From Squalus acanthias (taxonomy: Eukaryota): DNA of 64,000 bases. Below the pieces are notes generated by a model. That model saw only the letters and a program-made list of their open reading frames with translations. It did no database searches and had not been told where the DNA came from. A program made the position numbers and the translations under genes. Every line of letters starts with the position of its first letter. Positions within the stretch are counted from its first letter, which is position 1. This document shows positions 1 through 64,000 of this stretch, one piece after another. The DNA is taken from contig CM059440.1 of NCBI GenBank assembly GCA_030390025.1, positions 52,390,001 through 52,454,000 of the forward strand, written 5' to 3'.

Positions 1-164
1 AGTTAAAAAAAAATTAATTTTTAATTTTTTAAAAATCTCCAACAATAATTAAAATCTGATGGAATGAGACTCCACACTTGTAAATTTAAATTTTATGGGG
101 CAGAGAGGTTGCTTGGTAGTAATTACGACTTATTATGCTGTTAAAAATTCACTTACACCTCAAT

Positions 165-360
165 GCACGGCCACGTTCGTGCCCGGGTGGCCCTGGAGAT
201 GGAGCACGTGGTGTCCGCCGGCACGCTCGAGGCCTTCTGCAACCGGTGGGCACCACAGGGACTGGAGTGCATCATCACCCCGGCCAAACAAATTTTAATT
301 TAATTTGTTAAGTTTCATTTAATGTATTTTGTTAATTTATTTGTTTATTGTTTGTACCCA
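165..360 (+). mobile_element. Tx1/L1-clade LINE 3' fragment (ORF2 C-terminus and T-rich tail)
   Basis: Encodes RARVALEMEHVVSAGTLEAF..RWAPQGLECII, the same C-terminus seen at 14537-14923, 19447-19803 and 22223-22800. Confidence 0.75.
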
Positions 361-711
361 AAAGAGTGCACCTGAATGCACCAGCCCTAACACTTTCTGG
401 TGTATTTAGTGGGTAAGTAATGCAACTTCATGCCCTTCACGTCTTTGAATGCCGAATCTCTCAGTGAGGTGCCAGTGTAGCGAAGCTTGTGGAGGAGCAG
501 GGCAAATTAGACAGCAACTTCAGGATTTCTGTGTTTAATTGCACATGTGCGGAGGCTGGATTTTGCTGTCTGATTTACTCTATAACGGAGAACACTGACA
601 ACCTCACCTTTATTCTTACCACAAAAGTTGGGCCAGTTACAATATTGTGACCATTCCTTTGTACCGCAATTAGCTTCAAAAATTAAAGTTCAATTCACCT
701 CCTACGACTAC

Positions 712-1938
712 GGAATTGAATAAAATCAGTATTTGTAGAGAAATGGTGTTAGGGAAATTGACGGGATTGAAGGCCGATAAATCCCCAGGGCCTGATAATC
801 TACATCCTAGGGTACTTAAGGAAGTGGCCCTAGAAATAGTAGATGCATTGCTGGTCATCTTCCAAAATTCTATAGACTCTGGAACAGTTCCCATGGATTG
901 GAGGGGAGCTAATGTAACCCCACTATTTAAAAAAGGTGGTAGAGAGAAAACGGGGAATTATAGACCAGTAAGCCTGACATCGGTAGTGGGGAAAATGCTA
1001 GAGTCCATTCTAAAAGATGTAATAGCAGAGCACTTGGAAAACAGTGACAGGATCGGACAAAGTCAACATGGATTTACAAAAGGTAAATCATGCTTGACTA
1101 ATCTACTGGAATTTTTTGAGGATGTAACTGGTAGAATAGATAAGGGAGAACCAGTGGATGTGGTGTATTTGGACCTTCAGAAGGCTTTTGATAAGGTCCC
1201 GCATAAGAGATTAGCGTGCAAAGTTAAAGCACATGGGATTGGGGGTAAGGTACTGATTTGGATAGAAAACTGGTTGGCAGACAGGAAGCAAAGTGTTGGA
1301 ATAAATGAGTCTTTTTCCGAGTGGCAGGCAGTGACTAGTGGGGTACCGCAGGGATCGGTGCTAGGACCACAGTTATTCACAATATATATTAATGATCTAG
1401 ACGAGGGAACTAGATGTAATATCTCTAAGTTTGCAGATGACACAAAGCTGGGTGGGCGTGTGTGCTGTGAGGAGGATGCAGAGAAACTCCAGTATGATTT
1501 GGACAGGTTGGGTGATTGGGCAGATGCATGGCAGATGCAGTATAATGTGGATAAATGTGAGGTTATCCACTTTGATGGCAAAAACAGGAAGGCAGATTAT
1601 TATCTGAACGGCAATAGATTGGGAAAAGGGGAAGTGCAACGAGACCTGGGTGTCCTTGTGCACCAGTCGCTGAAGGTAAGCATGCAGGTGCAGCAGGCTG
1701 TTAAGAAGGCAAGTGGTATGTTGGCCTTCATAGCGAGAGGATTCAAATACAGGAGCAAGGATGTCTTGCTGCAGTTGTACAGGGCCTTGGTGAGACCACA
1801 CCTTGAGTATTGTGTGCAGTTTTGATCACCTTATCTGAGGAAAGATGTTCTTGCCATGGTGGGAGTGCAGCGACGATTCACCAGACTGATACCTGGGTTG
1901 GCAGGAATGACGTATGAAGAGAGATTGGGTCGATTGGG
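712..1938 (+). mobile_element. CR1 LINE ORF2 reverse transcriptase fragment, truncated at both ends
   Basis: ORF 716-1825 has [31 protein letters not shown] and FADD motifs; in-frame stop at 1823-1825. Confidence 0.95.
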
Positions 1939-2547
1939 AATAACAACAGAAAATGCTGGAAAAACTCAGCAGGCCAGGCAGCATCCGTAGAGAGAGAAAC
2001 AGAGTTAACGTTTCAGGTCAAAGACCTTTCGTCAGAACTGGAAAAAAGCAGGAAATGAAATAGATTTAAAGCAAGTATAAAGCTGGGAAAAGGGGGAGGG
2101 GATGAAAGACCAAAAGGGAAGGTCAGTGGTGGGATAGAAAGCAGGAGAGATTAAGAGACATTGAGAGACATTAAGAGATAATCAAATCAAGAGGAGGTGT
2201 TAATGTGACAGGTTGAAGCTAGATGAAGTGTGAGATGCGCTGGCAGAATGAAGGACAGCTGCCAGCTTCTGGGAGGGGAAAAAAAGGGCCAAAGAAAAGG
2301 GTGGATGAAAAAAATAAAATAAAAAAATATACATGTGACAGGGGCCGAGGTTATGATCTGAAATTGTTGAAGTCGATGTTGAGTCCAGAGGGCTGTAGGG
2401 TGCCTAAACGAAAGATGAGGTGCTGTTCCTCGAGCTTACGCTGAGCTTCCGTGGAACAATGCAAGAGGCCGAGGACGGTGAGGTCTGGCTGAACTTGTTC
2501 TCACATTGAACAACTTCTCCTTTGACTCCACCCATTTCCTCCAAATA
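1939..2547 (-). mobile_element. Penelope-like element (PLE) 3' end, with a short inverted RT piece at about 2488-2547
   Basis: Minus strand about 2350-2440 encodes RKLEEQHLIFRLGTLQPSGLNIDFNNFRS*, the PLE GIY-YIG C-terminus. The 3' region carries a hammerhead motif. Plus strand 2488-2547 reads AELVLTLNNFSFDSTHFLQI, PLE RT-like. Confidence 0.8.
2003..2039 (-). ncRNA. Minimal type-I hammerhead ribozyme motif (PLE-associated)
   Basis: Minus strand reads AGUU-CUGACGA-A-AGGUC-UUU-GACCU-GAAA-CG-UU-AACU: core CUGANGA/GAAA, stem II AGGUC/GACCU, stem I AGUU/AACU, palindromic ACGU stem III. Confidence 0.7.
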
Positions 2548-3289
2548 TTGAACTTCAATTACTGATTAAAAAATACCATCCTTAAATTCCTTACAGAATA
2601 ATGGATCCACAAAGCCTCATAATGCTCTTTTAGTCTATATTTAAAATACTCTTTCAGATTTATTCTTCTACCCTTATAAAACAGAGCATTCCTTCATGGC
2701 ACGATCGGGTGTTTTCAGAGTAGTGGGGTAGGCATCTGCTGATTGGCTTTCCCTTTACCTAAGGGCTTGCAGTCCTGTCGTCTAGCTTGTGTTTCCTTTT
2801 ATATTCCTTTCCCCCCTTCCCCACCTTGCTCTCTTGATCCTCAGGCTTCCCCACACACACAAACTACAAGCCCTACCCTTCATTGCCTTCCCCTTGCCTC
2901 AACCTTCAAAACTCCATTAGCTCCGCCCTTCCTTACCTCGCTCACCCACTCACTCACTGCTGTAAAAACGCTGCTCCTTCCTGCCTCAAAATACACACAA
3001 TTAGGGAGCAGCTTTTTCTCCTCTCCCAGGCCCGGCTGCTTAAAACAGGCTCAAGCCCACAACCCAATTCAAGACGCCTTTGCCCAATTCAGACCAGAAC
3101 AAGATGTGGGCCTTTCTGCACATTGATAAAAGCCGCCCGCGTGGCCCCAATTTGGCCAGCAGGCCGACCCAGCAGGAGAACGTGCTACAAGGAAATGAGC
3201 CGAGGAAAGAGAGCGAGCGCGTGAGAGAGCGAGAGGGAAAGAGGGAGGGAGCGCGTACAAGCAATCAACTAAAAAGGTTTCCAAATGAA

Positions 3290-3460
3290 GGCAGTGTCAG
3301 TGCAGCATCAAAGCATCAGCCTAAGTTTTTGTGCTCAAGTCTCTGGAGAGGGACTTGGAACCAACAACCTTCTGACCCAGACACAAGAGTGCTACCCACT
3401 GAGCCACGGCCGACCCTGTATGTGAGGGGCACTACAGAAATGCAGGTTGTTGTTGTCCAA
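3290..3460 (-). mobile_element. tRNA-derived SINE head fragment
   Basis: Reverse complement of the gtggctcagtgggtagcact...gttccaagtccc A/B-box head shared with other SINE copies in the window. Confidence 0.6.
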
Positions 3461-4142
3461 GTGCCTATTCTTTTTGTGCAGCGAGTGTCGCTAAACTATT
3501 CGACTGCGGGGTAAGCCCAACGCTACCCTTATCGGGCATCTGCACGCACTGCAGGAGGGATCAGGAATGGGAATCTCGGATGTTTCTCTTTTGCTCCGAT
3601 TGCCCAGGAAGCTGAGGTCAGTTGCATCCATTCCTGTTGATTGTTTCAGCAAGAACCTCGAAACTATCAACCCTGGGGGCTTCTTTAATTTGCACAGCTC
3701 AGCGCTACAAAAAGTGCTTGAAGACTGAGGCACTGGGGAGGTCCTGTGTCCAGCACATGTTAGGTAGTGGAGAGCTGGAAGTGATTACATGGCACTAAAC
3801 TCATAGAGGGGTTCAGATGATGCCATAAACTCCCAGAGTGAAGCTTGAGTGGTGTATAACTCTGAGATGACATTGCAGCCTTCAAATCGTTCCTATGTAC
3901 CAGTATGTTTTGTGATATTCGAACTGCAGACTTCAAGGGGGTGCTTTTATATCTTTGAGCGTCCACTTCTTTGCCAACAGATGAAAACACTGATGTACCC
4001 TCCACGCTGCATTGCTGAGAGTTTCTTCCCTGAAGAATTAACCACTGCAAGTACTGAATGAGAATCAACAATCGGTATACGTATATATTACATTTCAAAG
4101 GCCAGTGGGTTATACAAAATCAAAGAAAACTTACAAACACCA

Positions 4143-5340
4143 AACATAGAAACATAGAAGATATGAGCAGGAGTAGGCCATTCGGCCACTCGAGCCTGTT
4201 CCGCCATTTAATGAGATCATGGCTGATCATCCAAATTCAGTACCATGTCCCTGCTTTCGACCCATATCCCTTGATCCCTTTAGCCTTAAGAAATATATCT
4301 AACTCCTTCTTGAATATATTTAATGAATTGGCCTCAACTGCCTTCTGTGGTAGAGAATTCCACAGGTTCACCACTCTCTGGGTGAAGAAATTCCTCCTCA
4401 TCTCAGTCCTAAATGGCTTACCCCTTATCCTTAGACTGTGAACCCTGGTTCTGGACTCCCCCGCCATCGGGAACATCCTTCCTGCATCTAGTCTGTCTAG
4501 TCCTGTTAGAATTTTATAAGTTTCAATGAGATCCCCTCTCATTCTTCTAAACTCCAGCGAATAGAAGCCCAATCGACCCAATCTCTCTTCATATGTCATT
4601 CCTGCCATCCCAGGTATCAGTCTGGTGAATCTTCGCTGCACTCCCTCCATGGCAAGAACATCCTTCCTCAGATAAGGCGACCAAAACTGCACACAATACT
4701 CAAGGTGTGGTCTCACCAAGGCCCTGTAAAACTGCAGCAAGACATCCTTGCTCCTGTACTCGAATCCTCTTGCTATGAAGGCCAACATACCATTTGCCTT
4801 CTTAACCGCCTGCTGCACCTGCATGCTTACCTTCAGCGACTGGTGCACAAGGACACCCAGGTCTTGTTGCACTTCCCCTTTTCCCAATCTATTGCCGTTC
4901 AGATAATAATCTGCCTTCCTGTTTTTGCCACCAAAGTGGATAACCTTGCATTTATCCACATTATACTGCATCTGCCATGCATCTGCCTAATCACCCAACC
5001 TGTCCAAATCATACTGGAGTTTCTCTGCATCCTCCTCACAGCACACACGCCCACCCAGCTTTGTGTCATCTGCAAACTTGGAGATATTACATCTAGTTCC
5101 CGCGTCTAGATCATTAATATATATTGTGAATAACTGTGGTCCTAGCACCGATCCCTGCGGTACCCCACTAGTCACTGCCTGCCACTCGGAAAAAGACCCG
5201 TTTATTCCAACTCTTTGCTTCCTGTCTGCCAACCAGTTCTCTATCCAAGTCAGTACCTTACCCCCAATCCCATGTGCTTTAACTTTGCACGCTAATCTCT
5301 TATGTGGGACCTTATCAAAAGCCTTCTGAAAGTCCAAAGG
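4143..5340 (-). mobile_element. 5'-truncated CR1 LINE with intact 3' end
   Basis: ORFs 4237-4971 and 4987-5343 are CR1 RT and C-terminus; (TTCTATGT)n-type tail at about 4143-4160. Confidence 0.95.
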
Positions 5341-5632
5341 CACGGTTTAAAATGATCGTGATACAAATGTCTTATGTTGTGCAATCTGCTGCTCCCTGGA
5401 ATGCATTCCATTTCTATCTCATGTTTCACCCCTTTCAAATAATTTTGCTTAGTTTTTTTTGCGATTCTCATACAGACTCTACTTCATCTCATTCTTAAGA
5501 ATAAAGACAGCCTCACAAGTTTAATTGGGTTTACAAGTGGTCTCACTCTTTTTGATCCTCAGCTTACTAAAGGTCATGTGACATGTTTCTTGTAAATGTA
5601 ACACTTACTTCTCAGGACATTTTCCTATCACT

Positions 5633-5950
5633 TTCGGATGAGACGTTAAACCGAGGCCCCGTCTGCTCTCTCAGGTGGACGTAAAAGATCCCATGCACTA
5701 TTTCGAAGAAGAGCAAGGGAGTTATCCCCAGTGTCTTGGCCAATATTTATCCCTCAATCAACATAACAAAAACAGATTATCTGTTCATTATCACATTGCT
5801 GTTTGTGGGAGCTTGCTATGCGCAAATTGGCTGCCGCATTTCCTACATTACAACAGTGACTCCACTTCAAACGTACTTTATTGGCTGTAAAGCGCTTTGG
5901 GACATCCGGTGGTCATGAAAGGCGCTATAGAAATGCAAGTCTGTCTTTTT
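5633..5950 (+). mobile_element. DeuSINE-type (SacSINE1/AmnSINE-like) SINE body and tail
   Basis: Central domain gatgagacgttaaaccgaggccccgtc...aaaagatcccatg; tail ggcgctatagaaatgcaag. Many further copies in the window. Confidence 0.75.
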
Positions 5951-6239
5951 CTATTTTTTCCATTTCTGTCCTGTCTGTAATGACTTTCTGTAACACTTAA
6001 CCTTGCTTTTTGAAAATCATATTTTTCTCTTTCCCGCCGACAGACTGGCTAATTCTTGCCATGTGTCTCACTCCCAATGTCGTCCTCTGAACTGAGTCAC
6101 TCAGGTCCGTTCGGAAGTTGCTCTCTCCCTCCCAGGAAGTTGTATTTTTTAAATTGTTTTTCTGCCGTCTGACTGGCACCTCCTACCACCTCTCCCCCAA
6201 CCCCAAAATCCACCTGGTCCCTAATGCTGCTTCCTGGCG

Positions 6240-6357
6240 CCATTGGTCAATCATAGGTGGCCATGCCTTCTGTTGCCTAGGTCCTAAGCTCTGGAATTCC
6301 CTCCCGAAACCTCCCTGCCTCTCTACCTCTCTTTCCTCCTTTAAGACGCTTCTTAAA
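6240..6357 (+). mobile_element. L2-type LINE 3' fragment
   Basis: gccttc...ctaagctctggaattccctccc...tcctttaagac motif, shared with 39130-39440 and 43370-43880. Confidence 0.55.
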
Positions 6358-6386
6358 GAGAGTGTCAGCTGTGGCTCAGTTGGTAG

Positions 6387-9300
6387 TGCAGCGGGCACAG
6401 AGTGAACAACTTTGGAGTTTGGTAAGTTTGGGAGTTTTAAGGGTTAATCTCTTTTAAAATCTAGTGTTAATTGCTAGGAGCTCTTAAGTAAGATCAACTG
6501 TTTAAGTTAAATTTTAAACTTAAAATTTTTAAGTTTCTTTCAGGCTTAAGCAGAGAGAAACAAGCAAGCTCTCCTACTGGAGAGCTGCTGTAGTTAGTTA
6601 ATTAGCTAGCTCGATTAAGCTGGTTCCTGAAGCAATAGCAGAGCAGTGCTGACCCACCTGAGTTACAAACAGTATAAATACAGGGGTCTGTGAGTGCAGC
6701 GGGCACAGAGTGAACAACTTGGGAGTTTGGTAAGTGTGGGAGTTCGGTGAAGTGGGGGAAGGAGGTGCTGCTTTGCTTTGCTTTTGCTAACTTCTCCCGC
6801 AGAGCGGCGGTGGACCTGAGCGGGAGCAGATCGAGGCCCAAGAGCGGGGATAAAAGCAGCAGCAGCAGACCTGCAACAACAAGAGAAAACTGCAGTGTGA
6901 TGTCACAGGTAAGGCAGGTAAGTGATTGGTAGTGACTGTGGGCTAAGTTTTAAGTTAACATATAGCATATAATTAAATTTTAAAACCTAAACTTAATTTA
7001 ATTAATTTAATAAACTAAACGAGGTAAATAATTTGATTAACACTAAACTAATTAATTAAATAAATAAAATAATGAGAGAACAGGAGATGTGTTGCTGCTG
7101 CAATATGTGGGAGCTTGTGGACATTTTTGTCCAGGGTGACTACATCTGCGGTAAGTGTCTGCGGCTCGAGGAACTTCGGCTCCAAGTTGAGGACCTTTTG
7201 CTCCAGGAGGCAGCCACACCGCTTATATTAAATACTTTAGAATTGACACGTGGTCAGGGACAGGAAGGTGTGACTGCGAATGAGGCAGGTACAGGGATCC
7301 AGGAGGTAGTATTGCAGGAGCCTCAGTCCCTGTACTTGTCCAATAGATTCGAGGTTCTTGCAACACTTGTGGACAAGTGCAGGTCTGCGGGGAGGACAAG
7401 CAAACTGACCACGGCACCGTGGTACAGGAAGCTGTTCAAGTAGGGGGGAGTAAAAAGGAAGATTGTTGTAGTAGGTGACAGTATAGTTAAGGGATAGACA
7501 CTGTTCTCTGCAGCCAGGAGCATGAGTCCCGAAGGCTATGTTGCCAGGGTAAAGGACATCTACTCCGGGCTGGAGAAGAACTTGGAGGGGGAGGATCCAT
7601 GTAGATACCAACGACATAGGTAGGACTAAGAAAAAGGTTCTGCTGAGAAAGTTTGAGCAGCTAGGGACTAAATTAAAAAGCAGAACCACAAAGGTAATAA
7701 TCTCTGGATTATTACCTGAGCCACGAGCAAATTGGCATAGGGTAAATAGGATCAGGGAGATGAATGCGTGGCTCAAAGATTGGTGTGGGAGAAGTGGGTT
7801 TCCATTCGTGGGGCACTGGCACCAATACTGGGGAAAGAGAGAACTGTTCCATTGAGACGGACTACACCTGAACCATGCTGGGACCAGAGTTCTAGCAAAT
7901 CGAATAACTAGGGAGGTAGATAGGGCTTTAAACTAAATAAGGGGAGGGAGGGTCCCGGTGGAGAGAAGTCTAGAATGCTAAAGAGAAAAGACAAGGAAGC
8001 AGTGCAGGAAAGTGATTGGGGTAAGGATAACCAGATTGTGTTAGGAAGGGACAGAGCGTACAAACAAAGGAGTGCACTAACAAATAGGGTCCGGGTAAGA
8101 AAAAATGGTAATAAGACAAATAGGGCCATAGTACAAAAAAAGTTAAGACGTCTAAAAATGTTAAAGACAAATCTAAAGGCACTGTATCTGAATGCACGAA
8201 GTATTTGTAATAAGGTAGACGAATTAACAGCGCAAATAGATGTAAACAGATACGATATAATTGCAATTACGGAGACATGGCTGCAGGGTGACCAAAGCTG
8301 GGAGCTGAATATCCAAGGATATTCGATATTTAGGAAGGACAGGCAGAAAGGAAAAGGAGGTGGGGTGGCGTTGTTAGTAAAGGATGAAATCAGAGCAATA
8401 GTGAGAAAGGATATTGGCTCAGAAAATCAAGATGTAGAATTAGTCTGGGTGGAGCTAAGAAGCACCAAAGGGCAGAAAATACTGGTGGGAGTTGTCTATA
8501 GGCCTCCAAACAGTAGTGGTAATGTAGGGGATGGCATCAAACAGGAAATTAGAGATGCATGTAACAAGGGTACTACAATAATCATGGGTGACTTTAATCT
8601 ACATATATACTGGCTAAACCAAATTAGCAATAACACTGTGGAGGATGAATTCTTGGACTGTGCACGAAATGGTTTTTTGGACCAGTACATTGAGGAGCCA
8701 ACTGGGGAACAGGCTATCCTAGATTGGGTATTGTGCAATGAGAAGGGGTTAATTAATAATCTTGTTGTGCGGGGTCCTTTAGGGAAGAGTGACCATAACA
8801 TGTTAGAATTCATCATTAAGATGGAAAGTGAAGTAGTCCAATCGAAACTAGTGTCCTAAATCTAAACAAAGGAAACTACGAAGGTATGAGGAGGGAGTTG
8901 GCTATGATAGATTGGGGAGCTTTATTAAAAGGCATGATGGTGGATAGGCAATGGCTAACATTTAAGGAACGAATGCATGAATTGCAACAGTTATACATTC
9001 CTTTCTGGCGCAAAAACACAAAAGGAAAAGCGGCCCAACCATGGCTAACAAAATAAATTAAGGATACTATTAGATTCAAAGAGGAGTCATATAAAGTTGC
9101 CAGAAAAAGTATCAAGCCTGAGGATTGGGAGCAGTTTAGAATTCAGCAAAAAAGGACCAAGAGATTGATTAAAAGGGGAAAAATAGAGTATAAGAGTAAA
9201 CTTGCAAGGAACATAAAAGTGGACTGTAAAAGCTTCTACAAGTATGTAAAAAGAAAAAGATTATTGAAGACAAATGTAGGTCCCTTACAGTCAGAAACAA

Positions 9301-11011
9301 GAGAATTTATAATTGGGAACAAGGAAATGGCAGAGCAATTAAACAAATACTTTGGTTCTGTCTTCACAGAAGAGGACACAAATAAATTCACAGAAATGCT
9401 AGGGAACCAAGGGTCTAGTGAGAAGGAGGAATTAAAGGAAATTAGTATTCGTAAAAAAATAGTGCTGGAGAAATTCCATGGGCCTGATAATCTGCATCCC
9501 AGAGTACTAAAAGAAATAATGGACGCATTGGTTGTCATCATCCAAAATTCTATAGATTATGGAACAGTTCCTGCAGATTGGAGAGTGCCAAATGTAACCC
9601 CACTATTTAAAAAGAGAGAGAGAGAGAAAACAGGGAACTACAGACCGGTTAGCCTAACATCAGTAGTAGGGAAAATGCTAGAGTCTATTATAAAGGATGT
9701 GATAACAGGACACTTAGAAAATATCAACGGGATTAGACAAAGTCAACATGGATTTATGAAAAGGAAATCGTGTTTGACAAACCTACTGGAGTTTCTTGAG
9801 GATGTAACTGGTTGAATAGATAAGGGAGAACCAGTGGATGTAGTGTATTTGGATTTTCAGAAGGCCTTTGTTAAAGTCCCACATAAGAGGTTAGTGTGCA
9901 AAATTAAAGCACATGGGATAGGGGGTAATATACTGGCATGGATTGAAAATTGGTTAACAGACAGGAAACAGAGAGTAGGCGGTGATTAGTGGGGTACCGC
10001 AGGGATCAGTGCTTGGGCCCCAGCTATTCACAATATATATCAATGATTTGGATGAGGGAACCAAATGTAATATTTCCAAGTTTGCTGATGACACGAAACT
10101 AGGTGGGATTGTGAGTTGTTAGGAGGATACAAAGAGGCTTCAAGGCGATTTAGACAAGTTGAGTGAGTGGGCAAATACATGGCAGATTCAGTTTAACGTG
10201 GATAAATGTGAAGTTATCCACTTCAGTAGGAAAAACAGAAAGGCAGAGTATTATTTAAATGAGGATAAATTGGGAAATGTTGATGAACAAAGGGACCTGG
10301 GTGTCCTTGTACACCAGTCACTGAAAGCAAACATGCAGGTACAGCAAGCAGTTAGGAAGGCAAATGGTATGTTTGCCTTCATTGCAAGAGGATTTGAATA
10401 CAGGAGCAAGGATGTCTTACTACAGTTATACAGGGCCTTGGTAAGACCACACTTGGAGTACTTTGTGCAGTTTAGGTCTCCTTACCTAAGAAAGGATATG
10501 CTCGCCATAGAGGGAGTGCAGCGAAGGTGCACCAGACTGATTCCTGGGATGGCAGGACTGTTGTATGAGGAGAGATTGGGTCGACTAGGCCTGTATTCAC
10601 TAGAGTTTAGAAGAATGAGAGGGGATCTCATTGAAACGTATAAAATTCTGACAGGGCTAGACAGACTAGAAGCAGGGAGGATGTTTCCCCTGACTGGGGG
10701 GTCTAGAACGAGGGGTCACAGTCTCAGGATACGGGGTAGGACATTTAGGACTGAGATGAGGAGAAATTTCTTCACTCAGAGGGCGGTGAACCTGTAGAAT
10801 TCTCTACCACAGAAGGCTGTGGAGGCCAAGTCGCTGAATATATTTAAGAAGGAGATAGATAGATTTCTAGACACAAAAGGCATCAAGGGGTATGGGAAGA
10901 GAGCGGGAATATGGTATTGAGATAGAGGATCAGCCATGATCATATTGAATGGCGGAGCAGGCTCGAAGGGCCGAATGGCCTACTCCTGCTCCTATTTTTC
11001 TATGTTTCTAT
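6387..11011 (+). mobile_element. Near full-length decayed CR1 LINE (5'UTR, ORF1, ORF2 APE-RT, 3' tail)
   Basis: ORF1 remnants 7072-7940 (CxxC...CGKC, VVVGDS esterase-like). Endonuclease 7975-8859 (YLNARS, ITETWL, MGDFN, SDH). RT 9165-10797 with frameshifts and stops. TTCTATGT tail; candidate GTAG TSD. Confidence 0.93.
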
Positions 11012-11218
11012 GTAGCACACTTGCCTCTGAGTCAGAAGGTTGTGGATTCAAGTCCCACTCCAGGGACTTGAGCACATAAATCTAGGCTGACAGTCCAGTG
11101 CAGTGCTGAGGGAGTGCTGCACTGTTGGAGGTGCTGTCTTTCGTATGAGATGTTAAACTGAGTCTGCTTTCTCATGTGGATGTAAAAGATCCCATGGCAA
11201 TATTTCGAAGAAGGTTGT

Positions 11219-11935
11219 TGTTGTCCCGAATTCACTGTATCTATTGAGCTAGTAATAAGTAGTCAGCTCAACAACAATTCAACAATTATGGTTCTTAGTT
11301 CAGAGTGTCAAATGTTGGTTGGACTCAGTAAGTTGCATACATTCAGTACTTTATTGGTTAACAAGTTGTTTGAATAACTTACAAGGAAAATGACACAGGG
11401 CTCACTTCCCATGTGTGCTAGCTTAAAACAATATTACCCGTTTGAAAGTTGATCAGCCTTCGTGCTGGTGTCCTACAACAAGTCCTACAACTTGTGGCTC
11501 CTCCCTTCTCGAGTGTGATGCCTAGGTTCTCGCTGCTAAACTAGCTCTTGGTTCCCTTCTTTTATACCTATATTTTTACGACCTATGTGCCGTGTGCAGA
11601 TTCGGCCATTTTGTCTGAGATGTGTCCATCCTTAGCCAATCGGTATCCTTGGTCGTTTAGGGAATTCCAGAGGTCTCTTATTATGTGATTTGCGACTGCT
11701 CAACCGTTAGACTAGATTGTCACCCTTATCTTGAGTTAATTATTGTCGTAGACTCGATCATCCTGCAAGCTTGTCATCTCTTGCAGGCCTGTTAACTATG
11801 TTATTTGAGCAGCCCTAGGCCCCCAGCTTCAAGGTTTTGTTTATTTGAGATCTCACTGTGGCTGCAGTTTTCGCAGTCCTTGACAATTTCCTAAAGGCAA
11901 CCATTTTACACAATTCACCAGTTCATATTTCTACA
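11219..11935 (-). mobile_element. Solo LTR (717 bp)
   Basis: TGT...ACA termini, 5-bp TSD GTTGT (11214-11218 and 11936-11940). Minus strand has TATAAAA (about 11560) upstream of AATAAA (about 11350). Interrupts a SINE. Confidence 0.8.
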
Positions 11936-12136
11936 GTTGTGGAGTTCTCCCTGGTGTCCTGGGCAAATATATATCCCTCGACTGGTATCACTTTAAAAAA
12001 AAACCAGATTATCTGGTCATTTTCACATTGCTGTTTGTAGGAGCTTGCTGTGTGCAGATTGGCTGCCGTGTTTCCCACATTGCAACAGTGACTACACTTC
12101 AAAAAGTACTTCATTGGCTGTAAAGTGCTTTGGGAC

Positions 12137-14033
12137 AAACTAAATAGTGGGAGGGGGAGGGATATGCTGAGCGGAAATTAAAAAAGTCAAAGAAAAATGA
12201 GAAGGTAAAAGTGCAGGGTAGCGATAGGGGTAATGATAACCAGAGTGTGACAGGAAGGGACAGAGCATATACACATAAGAGTGCATCAGAAAGAGGGGTC
12301 AGAGTAGGGAAAAATGGTAAAAAGACAAAATTAAAAGCTCTATATCTGAACGCACGCAGCATTCATAACAAGATAGATGAGTTGACAGCACAAATAGAAA
12401 TAAATGGATATGATCTGATAGCCATTACAGAGACATGGTTGCAAGGTGACCAAGGCTGGGAACTGAATATTCAGGGGTATTTGCCATTTCATAAGGATAG
12501 GCAGAAAGGAAAAGGAGGTGGTGTAGCTCTGTTTGAGGGTGAGAAAGCTAGGTCTCAAACTAGTGTCCTGAACTTAAACAAAGGTAATTACAAAGTTATG
12601 AAGGCAGACTTGGTTAAAGTGGACTGGGAAAATATATTACAGGGTAAGACTGTAGAAAAGCAGTGGCAAACATTTAAGGAGATATTTCATAACTCTCAGC
12701 AAAGATATATTCCAGTGAGAAAGAAAGACTCTAAGAGATTGATGAACCATCCGTGGCTAACTAAGGAAGTAAAGGATGGTATCAAATTGAAAACAAAAGC
12801 ATACAATGTTGCAAAGAATAGTGAAAGGCCAGAGGATTGGGAAATTTTTAAAAAGCAGCAAAGGATAACTAAAAAAACGATAGAGCGAAGATAGCTTATG
12901 AGAGTAAGCTAGCAAGAAATATAAAAACAGACATTAAGAGCTTCTACAGGTATATAAAAGGAAGAGAGTAGCTAAAGTAAACATTGGTCCCCTAGAGGAT
13001 GAGTCTGGGGAATTAATAATGGGAAACAGGGAAATGGCGGAGACCTTGAACAAATATTTTGTATCGGTCTTCACGGTAGAAGACACTAAAAGCATCCCAG
13101 TAATGGATACTCAAGAGGCTATTGGGGTGGGGGGCGGAGGAACTTAAAGCAATCGCTATCACTAGAAAGTACTAGGCAAACTAATGGGACTAAAGGTGGA
13201 CAAGTCCCCATGACCCGATGGCGTGCATTCTAGCGTCTTAAAAAATGTGGCTGCAGAAATAGTGGATGCATTGGTTGTAATCTACCAAAATTCCCTGGAT
13301 TCTGGAGAGGTCCCAGCGGACTGGAAAACCGCAAATGTAATGCCCCTATTTAAGAAAGGAGGGAGACAGAAAGCAGGCAACTATAGACCAGTTAGCCTAA
13401 CATCTGTCATTGGGAAAATGCTGGAGTCCATCATTAAGGAAGTGGTAGCAGGACATTTAGAAAATCATAATATAGTCAAGCAGAGTCAGCATGGTTTTAT
13501 GAAAGGGAAATCACGTTTGACAAATTTGCTGGAGTTCTTTGAGGATGTAACGAACAGGGTGGATAAAGGGGAACCAGTAGATGTCATGTATTTGGATTTC
13601 CAGAAGGCATTCGATAAGGTGCCACATAAAAGGTTACTTCACAAGATAGGAGCTCACGGGGTTGGGGGTAATATATTAGCATGGATAGAGGATTGGCTAA
13701 CTAACAGAAAACAGAGAGTCAGGATAAATGGGTCATTTTTAGGTTGGCAAACTGTAACTAGTGGGGTGCCGCAGGGATCAGCACTGGGGCCTCAACTATT
13801 TACAATCTATATTAATGACTTGGATGAAGGGACCGAGTGTAATGTAGCCAAATTTGCGAATGATACAAAGATAGGTGGGAAAGCAAATTGTGTGGAGGAC
13901 GCAAAGAATCTCCAAAGGGATAGAGATAGGCTAAGTGAGTGGGCAAAAATCTGGCAGATGGAGTATAATGTGGGAAAATGCGAAAGAATGAGGAGAGGCA
14001 ATATAAACTAAAGGGTACAATCATAAAGGGGGT
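12137..14033 (+). mobile_element. CR1 LINE fragment with internal deletion in the endonuclease
   Basis: ORF 12211-12894 jumps from GGGVAL to the post-endonuclease linker; ORF 13223-14011 is RT (GVPQGS, FAND). Confidence 0.9.
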
Positions 14034-14035
14034 GA

Positions 14036-14185
14036 TTGTGGGAGCTTGCTGTGCGCAAATTGGCTGCCGCGTTTCCCCACATTACAACAGTGACTATACT
14101 CCAAAAAAAAGTGCTTGATTGGCTGTAAAGCGCTTTGAGACGTCCGGTGGTTGCGAAAGGCGCTGTAGAAATGCAGGTCTGTCTT
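14036..14185 (+). mobile_element. DeuSINE 3' part
   Basis: gggagcttgctgtgcgcaaattggctgcc...ggcgctgtagaaatgcagg. Confidence 0.7.
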
Positions 14186-14189
14186 GCTT

Positions 14190-14400
14190 CAACCATTCTC
14201 TGTACAAAGTTTGTGTGGGATTATTTAAGGGTATTTGTACTGTAAACTTTATTGATTTATTTGTAAAATTTTATCATTGCATTTATATTGTTAATCATGA
14301 AGCTGTTCTTAAGGCTTTATTGTTTATTGTGATCAATGAATGTAATGGTTTACTATGTAATTGATGAGTTGTATAAGTACTATTGTACTTGAATAAAATA
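14190..14400 (+). mobile_element. AT-rich retroposon 3' tail (same family as 23545-23640 and 48060-48400)
   Basis: Near reverse complement of 48210-48400; ends in gaataaaa. Confidence 0.55.
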
Positions 14401-14529
14401 TTAACCTTTCTCTGATTCTCTGGCTCCTCTTTTTATCAAACCATTAACTTAAAGGGCCTTCAAACTGTCAAAATCAAATTAAAATTTAATGCGGGTTCAC
14501 ATCTTTTGTCAACCATTGACTTAAAGGAC

Positions 14530-14925
14530 CTACAAATTAAGAAAAGCAAATTAAAATTTCGTCGGCCCGCGAGACGATGCACTCCAGTCCCCGCGGCGCC
14601 CACCTGTCCCGGAAGGCCACGAGCTTGCCGGCGGACACCGCGTGCTCCATCTCCAGGGCCACCCGGCCGCGAACATAGCCGCGGAAGAGAGGCAGGCAAT
14701 CGGGCCGGACGACCCCCTTGACCGCCCGCTGCATGGACCTATTAATGGCCACTTTGGCCAGGCCCAAGAGCAGTCCTACGAGGATGTCCTCCGACCTGCC
14801 CGCTCCCCTCCGCACCGGGTGACCGTAGATCAGGAGCGTGGGACTGAAGTGCAGACAAAAATCGAGGAGCAGCCCCTTCAAATAATGGAACAGGGGGTGC
14901 AACCTCTCGCATTCCATGTACACAT
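14530..14925 (-). mobile_element. Tx1/L1-clade LINE ORF2 C-terminal fragment
   Basis: ORF 14537-14923 (H.YMECERL...LLLGLAKVAINRS...RDRW). Confidence 0.85.
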
Positions 14926-14989
14926 GGAACAGGGGCTCCCAGATTCTCTGGCTCTCTGCTCGCGGGCCGCTGTCTGGTGTTCAGCTGGG

Positions 14990-15085
14990 CAATGACGTCA
15001 GTGTCTGGAGCGTGCCAGGTGCGTCAGTTGGCATGGAATGCGTGGTGCGTGATGACGCAGGCATTCCCTTCCAGTCTAAGAGACA
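14990..15085 (+). promoter_or_regulatory. Proximal promoter of B7-like copy 1 (CRE/ATF sites, degenerate TATA)
   Basis: TGACGTCA at 14993-15000, TGCGTCA at about 15020 and TGACGCA at about 15053; aligns to the TATA-containing promoters of copies 2 and 3. Confidence 0.5.
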
Positions 15086-17469
15086 GTCGGGTGGCGGCCG
15101 GAGCGCGGCAGAGATGAGAGGAGCCCCGAGGGTTGGGAGCTCTGTCATTGAGCTCTGCCCCGTGGAGGGCCGGCGGAATCCTCCAGAAGATGCGGGTCTT
15201 TTGCAGCTGTGGAAACTGATAAAGAAACGATTTTCACTGGTCGTCGTCTGGTCTTGTTTTGACAGCTGTCGAGGAGAGCAAAGTATGGTGAGAAGTCTGC
15301 TCGCTGTTTTGGTGGCTGTTGAATTCGGTTTGGCTCAAGGTAAGTCTTTACATGTAACTGTTTCCTTGCACACATTTGAATGAACGATCTACACAGTTTG
15401 AGGTGGTCTTTTCACCATTGAGCAATGGCCCAAAGCAATAACAGTAGTTTCACTTGTAACGTTGGGTAATTTTAATGGGCAAGATGGATAATTCCCAAGT
15501 AAACATTGTTCATGGAGCTGAAAAGAATATTTCAAAGAAACAGCCTCGTCTATTTTGTGATGTTTACTGATCATGTTGCTGCAGTTACTTTTTTATGTCC
15601 ATTTGGTGAAGTGAGGGAACCAAACTTTCTATTTCAGTAGATCACAGGAAATATCAACCCAGGAAATATCAACTCTTCAGGGGAAGAGAGAAAAAGCAGA
15701 AGCGGGGATAATTACTTCTTAGTGCTTTCCTGTCTTCAAGATTAAATCTCTTGGAACAATGCTGTTACTAATCTATTTGTTGTAATTCACAGCTCAGTTT
15801 CAAGTCCACACCCCAGAAGCACCAGTGACTGCTGTCTACGGTCAGTACACGGTGCTGAGTTGCAGCTTTACAGCTCAGGGTGAATCGTCACTGGATCTGC
15901 TGTTCATCAGTTGGCAACGTGTCGAGACGGAGGAAGTTGTTTATTATTATTCTGGAAAAGAGCAACTGAGTCGCCAAAGCCCTCGGTATTCGGGAAGGAC
16001 AAGCTTATTCCCAGAGGAGTTAAAACAAGGGAACGTTTCAGTGAAGCTGGACAGAGTGAGACCAGAGGATGCTGGACAGTACCTGTGCTTAGTCAGTAAT
16101 GCAAAACGAATTGGCCAGGGCATTGTGTCTCTAATATTTGCAGGTACATGCTTCTTTCAGTTTTCATTTTTGTTCTCAGTGCTGCAAAATTAAAGTCATG
16201 CTTCTTGGCCTCCCCTGATGGCTCAGTGAGTCTCCCCATTGAGTGCCTGACCCATACAGACCAGGTTTGATGTCCAGACTGTGCTGGTTTAGCTCCTCTC
16301 CGCTGGAGCAGTGCTATTGGTGCAATCGACACACCTCGGTTAGGGTTGGCACTCCCAATTGCTATTCAGCAAGCCCTGCCTGTGGACGGCTCCAGGATCA
16401 GGGCTGAACTGTGATGGCCTCGCAGGTGAAAAGCCCACTGATATTTACCATCAAGGGTTACGTATGATTTTGGCTGAACAGCTGCCAGCAGGATATTGTG
16501 GGATTTTCACCTTCAACTTGATCACTTGGTACAATGATTTGAATATCTCTAAATTGATCACAAACAGCAATATCTACTATTCTGTTTGTACTTGGATTTG
16601 TTGTTTTTGAGCATTTAAAGCTTTTATTGCATTATTCAATTAGTTATTAACTGGAACAAAATTCCTAGTTGGCATTATTTTTATCAAGTTTATTTCTTGT
16701 TTCTAATGACCCTTTTTAAAAAATCTACAGCATACTACAAGGAACCTGACTTTTTTTATTCAGTTAACACCATCCGGGACAGTGTTCAGATTCGAGTCCC
16801 AAGGTTACCCTGAGGCTACTGTTTCCTGGTACAATGAAGAAAATGAGGATATTTCCATACTGTCTGAGACTTCGTACCAACAAAGTGGAGATGGTCTATA
16901 CTCCCTGCAGAGTATTCTGCAAATCAGTGACACCAATAGGAGTTCGAACTACACATTCAGATTAAGAAATGATGTTCTACACCAATCAGTTTCTCGAACA
17001 TTTGGTCTTTCTGTAGGTAAGTTGTGTCCTACACTCAGTACTCATAACCTCCAGTTGTCTTGCGATACAATGCTGAATCACGACATCTTGATCTCCATGC
17101 CATTTGAAGTAAAGGAAATCTTCTTTCAGTTCTTCAGAAACTTCTGTTCCAGTCTCTGGTTCCACAAGTATAAACGGCTGCACCTTTTTAACTTTCATGG
17201 CCCTACACTTCTTGACTTATCAATGTTCTTGGCCTCACTATCTCCCAAGACCACAAATGGAGCTGCTGCATTGCTCGGCTGCTCAAAAGCTGTTTCCTCG
17301 TTTGTGCCAAACACTTCTCACCAAATACCTTTAACTCTCTATAGCTCGAGTCCTTTTGTGACTTGGATTCTGCTCCCATATTTGGGAAGACTCTCCTTAA
17401 TGTCTCCCTCGCTCCTTGGAGAGGATATAAGAAGTTCTCTCTCTATGCTGTATTGTACCCTCCACGCTA

Positions 17470-17860
17470 TGTAAACTTCAGCTCATCCAAAACCCTGCTG
17501 CCCTTCTCCTATCCTGCACTACGATCTGCTAACCCTCCCCCTGTGCTCGCTGGCCTACATTAGCTCCTGGTTACCAACGCCTCAAATTTAAAATTCTTAT
17601 CCTTGTGGTTAAGTCCCTTCATGGCCTGATCCCTCCTAATCTCTCTCTACCCTTCTCTAGCGTTACAACCCTTTGAGAACTCTGCATTGCTCCAACTCTG
17701 GCATCTTGTGAATTCCCTACTGCCATCGCCCTGCCACTGGCAGCCATCTATAGCTTGCGCTCCAGAATTCCCTGGATAAACCTCTCTCTCTCCTCCCTCT
17801 TTTAAAACTTTCCTTAAAATCCACCTCTTTGACCAAGCATTTAGTCACCCCTTCTAATAT
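17470..17860 (+). mobile_element. L2-type LINE 3' remnant in intron 3 (paralogs about 26710-27140 and 52530-53420)
   Basis: cagctcatccaaaac...ctacattagctcc...tttaaaattcttatccttgtg...ccacctctttgaccaagc. Confidence 0.6.
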
Positions 17861-17869
17861 CTCTCTTTA

Positions 17870-18043
17870 GGTGTCAGCCGTGCATCAGTGGTAGAATGTT
17901 GTGGGTTCAAGCCCAACTCCAGAGACTTGAGCACAAAAATCTAGGCTGACACTCCAGCACTGTGCTGAGGGAGTGCTGCACTGTCGGAGGTGCCGCCTTT
18001 CAGATGAGACGTTAAACCGAGGCACCGTCTGCTCTCAGGTGGA
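17870..18043 (+). mobile_element. DeuSINE 5' half, truncated by a deletion specific to copy 1
   Basis: tRNA-like head and start of the central domain; the full version is at 27155-27580. Confidence 0.7.
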
Positions 18044-19399
18044 AGTAATGCTCAATAGTTTTCTTCCTTTTTTCCACAGAAATGAAAACTGATCACGTTC
18101 TTACAAGAAATCTCTGGATGCTTGCAGTCACTGTCCTTGCTATTGAATTTATAATTTTAATTCTAGTCATAGCCGTGTGCAAGAAACGTGTTTCACTGGC
18201 AAATGGAGAGAAACAAAATGAACACGGCATTACGTGATGGATCATTCAAGAAAATACATGTGATTGGACGCTGCCCCTTCAGCCGTGAAAACCGATATTT
18301 ACTGTCGCAACATCGTGGGTTAATGCTATTCGCAGCCTTGTGCAAATGTGGACATGTCTTCTTAACCCTCACTACTAAATATCAACACACAGAATAAGAA
18401 GTGCCATCTGATTGGTCCCTTTTCTCATTTGTAACTTCCAAACTCTTATTTATTTAATACAACAGTGTTTTTTGTTCATCTTCTGCTGGACCAGGACAGC
18501 TTAATGCAATAAAGCTTTGTATTTAATTCTATTTTCTTCTTTTGTCATTGTCTCCAAGAATTGCTTTAGTTATTTTAGCACCCTGTCCTCCTTTAGTTTA
18601 ACACTTGTGCTGTGAATTTCTTCAGGCCTTCTCCCGCTCCGCCGCCATCACTTTGGAAACCCTGTTTTCCTACGTAATCTGACTGCTGCTAAAGTTAAGG
18701 CGGCACTGTGTGTGGGGGGTGGTTTGGGGGGGGTGGTGGGGTGAAGAACCCCAAAGAATTTCCTGGCAATTGTCTGTGAGCTGAGACACTGACTGAGGGT
18801 GTTTTGAGGATCAGTGTTCCACACACAGTAAACACTGGGAGCTAGAAACCGCATCCGAGTTTGATTCTTCCCCGTCAGTCTGGGGCACTAAGGGAATTGT
18901 AGCACGTTACTCCAATTAGGAATTGAATCTGGGGCCTTCTTAGTATGGCTGTTATATACTGGCTATGTCAGCTGTAGCAGCAGATGACCTCCAAAAGAAC
19001 CATGCTCTAACCCATTGCTGCTCCCACATCCTATTTTTGTGTAAAAGTAGGTGGGCTAGGAATGGCATTACTGCAAAGTACTGTTTTAAAAAGATTGCAT
19101 TGTAACACTACACAGAACTGACTTTAAATGAAGAACCTTATAAGTTTAAGGGTGAAATGGCACTCTGATGCACCTATAAGATGCAAACCCACCAGCACTA
19201 CTAACCCTACCCAGACTAAAGTGGTTACTCCATACCGGTTCCCCAGAACCACTACTGGAACCAGCAAAAAGTTCAACCTAAAGTCAAGCTTGTCTCGTCC
19301 TCTTCGATACAAGCCACACAAAGGGTGCACTTATTTGGAAATTTGTGAATCTTAGGAATTCTCTACCCCAGAGGGCTGTGGATGCTCCTCTTTTGGTTC

Positions 19400-21562
19400 A
19401 ACAAATTGACTGTAAATTAATAAAACCTTAAATAAAACTTAACAAATTAAATTAAAATTGTGTTGGCCGGGGTGATGATGCACTCCAGTCCCCACGGCGC
19501 CCACCGGTCACGGAAGGCCTCGAGCGTGCCGGCGGACACCGCGTGCTCCATCTCCAGGGCCACCCGTGCGCGAACATAGCCGCGGAAGAGAGGCAGGCAA
19601 TCGGGCCGAACGACCCCCTCGACCGCCCACTGCCTGGACCTGTTTATGGCTAATTTCGCCAGGCCCAGGAGCAGTCCCACGAGGAGGTCCCCCGATCTGC
19701 CCGCTCCCCTCCGCACCGGGTGACCAAAGATCAGGAGCGTGGGACTGAAGTGCAGCCAAAAATCGAGGAGCAGCCCCTTCAAATATTGAAAGAGGGGCTG
19801 CAACCTCTCATTCAGTGTCGATGTGGAAGACGGACTCCTCTAGGCTGCAGAAATGGCAAGCGGCCTGGGAGTCTGTAAACCTGCTTAAAATCTTATTGCA
19901 TGGGACTGCTCCGTGCAACACCCTCCAGGCCAAGTCCCCAATAGAAAAGGGGAGGACTCCCGCGTAGAGAGCCCTCCATTAGGGACCTCCGCCTCCGCCG
20001 GACGGCAAGATGGTCGTGTCCGGACGGCAGGCGAAGATGGCAAAGTGGAGAGTGTGCAGGAGCAGCCCGTACAGGAAACCCCTCCGCGCAGAACTAAAAG
20101 GCACGGAGGGCATTTACCCGAGACGGGTCAAGTTGTGAGGCGCCGGTTCCGAGAGGGGTTCCGGGGCCGCGCGCCAATGAGGAATTCCATTCGAACGGGG
20201 GTCAGTTCGGACGGGATCGCCCCACGTGCTTGAGCCTCCTCGATACACCAAGTGGAGTCGGGGCCCAGTGCTGCTTTCAGCGACTCGACGGCTTCGGCCG
20301 CGAGCCGGACGTCGGCCCAGGACAGGCGCTGCGCCAGCTCCTCTTGCACCATCCAACCCGCTCCTCTGCCATCGAGCAGGTCCCTGATTCTAGTCACCCT
20401 GCCAGGCACAGCCCTTCCCTCCGCCAGCCACCCGGACCAGCGGTCGTGGAGGGGCGGATTCCTGAACAGCGGCTCCCGAAGGACAGTCGCCATTCCTGAC
20501 GGGGGAGAACTCCGCCTGGAGGCGACGCTGTTCTAGACCCATAGCAGTTCCTGTTAGAAGACAGGCAGCTCCCACAGGTAGGCACGCGTACGGCCCAATT
20601 CCACAAACAGGAGCTGCGTGTCGTAGTTGAGGCCGTGCAGCTGACGGAAGAAATACATCGCCAGCGCACACCATCTGGGAGGATTCTCGACGTAAAGGTA
20701 TCTCTGCAGCGTCCGAAGATGGAAAGTCGCCGCCTGGGTGCGAAGGCACACCAGCGCCTGACCGCCCTCCCTAAGCGGGAGACTCAGAACCGCGGCAGAG
20801 ACCCAGTGCTTCCTTTTGTCCCAGAAGAAGTCGACGAGCTTCTTCTGCATCTTGGCGACAAACGCAGGGGGAGGGATCAAAGTGATCAACCGGTACCACA
20901 GCATGGCGGCCACCAGCTGGTTTATGACCAGCGCTCGACCCCTGTAGGATAACACTCAGAGCAGTCCTGTCCAGCGTCCTAGGCGATCGGTGGCTTTGGC
21001 CTCCAGCTCTTGCCAGTTCGCCGGCCAGGCGTCCTCGGCGGGGCTGAGGTAGACTCCCAAGTAGAGGAGGTGCATGGTGCTCCAGGCGAAGGGCCTGAAC
21101 TCCTCCGGCAGGGAGTCCACCCGCCACTGGCCCACCAGGAGTCCAGAACATTTCTCCCAATTGATCCTGGCGGAGGATGCGTCCGAGTAAATCTGCTGGC
21201 ATTCTCGCATCCTCCGCAAGTCGACGGGATCCATGACCATGAGGAGCACGTCATCAGCGTAAACCGAGAGGATGACCTCCACGCCCGGCCCTTGCAGAGC
21301 CAGTCCCGTCAACCTCTTCCGCAAGAGGCGCAGGAAAGGCTCCACGCAGACGGCGTATAACTGACTGGACATGGGGCATCCCTGGCGTACCCCACTCCCG
21401 AAGCGAAGGGGCGCCGTCAAAGACCCGTTGACTTTTATCAGTCACTCCGCGGCGGCGTACAGAAGTCTGATCCGGGCGACGAAATGCGTCCCGAACCCGA
21501 ATGCGCGCAGAGTTCCGAAAAGATACTCGTGATCCACCCTGTCGAACGCCTTCTCCTGATCC
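19400..21562 (-). mobile_element. Tx1/L1-clade LINE, 5'-truncated ORF2 (RT to C-terminal Cys/His motif)
   Basis: ORFs 20956-21420 (GVRQGCPMS, YADD), 20554-20955 (SYRGRALVINQL) and 19447-19803. Confidence 0.92.
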
Positions 21563-22075
21563 AGGTAAGTTTTTAACAAGGTAAGTGGTTAATTAATTAC
21601 AATTTAAAAAAAATTTCAACAGGTTTATCTTTTTTAGATACTTTAAAGAAAGGTAAGTTTATTTTTAGCACTGTTACAAAGTATAATTAATTTTTTCAAA
21701 AATTAAAATTTTTGTTTAAAGTAGTTAATTTATGTAACTTATAGTTATTTTAAAAATGTGATGTTTTTTTTAAAATTTATTTGAAGTTTAAGTGTGGTTT
21801 TGGGGCCGATCTCTATTCATAGATTTGACAGGTCTTCCTGTCAAATCTATGAATGAAAATGCCCTGCTAGGATTGGCTCTCCGTGGCCCACGTGATCCCA
21901 GGGGACGCTTCGAACTAACTGCGCCCCTGGGATACGCAAGCACTGCGCACCGGCAGCTGGAGGAGGCCCAGGACCCGAAGTCCTCCTGGGCCCAAAGCAC
22001 AACTGCAGGCGCGGTAGGCAAGTACGCGCGCGATGCTTGCACCCGCAGGAAGCCTGAAAGCTGAATTTCTGGCCC
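21562..22075. mobile_element. Truncated non-autonomous PIF/Harbinger-type element (right end)
   Basis: Homologous to the TIR/TSD-bounded element 62904-63645; ends aatttctggccc|att. Confidence 0.65.
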
Positions 22076-22144
22076 ATTAATTAACTCAAGATAAGGGTGA
22101 CAATCTAGTCTAACGGTTGAGCAGTCGCAAATAACATAATAAGG

Positions 22145-23290
<1,146 letters not shown>

Positions 23291-24219
23291 TCATTGTATA
23301 TCCTGAGGAAAGTGACGATATCACTCTTGCACAAGTATAATATGCGTGTCCCTACATTACAAGAGTGGTTGCACTTCAAAAGTGCTTCATTGGATGAGGT
23401 TAAAAAAAAACATTCTCTGATTGCGGGCTGAATCTTTTTTTAATTTTTTTTTTGTCGATTGGGAGATGGACTTGCATTTCTACAGCACCTTTCATGACCT
23501 CAGGATGTCCCAAAGCGCTTTACAGCCAATGAAGTACTTTTCTGAATCTTTTTATTATTCAAGTACATTAGTAATCAGTTACATAGTAAACCATTACATA
23601 CCTTGATCACAATAAAGCTTTAAAAACAGCTTTATGATTTTTTTTTCTGGGCCCTCCACACTAGCATTCCCCGCAAGCAGCCAGGGTGTGGAGCTCACCC
23701 GTTCACAAAGCACCAAGCTGGAATGAGAATCTTGCAGCCTGGGCTTCGATTTTGTCATTGGGGCGTGCTTTATGATTTTTTTTTAAGTTAATGGTCTTTT
23801 ATTGGAAAAAAAAGACTAGCATTTACAACTTGGAATGGACATAATTGTAATTTGCCGAACAGCCATGTCGTCATTGTGCTGAAGTCCTATGTAGATATAT
23901 ACTCTGACGGCTCCAAGTTATGGTACAGAACAGAAGATAAACGCGAGAGTCCAAGACACTCCCTTATCATAGGTAACTTTTTTTAAAATTCAGTGAACGG
24001 TAAATTGCCTGACATCCGTTTCACTATAGTGCAATGCAGACACGTTAACCAAGTTTTATACAGACATACCATCCATTTTTGAAATTGTTTTTAAATTAAG
24101 ATCTTCAATCCTGGTAATTGTTTTGTGAGCACACTGTTAAGTATTGCTTTATGATTATTGTGGGCTGGAGTCCAGCTGGGCAATGTGTCTGGAGCGTCTG
24201 TCGGCATGGAATGCGTGGT

Positions 24220-24245
24220 GCGTGATGACGCAGGCAGTATAAAGA
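24220..24245 (+). promoter_or_regulatory. CRE-like site and TATA box of B7-like copy 2
   Basis: TGACGCA 24226-24232 and TATAAA 24238-24243, about 180 bp upstream of the ATG. Confidence 0.55.
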
Positions 24246-24494
24246 GATGCCGGGCACAGCGCGCCAGAGACGAGCGGAGCTCCGAGGGTTGGGAGCTCTG
24301 TTCATGAGATCTGCCCCGTGGAAGCCTCCATAAGATGCGGGTTTTTTGCAGCCGTGGAAACCGATAAAGAAACGATTTTCACTGGTCGTCGTCTTGTGAC
24401 AGCTGTCGAGGAGAGCAAAGTATGGTGCGAAGTCTGCTCGCTGTTTTGGTGGCTGTTGAATTCAGTTTGGCTCAAGGTAAGTCTTTAAATGTAA

Positions 24495-24587
24495 ACAACA
24501 ACAGAAAACGCTGGAAAAACTCAGCAGGCCAGGCAACATCCGTGGAGAGAGAAACAGTTAACGTTTCAGGTCGAAACCCTTCGTCAG
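24495..24587 (-). mobile_element. 93-bp Penelope-derived insertion with hammerhead core, 15-bp TSD
   Basis: TSD AGTCTTTAAATGTAA (24480-24494 and 24588-24602); absent from copy 1; matches 1940-2035. Confidence 0.85.
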
Positions 24588-27018
24588 AGTCTTTAAATGT
24601 AACTGTGTCCTTGCACACATTAGAATGAACGATCTACACAGTTTCAGGTGGTCTTTTCACCATTTAGCAATGGCCCAAAGCAATAACAGTAGTTTCACTT
24701 GTAATGTTGGGTCATTTTAATGGGCAAGGTGGATAATTCCCAAGTAAACATTGTTCATGGAGCTGAAAAGAATATTTCAAAGAAACAGCTCCGTCTATTT
24801 TGTGATGTTTACTAGTCATGTTGCTGCAGATGCTGCAGTACTTTTCTATGTCCATTTGGTGCGGTGAGGTGAGGGAACCAAAGTTTCTATTTCAGTAGAT
24901 CACAGGAAATATCAACCCAGGAAATAACTCTTCAGGGGAAGAGAGAAAATGCAGAAGTGGGGATAATTACTTCTTAGTGCTTTCCTGTCTTCAAGATTAA
25001 ATCTCTTGCAACAATGTTGTTACTAATCTATTTGTTTTATTTCACAGCTCAGTTTCAAGTCCACACCCCAGAAGCACCAGTGTCTACGGTCAGTACACGG
25101 TGCTGAGTTACTGCTCAGAGTGAATCGTCACTGGATCTGCTGTTCATCAGTTGGCAACGTGTTGAGACGGAGGAAGTTGTTTATAGTTATTGTGGAAAAA
25201 AGCTACTGAGTCGCCAAAGCCCTCGGTATTCGGGGAGGACAAGCTTATTCCCAGAGGAGTTAAAACAAGGGAACGTTTCGGTGAAGCTGGACAGAGTGAG
25301 ACCAGAGGATGCTGGACAGTATGTGTGCTTTGTCAGTAATGGTAAAGGAAGTGGCCAGGGCATTGTGTCTCTAATATTTGCAGGTACATGCTTCTTTCAG
25401 TTTTAATTTTTGTTCTCAGTGCTGCAAAATTAAAGTCATGCTTCTTGGCCTCCCCTGATGGCTCAGTGAGTCTCACCATTGAGTGCCTGAGCCGTACAGA
25501 CCAGGTTTGATGTCCAGACTGTGCTGGTTTAGCTCCTCTCCGCTGGAGCAGTGCTATTGGTGCAATCGACACATCTCGGTTAGGGTTGGCACTCCCGTTT
25601 GCTATTCAGCAAGTACTGCCTGTGGACGGCTCCAGGATCGGGCTGAACTGTGATGGCCTCGCAGGTGAAAAGCCCACTGATATTTACCATCAAGGGTTAC
25701 GTATGATTTTGGCTGAACAGCTGCCAGCAGGATATTGTGGGATTTTCACCTTCAACTTGATCATTTGGTACAATGATTTGAATATCTCCAAATTGATCAC
25801 AAACAGCAATATCTACTATTCTGTTTGTATTTGGATTTGTTGTTTTTGAGCATTAAAAGCTTTTATTGCAATTTTCAATTAGTTATTAACTGGAACAAAA
25901 TTCCTAGTTGGCATTATTTTTATCAAGTTTATTTCTTGTTTCTAATGACCCTTTTGTAAAATCTACAGCATACTACAAGGAACCTGACTTTTTTATCCAG
26001 TTAACACCATCCGGGACAGTGTTCAGATTCGAGTCCCAAGGTTACCCTGAGGCTACTGTTTCCTGGTACAATGAAGAAAATGAGGATATTTCTACACTGT
26101 CTGAGACTTCGTACCAACAAAGTGGAGATGGTCTATACTCCCTGCAGAGTATTCTGCAAATCAATGACACCAATAGGAGTTCGAACTACACATTCAGATT
26201 AAGAAATGATGTTCTACACCAATCAGTTTCTCGAACATTTGGTCTTTCTGTAGGTAAGTTGTGTCCTACACTCAGTACTCATAACCTCCAGTTGTCTTGC
26301 GATACAATGCTGAATCACGACATCTTGATCTCCATGCCATTTGAAGTAAAGGAAATCTTCTTTCAGTTCTTCAGAAACTTCTGTTCCAGTCTCTGGTTCC
26401 ACAAGTATAAACGGCTGCACCTTTTTAACTTTCATGGCCCTACACTTCTTGACTTATCAATGTTCTTGGCCTCACTATCTCCCAAGACCACAAATGGAGC
26501 TGCTGCATTGCTCGGCTGCTCAAAAGCTGTTTCCTCGTTTGTGCCAAACACTTCTTACCAAATACCTTTAACTCTCTATAGCTCGAGTCCTTTTGTGACT
26601 TGGATTCTGCTCCCATATTTGGGAAGAATCTCCTTAATGTCTCCCTCGCACCTTGGAGAGGATATAAGAAGCTCTCTCTATGCTGTATTGTACCCTCCAC
26701 GCTATGTAAACTTCAGCTCATCCAAAACTCTGCTGCCCTTCTCCTATCCTGCACTACGATCTGCTAACCCTCCCCCTGTGCTCGCTGGCCTACATTAGCT
26801 CCTGGCTACCAACGCCTCAAATTTAAAATTCTTATCCTTGTGGTTAAGTCCCTTCATGGCCTCGTCCCTCCTTATCTCTCTGTACCCTTCTCTGGACCTA
26901 CAACCCTCTGAGACCTCTGCATTGCTCCAACTCTGGCATCTTGTGAATTCCCTACTGCCATCGCCCTGCCACTGGCAGCCATCTATAGCTTGTGCTCCAG
27001 AATTCCCTGGATAAACCT

Positions 27019-27030
27019 CTGTGTGTGTGT

Positions 27031-27083
<53 letters not shown>
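27019..27083. repeat. (GT)n(CT)n compound microsatellite
   Basis: Seen directly in sequence. Confidence 0.95.
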
Positions 27084-27087
<4 letters not shown>

Positions 27088-27154
27088 TTTTAAAACTTTC
27101 CTTAAAATCCACCTCTTTGACCAAGCTTTTAGTCACCCCTTCTAATATCTCTCT

Positions 27155-27580
27155 TGGGTGTCAGCCTTGCATCAGGTAGGAGAATGTTGTGGGTTCAAGC
27201 CCAACTCGAGACTTGAGCACAAAAATCTAGGCTGACACTCCAGCACTGCTGAGGGAGTGCTGCACTGTCGGAGGTGCTGCCTTTCAGATAAGACGTTAAA
27301 CCGAGGCACCGTCTGCTCTCAGGTGGACATAAGATCCCATGGCACTATTACGAAGAGCAGGGGAGTTCTCCCTGGTGTCCTGACTATTATTATCCTTCAA
27401 CCAACATCACTTTATTAAAAAAATAAAATTAATTATCTGGTCATTATCTAATTACTGTTTGTGGGAGCTTGCTGTGTGCAAATTCACTGCTACGTTTCCT
27501 GCATGTCAACAGTGACCACTTAAAGTACTTCATTGGCTGTAAAGTGCTTTGGGGTTGTGAAAGGTGCTGTATAAATACGT
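27155..27580 (+). mobile_element. Full DeuSINE copy in intron 3 (paralog 53445-53835)
   Basis: tRNA-like head, central domain and tail aaggtgctgtataaat. Confidence 0.75.
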
Positions 27581-28371
27581 GTTTTTTTTTTGGCTGATTA
27601 CGCTACTGTGAAGCACCTTGGGATGTTTTTCTACATTAAAGGTGCTATATCAATGCACTTTGTTTCTGGTTTCGGCTACTACTGTGTTATCCAATGTTTA
27701 AAAATACTTTCACCATAGAATTACATTCTTAAATGCGGTCGTGCTTTTCTGGTGGTTGTATTTTAAACTATTAGCACTGAAACCACTGCTGTAATGATCA
27801 ATAGTTTTCTTTTTTCCACAGAAATGAAAACTGATCACGTTTTAAAAAGAAATCGCTGGATGCTTGCAGTCACTCTCCTTGCTATTGTATTTATAATTTT
27901 AATTCTAGTCATAGCCGTGTGCAAGAAACGTGTTTCACTGGCAAATGGAGAGAAACAAAATGAACACGGCATTACGTGATGGATCATTCAAAAAAATGCA
28001 TGTGATTGGACGCTGCCCATTCAGCCATGAAAACTGATATTTATTGCCGCAACATAGTGGGTTACTGCTATTCGCAGCCTTGTGCAAATGTGGACACGTC
28101 TTCTTAACCCTCACTACTAAATATCAACACACAGAATAAGAAGTGCCATCTGATTGGTCCCTTTTCTCATTTGTAACTTCCAAACTCTTATTTATTAAAT
28201 ATAACAGTGTATTTTGTCCATCTTCTGCTGGACCAGGAGTGGTCATCTTCTGCTGGACCAGGACAGCTTAATGCAATAAAGCTTTGTATTTAATTCTATT
28301 TTCTTCTTTTGTCATTGTGTCGAAGAATTGCTTTCGTTCTTTTAGCACCCTGTCCTCCTTTTAGTTTAACA

Positions 28372-28525
28372 NNNNNNNNNNNNNNNNNNNNNNNNNNNNN
28401 NNNNNNNNNNNNNNNNNNNNNNNNNNNNNNNNNNNNNNNNNNNNNNNNNNNNNNNNNNNNNNNNNNNNNNNNNNNNNNNNNNNNNNNNNNNNNNNNNNNN
28501 NNNNNNNNNNNNNNNNNNNNNNNNN
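28372..28525. other. Assembly gap (154 N)
   Basis: N run. Confidence 1.
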
Positions 28526-29175
28526 CATCTGACCAGTCAGTTGCAAATTTAAGGTTGGCAGCAGAAATGCGAGGTTATACCTATCAGGAAAGGATGAACA
28601 GGCTGGGTCTCTTTTCTCTTGAAAAGAGAAGGCTGAGGGGTGACCTAATAGAGGTCTTTAAAATTATGAAAGATTTTGATAGAGTAGACACAGAAAGAGT
28701 GTTTCCACTTGTGGGGAAGTGTAAAAAGAGAAAGAGCTGGAAATCTGAAACAAATTCACAAAAACACATGGCAGGTCCATCAACATCTGTAAAGGGTTTA
28801 CACTCTGCCTCAGAACTGAAGATTGGACTCTGAGTAATGAACTAGACAGCTGTTGGCACCTGTGCACCACACAACACTTGAGTTACCACCTGCAGGAGAG
28901 GAGAAAATTGGAGGTAAAATACCAATAAAAGTGTCCCTTTTAGATTGTGGGCAGAAGAGAAGGCTGATGTTCGTGAGGAGTTCGACAGGTTTGAGGCCTG
29001 GGGAAAGAATTAGTGTTGGAAAGCAGTGAAACCAATCTTGATTTCAACACAATGGAGATGCCGGGAGGAGGAAGAGTTTGCACGACAGTGAATTTACAGT
29101 TAATAAGGAACAAGAGAGGTAAATTCGGGGAAGCACTGACCATAGCAGTATTCATAAAATAGAAACAAGAAAGAC

Positions 29176-29346
29176 TAGAAACATAGAAAATAGGTGCAGG
29201 AGTAGACCATTCGGTCCTTCGAGCCTGCACCGCCATTTAATGCATTCATGGCTGAACATGCTACCTCAGTACCCCATTCCTGCTTTCTCGCCATACCCCT
29301 TGATCCCCCTAGTTGTGAGTATTATATCTAACTCCCTTTTGGAGAT
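29176..29346 (-). mobile_element. Short CR1 3'-end insertion specific to duplication unit A
   Basis: agaaacatagaaa tail; the paralog at about 56095-56110 has the empty site aagac|tgcagtag. Confidence 0.8.
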
Positions 29347-29384
29347 TGCAGTAGAAAGAGAGGTTGGAAGCTATAGGTGAGAGG

Positions 29385-29775
29385 GATTTTTTTTTAATTC
29401 ATTCACATGATGTGGGCATCACCTGCAAGGCCAGCATTTATTGCCCATCTCTAACTGCCCTAGAGAAGGTGGTGGTGAGCCATCATTTCAGAGGGCAGTT
29501 AAGAGTCAATGACAGTGCTGTGGGTCACATTATCGGCCAGACCAGCAGATTTCCTTCCCTAAAGGACATTAGTGAGCCAGATGGGTTTTTATGACAATCT
29601 AGTAGTTTCACAGTCACCATTACTGACACTAGCTTTTTATTCCAGATTTGTTTTATTAACTGAATTTAAATTCCCCAGCTGCCATGGTGGGATTTGAACT
29701 ATACGTCTAACCCTACATCATTAGTCCAAGCCTACTGGATTACTAGTCCAGTAACATAACCACTATGCCACGATA
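29385..29775 (-). mobile_element. Second tRNA-derived SINE family (paralog 56140-56525)
   Basis: Minus-strand head ggcatagtggttatgttactggactagtaatccag...gttcaaatccc; 3' tail shared with the LINE at 44510-45227. Confidence 0.7.
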
Positions 29776-30434
29776 CCCTATTAGACAACAAGCTTTTAGC
29801 TTTTTCCTGTCTAGAACGTGAGGAGGGTGTCGGAAGGGAATGCGATTACAATTTTCTTGCATGCAGCACACCAAGGAATCCTTCCCCTATATTGCTTATC
29901 ACATGATGATTATGAATGAGGAAGGCCAATCAGCCCATCTTAATTCACCCATTCAGAGAGATCCTAAAGTCTTCCCTGTTATGAGGTGTGCATAGGAAAT
30001 GGCTAAGTTAGGATACCTCGACCTGAGGAGAAAGCATTGAGTGAATGCCTTGAAAAATGTATTTATTATGAGTGAATTATTATAAGTGAAAGAGCATTAA
30101 AAAGCTTCCTGAATGTAATAACATTTGTTATGGTGGCATCGGCATAAACATGCAGAATGTCCTTTGCCTTGTGTAAATGCCAGATTCTGTGCTCCCGGAG
30201 GAACGCCACGCTGGAAGGGAGCAGAGGTTGGGGATGTGAGCTGCTGCACTGTAGCCCCAATCCTCTGACCCTCACTCCCTGCGAGGCACAAATCCCCACT
30301 GGGAGCCGGGATTGCAAGTATTATATGGAGGATGGATGGGGATTGGACGGTGGGGGGTGTTGGTGATTCTGAGGGAAATGCAGTAACATTTGTAAATAGT
30401 GGGCAAATGCCATGTGGTTAAGCATCACGAGAGA

Positions 30435-30872
30435 AAAGAAAGACTTTCATTTATATAGCGCCTTTCGGGACATCCCAGAGTGCTTTACAGCCAATGAAGC
30501 ACTTTTTGAAGTGTTGTCACTGTTGGAATGTGGCAGCCAATTTGTGCACAGCAAGCTCCCACAAACAGCAACGTGATAATGACCAGATAATCTGTTTTAG
30601 TGATGTTGATTGAGGGGTAAATATTGGCCCCAGGACACCGGGGATAACTCCCCTGCTCTTCTTCGAAATAATGCCACGGGATCTTTTACATCCAGCTGAG
30701 AGCGCAGAGGGGGCCTCAGTTTAACGTCTCATCTGAAAGACGGCACCTCCGACAGTGCAGCACTCCCTCAGCACTGCACTGGGAGTGTCAGCCTAGATTC
30801 TTGCGCTCAAGTCTCTGGGGTGGGACTTGAACCCATGACCTTCTGACGCGGGTGCTACCAACTGAGCCACAC
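30435..30872 (-). mobile_element. Full-length DeuSINE copy (paralog 57185-57622)
   Basis: Complete head (gtggctcagttggtagcac...ggttcaagtccc), central domain and tail. Confidence 0.8.
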
Positions 30873-32394
30873 ACGTGTCACGTGATCAAATCTCCAGGAA
30901 TACTTCAAATCAGAATTGGCATCCCCAGTTGGGCTGTGTCCTGGGGTGGTTAATCGTTTACTTGTTGCAGACTATAATATACAGAATTATGAAATAAAGC
31001 TGTTCACCTTGCTCCCTCTGTTTTTTGGAGGGGAAAAAGATAGCTGGCCTGCAGGTCAAGCTTTGGAGAGAGGATGACATTGCTGGGGGGCTATTGCATG
31101 TGAGATTTAATCAATGTGCTGAGTAATACACCAGTTGCTATTGTCGTCATTTTGGACTTGTCCTTTGATATTGTACACAGTCTGATAGGAGAAGTATACC
31201 TCAGCTGTGGTTCAGTGTGTAGCACCCTCGCCTCTGAGTCAGAAGCCACAAAACATTGCTTCTTCTGCACTGATCGTGCAAAAAGCACCTGTTTGTATTT
31301 TGGGTGAAAGTTGATCCTCCATTCTAGTCTTACATCACTTTGCCACTTGTGTATCACTGCCCTGGAGGAGTGAAGTAGACAACAGTTGACAGACAGTAAT
31401 GTGCTCTGCTCCACTATTGCTGTGATCGTTAAATGGCAGCTCTCCTGATTTAGGTTCCATCTCCTGCTGCTAATTTCAAATTGCAGCCTGCCCACGCAGG
31501 ATAAACAGACAAAAAATCAATTTAAAAATCAGCAGTGGGAGCCTGGACGGGAATTGGGAGGAACAGTTGCTATTTAAATATCACAGTGCTGAAGGAGTGG
31601 AACGGAGCAATATTTACTATTAACAGCCGATAAGAGTGAGCACGGGGCTGCAACAAGGGGGCAGGTAATGTGGCTTCGAAACGGAATCACCCGCACTGCT
31701 CCAGGAGTGGCCGAGCTACACTGCGGGATGGCAGCACCAGTGAAGGACTGCCTGCTGCTCTGTGTGCTGGGGCAATTCCCCGGAGCCAGTTTCAGGAGCA
31801 CCGGGGCCTTGTTGCCAGGGTGGCCGGGATTGGGATGGTGGTGACGGGGGAGGAGGGCAGGTTGTTTTTAGAGTTTTACACGGTGACCTCTCCTCCAATG
31901 CCCGTTCGGTTGCGCTGTGCAGTTGTGGCGCTGCTCAGGCACACCAGCTGCATAATTTAAAAAAAGAAATCAGGAGCCTATTGAGCCTCGGGCACAACTT
32001 GTGCACTGGTGCCCAGCCCGCTCTGACTCACCACCTTATTTACACAAGCCAAGCACCTCAGGTATTTGGAAGGCGCCACCCCACATTTTCCCAGGAAGGA
32101 CGCACCATCGTGTTATCAGCCCCATCTTTTCCAACAGAGTAAACAAAGCCGCTGTTTGTTCTTGTATAACTGATAACATTTTCGTGCACAAATCTTCCTA
32201 AATTCCTGGGTACATGCCTTACACATGAAGAAAGAGAAAAGCAGACAGAAATTCAGAGAGAGACAGAAAGAATTAGCCAGTGGAAGCAGAGCAGAATGGA
32301 TTACAGAAATTCAGAGAGAATTAGAGAGGAGCAGAGCAACATTGACAGAAATTCAGCGAGAGGCCATAAAGAGAACAAAGTACTGGGACTAGAG

Positions 32395-34480
32395 TAATAG
32401 AATACAGAAGGGGCGGGGGGTAATGTTAAATGTAGATAGAACCTTGGTTAGACCACACTTGGAGAATTCTGTGCAGTTCTGGTCTCCACACTACAAAAAG
32501 CTTTGAAGAAAGTGCCAAAAAAGATTCACGAGGATGGGGGAATCCAGAACAAGAGGCACAATCTTAAATTTAGAGCCAGGCCATTTAGGAGTGAAATCAG
32601 GAAGCACTTTTTCCACACAAAGGGTGGTGGATCTGGAACTCGTTCTCCCAAAAGACTGTGAATGCCGGGTCAATTGAAATTTTCAACACTGAGATTGATA
32701 GATTTTTATTCGGTAAGCATCTAAAGGATTATGGAGCAAATGGATTTGAGGTGCAGATCAGCCAAGATCGAATTGAATGGCGGAATAGGCTCGATGGGCT
32801 GAATGGCCTCCTCCTGTTCCTATGATAGGGTAGATGTGGAAAAATTGCTTCCACTTGTGGGTGAGTCAAGAACAATGGGATATCAATATAAGATAGCCAC
32901 TAACTGATCAAAAAAAGAATTTAGGAGGAATTTCTTTACACAAAGGGTGGTGTAGGGTTCCCAGCCCTCCCGCTATCTATCGGAATGGGCGATTGGTCTC
33001 TGAAACGTTGCTGCTGGCGACTCGGGAGAAACGGTCCGTGTATGCGCGGTTCGCGCACCCGCAGTATTCTGGCTGTCGTGCCTTGCAGCCAATTCGCATT
33101 GTCTGGGCCTTGCTGGTCCCCCAGCTATTGTCTCTCCTCATTCTTCCTACCAAAATGTATCTTTTGTGTGTTGAATTTCATCTGCCGTGAGTCCACCCAT
33201 TCCACCAGCCTGTCTGTGTCCTTTTTAAGTCTATTACTATCCTCCTGATTGTTTACTACACTTCCAAGTTTTGTATCATCTGCAAATTTTGAAATTGTGC
33301 CCTATACCCCCAGGTCCAAGTCATTAATGTCTATGAAAAACAGCAGTGGTCCTAGTCCTGAACCCGGGGGAACTCCACTGTACACCTCCCTCCAGTCCGA
33401 GAAACAACCATTAAATAGAATATACAGCACGGAAGCAGGCCATTTGGCCCAACCAGTCCATGCTGGGGTTCATGTTCCACTCGAGTCTTCTCCCATCCTT
33501 CCTCATACGAACATATGACATACGTACAATGACGGACAGGTAAAGACCCTCTGGTCCATCCAGCCTGTCCCACACAATTGCGATACCTTGTGTATCACAA
33601 TATATACACTCTCCACCCCACCCGAAACCATGTGATCTCCTGGGAGAGGCAAAAAACATAAAAACCCAGGCCAATTTGGGAAAAAAATCTGGGAAATTCC
33701 TCTCCAACCCATCTAGGCGATGGAAACTACTCCAGGAGATCACTCTGGCCCTGAATACCCTGCAGTGCCTACCTTCTGTAAGAGGTGATCTCCGCCCCAG
33801 CCAGAAACAGGTCCAGCTCTCGCTGGAAGGAATTCACGAATCAGAGTCCACCGCACGTGACAGCAGCCTGTTCCAAAGGCCCACTACTCTCTGGGAAAAG
33901 AACCATCTCCTGGTATCTAACCTAGATCTTGCCTTGTACAACTTCAATTTGTGACTACTGGTCCTCCCTGACCTAACTATCATCTAACTCTATCAGCATT
34001 TCCTCTATTCCCTTCTCCCTCAAATGCTTATCTAGCTTCCCCTTAAATGCATCTATACTATTCGCCTCAACCTTTGGAACAGAGGAGGCTGAGGGGAGAC
34101 TTGATTGAGGTGTATAAAATTATGAGTGGCCCAGTTAGACTGGATAGGCAGAACCTATTTCCCTTAGCAGAGGGGTCAATAACCAGGGGGCATAGATTTA
34201 AAGTAATTGGAGAAGGATTAAAGGGGAGTTGAGGAGAACTTTTTTCACCCAGAGGGTGGTGGGGTTCTGGAACTCTCTGCCTGAAAGGGTGGTCGAGGCA
34301 GAAACCCTCATCACATTTAAAAAGTACTTGGATATGCACTTGAAGTGCCGTAAGCTACAGGGCTTTTATAGAAATTTCTATGATTCTATGACCACTCCCT
34401 GTGGTAGCGAGCTCCACATTCTCACCACTCTCTGGGTAAAGAGGTTTCCTCTGAATTCCCGATTTCATTTCTTGGTGACT
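32395..34480. mobile_element. Cluster of old nested CR1 3' fragments in both orientations (paralog about 59130-61290)
   Basis: Repeated RRLRGDLIEVYKI and FFTQRVV..WN remnants plus CR1 3'UTR motifs. Confidence 0.7.
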
Positions 34481-34882
34481 ATCTTAAAAGAAAAATAATT
34501 TGCATTTCTATAGCACCTTTCACGACCACCGGTCGTCCTAAAGCGCTTTACAGCCAATGAAGCACTTTTTGAAGTGGAGTCACTGTTGGAATGTAGGAAA
34601 TGCAGCATCCAATTTGTGCACCGCAAGCTCCCACAAACAGCAATGTGATAATGACCAGATCGTCTGTATTAGTGATGTTGATTGAGGGATAAATATTGGC
34701 CAGGACACCGGTAAAGGTATCTTATATGGATACCCTCTAGTTTTGCTCATCCCCACAAGTGGATACACTCTCTCTTTGAGTCTACTCCAACAAAGCTTTC
34801 CATAGATATAAGAACTGAGAGGTTATATCTATCAGGAATGATTGACCAGGCTGGGGATCTTTTCTCTAGAAAAGAGAAAAGT

Positions 34883-37800
34883 TTTCTTCTTAGGCAGTCC
34901 CTCGTAACCGAGGATGACTTGCTTCCACACTAAAAATGAGTTCTCAGGTGACTGATGAGTCCAATGCGGGACCAACAGTCTCTGTCACAGGTGGGGCAGA
35001 CGGTGGTTGAAGGGGCGGGTGGGTGGGGTGCTTGGGTTGATGTGCGCTCCTTCCGCTGTTTGCGCTTGGCTTCCGCTTGCTCCCAGCGAAGTGACTCGAG
35101 GTGTTCGGCGCCTTCCCGGATGCTTCTCCTCCACTTTGTGCATGCTTGGGCCAGGGATTCCCAGGTGTCGGTGGGGATGTTGTACTTTTTCAAGGAGGCT
35201 TTGAGGGTGTCCTTGAAGCGTTTCCTCTGCCCACCTGGGGCTCTCTTGCCGTGTTGGAGCTCCAAGTAGAGCGCTTGTTTTGGGAGTCTCGTACCGGGCA
35301 TGCAGACGATGTGACCCGTCCATCAAAGTTGATCGAGCATGGTCAAAGCTTCGATGCTGGGGATGTTGGCCTCAGAGAGAACACTGACGTTGGTGTGCCT
35401 ATCCTGCCAATGGATTTGCAGGATCTTGCAGAGGCATCGTTGGTGGTACCTCTCCAGTGCTTTGAGGTGCCTGCTGTACATAGTCCATGTCTCTGAAGCA
35501 TACAGGAGGGCGGGAATCACTACTGCTCTGTACACCATGAGCTTGGTGCTGGGTTTGAGGTCTTGGTCTTCAAACACACTCTTCCTCAGGCGACCGAAGG
35601 CTGCACTGGCACACTAAAAGCGGTGTTGGACTTTGTCATCGACGTCTGCCCCTGTTGACAGTAGGCTCCCGAGGTATGGAAAGTGGTCCACGTTGTCCAA
35701 GGCCTCATCATGGATTTTGATAATCAGGGAGCAGTACTGTGTGGCGGGAGCAGGTTGGTAGAGGACCTTTGTCTTATGGATGTTTAGTGTAAGGCCCATG
35801 CTCTCGTACGCATCAGTGAAGGTGTTGCCAATGGATTGGAGTTTGGCCTCAGAGTGTGCACAGACGCAAGTGTCGTCTGCATACTGTAATTCGATGACAG
35901 AGGATGGGATGACCTTGGATCTGGACTGGAGGCGACAGAGGTTGAACAGTTTCCCGTTTGTTCTGTTGATTAGCTCCACTCCAGCGGGGAGCTTACTGAG
36001 GGTGAGATGGAGCATTGCAGCCAGGAAGATCGAGAAGAGCATTGGTGCGATGACACAGCCTTGCTTGACCCTGGTCCGTACGTGAATTGGTTCTGTGGTG
36101 GAACTGTTGGTCAGGATCACGGCTTGCATGTCGTCGTGAAGCAGGCGGAGGATGGTGACAAACTTTTGAGGGCAGCCGAATTTGAGGAGGACACTCCATA
36201 ATCCCTCACGGTTGACAGTGTCAAAGGCCTTTTTGAGGTCAAAGAAGGCCATGTACAGCGGTTGGTGCTGTTCCCTGCATTTCTCTTGCAGTTGATGCGC
36301 GGTGAAGATCATGTCCATTGTGCCCCTTGGACGGCGGAATCCACATTGCGACTCTGGGAGGAGCTCTTCAGCCACTGGGAGAAGGCGATTTAGGAGGATT
36401 CTTGTGATGACTTTCCCTGTGGCAGACAGCAGGGAGACTCCTCTGTAATTACCGCAATCGGACTTGTCACCTTTCTTGAAGATGGTCACGATTACGGCAT
36501 CTCTGAGATCCCCTGGCATGCTCTCCTCCTTCCAAATAAGAGAAATGAGTTCATGTATTTGTGCCAATAGTGCTTCTCCGCCATGTTTTAGCGCCTCGGC
36601 GGGGATTCCATCTGCTCCTGAGGCCTTGTTGTTCTTCAGTTGTCGGATGGCCTTTTCAACCTCATGCTGGGCTGGAGTTGTGCTGAGATGGTGGCGGGTA
36701 GCATGCTGCGGGATGGAGTTGAGGACACTCGCGTCGAAGACAGAGTCTCGGTTAAGGAGATCTTCAAAGTGCTCCTTCCAGCGGGTACTGACTGCCTCTC
36801 TGTCCTTGATGAGTACCTCTCCATTCTTTGCCCGGAGTGGGGTAGGACCTTAGGTGCTTGGGCCGTAGGTGGTCTTGACTGCGCTAAAGAATCCATGCAC
36901 GTTATGGTTGTCAGCTAGCTGCTGGATTTCCTGCACTTTCTCCACCCACCATCTGTTCTTTAGGTCGCGAGTTTTTTGTTGGACCTCGGCCTTCAGGCAT
37001 CTGTAGAGCTGCTTTCTTTCTCTCGAGTTCTGTTGCTGTTTCCAGATCAGGAATGCCTTGCGCTTGCGGCTTTTTAGCTCCTGGATCTCCTGGTCGTTCT
37101 CGTCGAACCAGTCTTGGTGTTTCCTGGTCGAGTGACCGAGCGTCTCTTCACAAATGCTGAATATGGAGGCCTTGAGTGCAGACCAGCCGCTGTGGACACT
37201 CTGGGCTGGATTTTCCTTAACCCGCGGAGGTGGGTTTGGAGGCGTGTGGGGGGTTAAAATTGCGAAAACTGGCGGGTGGGCACAAGCCCGCCTCCATGCA
37301 ATCTTCATTAAATCGTGTCTGCTGGTCCCGCCTCCAAGAGGCGGGATAGGCTGTTAAGGCCCTTAACAAGCACTAAATTGCCTCTATAATGCCATTTTGA
37401 AAGGCCTTTGTGATTTTAACCCTTTTTCTACGTGAAGCACGCCTGTTCTGAACCACGAATGTGAAACCTGGTGGGAACACATTTGGATAGCTGACTATAG
37501 CTGACTATGACTGACTGGCTGGCTATGGGGATGGATGCATATATGGATGGCTATGGGGATGGATGGATGCATATATGGATGGATGGGGAGGAGACATATC
37601 TGGGAGTGGTGGTGCAAAAATATCTGGGAGCAGAATTAGGGCTGCTGCTGCTCATTTTGCCTCCAGGTCCTCTCACAGCAAAGGCCAGGCAGTCTTTGCA
37701 GACCTTCAATGCATCAGCAATGATGACATCATCAAAGGCGGCTTTCAGACTGAAAACACTAATTGGGTCATGGGTTCCCACATGCTGGAACTCAATTGCC

Positions 37801-38990
37801 CAATTAGGTGAAAATCGCATCAATCTCCCACATCCAATTGCAGTCGGGTGGAGAACACGAAAAGTGGATGACACGACCCCAACCCGCCCCAGTATCAAAA
37901 TCCAGCCCTCTCTGTCTCTGAATCACTGGGAGTCATCAGATTGGTTGTGAGTCGCAGGCTGAATAGGGCTTTCTTAGCAGGGTCTTTGAGTGCGCCAGTG
38001 TTGATTTTCATGCGGCATTGCTTCTGTTGCCACCGCTGTTTTGGGGCTACATTGATGGAGATGACAGAGCAGATTAGGCGCTGGTCTGTCCAGCAGTCTT
38101 CAGCTCCTGTCATGGCACGGGTGATGCGAACGTCTTTGCGGTCCCACGCTCGGACAATGACGTAGTCCAGCAGATGCCAGTGCTTGGAGCGAGGGTGTTG
38201 CCATGAAGTCTTGTACTTGTCTCTCTGATGGAACAAGGTGTTGGTTATGACAAGGCCATATTCTAAGCATTTCGACAGGAGGAGGGTACCATTGGAGTTG
38301 GCTTTCCCTACCCCCTCTCTGCCGATCACACCTCCTCAGAGGTCTGTGTCCTTTCCAACTCTGGCATTGAAGTCGCCAAGGAGAATCAGCTTGTCACCCG
38401 TTTGGACTTGGGACAGGGATTATTCGAGGCTGGAGTAGAATTCCTCTTTGGTCTCGTCTGTGGCTTCCAGCATTGGAGCATACGCACTGATGACCGTAGC
38501 GCACTGGTTCTGAGCTAGGGTGAGCCGTAGAGTCATGAGGCGTTCGTTTATTCCACAAGGGGAGTCTCTGAGACGTTCAACTAGCTCATTTTTTATAGCG
38601 AAGCCTACCCCATGGAGGCAGTGTTCTTCTTCAGGTTTGCCTTTCCAGAAGAAGGTGTAACCACCGCCTTGCTCCTTGAGCTGGCCTTCCCCTGCTCACC
38701 AGGTCTCGCTTAGGGCGGCGATGTCAATGTCGAAACGTCTGAGTTCCCGTGCAACGATAGCGTTCCGGTCTGTCGCTTTTGGGGTTGTCCATGAGGGTCC
38801 TGACGTTCCAGGTCCCGAACTTCATTTTAAAGGGTGGAAGATGCCTGTGTGTGAATTCTTTTAACGTGGGGTGGCCGTTGCACACCAGCTACCACACGGG
38901 CTTGACAGAGCAAGGTCTTGGTCCAATGGCAAGGGGATCCAAGACGACTGGAGACCAGGCTCTGCTACATCGGCCTAGCACACAGACACA
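34883..38990 (-). mobile_element. Near full-length RTE-clade (BovB/RTE-1-like) LINE, decayed
   Basis: APE remnants 37895-38820 (WQHPRSKHWHLLDY), RT 35614-36567 (NYRGVSLLS, KAFDTV, KQGCVIAP, YADD), C-terminal CxxC..RIGLISH motif, short AAG tail. Confidence 0.93.
37203..37908. mobile_element. Non-autonomous PIF/Harbinger-type element (706 bp) inserted in the RTE
   Basis: Perfect 12-bp TIR GGGCTGGATTTT/AAAATCCAGCCC and 3-bp TSD TCT. Confidence 0.85.
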
Positions 38991-39129
38991 AACATACTCC
39001 TACTGTCCTCCTCCCTCAGGTCCTCTCTGCCTGTGTTTCATAGGCTGCAGTGTGGTCCTCCTGACCCCGCTGCTGGTCCACGCTGTGCCACTCCTGGGCC
39101 TCGACCTCGCCCTGGGCCTCGTCCTTGCC

Positions 39130-39440
39130 CTACAACCACCCGCGAGATCTCTGCACTCCTCCAAGTCTGGCCTCTTGCGCATCCCTGATTTTAATCGCTC
39201 CACCATTGGCGGCCGTGCCTTCAGCTGCCGAGGACCTAAGCTCTGGAATTCCCTCCCTAAACCCCTCCACCTCTCTACCTCTCTTTCCTCCTTGAGGATG
39301 CTCCTTAAAACCTACCTCTGTGACCAAGCTCCTGTCGTAATATCTCATGTGGCTCGGTGTCAAATTTACTTTGCTAATGCTCCTCCGAAGTGCCTTTTGA
39401 CGTTTTACTATGTTAAAGACGCTGTATAATAAGTTGTTGT
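39130..39440 (+). mobile_element. L2-type LINE 3' end
   Basis: RSLHSS..GLL.IP...TIGGRAFS...PKLWNSLP..L motif and gacgctgtataat tail. Confidence 0.7.
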
Positions 39441-39624
39441 TTATGTAAGCATGTTAAAATGGAAAAACAAATACACTTGCACAAAAGGTACAGTTACTTT
39501 TCTTTTAATCACTGTGTAAACTTGAAGTCCAGCTGCTCACGGAGTGTCTTCAGTGAATTTCGCTCCAATTACCCATTTCCATCTTTTAAAGTTTTTCTCA
39601 GCGACTGTTTCATTTTTACATTTT

Positions 39625-39930
39625 AAGGATATGCAGGAACTCCCTCACCCCCACTACAGAAAGACAAGTCAGTCTGTTCCCAGGATTTCACATTTAGCCA
39701 GCAGAGTGAATGATCCAGCAAAGAGCGCAGAACACCACGCACAGGAGTTCCTTCGCTGTTTTTGCAGCAGTACTTGGGAGGGAGGACACAGAAAATTAGG
39801 CAGGTGCTTCAAAAATGCAAGTTGTTGTGGAATTAACTACAATTTCAGTGAGTTACTATTTCCGCTCTTGCCCGCCCTAGGTTTTATCTCTTCCTGCTTG
39901 AGGTGGCCTCCTGGAACTTCTCGCACACCA
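39625..39930. repeat. About 300-bp direct repeat of unknown origin (second copy 45277-45585)
   Basis: aaggatatgcaggaactccc...ggaacttctcgcacacca is present twice. Confidence 0.85.
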
Positions 39931-40074
39931 GCTGTTGACTACATGGAATCGCAACGTTTACAAGGTATGGGCCACGCGGCCCATTCAAAAGTCTGCGCAT
40001 GCCCATTTTCTTTCAATTAAAAAGCCGGCTCACCCCTGGAGCGCTGCACAGCCGCGCAACTTAGAGCGAACATT

Positions 40075-40315
40075 GATCTCCCCGGTGTCCAGGCCAATAT
40101 TTATCCCTCAAGCCACATAACAAAAACAGATTATCTGGTCATAATCACATTGCTCTTCGTGGGAGCTTGCTGTGCGCAAATTGGATGCCGCGTTTTCTCA
40201 CATTACAACAGTGACTCCACTTCAAAAAGTACTGCATTGGCTGTAAAGTGCTTTGAGACGTCCGGTGGTCGTGAAAGGCGCCATAGAAATGCAAGTCTTT
40301 CTTTCTTTCTTCTTT
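40075..40315 (+). mobile_element. DeuSINE 3' half
   Basis: Central domain end and tail ggcgccatagaaatgcaag(tctt)n. Confidence 0.7.
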
Positions 40316-41056
40316 CAATTATGTATGGCCTCTGGAGTGATGATAAACTCTCCCAATGCCAAAGCCCAGTGGGATGTGTCTTGTCTTGAGAGCGCTCCAT
40401 CCGTAGAAAGGGACAGATGGGCGTGTGCAGGACATAAATAGGCAGTTGCCCTGAGGAGAAGAGATTATAGGTGATTGCACAATGCTATGACGTAAATTGC
40501 ATTGAAATATATGGTAAGAACTGTTCCTTGTACACTGCTACAGCTAGAATTAATATGATTATAAATTCAGATATCGGAAGAAAAATTCTAAGCATCCGTT
40601 GGTTTTTTGTAAAGTCAGTTTCAATTCCTGTTAAAAAAAAATGAAAATTAGTTATGGCAATGCTTTCAGTGCTAGTTTGAGTTTCTTTGCCAACACATTT
40701 TAAATTAACAATTTGACTTTAAAAAAAGTGACCTTGAATAAGCTGGTAATAAATTAGAAGTTAAAGTTGAGGCTGGGAAGGATCACATTGTTTCAGTACT
40801 GGTTTAATGATTCAGCTCGATATACAGACCTGTACCCAGCGCAATCAGTGTCACTTGGAAGAATATTTTTCTTCCCAGAACATTGGAAAATATCCCTTCC
40901 TTTAAAAGGAAACTCATAAATAGAGGCTATCTGATCAAATTAATGTTTACAAAAAGCATTTTTAAAGTTTGAGAATTCCACAAGTCACACCCTTCTGTAA
41001 TATTATGGGGCTTCACTATTGGGTGATTTATAGTAACTAAATTGGAACTGAATTAA

Positions 41057-42984
41057 TGGCCGCGATTTTGACGGCACTCAGAGTGCAGGTTCGGAGGCGG
41101 GTCCGCTGTCAAAATCGAAATGATTGACAGCAGGTTGTGAACCCGCTGTGAACCCGCCTCCATGTAAGTTTCCAAAGTGTCGGGTCTGCGATTTCAGAAC
41201 AGACCCAACACCAAGTAGTGGGGAAGGCATTTAAGATAGTTAAATGCTTGTTAAACGCTTCTTTACTACTATTTTGCTAGCCTTTTTCTATTTTCCTGCT
41301 TTTTTAACGGGGTTCGTTTATATTAATAGATTTCTGACTAGTAAAGGCATCAAGGGATATGGCGATAGGGCCGGTGAATGGAGTTGAGGCAGAAGATTAG
41401 CCATGATCTCATCGAATGGCGGAGCAGGCTCGAAGGGCCGAATGGCCTACTCCTGCTCCTAGTTCTTATGTTCACGTCATTCGGAGATCACGTCAGGTAA
41501 GTACGTCGGGTTCTCTATGTCTCCCCATTGCTGTGAATAGGTGACAGCTGCAAAAGTGGTATGAAAGCTACCATTTCACAGCTGTTCACTTTCCAATGTC
41601 AGAAGCTTGAGCCTTCAAGACTTGGAAGACACTTTTGAGCTTTATGTAGTTTGGAAGTGTTTGGAGTAAACTCTCTATCCACTGTCACCTCCTTGGAGCA
41701 AGCTCTCTCACCATTGACAGATCACGTCTGTCATCTCAACTTCAGCTGCCATCTATTCCAGCGACATCGTTGCCCTTGAAAAAATTTCACCTTGGACCTC
41801 TGAATCCCACCACGATCAGCCCCAGCACCAACATCACCAACAACAATATCAACCTTCTCCGCAATCATCTGATGCTGCACAGGACACAGAGCAACAGCAC
41901 CCGACAACTTTGCTGCCCGGGAGGCCAGCGATGGCCTCACCATGACCAGATTTACTTCACTTGATGCTGTACACACTGGCTGCCACATGATGCACCAGGT
42001 TGACACCACCCCACACCAGCACCATACAGCATCCCTACAATGTCCAAGTCATTCCTTTCACACTCATCACAATTGTGGGCAGGGGGGGGAGGAAGTTATG
42101 TCTCAACATTCACTGGAACTCACTAAGACACTTCCAAAGGTGAGCATAGATCTGTCCAATAAGGTAAAGTATTGAAAATATAGATTTCAATGTTTGACAA
42201 CACATTAACAGAAACTTCTCAGGAACATTGGCTAAACCTCCCAGGTGCCTACCCTTGTGTGTTGTTAGTTGGTATGATTGGACTAGGATGAGGGTGAGTG
42301 TGAGGGGTGGTTAGTGATAAGGGGAAGTAATAATGTAGATTGAGAGGAATGGGTGGAAGTGCAAGGTAAGTTGGTGTTAGTAAAGATGTGCAGGAGTAGG
42401 GTAGGGAGGGCAGAGTGATGGGGGTGTGATGAGTGGCACAGCAGGATGAGGTTGAGTGTGGCTTGGCAGTAACGTTTCGTGATCTGCTCAGATCATTGAA
42501 AGGTTTACGCCACTGCAGCCTGGTCCTCCTGATGACATCCCTGCTTGTGCCCTCCTGTGCAATGTGTAACCAGGCTGCGTTGATCTCCTGTGGAGGTCTC
42601 TTCTGCCTATTGGAAGGGAAGAGAACCTCCCTGCATGCAGGATTCCCTCCATAAGCATATGGAGGGAGTCATGGGAGAGCCTGGCTGTAGCCGTGCACCT
42701 TTGTGCAGTGCTTGTCAGTGTTTGCAGCACCTCAATGCTGTAGAACACTGACAGCAGAAATGTCAAGATCAATTTGGACATGGCCCCCTTAAGGAAACCG
42801 GCTGATGACGTGTCATCAAATGACATCATCAGACCCACGTCCTATTAATTGGCCGGGTACCTCGCAGGGCGGGCTTAACAAGCCCAATCAATGAAAAATC
42901 ACTTGGACAGTGCGGGCTGCAGTAGGCAACGGGCTGGGACCGCGACACCGACTCCGGCCGCCCCGGAAGGCAAAATCGCGACCA
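41057..42984. mobile_element. Internally deleted PIF/Harbinger DNA transposon
   Basis: TIR TGGCCGCGATTTTG/CAAAATCGCGACCA with TAA TSD (41054-41056, 42985-42987). Minus strand about 42485-42700 encodes a Myb/SANT-like remnant (RLSHDSLHMLMEG..REVLFP..AAWLHIA..RT..QWRKPFNDL). Confidence 0.85.
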
Positions 42985-43369
42985 TAATGTTTGACCAATT
43001 TAGAAATTGCTGGGTGACAAACCTTCATTATTGATGTAACTGTGTGCGCACGGAGGGAGGGAGCCTGTCAGGAGAATTACTGAGCGGGACTCGGAGATGA
43101 ACAGCACTATATATATCTATATATATATACATAGATTCAATTATTGTATCTACTATTCAAGACCGTGTTTCACTGTGACTAGGTAGGGGAGGGAACGTGT
43201 TTCGATTGAGAGAAATTGTTACGTGTAGAGAAATTGTTACCGTCTCCCATTTCAACTGCGAACCTCCCATCTGACATATTTTGCTCAATTAGGTCGAGTC
43301 CTTTTGTTCAGATAGATTGAAACTTGATCATCCAATTCAGTTAGATGCCTAACAACATAAACTGGCAGT

Positions 43370-43880
43370 ACTACAGCAATAACTTACATTTATGGCGTGC
43401 CTTCAACATAGCTAAATGTCCCAGTGCACGTCACAAAGGCGTGGCCATCAGAAATAGACACGCAGCCCAAAGTAGGTAATATTAACCAAAAGCTTTGTCA
43501 CAGTGGTAGGTTTTAAGGAGGGTCTTAAAGGAGGAGGTGGAAAGATGGAGGGATTTAGGGAGGGATTTCCGGAGCATGGAGCCTTGGGAGACTGAAGCCA
43601 CGACTGCCAATATGGGACGCTGGGAGGGTGGGGTGGGGGGGGAATGCACAAGAGGCCGGAGTCGGAGGAACAGAGAATTTGGGGGTGGGGGTTGTGGGGT
43701 CACAGAAGGCTGTAGAGATTGGGAGGGGCAAAGGCATGAAAGGAATTCAATATAAGGATGGGAATTTTAAATCGGAGGCAATGGGAGACTGGGAGCCAAT
43801 GTAGATCGGGGGTGATGGGTCAGTGAGACGTGATGTGGGATAGGATATGGGCAGCAGAGGTTTGGATAAAAGAAGTATAC
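43370..43880 (-). mobile_element. Old L2-type LINE 3' fragment
   Basis: Reverse complement of the tail seen at 39130-39440. Confidence 0.55.
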
Positions 43881-44509
43881 AGAGGGTGGGTGATGGGTAG
43901 CCATCAAAGGATTTAGAAGACGCTCCATAAATGGAAGTTTGTTTCCCCTTTCTTAAACTACTTACGTTGTAGTGAAACAACAAAGGCAGATGTGTTGTGA
44001 CTGTTACCAGGGTACTGAGGGTGGAACTCAAGACGTTAGAGGTATCAACAATGCTTTGATTTGATTGCCCAGAAACATTCCAGGGATTTTTGTAACTTCA
44101 GTAAATTACGAGCTTATAATACTCCACTAGTAATATTTCCCATTACTGTTTAAACAAGAATGATAATATTCAATTGAAGACTGATACATTTTGTTCATTT
44201 AACATGATTTTACTAGTCAGATGTTGGGCTTGAAGCTCAGTTTGCAGACTCAGTTACTACTCCCTCGGTCATAATTGTACTTTCCGAGTCTAGTTTTCAT
44301 TCTCTCATCCTGCAAACACATAGGCATCATACCCATCCAACAGAACAAGTCTAACCACGCACTCCACCCGAGACTACAGCCTGTGTCACTCTTTCCAAAC
44401 ACCTGACTCCTAATATTTCCCCAGTGTTGACTGTGTGAACATTTGTCACGGGGGAATTAGTGCATTTCTGGCTGCAGTATTGATCATGTGGTAGAGACCG
44501 CGTTACATT

Positions 44510-45227
44510 ACCTTACATCATACATTCAATGGCATGACCATCGCCGAATCCTCCACCATCAACATCCTGGGGGTCACCATTGACCAGAAACTTAACTGGA
44601 CCAGCCACATACTGTGGCAACATGAGTAGGTCAGAGGCTGGGTATTCTGCGGCGAGTGTCTCACCTCCTGACTCCCCAAAGCCTTTCCACCATCTACAAG
44701 GCACAAGTAAGGAGTGTGATGGAATACTCTCCACTTGCCTGGATGAGTGCAGCTCCAACAACACTCAAGAAGCTCGACACCATCCAGGACAAAGCAGCCC
44801 GCTTGATTGGCACCTCATCCACCACCTTAAACATTCACTCCCTCCACCACCGGCGCACCGTGGCTGCAGTGTGTACCATCTACAAGATGCACTGCAGCAA
44901 CTCGCCATGGCTTCTTCGGCAGCACCTCCCAAACCCGCGACCTCTTCCACCTAGAAGGACAAGGGCAGCAGGTGCATGGGAACACCACCCCCTCCAAGTT
45001 CCCCTCCAAGTCACACACCATCCTGACTTAGAAGTATATTGCTGATCCTTCATCGTCGCTGGGTCAAAATCCTGGAACTCCCTCCCTAACAACACTGTGG
45101 GAGTACCATCACCGCACGGACTGCAGCAGTTCAAGAAGGCGGCTCACCACCACCTTCTCAAGGGATGGGCAATAAATGCTGGCATTGCCAGCGACGCCCT
45201 GATCCCATAAACGAATAAAAAAAAAAT
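44510..45227 (+). mobile_element. CR1/L2-group LINE 3' fragment with poly(A) (a family distinct from the main CR1)
   Basis: ILGVTIDQKLNW...YKAQVRSVMEYSPLAW...LDTIQDKAARLI; tail ggcaataaatgctgg...aataaaaaaaa. Confidence 0.8.
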
Positions 45228-45583
45228 CACCTATAATCTCTTCGCCTCGGGGCAACTGCAGTTTATGTCCTGCACAAGGATATGCAGGAACTCCCCCAAC
45301 ACCACCCCACCACAGAAAGACAAGTCAGTCTGTTCCCAGGATTTCACATTTAGCCAGCAGAGGGAATGATCCAGCAAAGAGCGCAGAACATGACGCACAG
45401 GAGTTCCTTCACTGTTTTTGCAGAAGTACTTTGGTGGGAGGACACAGAAAATTAGGCAAGTGCTGCAAAAATGCAAGTTGTTGTGGAGTTAAGTGTAATT
45501 TCAGTGCGTTACTATTTCCACTCTTGCCCGCCCTAGGTTTTATCTCTTCCTGCTTGAGGTGGCCTCCTGGAACTTCTCGCACA

Positions 45584-46090
45584 CCAAGTAGAGGAGGTGC
45601 GTGGTGCTCCAGGCGAAGGGCCTGAACTCCTCCGGCAGGGAGTCCACCCGCCACTGGCCCACCAGGAGTCCAGAACATTTCTCCCAATTGATCCTGGCGG
45701 AGGATGCGTCCGAGTAAATCTGCTGGCATTCTCGCATCCTCCGCAAGTCCACGGGATCCGTGACCATGAGGAGCACGTCATTAGCGTAAACCGAGAGGAT
45801 GACCTCCACGCCCGGCCCTTGTAGAGCCAGTCCCATCAACCTCTTCCGCAAGAGGCGCAGGAAAGGCTCCACGCAGACGGCGTATAAATGACTGGACATG
45901 GGGCATCCCTGGTGCACCCCACTCCCGAAGCGAAGGGGCGCCGTCAAAGACCCGTTGACTTTTATCAGTCACTCCGCGGCAGCGTACAGAAGTCTGATCC
46001 AGGCGACGAAATGCGTCCCGAACCCGAATGCGCGCAGAGTTCCGAAAAGATACTCGTGATCCACCCTGTCGAATGCCTTCTCCTGATCCA
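45584..46090 (-). mobile_element. Tx1 RT fragment (duplicated)
   Basis: ORF 45540-45947 (GVHQGCPMS, YAND). Confidence 0.88.
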
Positions 46091-46602
46091 GGTAAGTTTT
46101 TAACAAGGTAAGTGGTTAATTAATTACAATTTAAAAAATTTTTCAACAGGTTTATCTTTTTTAGATACTTTAAAGAAAGGTAAGTTTATTTTTAGCACCG
46201 TTACAAAGTATAATTAATTTTTTCAAAAATTTAAATTTTTGTTTAAAGTAGTTAATTTATGTAACTTATAGTTATTTTAAAAATGTGATGTTTTTTTAAA
46301 AATTTATTTGAAGTTTAAGTGTGGTTTTGGGGCCGATCTCTATTCATAGATTTGACAGGTCTTCCTGTCAAATCTATGAATGAAAATGCCCTGCTAGGAT
46401 TGGCTCTCCGTGGCCCACGTGATCCCAGGGGATGCTTCGAACTAACTGCGCCCCTGGGATACGCAAGCACTGCGCACCGGCAGCTGGAGGAGGCCCAGGA
46501 CCCGAAGTCTTCGTGGGCCCAAAGCACAACTGCAGACGCGGTAGGCAAGTACGCGCGCGATGCTTGCACCCGCAGGAAGCATGAAAGCTGAATTTCTGGC
46601 CC
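46089..46602. mobile_element. Truncated Harbinger-type element (paralog of 21562-22075)
   Basis: Near-identical sequence. Confidence 0.65.
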
Positions 46603-46671
46603 ATTAATTAACTCAAGATAAGGGTGACAATCTAGTCTAACGGTTGAGCAGTCGCAAATCACATAATAAGG

Positions 46672-47325
46672 GACCTGTACAGGCTGCTCCTGCACACTCT
46701 CCACTTTGCCATCTTCGCCTGCCGTCCGGACACGCCTTGGCCTGCCATCTTGCCGTCCGGTGGAGGTGAAGGTCCCTACGCGGGAGTCCTCCCCTTTTCT
46801 ATTGGGGACTTGGTCTGGAGGGTGTTGCACGGAGCAGTCCCGTGCAATAAGATTTTAAACAGGTTCACAGACTCCCAGGCCGCTTGCTATTTTTGCGGCC
46901 TAGAGGAGTCCGTGTTCCACGTATACGTGGAATGTGTGAGGTTGCAGCCCCTGTTCCATTATTGGAAGGGGCTGCTCCTCGATTTTTGGCTGCACTTCGG
47001 TCCCACGCTCCTGATCTACGGTCACCCGGTGCGAAGGAGAAAAGGCAGGTCGGAGGACCTCCTCGTAGGACTGCTCCTGGGCCTGGCCAAAGTTGCCATT
47101 AATAGGTCCCGGCAGCGGGCGGCCGAGGGGGTCGTTCGCCCCATTGCCTGCCTCTCTTCCGCGGCTATGTTCGCGCCCGGGTGGCCCTGGAGATGGAGCA
47201 CGCGGTGTCCGCCGGCACGATTGAGGCCTTCCGAGACCGGTGGGCGCCGCGGGGACTGGAGTGCATTATCACCTCGGCCAGTGTGATTTTACTTTAATTT
47301 GATATGTTTTAAAATTTAATTTAAG
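46672..47325 (+). mobile_element. Tx1 ORF2 3' fragment (duplicated)
   Basis: ORF 46750-47286. Confidence 0.88.
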
Positions 47326-47346
47326 TATTTTAAGTTCCTTTGCAGT

Positions 47347-47803
47347 TCATTTGTTTGTCCGGGAGAGCGGGAGGCTCCGCTCGGCGATGCAGAGAGCTCT
47401 GCGGATGGAGAAGAGTGTCAACCAGAGTCTGCTGGATCTGCACAAACTCTCCACTGGGAGCGCCGACCCTCATCTGTGTGAATTCCTGGAGACCCACTAT
47501 CTGGATGAACAAGTGAAGACGATCAAGGAGCTTGGAGATCACATCACCAACTTGTTGAGACTGAGTTCCCTGCCTTGTAGGCAATGATGGCCTGTGACTT
47601 TGTACAAAGAGCTGAACTTGAGCTCTGTAATGTCATTTACTGTAAATAAAATGTTCAAATTTTAAAAAAAAACTTGAAATAAAACTTTTTAAAAATCTCA
47701 AGCCACATTCCCACGGGGCACACGGAGATGGGCCAAAAAAAAGAGCTGAACTTGAGCTCTGTAATGTTATTTACTGTAAATAAAATGTTCAAATAAAAAA
47801 AAT
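47347..47803 (+). pseudogene. Processed ferritin fragment (duplicate)
   Basis: ORF 47351-47587, same ferritin peptide. Confidence 0.85.
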
Positions 47804-48209
47804 CATTGTATATCCTGATGAAAGTGACGATATCACTCTTGCACAAGTATAATATGCGTGTCCCTACATTACAAGAGTGGTTGCACTTCAAAAGTGCTTC
47901 ATTGGATGAGGTTAAAAAAAAAACATTCTCTGATTGCGGGCTGAATCTTTTTTTTTAAATGTTGTAGATTGGGAGATGGACTTGCATTTCAACAGCACCT
48001 TTCATGACCTCAGGATGTCCCAAAGCGCTTTACAGCCAATGAAGTACTTTTTTGAAATTTTTATTATTCAAGTACATTAGTAATCATACAACTCATCAGT
48101 TACATAGTAAACCATTACATACCTTGATCACAATAAAGCCTTAAAAACAGCTTTATGATTTTTTTTTCTGGGCCCTCCACACTAGCATTCCCCGCAAGCA
48201 GCCAGGGTG

Positions 48210-49490
48210 AATCTTTTATTCAAATCAATAATACTTATACAACTCATCAATTACATAGTAAATCCATTACATTCATCCATCACAGTAAAACATAAAGCCT
48301 TAAAAACAGCCTTATAGTTAATATAAATGCAATGATTAATTTTACAAATAATCAATAATGTTTACAGTACAAATACCCTTAAACAATACCACACAATTTT
48401 TTAGATTTAAAATAATAAATCTCAGTTAACTCCACATAAAACAACCCATTTCAACACCACAGTGTACAAACACATAGCACCATCATAATCCAATTAAATG
48501 CTACAGATAACATTTATTCCAATAAACCAAGAAAACCTGTTTTATGCCAGTCCTACTGGCATTGTTCATTCGATCATTCATTCAATTGTTCGTCCGTTCA
48601 TTCAAGCGTTCGTCCGTTCGTTCACTCGAGCGTCCGTTCGTTCAATAATTTACCAATATTAATTTACTTTATCTTTTCAGCCACACCCAACACTAGACAA
48701 TAACCTCAAAGTAAATTCCTACATAACCACCAATACATCACCATGTGCAAATTCCCACAGTCCTTATCAGAAAATCAATTGAGCTTCAAGTAAACTGCTT
48801 TCAAACAGAAAACCTGAAACCTTCCCAACAAAACAATTAAATACCAGTTCTACGCCAGTCCTTTTGGCAATCCATTAACGAATATCATTTGATGTTGTCG
48901 AACCATGTAAAGTCATAGTCCTTGTCCGCAGTCTTCAGCCCTTCCACGGAAAAAGAAGCCATCCACTGCCTGAAATCCCGTAAAAAGACCAAACACTCAA
49001 ATCTTCTTCTGCTTGCTGTTATTGCTCACAGGACCCAACCATCAAAGAATACTCATCATTCCTTACTGATATTACTTTGCTCTGTCTTTTACTCTCCTTT
49101 TATTTTCCGTCTTTTAACCATTCACATTTTCCATCTTGTAACCGCTCACGCGCCCCATTACAGATGGAAACAGTTTGTCTTTCCTTCACCAATATGGCGA
49201 CGCATAAACCGGTCCCATGACCAAGAAAAAGCCTTACAGCTGCCGCCAGGCAGAGCAGATGCTGGGCCGCTGGAACTCATTCAGGCCCGAAACCATTCTG
49301 CAACTTTCAGAACCAGTGCAGCAATGCTCACCAACCGCATCTCCCGACTCCACCTCTGCCGACCAGCCGCGCCGCCCTGGGCCCCCCGCCTGGGGTTCTC
49401 CCCGCCCAGGCCACTCTCCTCCGGGTCTTCCACCTTGGGCCTTCTGCACCGGACCCTCCGCACCGGCATTCCCCGCAAGCAGCCGGGGTG
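48210..49490 (-). mobile_element. About 1.3-kb retroposon-like segment present only in unit B
   Basis: Begins with the AT-rich tail family of 14190-14400 and is bounded by about 39-bp imperfect direct repeats; absent at about 23688 in unit A. Confidence 0.6.
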
Positions 49491-50024
49491 TGGAGCTCAC
49501 CCGTTCACAAAGCACCAAGCTGAACTGAGAATCTTGCAGCCTGGGCTTCGATTTTGTCATTGGGGCGTGCTTTATGATTTTTTTTTAAGTTAATGGTCTT
49601 TTATTGGAAAAAAAAAGACTAGCATTTACAACTTGGAATGGGCATAATTGTAATTTGCCGAACAGCCATGTCGTCATTGTGCTGAAGTCCTATGTAGATA
49701 TATACTCTGACGGCTCCAAGTTATGGTACAGAACAGAAGATAAACGCGAGAGTCCAAGACACTCCCTTATCATAGGTAACTTTTTAAAAAATTCAGTGAA
49801 CGCTAAATTGCCTGACATCCGTTTCACTATAGTGCAATGCAGACACGTTAACCAAGTTTTAAACAGACATGCCATCCATTTTTTAATTTTTTTTTAAATT
49901 AAGATCTTCAATCCTGGTAATTGTTTTGTGAGCACACTGTTAAGTATTGCTTTATGATTATTGCGGGCTGGAGTCCAGCTGGGCAATGTGTCTGGAGCGT
50001 CTGTCGGCATGTAGTGTGTGGTGC

Positions 50025-50048
50025 GTGATGACGCAGCCAGTATAAAGA
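50025..50048 (+). promoter_or_regulatory. CRE-like site and TATA box of B7-like copy 3
   Basis: TGACGCA at about 50029-50035 and TATAAA 50041-50046. Confidence 0.55.
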
Positions 50049-50224
50049 GAGTGCCGGGCACAGCGCGCCAGAGACGAGCGGAGCCTCGAGGGTTGGGAGC
50101 TGTGCCCCGTGGAGGGCCGGCGGAAGCCTCCATAAGATGCGGGGTTTTTTGCAGCCGTGGAAACCGATAAAGAAACGATTTTCACTGGTCGTCGTCTTGT
50201 GACAGCTGTTGAGGAGAGCAAAGT

Positions 50225-50279
50225 ATGGTGAGAAGTCTGCTCGCTGTTTTGGTGGCTGTTCAATTCAGTTTGGCTCAAG
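50225..50279 (+). CDS. Copy 3 exon 1: signal peptide
   Basis: MVRSLLAVLVAVQFSLAQ, then G|gtaagt. Confidence 0.85.
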
Positions 50280-53200
50280 GTAAGTCTTTAAATGTAAACA
50301 ACAGAAAACGCTGGAAAAACTCAGCAGGCCAGGCAACATCCGTGGAGAGAGAAACAGTTAACGTTTCAGGTCGAAACCCTTCGTCAGAGTCTTTAAATGT
50401 AACTGTGTACTTGCACACATTAGAATGAACGATCTACACAGTTTCAGGTGGTCTTTTCACCATTTAGCAATGGCCCAAAGCAATAACAGTAGTTTCACTT
50501 GTAATGTTGGGTCATTTTAATGGGCAAGGTGGATAATTCCCAAGTAAGCATTGTTCATGGAGCTGAAAAGAGTATTTCAAAGAAACAGCTCCGTCTATTT
50601 TGTGATGTTTACTGGTCATGTTGCTGCAGATGCTGCAGTACTTTTTTATGTCCATTTGCTGAGGTGAGATGAGGGAACCAAACTTTCTATTTCAGTAGAT
50701 CACAGGAAATATCAACCCAGGAAACAACTCTTCAGGGGAAGAGAGAAAATGCAGAAGTGGGGATAATTACTTCTTAGTGCTTTCCTGTCTTCAAGATTAA
50801 ATCACTTGCAACAATGTTGTTACTAATCTATTTGTTTTAATTCACAGCTCAGTTTCAAGTCCACACCCCAGAAGCACCAGTGACTGCTGTCTACGGCCAG
50901 TACACGGTGCTGAGTTGCAGTTTTACAGCTCAGGGTGAATCATCACTGGATCTGCTGTTCATCAGTTGGCAACGTGTCGAGACGGAGGAAGTTGTTTATA
51001 AATATTATTCTGGAAAAGAGCAACTGAGTCGCCAAAGCCCTCGGTATTCGGGGAGGACAAGCTTATTCCCAGAGGAGTTAAAACAAGGGAACGTTTCAGT
51101 GAAGCTGGACAGAGTGAGACCAGAGGATGCTGGACAGTACCTGTGCTTAGTCAGTAACGGAAAAGGAAATGGCCAGGGCATTGTGTCTCTAATATTTGCA
51201 GGTACATGCTTCTTTCAGTTTTCATTTTTGTTCTGTCAGTGCTGCAAATTAAAGTCATGCTTCTTGGCCTCCCCTGATGGCTCAGTGAGTCTCACCATTG
51301 AGTGCCTGAGCCGTACAGACCAGGTTTGATGTCCAGACTCTGCTGGTTTAGCTCCTCTCTGCTGGAACAGTGCTATTGGTGCAATCGACACACCTCGGTT
51401 AGGGTTGGCACTCCCGTTTGCTATTCAGCAAGCCCTGCCTGTGGACGGCTCCAGGATCAGGCTGAACTGTGATGGCCTCGCAGGTGAAAAGCCCACTGAT
51501 ATTTACCATCAAGGGTTACGTATGATTTTGGCTGAACAGCTGCCAGCAGGATATTGTGGGATTTTCACCTTCAACTTGATCACTTGGTACAATGATTTGA
51601 ATATCTCCAAATTGATCACAAACAGCAATATCTACTATTCTGTTTGTACTTGGATTTGTTGTTTTTGAGCATTTAAAGCTTTTATTGCATTATTCAATTA
51701 GTTATTAACTGGAACAAAATTCCTAGTTGGCATTATTTTTATCAAGTTTATTTCTTGTTTCTAATGACCCTTTTGTAAAATCTACAGCATACTACAAGGA
51801 ACCTGACTTTTTTATCCAATTAACACCATCCGGGACAGTGTTCAGATTCGAGTCCCAAGGTTACCCTGAGGCTACTGTTTCCTGGTACAATGAAGAAAAT
51901 GAAGATATTTCCATACTGTCTGAGACTTCGTACCAACAAAGTGGAGATGGTCTATACTCCCTGCAGAGTATTCTGCAAATCAGTGACCCCAATAGGAGTT
52001 CTAACTACACATTCAGATTAAGAAATGATGTTCTACACCAATCAGTTTCTCGAACATTTGCTCTTTCTGTAGGTAAGTTGTGTCCTACACTCAGTACTCA
52101 TAACCTCCAGTTGTCTTGCGATACAATGCTGAATCACGACATCTTGATCTCCATGCCATTTGAAGTAAAGGAAATCTTCTTTCAGTTCTTCAGAAACTTC
52201 TGTTCCAGTCTCTGGTTCCACAAGTATAAACCGCTGCACCTTTTTTAACTTTCATGGGCTGACACTTCTTGAGTTATCAATGTTCTTGGCCTCACTATCT
52301 CCCAAGACCACAAATGGAGCTGCTGCATTGCTCGGCTGCTCAAAAGCTGTTTCCTCGTTTGTGCCAAACACTTCTTACCAAATACCTTTAACTCTCTATA
52401 GCTCGAGCCCTTTTGTGACTTGGATACTGCTCCCATATTTGGGAAGACTCTCCTTAATGGCTTCCCTCGCTCCTTGGAGAGGATATAAGAAGTTCTCTCT
52501 ATGCTGTATTGTACCCTCCACGCTATGTAAACTTCAGCTCATCCAAAACCCTGCTGCCCTTCTCCTATCCTGCACTACGATCTGCTAACCCTCTCCCTGT
52601 GCTTGCTGGCCTACATTAGCTCCTGGTTACCAACGCCTCAAATTAAAAATTCTTATCCTTGTGGTTAAGTCCCTTCATGGCCTGATCCCTCCTAATCTCT
52701 ACCCCTACAACCCTCAGACCTCTGCATTGCTCCAACTCTGGCATCTTGTGAATTCCCTACTGCCATCGCCCTGCCACTGGCGTGTGTGCGTGTGTGTGTG
52801 TGTGTGTGTCCTCTTTGACCGAGCTTTTTGAGCGTGCGTGCGCGTGTGTGTGTGCCACCTCTTTGACCGAGCTTTTTGAGCGTGCGTGCGCGTGTGTGTG
52901 TGCCACCTCTTTGACCGAGCTTTTTGAGCGTGCGTGCGCATGTGTGTGTGCCACCTCTTTGACCGAGCTTTTTGAGCGTGTGTGCGTGTGCCACCTCTTT
53001 GACCGAGCTTTTTGAGCGTGCGTGCGCGTGTGTGTGTGCCACCTCTTTGACCGAGCTTTTTGAGCGCGTGTGTGTGTGCCACCTCTTTGACCGAGCTTTT
53101 TGAGCGTGCGTGCGCATGTGTGTGTGCCACCTCTTTGACCGAGCTTTTTGAGCGTGTGTGCGTGTGCCACCTCTTTGACCGAGCTTTTTGAGCGTGCGTG

Positions 53201-54238
53201 CGCGTGTGTGTGTGCCACCTCTTTGACCGAGCTTTTTGAGCGTGCGTGCGCGTGTGTGTGTGCCACCTCTTTGACCGAGCTTTTTGAGCGTGCGTGCGCG
53301 TGTGTGTGTGTGTGCCACCTCTTTGACCGAGCTTTTTGAGCGTGCGTGCGTGTGCCACCTCTTTGACCGAGCTTTTTGAGCGTGCGTGCGTGTGCCACCT
53401 CTTTGACCGAGCTTTTAGTCACCCCTTCTAATATCTCTCTTGGGTGTCAGCCTTGCATCAGGTAGGAGAATGTTGTGGGTTCAAGCCCAACTCGAGACTT
53501 GAGCACAAAAATCTAGGCTGACACTCCAGCACTGCTGAGGGAGTGCTGCACTGTCTGAGGTGCTGCCTTTCAGATGAGACGTTAAACCAAAGCACCATCT
53601 GCTCTCTCAGGTGGATGTAAAAGATCCCATGGCACTATTGCGAAGAGCAGGGGAGTTCTCCCTGCTGTGCTGACTATTATTATCCTTCAACCAACATCAC
53701 TTATCTAATTACTGTTTGTGGGAGCTTGCTGTGTGCAAATTCACTGCTGTGTTTCCTGCATGTCAACAGTGATCACTTAAAGTACCTCATTGGCTGTAAA
53801 GCGCTTTGGGGTTGTGAATGGTGCTGTATAAATATGTGGGGGTTTTTTGGCTGATTACGCTACTGTGAAGCACCTTGGGATGTTTTTCTACATTAAAGGT
53901 GCTGTATCAATGCACTTTTTGTTTCTGGTTTAGGCTACGACTATGTTATCCAATGTTTAAAAATACTTTCACCATAGAATTACATTCTTAAATGCGGTCG
54001 TGCTTTTATGGTGGTTGTATTTTAAATTATTAGCACTGAAACCACTGCTGTAATGATCAATAGTTTTTTTTTTTCCACAGAAATGAAAACTGATCACGTT
54101 CTTACAAGAAATCGCTGGATGCTTGCAGTCACTGTCCTTGCTATTGAATTTATAATTTTAATTCTAGTCATAGCCGTGTGCAAGAAACTTGTTTCACTGG
54201 CAAATGGAGAGAAACAAAATGAACACGGCATTACGTGA
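50225..54238 (+). CDS. B7-family Ig-superfamily type I membrane protein, CD276 (B7-H3)-like, copy 3; intact spliced CDS of 283 aa
   Basis: join(50225-50279, 50848-51201, 51788-52072, 54081-54238) = 852 nt, all GT-AG phase 1. Motifs RTSLFPEELKQGNVS, EDAGQYLC, YKEP, QGYPEA.V.W, GLYSLQSIL and RNDVL parallel B7-H3. AATAAA 54509-54514. Confidence 0.9.
50298..50387 (-). mobile_element. 90-bp Penelope-derived hammerhead-core insertion in intron 1
   Basis: Same 15-bp TSD as in copy 2 (50283-50297 and 50388-50402). Confidence 0.85.
50848..51201 (+). CDS. Copy 3 exon 2: IgV domain
   Basis: LSC, ISWQ and DAGQYLC; ttcacag acceptor, G|gtacat donor. Confidence 0.92.
51788..52072 (+). CDS. Copy 3 exon 3: Cys-less IgC-like domain
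   Basis: AYYKEP...FRFESQGYPEATVSW...NYTFRLRN; ctacag acceptor, G|gtaagt donor. Confidence 0.9.
52780..53416. repeat. Minisatellite, 14 units of 40-52 bp
   Basis: Constant CCACCTCTTTGACCGAGCTTTTTGAG core plus a variable (GT/GC)n tract. Confidence 0.95.
54081..54238 (+). CDS. Copy 3 exon 4: transmembrane helix and short cytoplasmic tail
   Basis: RWMLAVTVLAIEFIILILVIAVCKK...EHGIT*; polypyrimidine-ccacag acceptor. Confidence 0.85.
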
Positions 54239-57200
54239 TGGATCATTCAAGAAAATACATGTGATTGGACGCTGCCCCTTCAGCCATGAAAACCGATATT
54301 TATTGCCGCAACATCGTGGGTTACTGCTTTTCGCAGCCTTGTGCAAATGTGGACACGTCTTCTTAACCCTCACTACTAAATATCAGCACGCAGAATAAGA
54401 AGTGTCATCTGATTGGTCCCTTTTCTCATTTGTAACTTCCAAACTCTTATTTATTTAATATAACCGTGTTTTTTGTCCATCTTCTGCTGGACCAGGACAG
54501 CTTAATGCAATAAAGCTTTGTATTTAATTCTATTTTTTTCTTTTGTCATTGTCTCCAAGAATTGCTTTAGTTATATTAGCACCCTGTCCTCCTTTAGTTT
54601 AACACTTGCACTGTGAATTTCTTCGGGCCTTCTCCCGCTCCACCGCCATAACTTTGGGAAGCCCTGTTTTCCGATGTAATCTGACTGCTGCTGAAGTTAA
54701 GGCGGCACTGTGTGTGTGCGTGCGTGTGGTCTGTGAGCTGAGACACTGACTGAGGGTGTTTTGAGGATCAGTGTTCCACACACAGTAAACACTGGGAGCT
54801 AGAAACCGAATCCGAGGCTGATTCTTCCCCGTCAGTCTGGGGCACTAAGGGAATTGCAGCACGTTACTCCAATTAGGAATTGAACCTGGGGCCTTCTTAG
54901 TATGGCTGTTATATACTGGTTCTGTCAGCTGTACCATCAGATGACCTTCAAAAGAACTATGCTCTAACCCATTGCTACTCCCAGATCCTATTTTTGGGTA
55001 AAAGTGGGTGGGCTAGGAATGGCACTAGTGCAGAGTACTGTTTTAAAAGATTGCATTGTAACACCACACAGAACTGACTTTAAATTAAGAACCCTATAAG
55101 TTTAAGGGTGAAATGGCACTCTGATACACCTATAAGATGCAAACCTGCCAGCACTACTAACCCTACCCAGGCTAAAGTCATGATCTCATTGAATGGCGGA
55201 ACAGGCTCGAGGGGCTGAATGGCCTCCTCCTGTTCCTATGTTCCAGACAGTAAAGAGGCAATCTGCTCACGGGTCCTATCAGTGCTGTTTTGTAAATGAC
55301 CAGCAGGTGGCGGTTGAGACCAGTCCAGGGTGACTTGCCCTCTTGCTTTCCATCTGTGCCTGGGGAGCTGTTAACTGTTCGTTCATGGCTTAAAAATTCT
55401 TCATGAATAAAAAGCAGGACTTACTCAGCAGGTCAGGCAACATCTGTGGAGAAACAGAAGTCAGTCAGTCGCAAATTTAAGGTTGACAGCAGGTTATATC
55501 TATCAGGAAAGGATGAACAGGCTGGGTCTCTTTTCTCTTGAAAAGAGAAGGCTGAGGGGTGACCTAATAGAGGTCTTTAAAATTATGAAAGATTTTGATA
55601 GAGTAGACACACAAAGTGTTTCCACTTGTAGGGAAGAGTAAAAAGAGAAAGAGCTGCAAATGCTGGAAATCTGAAACAAATTCACAAAAACACATGGCAG
55701 GTCCATCAACATCTGTAAAGGGTTTACACTCTGCCTCAGAACTGAAGATTGGACTCTGAGTAATGAACTAGACAGCTGTTGGCACCTGTGCACCACACAA
55801 CACTTGAGTTACACCTTCAGGAGAGGAGAAAATTGGAGGTAAAATACCAATAAAAGTGTCCCTTTTAGATTGTGGGCAGAAGAGAAGGCTGAAGTACGTG
55901 AGGAGTTCGACAGGTTTGAGGCCTGGGGAAAGAATTAGTGTCGGAAAACAGTGAAACCAATCTTGATTTCAACACAATGGAGATGCCGGGAGGAGGAAGA
56001 GTTTGCACGACAGTGAATTTACAGTTAATAAGGAACAAGAGAGGTAAATTCGGGGAAGCACTGACCATAGCAGTATTGATAAAATAGAAGCAAGAAAGAC
56101 TGCAGTAGAAAGAGAGGTTGGACACTATAGGTGAGAGGGATTTTTTTTTAATTCATTCACAGGATGTGGGCATCACCTGCAAGGCCAGCATTTATTGCCC
56201 ATCTCTAACTGCCCTAGAGAAGTTGGTGGGCCATCATTTCAGAGGGCAGTTAAGAGTCAATGACAGTGCTGTGGGTCACATTATCGGCCAGACCAGCAGA
56301 TTTCCTTCCCTAAAGGACATTAGTGAGCCAGATGGGTTTTTATGACAATCTAGTAGTTTCACAGTCACCATTACTGACACTAGCTTTTTATTCCAGATTT
56401 GTTTTATTAACTGAATTTAAATTCCACAGCTGCCATGGTGGGATTTGAATATAGGTTGACGCTGAATCATTAGTCCAAGCCTACTGGATTACTAGTCCAG
56501 TAACATAACCACTATGCCACGATACCCTATTAGACAACAAGCTTTTAGCTTTTTCCTGTCTGGAACGTGAGGAGGGTGTCGGAAGGGAATGCGATTACAA
56601 TTTTCTTGCATGCAGCACACCAAGGAATCCTTCCCCTATATTGCTTATCACATGATGATTATGAATGAGGAAGGCCAATCAGCCCATCTTAATTCACCCA
56701 TTCAGAGAGATCCTAATGTCTTCCCTGTTATGAGGTGTGCATAGGAAATGGCTAAGTTAGGATACCTCGACCTGAGGAGAAAGCATTGAGTGAATGCCTT
56801 GAAAAATGTATTTATTATGAGTGAATTATTATAAGTGAAAGAAAGAGCATTAAAAAGCTTCCTGAATGTAATAACATTTGTTAAGGTGGCATCGGCATAA
56901 ACATGCAGAATGTCCTTTGCCTTGTGTAAATAGCAGATTCTGTGCTCCCGGAGGAACGCCACGCTGGAAGGGAGCAGAGGTTGGGGATTTGAGCTGTTGC
57001 ACTGTAGCCCCAATCCTCTGACCCTCCCTCCCTGCGAGGCACAAATCCCCACTGGGAGCCGGGATTGCAAGTATTTTATGGAGGATGGATGGGGATTGGA
57101 GGGGGGTGGTGTTGGTGATTCTGAGGGAAATGCAGTAACATTTGTAAATAGTGGGCAAATGCCATGTGGTTAAGCATCACGAGAGAAAAGAAAGACTTTC

Positions 57201-60200
57201 ATTTATATAGCGCCTTTCGGGACATCCCAGAGTGCTTTACAGCCAATGAAGCACTTTTTGAAGTGTTGTCACTGTTGGAATGTGGCAGCCAATTTGTGCA
57301 CAGCAAGCTCCCACAAACAACAACGTGATAATGACCAGATAATCTGTTTTAGTGATGTTGATTGAGGGGTAAATATTGGCCCCAGGACACCAGGGATAAC
57401 TCCCCTGCTCTTCTTCGAAATAATGACGTGGGATCTTTTACATCCAGCTGAGAGGGCAGAGGGGGCCTCAGTTTAAAGTCTCATCTGAAAGACGGCACCT
57501 CCGACAGTGCGGCACTCCCTCAGCACTGCACTGGGAGTGTCAGCCTAGATTCTTGCGCTCAAGTCTCTGGGGTGGGACTTGAACCAATGACCTTCTGACG
57601 CGGGTGCTACCAACTGAGCCACACACGTGTCACGTGATCAAATCTCCAGGAATACTTCAAATCAGAATTGGCATCCCCAGTTGGGCTGTGTCCTGGGGTG
57701 GTTAATCGTTTACTTGTTGTAGCCTATAAGATACAGAATTATGAAATAAGGCTGTTCACCTTGCTGCCTCTGTTTTTTGGAGGGGAAAAAGATAGCTGGC
57801 CTGCAGGTCAAGCTTTGGAGAGAGGATGACATTGCTGGGGGCCTATTGCATGTGAGGTTTAATCAATGTGCTGAGTAATACACCAGTTGCTATTGTCGTC
57901 ATTTTGGACTTGTCCTTTGATATTGTACACAGTCTGATAGGAGAAGTATACCTCAGCTGTGGCTCAGTGTGTAGCACCCTCGCCTCTGAGTCAGAAGCCA
58001 CAAAACATTGCTTCTTCTGCACTGATCGTGCAAAAAGCACCTGTTTCTATTTTGGGTGGGTGAAAGTTGATCCTCCATTCTAGTCTTACATCACTTTGCC
58101 ACTTGTATATCACTGCCCTGGAGGAGTGAAGTAGACAACAGTTGACAGACAGTAATGTGCTCTGCTCCACTATTGCTGTGATCGTTAAATGGCAGCTCTC
58201 CTGATTTAGGTTCCATCTCCTGCTGCTAATTTCAAATTGCAGCCTGCCCACGCAGGATAAACAGACAAAAAATCAATTTAAAAATCAGCAGTGGGAGCCT
58301 GGACGGGAATTGGGAGGAACAGTTGCTATTTAAATATCACAGTGTTGAAGGAGTGGAACGGAGCAATATTTACTATTAACAGCCGATAAGAGTGAGCTCG
58401 GGGCTGCAACAAGGGGGCAGGTAATGTGGCTTCGAAACGGAATCACCCGCACTGCTCCAGGAGTGGCCGAGCTACACTGCGGGATGGCAGCACCAGTGAA
58501 GGACTGCCTGCTGCTCTGTGTGCTGGGGCAATTCCCCGGAGCCAGTTTCAGGAGCACCGGGGCGTTGTTGCCAGGGTGGCCGGGATTGGGATGGTGGTGA
58601 CGGGGGAGGAGGGCAGTTTGTTTTTAGAGTTTTCCACGGTGACCTCTCCTCCAATGCCCGTTCGGTTGCGCTGTGCAGTTGTGGCGCTGCTCAGGCACAC
58701 CAGCTGCATAATTAAAAAAAGAGCCTCGGGCACAACTTGTGCACTGGTGCCCAGCCCCCCTCTGACTCACCACCTTATTTACACAAGCCAAGCACCTCAG
58801 GTATTTGGAAGGCGCCACACATCATTTTCCCAGGAAGGATGCACCATCGTGTTATCAGCCCCATCTTTTCTAACAGAGTAAACAAAGCCGCTGTTTGTTC
58901 TTGTATAACTGATAACATTTTCGTGCACAAATCTTCCTAAATTCCTGGGTACATGCCTTACACATGAAGAAAGAGAAAAGCAGACAGAAATTCAGAGAGA
59001 GAGAGAAAGAATTAGCCAGTGGAAGCAGAGCAGAATGGATTACAGAAATTCAGAGAGAATTAGAGAGGAGCAGAGCAACATTGACAGAAATTCAGGGAGA
59101 GGCCATAAAGAGAACAAAGTACTGGGACTAGAGGAATAGAATACAGAAGGGGTGTTAAATGTAAATAGAACCTTGGTTAGACCACACTTGGAGAATTCTG
59201 TGCAGTTCTGGTCTCCACACTACAAAAAGCATTGAAGAAAGTGCCAAAAAAGATTTAGGAGGATGGGGGAATCCAGAACAAGAGGCACAATCTTAAATTT
59301 AGAGCCAGGCCATTTAGGAGTGAAATCAGGAAGCACTTTTTCCACACAAAGGGTGGTGGATCTGGAACTTGTTCTCCCAAAAGACTGTGAATGCTGGGTC
59401 AACTGAAATTTTCAACACTGAGATTGATAGATTTTTATTCGGTAAACATCTAAAGGATTATGGAGCAAATGGATTTGAGGTGCAGATCAACCAAGATCGA
59501 ATTGAATGGCGGAATAGGCTCGATGGGCTGAATGGCCTCCTCCTGTTCCTATGATAGGGTAGATGTGGAAAAATTGCTTCCACTTGTGGGTGAGTCAAGA
59601 ACAATGGGATATCAATATAAGATAGCCACTAACTGATCAAAAAAAGAATTTAGGAGGAATTTCTTTACACAAAGGGTGGTGTAGGGTTCTCAGCCCTCCC
59701 GCTATCTATCGGAATGGGCGATTGGTCTCTGAAACGTTGCTGCTGGCGACTCGGGAGAAAGGGTCCGTGTATGCGCGGTTCGCGCACCCGCAGTATCCTG
59801 GCTGTCGTGGCTAGCAGCCAATTCGCATTGTCTGGGCCTTGCTGGTCCCCCAGCTATTGTCTCTCCTCATTCTTCCTACCAAAATATATCTGTTATGTGT
59901 TGAATTTCATCTGCCGTGAGTCCACCCATTCCACCAGCCTGTCTGTGTCCTTTTTAAGTCTATTACTATCCTCCTGATTGTTTACTACACTTCCAAGTTT
60001 TGTATCGTCTGCAAATTTCGAAATTGTGCCCTATACCCTCAAGTCCAAGTCATTAATGTCTATGAAAAACAGCAGTGGTCCTAGTACTGAACCCGGGGGA
60101 ACTCCACTGTATACCTCCCTCCAGTCTGAGAAACAACCATTAAATAGAATATACAGCACGGAAGCAGGCCATTTGGCCCAACCTGTCCATGCTGGGGTTC

Positions 60201-61923
60201 ATGTTCCTCTCGAGTCTTCTCCCATCCTTCCTCATACGAACATATGACATACGTACAATGACGGACAGGTAAAGGCCCTCTGGTCCATCCAGCCTGTCCC
60301 ACACAATTGCGATATCTTGTGTATCACAATATACACCCTCCACCCCACCCGAAACCATGTGATCTCCTGGGAGAGGCAAAAAAACATAAAAACCCAGGCC
60401 AATTTGGGAAAAAAATCTGGGAAATTCCTCTCCAACCCATTTATGCAATGGAAACTAGTCCAGGAGATCACTCTGGCCCTGAATTCCCTGCAGTGCCCAC
60501 CTTCTGTAAGAGGTGATCTCCGCCCCAGCCAGAAACAGGTCCAGCTCTCGCTTGAAGGAATTCACGAATCAGCGTCCACCGCACGAGACGGCACCTTTTC
60601 CAGAGGTCCACTACTCTCTGGGAAAAGAACCATCTCCTGGTATCTAACCTAGATCTGGCCTTGTACAACTTCAATTTGTGACCACTAGTCCTCCCTGACC
60701 TAACTATCATCTAACTCTATCAACATTTCCTCTATTCCCTTCTCCCTCAAATGCTTATCTAGCTTCCCCTTAAATGCATCTATACTATTCGCCTCAACCT
60801 TTGGAACAGAGGAGGCTGAGGGGAGACTTGATTGAGGTGTATAAAATTATGAGGGGCCTAGATAGACTGGATAGGCAGAACCTATTTCCCTTAGCAGAGA
60901 GGTCAATAACCAGGGGCATAGATTTAATGTAATTGGAGAAGGATTAGAGGGGAGTTGAGAACTTTTGTCACCCAGAGGGTGGTGGGGGTCTGGAACTCAC
61001 TGCCTGAAAGGGTGGTAGAGGCAGAAACCCTCATCACATTTAAAAAGTACTTCGATATGCACTTGAAGTGCTGTAACCTTCAGGGCTACGGACCAAGAGC
61101 TGGAAAGTGGGATTAGGCTGGATAGCTCTTTTTCAGCCGGCACAGACACGATGGGCCAAATGGCTTCCTTCTGTGTCATAAATTTCTATGATTCTATGAC
61201 CACTCCCTGTGGTAGCGAGCTCCACATTCTCACCACTCTCTGGGTAAAGAGGTTTCCTCTGAATTCCTGATTTGATTTCTTGGTGACTATCTTAAAAGAA
61301 AAAGAATTTGCATTTCTATAGCGCCTTTCACGACCACCGGTCGTCCCAAAGCGCTTTACAGCCAATTAAGCACTTTTTGAAGTGGAGTCACTGTTGTAAT
61401 GTAGGAAATGCAGCAGCCAATTTGTGCACAGCAAGCTCCCACAAACAGCAATGTGATAATGACCAGATCGTCTGTATTAGTGATGTTCATTGAGGGATAA
61501 ATATTGGCCAGGACACCGGTAAAGGTATCTTATATGGATACCCTCTAGTTTTGCTCATCCCCACAAGTGGATACACTCTCTCTGTGTGTCTACTCTATCA
61601 AAACTTTCCATAGATATAAGAACTGAGAGGTTATATCTATCAGGAATGATTGACCAGGCTGGGGATCTTTTCTCCAGAAAAGAGAAAAGTTTTCTTCTTA
61701 GGCAGTCCCTCGGAACCGATGATGACTTGCTTCCACACTAAAAATGAGTTCTCAGGTGACTGATGAGTCCAATGCGGGACGTACAGTCTCTGTCACAGTT
61801 GGGGCAGACGGTGGTTGAAGGGACGGGTGGGTGGGGTGCTTGGGTTGACGTGCGCTCCTTCCGCTGTTTGCGCTTGGCTTCCGCTTGCTCCCAGCGAAGT
61901 GACTCGAGGTGTTCGGCGCCTTC

Positions 61924-63900
61924 ATAGAAACATAGAAGATCGGAGCAGGAGCAGGCCATTCAGCCCCTTGAGCCTGCTCCGCCATTCAATGTGATCATGG
62001 CTGATCATCCAAATTCAGTACCCTGTCCCTGCCTTCTCCCCATATCCCTTGATCCCTTTAGCTTTAAGAAATATATCTAACTCCTTCTTGAATATATTTA
62101 ATGAATTGGCCTCTACTGCCTTCTGTGGTAGAGAATTCCACAGGTTCACCACTCTCTGGGTGAAGAAATTCCTCCTCATCTCAGTCCTAAATGGCTTACC
62201 CCTTATCCTTAGACTGTGACCCCTGGTTCTGGACTCCCCGGCCATCGGGAACATCCTTCCTGCATCTAGTCTGTCTAGTCCTGTTAGAATTTTATAAGTT
62301 TCAATGAGATCCCCTCTCATTCTTCTAAACTCCAGCGAGTATAAGCCCAATCGACCCAATCTCTCCTCATACGTCATTCCTGCCATCCCAGGTATCAGCC
62401 TGGTGAATCTTTGCTGTACTCCCTCCATGGCAAGAACATCCTTCCTCAGATAAGGCGACCAAAACTGCACACAATACTCAAGGTGTGGTCTCACCAAGGC
62501 CCTGTACAACTGCAGCAAGACATCCTTGTTCCTGTACTCGAACCCTTTCGCTACAAAGGCCAACATACCATTTGCCTTCTTAGCCGCCTGCTGCACCTGC
62601 ATGCTTACCTTCAGTGACTGGTGCACAAGGACACTCAGGTCTCGTTGCACTTCCCCTTCTCCCAATCTATTGCCATTCAGATAATAATCTGCCTTCCTGT
62701 TTTTGACACCAAAGTGAATAACCTCGCATTTATTCACATTATATTGCATCTGCCATGCTTCTGCCCAATCACCCAACCTATCCAAATCATACTGGAGTTT
62801 CTCGGCATCCTCCTCACTGCACACACTCCCACCCAGCTCTGTGTCATCTGCAAACTTGGAGATATTACATCCAATACCCTCATCTAGATCATTAAAATAT
62901 ATTGGGCCGAAAATTGATCCCGGGACGCGAGAGTACGCACTGCGTACTCTCGCGTATTCCCACTCCAATTGCCGGTTTTCTGCATGCCCTGCGCATGCGC
63001 TGAAAACAGGCAATTGCTCTTCTGAAAAGGGGGCGGGTCCTGGGTGCATCGCATGCGCGCTACAGGCTGCGCGCACGCGTGCACTTCATGCTTTGGACGC
63101 GCAGGTAAGTAGGGAAGATTTTGGAAATGTAAAAAGGAGGAGTAAGACCCGCTTTTAAGAAGGTAAGTAGTGAATTAAGTATTTTTTTGAATTTTTTTTT
63201 ACAGGTATATCTTTTTTAGAGACTTTAAAGACAGGTAAGTTTATTTTTATAACTTTTTAAAAGATTTTAAATTTTTTCAAAAATTTAATTTTTTATTTAA
63301 AATGGTTAATTTAATTAACTATACTTATTTTATTAATGTGATGGTTTTTTTTTTAATTTAATTGAGGTTTAGCTGTTATTTTGGGGGGGTGTAAGATTCA
63401 TAGATTTCACATCAGGTCTGTGAAACTTATGAATGGAAGATGGTGTGCTGCCATTGGCTCTAACTGAGTCACGTGATCCCACAGCTCGCACGAATTCACT
63501 ACGCCGCTGGGATACGCATGCCCAGCACAGCTGATGTCTGGAACATCAAGTTCGTGCGAGCTGGATCTGAAAAAGCACAAGCGAGGTGAGACATCGCGGG
63601 GAAGGCTTACCCCCGCGGGAACAGAGCGAGATCAATTTCTGGGCCATTGTGAATAGCTGGGGTCCTAGGACCGATACCCCACTAGTCACTGCCTGCCACT
63701 CGGAAAAAGACCCATTTATGCCAACTCTTTGCTTTCTGTCTGCCAACCAGTTCTCTACCCAAGTCAATACCTTGCCCCCAATCTCATGTGCCTTAACTTT
63801 ACACGCTAATCTCTTATGCGGGACCTTATCGAAAGCCTTCTGAAAGTCCAAATACACGTTCTCCCATATCTATTTTACTAGTTACATCCTCAAAAATTTC
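61924..63900 (-). mobile_element. 5'-truncated CR1 inserted in the RTE after the duplication
   Basis: CR1 RT in ORFs 62015-63076 and 63546-63857; empty site gccttc|ccggatg at about 35115. Confidence 0.92.
62904..63645. mobile_element. Non-autonomous PIF/Harbinger-type element (742 bp) nested in CR1
   Basis: Imperfect TIR GGGCCGAAAATTGATC/GATCAATTTCTGGGCC and 3-bp TSD ATT; splits the CR1 RT at FTI|YIND. Confidence 0.85.
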
Positions 63901-64000
63901 CCGGATGCTTCTCCTCCACTTTGTGCGGTCTTGGGCCAGGGATTCCCAGGTGTCGGTGGGGATGTTGTACTTTTTCAAGGAGGCTTTGAGGGTGTCCTTG

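Follow-up and report, generated by a model that had tools for sequence, protein, structure and literature searches.

The window, by which we mean the whole 64-kb stretch of DNA analysed here, very probably harbours a recent local triplication, in a shark that is most likely a squalomorph, within one lineage (lineage a) of an old B7 subfamily of jawed fish, known under labels such as 'CD276 antigen-like' and zgc:153911, in which hydrophobic residues replace the canonical cysteines of the IgC domain. By the same account the last copy arose through a 24.5-kb tandem duplication that also took along a convergent paralog's 3' exon, and decay has since broken two of the copies. Triplication as such is unremarkable for an immune-type gene surrounded by repeats; the interest lies in the family behind it, a branch of the B7 genes that is masked by at least five automatic labels, is common to cartilaginous, lobe-finned and ray-finned fish and carries a constant structural signature.

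Anatomy of the locus

A preliminary description of this DNA had reported three near-identical four-exon genes (signal peptide, IgV, IgC, transmembrane segment or TM), one intact and two disrupted, with a single exon for TM and tail and an atypical IgC. Both observations hold. The coding sequences are 96-98% identical (96.5% for copies 1 and 2, 97.9% for copies 1 and 3, 96.0% for copies 2 and 3), and the locus is laid out as follows:

15285..18237, + strand: copy 1; exons 15285-15339, 15793-16143, 16731-17016, 18080-18237
21057..45583, no strand: duplication unit B, 24.5 kb; begins within a Tx1-like retroelement and contains copy 2, the N gap and the orphan exon
24422..27979, + strand: copy 2, pseudogene; exons 24422-24476, 25048-25383, 25969-26253, 27822-27979
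28372..28525, no strand: assembly gap of 154 N directly behind copy 2; unit C has about 860 bp there
40485..40627, - strand: orphan inverted TM/tail exon of an older paralog; AG acceptor intact, frame open, TM Glu retained
45584..64000, no strand: duplication unit C, extending past the window end; contains copy 3 and later insertions of its own
50225..54238, + strand: copy 3, intact, 283 aa; exons 50225-50279, 50848-51201, 51788-52072, 54081-54238

All introns of the three copies are GT-AG and in phase 1. The exons of copy 3, whose poly(A) signal lies at 54509, encode in order a signal peptide, an IgV domain, an IgC domain without canonical cysteines and, in a single exon, stalk, TM and an 18-residue tail. 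This is the B7 architecture: a type I membrane protein in which a single IgV and a single IgC domain occupy separate phase-1 exons. Pfam assigns the IgV to V-set (50.5 bits, cut-off 26) and the IgC to C2-set_3 (30.1 bits, cut-off 27). Cysteines of the mature protein are found at 42 and 118 (IgV) and at 265 (TM end) and nowhere else; phenylalanine occupies both canonical IgC positions in all three copies, so that the disulfide between strands B and F is absent. Residue 254, within the TM, is glutamate in copies 1 and 3 and valine in copy 2.

The two disrupted copies differ in the nature of their lesions. Copy 2 has lost 7 and 8 nt at two places in its IgV exon and meets a stop at codon 38 (25104-25106). 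Copy 1 is frameshifted by one extra T in a run of the IgC exon at 16751-16757 (seven T, against six in copies 2 and 3), which leads to a stop at codon 163; its sole lesion being a single homopolymer base, a consensus error is possible. The TATA-like hexamer upstream of copy 1 is also altered.

Copies 2 and 3 are the product of a 24.5-kb tandem duplication. The blocks 21057-35215 and 45584-64000 are collinear at 91-97% BLAST identity, and at 45584 the end of unit B is fused to the inside of a Tx1-like element with three bases of microhomology. The orphan exon within unit B was detected by tblastn with 68 homologues (named or listed); copies 2 and 3 match it at 67% nucleotide identity through exon 4 plus intron (E 4e-7), and its peptide score of 51 was matched by none of 2000 shuffles. 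The same 68 homologues located no IgV or IgC exon in the 64-kb window outside copies 1-3, including any that might belong with the orphan exon; three weak matches (E 0.03-0.04) were rejected as chance. The orphan exon and the 154-N gap are additions to the preliminary description. The window is rich in CR1, RTE and Tx1-like elements. A Pfam scan of 133 ORFs (128 of the 151 low-repeat ORFs plus five selected ones) matched six, all of them retroelement or ferritin fragments, and recovered no neighbouring host gene or synteny anchor.

Might the copies be an artefact of assembly, with copies 2 and 3 being alleles laid in tandem across the gap and the frameshift of copy 1 a sequencing error? The gap does part copies 1 and 2, to its left, from copy 3, to its right, and the lesion in copy 1 is a single base in a T run. 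We nevertheless regard this scenario as highly improbable. The duplicated blocks diverge by 2.1-5.1% by substitution, with transitions making up about half of the changes; the three copies are about equally distant from one another; one gap-free stretch carries both copy 1 and copy 2; the blocks 28534-35215 and 55462-64000 are duplicated inside the other; and a new join, with microhomology, has formed at 45584, and unit C has private insertions. At most, an artefact would reduce the copy count from three to two. The preliminary description had allowed for the copies collapsing as haplotigs; given divergence, junction and private insertions, this is probably not the case for copies 2 and 3.

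A subfamily with a cysteine-less IgC domain

Searching with the IgC exon alone yielded 12 proteins from 27 candidates, all chondrichthyan, annotated as 'CD276 antigen-like' or hypothetical, and 60-88% identical. Profile searches (68 matches from 8000 candidates and 101 from 5516) reach further, to lungfish, bichir, sturgeons, gar ('Zgc:153911'), bowfin and teleosts. Relatives with a cysteine-less IgC were found in chimaera, sharks, rays, lungfish, bichir, sturgeon, gar, bowfin and many teleosts. Because they occur in lobe- and ray-finned fish, the subfamily is not specific to cartilaginous fish, and the earlier proposal of a lineage-specific family in that group does not survive at this level.

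To characterize the signature we used an alignment of 97 named members, a set of our own choosing. A canonical cysteine was present at neither IgC position in any of them (0/97), while the IgC tryptophan is invariant (97/97) and the IgV cysteines are retained in 96 and 97 of the 97. Bulky hydrophobic residues at both canonical IgC positions thus constitute a subfamily signature, to which the window gene conforms. The fish proteins with this signature measure about 265-330 aa. The window gene shares clade, cysteine-less IgC and size with the fish 'CD276 antigen-like' or zgc:153911-like proteins, which are known by their database labels, but differs from them in its fresh triplication, two pseudogenes, S70K and Y73S in the C strand of the IgV, and the orphan inverted exon.

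No named tetrapod member was encountered among the 68 and 101 profile matches, the sole tetrapod match being a frog HHLA2 outside the clade. Note, however, that the homologue searches require shared exact words and that some cysteine-less representatives carry no taxon, so that absence from tetrapods cannot be concluded. The protein set was clustered at 90% identity, at which recent copies like those of the window would merge, and the homologue matches included no named non-human canonical CD276, VTCN1, ICOSL or B7-H6. Literature searches returned no paper on the subfamily, and older sources may already name it.

Four chondrichthyan lineages

We built a tree of 62 ectodomains, with the frog HHLA2 row (long branch, IgV only) serving as outgroup only; it comprises no canonical CD276, VTCN1, ICOSL, PD-L1 or B7-H6, so that the subfamily's place among the B7 genes is not established by it. 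The chondrichthyan proteins fall into four old lineages, a to d, each of which mostly tracks the species tree and two of which (a and b) are already present in chimaera. Copy 3 belongs to an 18-row clade (97/92) that unites lineages a and d with a chimaera gene, and it joins neither of the two lineage-a groups formed by galeomorphs (97/88) and batoids (100/99); lineage c receives 99/100 and elasmobranch b 96/91 (these values asterisked), and clade a 93/95. Lineages a-d lie on one side of a branch with support 67/39, and the split among them alone may be chondrichthyan-specific, judging from this tree. In several species the paralogs apparently share one chromosome: a, b and c in Heptranchias and Pristis, all four in Mustelus, and a and b in Callorhinchus.

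The window gene groups with lineage-a orthologues and has the TM glutamate, which is found in 13 of 13 lineage-a proteins with a TM, as opposed to none of 13 in lineage b, none of 13 in c (one has Asp), neither of two in d and none of the 11 bony-fish proteins checked. Lineage-a tails are 11-37 aa long (one partial) and lack YxxL/I/V in all 13. Copy 3 is 64-77% identical to its orthologues in sharks and most rays and 49% to that of chimaera; the lineage-a IgC is 77-87% identical to other sharks, and TM plus tail 40-72% among orthologues having a TM. Over the whole of lineage a the IgC turned out not to be unusually conserved (0.79; IgV 0.80).

Duplication seems to have recurred within lineage a, since Scyliorhinus torazame (P0006, P0010) and Heterodontus (P0005, P0058) also have additional copies. 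The preliminary picture of rapid turnover is overstated for a subfamily with four old lineages, but does describe the recent, local birth-and-death seen here, with one copy intact and two broken.

Relation to CD276, PD-L1 and butyrophilins

The nearest solved relatives of the window gene are B7 proteins, CD276 (B7-H3) followed by PD-L1. For the IgV (E 7e-18, two-Ig chain) and the IgC (E 3e-4) alike, no solved protein matches better than CD276, and the profile search favours it (E 1e-36) over PD-L1 (2e-28) and butyrophilins (9e-22 or weaker). Signal peptide, IgV, IgC and TM are common to both genes, and the earlier assignment to a CD276-like B7 architecture is supported by sequence and structure. 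However, human CD276 has both of the IgC cysteines that are phenylalanine here, and the window gene has TM and an 18-aa tail in one exon, a glutamate in the TM and a place in a multi-gene cluster (three copies plus an older relic). CD276 is typically single-copy and has a longer, conserved cytoplasmic tail encoded by several exons. Because the IgC disulfide is absent, the tail short and confined to one exon, and the gene multi-copy, the window gene is probably not the CD276 orthologue, in agreement with what had been proposed.

A more elaborate version of CD276 ancestry would have the subfamily consist of divergent co-orthologues, either the CD276 of fish or a fish-only duplicate branch, working much as B7-H3 does. 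The matches above would follow naturally, as would the highest identity among structural matches (31-33%) and the automatic labels, most of which are CD276-like (few are plain 'CD276 antigen'). Yet CD276 may top such lists merely through slow evolution, and the same clade also bears the labels PD-L1, HHLA2, VTCN1 and butyrophilin, which implies that these are best-hit labels. Two further points sit poorly with co-orthology, namely the loss of both IgC cysteines and the report of CD276 in all gnathostomes, where it is described as strongly conserved (PMC13262535). Another source describes the teleost CD276 as a V-C gene and, in its Table 1, gives 7-10 exons for the four-Ig genes of mammals (PMC3172298). 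Overall, we find co-orthology improbable, although the subfamily may be the sister group of CD276.

The remaining B7 relatives are more remote. PD-L1 (CD274) and VTCN1 (B7-H4) share the V-C fold (Z about 20) and a short tail and lend their names to some fish members, but are only 22-30% identical to the window gene; both retain the IgC disulfide, and in our alignment PD-L2 retains the IgC cysteines. Butyrophilins resemble the window gene in their V-C ectodomain, in tandem clusters with local duplication and loss, and, if the homodimer model described below is right, in IgC-mediated dimers, but the window gene has no B30.2: its stop falls 18 residues past the TM, and its orthologues, at 270-307 aa, have no SPRY in their Pfam lists. 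Fish butyrophilin-like proteins keep the IgC cysteines and fall outside the cysteine-less clade. Expanding clusters are familiar among B7-related genes, including BTN2A1, BTN3A, BTNL3/8, Skint, chicken BG and Xenopus B7HXen.

Should the subfamily be confirmed as separate from CD276, it would add one more member to the ancestral B7 repertoire, and fish 'CD276-like' or 'PD-L1-like' genes in transcriptome papers may turn out to be misnamed. With a member in zebrafish, the family is open to ordinary genetics.

Predicted fold and pairing

Structure was modelled for a sawshark orthologue (P0004) rather than for the window protein itself. AlphaFold predicts a full seven-strand IgC (pLDDT 92.2, pTM 0.74; an earlier model from 12 sequences, pLDDT 65, was not used), suggesting that the cysteine-less IgC still adopts a B7-type fold. 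If so, the subfamily would provide a natural, long-conserved case of an Ig constant domain able to fold with no disulfide. The best matches to the model are B7-H3 (Z 21.2, rmsd 4.5 over 219 aligned residues, 31% identity), PD-L1 and butyrophilins. Foldseek ranks chains of BTN3A2 and BTN2A1 first and second, level with B7-H3; structural re-ranking puts CD276 at the top and PD-L1 next.

Modelled as a homodimer, P0004 scores 0.38, compared to 0.16 for the best of three controls, with contacts agreeing to at least 85% between runs, pLDDT of at least 85 and an interface formed by residues 140, 142-149, 223-232 and 264. The mark that we applied is passed by 21 of 30 solved homodimers and none of 23 single chains from microbes, and by 17 of 29 homodimers and none of 30 single chains from eukaryotes (animals: 7 of 16), but by only one of seven eukaryotic pairs without an older solved relative. 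Since similar B7 and butyrophilin dimers have already been solved, the predictor may have passed by reproducing them. The model supports an IgC-IgC homodimer that may reflect likeness to solved dimers. Conservation at the interface (0.78) does not exceed that of the remaining IgC (0.79), and the TM glutamate of P0004 (252) lies outside the confident dimer contacts.

Possible function

The best explanation overall, in our view a probable one, joins the identity given at the outset to a B7-type ligand mechanism; the mechanism as a whole we rate as slightly better than evenly balanced. A type I surface protein without a signalling tail would act as a B7-type ligand, presumably with immune expression, and would pair through IgC strands A and G with itself or with a cluster paralog, the conserved TM glutamate offering a second helix-pairing site. 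The partner of its IgV would be a lymphocyte receptor of the Ig superfamily, most plausibly of the CD28 family and perhaps an orphan fish member. CD28-family members bind B7-family proteins, and PMC11599192 describes four additional members, absent from humans, in chondrichthyans and bony fish; a subfamily distinct from CD276 would supply concrete ligand candidates for such receptors. Pairing of the glutamate with a Lys or Arg inside the cluster is unlikely, as the TM cores of the lineage-b and lineage-c proteins contain no basic residue.

We tentatively entertain a broader scenario. Imagine an unnamed, ancient jawed-fish B7 subfamily, lost or unrecognisable in tetrapods, in which an aromatic core replaces the IgC disulfide and dimers pair through the IgC. 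The four chondrichthyan paralogs might then be ligands of the orphan fish receptors CD28HL1-3/CD28X, or butyrophilin-like selectors of shark T cells, with the lineage-a TM glutamate, conserved from chimaera to ray, recruiting a membrane partner, and the window would capture the lineage-a IgV face diversifying by duplication and loss.

Two further readings depart from the B7-type ligand mechanism. In mammals, BTN2A1/BTN3A and BTNL3/BTNL8 heterodimers engage or select gamma-delta TCRs, and the linked a-d paralogs might likewise sit on epithelia as IgC-paired homo- or heterodimers and, without a B30.2 sensor, engage or select TCRs of gamma-delta (or NAR) type. The co-retention of four linked lineages in sharks and rays, the modelled IgC-IgC dimer and the Foldseek ranking are all compatible with this. 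We nonetheless consider it unlikely, as the profile search prefers CD276 and PD-L1, teleost butyrophilin-like proteins fall on the outgroup side of the tree and no member has a B30.2 domain. Alternatively, the gene might encode an adhesion or tissue-architecture protein of the Ig superfamily (compare MOG and the non-immune roles of B7-H3), its triplication being a neutral by-product of a retroelement-rich region in which two of three copies are already broken. A tail devoid of signalling motifs and the conservation of lineage a would fit, but the nearest solved relatives are all B7 or butyrophilin proteins, extra lineage-a copies turn up in other sharks too, and the copies in the window differ most, albeit in very small numbers, in the C-C' and F-G regions of the IgV. 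This leaves a non-immune role improbable.

Divergence among the copies

Coding differences suggest that purifying selection acted after duplication: pN/pS is 0.32 between copies 1 and 3 (Fisher p 0.02) and 0.44 between copies 2 and 3 (p 0.02), whereas at 0.61 copies 1 and 2 do not fall significantly below 1 (p 0.19). Within the IgV, amino-acid changes from copy to copy are not over-represented (pN/pS 0.20-0.61), and positive selection is accordingly not demonstrated. Copy 3 departs from three columns that are invariant in 14 orthologues (S70K, Y73S and A101V), which could be a sign of decay; other orthologues show 0-4 comparable departures, and chimaera 12.

A recent local triplication

The three B7-like genes lie where the preliminary description placed them, as exon structure and splice sites confirm. 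In each, a signal-peptide exon of 55 nt is followed by exons for IgV and IgC and by one of 158 nt that encodes stalk, TM and tail; the introns are all GT-AG and of phase 1. Pairwise coding identity is 96.0-97.9%.

Features of the window
15285-18237, +: copy 1; IgC exon with a surplus T in a T run, stop at codon 163
24422-27979, +: copy 2; stop at codon 38, IgV exon with 7- and 8-nt deletions
50225-54238, +: copy 3; open frame, 283 aa
15070-15080, 24236-24246, 50038-50048: TATA-like/CRE-like upstream sites, consensus match only
~48210-49490: insertion 5' of copy 3; 1.26 kb, 25-bp near-perfect flanking direct repeat, AT-rich end
52786-53416: minisatellite, intron 3 of copy 3; 40-48 bp unit repeated ~13 times
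40485-40627, -: orphan TM/tail exon of an older paralog, from tblastn of 68 homologues
22850-23042 and ~47340-47584, +: ferritin-like fragments, duplicated along with the unit
674-14011, 19413-21570, 34930-38700, 61923-63900: dense young retroelements, all broken

Self-comparison of the window shows that 21057-35215 recurs at 45584-64000: a 24.5-kb unit that begins within a Tx1-like retroelement is duplicated in tandem, once with copy 2 and once with copy 3, and the new junction between the units has 3-base microhomology. Copy 1 has only ~4.2 kb in common with the other two. Aligned duplicated blocks differ by 2.1-5.1% substitutions, and all three copies carry private differences (84, 65 and 108 columns, partly from badly aligned stretches). 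The unit holding copy 3 also has private insertions, namely ~1.26 kb 5' of the gene, the 0.6-kb intron-3 minisatellite, which occupies the site of a (TG)/(TC) microsatellite in copy 2 (27022-27088), and a LINE fragment at ~62-64 kb. The first of these is possibly a non-autonomous retroelement; its longest ORF has no Pfam match.

Since a 154-N gap follows copy 2, copies 2 and 3 lie on different contigs and might, strictly speaking, be alleles. However, a coding divergence of 4%, duplicated sequence inside either gap-free stretch and the new junction between units all argue for duplicates. Comparison of copy 3 with copies 1 and 2 gives pN/pS of 0.32 and 0.44, respectively, both below 1 (p 0.02 in each case); between copies 1 and 2 it is 0.61 (p 0.19). 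The copies were thus under constraint through much of their short history and were broken recently. Local birth-and-death, as proposed in the preliminary description, is therefore borne out; the triplication itself is recent and ordinary.

The orphan exon retains its splice acceptor, its frame is open, and its TM has the Glu seen in copies 1 and 3; at the DNA level it shares 67% identity with exon 4 in copies 2 and 3. No upstream exons belonging to it occur within the window. On the simplest reading, the duplication captured the 3' part of a paralog in convergent orientation; a second copy of the exon would then be expected near 69 kb, and the paralog itself, intact, outside the window.

Upstream of copies 2 and 3, a TATA-like hexamer follows a CRE-like site ~180 bp 5' of the ATG (consensus matches only); in copy 1 the hexamer is changed and the upstream region only ~81% identical.

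An old branch of fish B7 proteins

A search with the IgC exon gave 12 matches among 27 candidates, each of them chondrichthyan; a profile built from those 12 matched 68 of 8000, and another, from eight distant members, matched 101 of 5516. The named proteins belong to chimaera, sharks, rays, lungfish (three genes), bichir, sturgeons, paddlefish, gar, bowfin and, among teleosts, to non-acanthomorphs, zebrafish included. Gar and Denticeps members carry the name zgc:153911, and labels within this single clade range over CD276, PD-L1, HHLA2, VTCN1 and butyrophilin. Two proteins labelled PD-L1 or PD-L1-like (P0220 from Danio rerio, which clusters with zgc:153911 entries in the tree, and P0059 from Pimephales) are nonetheless members, and such labels on these fish proteins should not be taken as orthology.

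We built a tree of 62 ectodomains (IQ-TREE, careful setting) with fish butyrophilin-like and HHLA2-like proteins as outgroup and canonical CD276 absent. Four chondrichthyan lineages emerge: a, which holds the window gene (support 93/95), b (96/91, without chimaera), c (99/100) and d (100/100). Bony-fish genes fall in a group apart (92/84), in which ray-finned fish have two lineages. Within lineage a, galeomorph sharks group together, as do batoids, as expected; copy 3 sits next to Heptranchias and Pristiophorus, its position unresolved, so that its bearer is most likely a squalomorph shark. In at least five species the paralogs lie on contigs of identical length, which suggests a single chromosome without implying adjacency.

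The preliminary description envisaged a rapidly turning-over subfamily specific to a lineage of cartilaginous fish and distinct from the CD276 ortholog; its observation stands, its interpretation only in part. The subfamily is shared with bony fish and predates the chimaera-shark split; the a-d expansion alone may be chondrichthyan (67/39). As a whole it is mostly stable in the tree rather than turning over rapidly; S. torazame and Heterodontus have additional lineage-a copies, a hint of repeated duplication in this lineage, but recent copies are masked by clustering of the protein set at 90%. The proposed distinction from CD276 rests on the absent IgC disulfide, the tail, copy number and papers which, in the portions available, report a conserved CD276 across all gnathostomes (PMC13262535; PMC3172298).

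This is an ancient, apparently uncharacterised B7 branch of fishes with a disulfide-less IgC. We found no description of it in the open-access literature, including the accessible portions of PMC12151841, PMC6795676 and PMC3964593 (a text search of the available supplement of the last gave no match); the main fish B7 surveys, Hansen 2009 and Flajnik 2012, lay outside the search and may cover it.

Loss of the IgC disulfide

The window genes retain the Cys pair in IgV. Their IgC aligns Phe with both Cys positions of human CD276 and retains the Trp; its Pfam match, a butyrophilin-type C domain, is barely above cut-off. None of 97 named members aligned has Cys at either canonical IgC position, a count that describes a hand-chosen clade rather than an unbiased screen: the set omits unnamed entries, short or duplicate isoforms, V-V proteins and Cys-bearing butyrophilin-like and HHLA2-like matches. 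Named Cys-bearing V-C matches of both profile searches all have E values of 1e-39 or weaker. All 13 lineage c proteins (P0022, P0025, P0028, P0030, P0031, P0033, P0036-P0038, P0040, P0042, P0044, P0047) carry a different, non-canonical pair, placed after the C-strand Trp and before the F strand, replacing the lost one.

In three species, annotated isoforms (P0045, P0053, P0064) omit the entire IgC exon, so that IgV runs directly into TM, as phase-1 exons permit.

We modelled the sawshark orthologue P0004, 76% identical to copy 3 (IgC 85%), from an alignment of 97 sequences. The model is confident (pLDDT 92.2), has a complete IgC sandwich and resembles B7-H3 (Z 21.2, rmsd 4.5, 219 aligned), PD-L1 and butyrophilin ectodomains, which argues that Phe-for-Cys is a stable alternative core rather than decay.

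A possible dimeric ligand

A two-copy model of residues 19-270 of the same protein scored 0.38 (best control 0.16), with contact agreement between runs of 85% or more, a pLDDT of 85 or higher and a predicted interface on strands A and G of IgC. Of solved homodimers, 21 of 30 from microbes and 17 of 29 from eukaryotes reach the homodimer mark; of single chains, 0 of 23 and 0 of 30 do. The score may reflect likeness to similar solved dimers, and the predicted interface is no more conserved than the remainder of IgC.

A TM Glu is unique to lineage a (13/13 proteins with a TM, chimaera included), whose tail is short and devoid of a tyrosine motif. Acidic TM residues promote helix pairing, and short-tailed B7 proteins serve as ligands. 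Together with the dimer model, these features lead us to favour a dimeric B7-type ligand as the role of the lineage-a protein, whose IgV would contact an Ig receptor on lymphocytes. The main rival is a butyrophilin-like role of the subfamily. For a B7-type ligand, CD28-family members would be the first receptor candidates, since B7 proteins are their binding partners and since four members absent from humans persist in chondrichthyans and bony fish (PMC11599192, which in the portion available draws no connection between those receptors and the Cys-less subfamily). The distributions of these four and of the subfamily match only loosely.

Other elements in the window

The ferritin-like fragments (Pfam Ferritin, E 2e-11) represent the 3' part of a coding sequence, intron-less there and lying behind the end of a Tx1-like element, and are likely a truncated retrocopy. 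Retroelements comprise several CR1-type LINEs, one carrying a GDSL/esterase ORF1 piece, Tx1-like fragments and one long RTE-type element.
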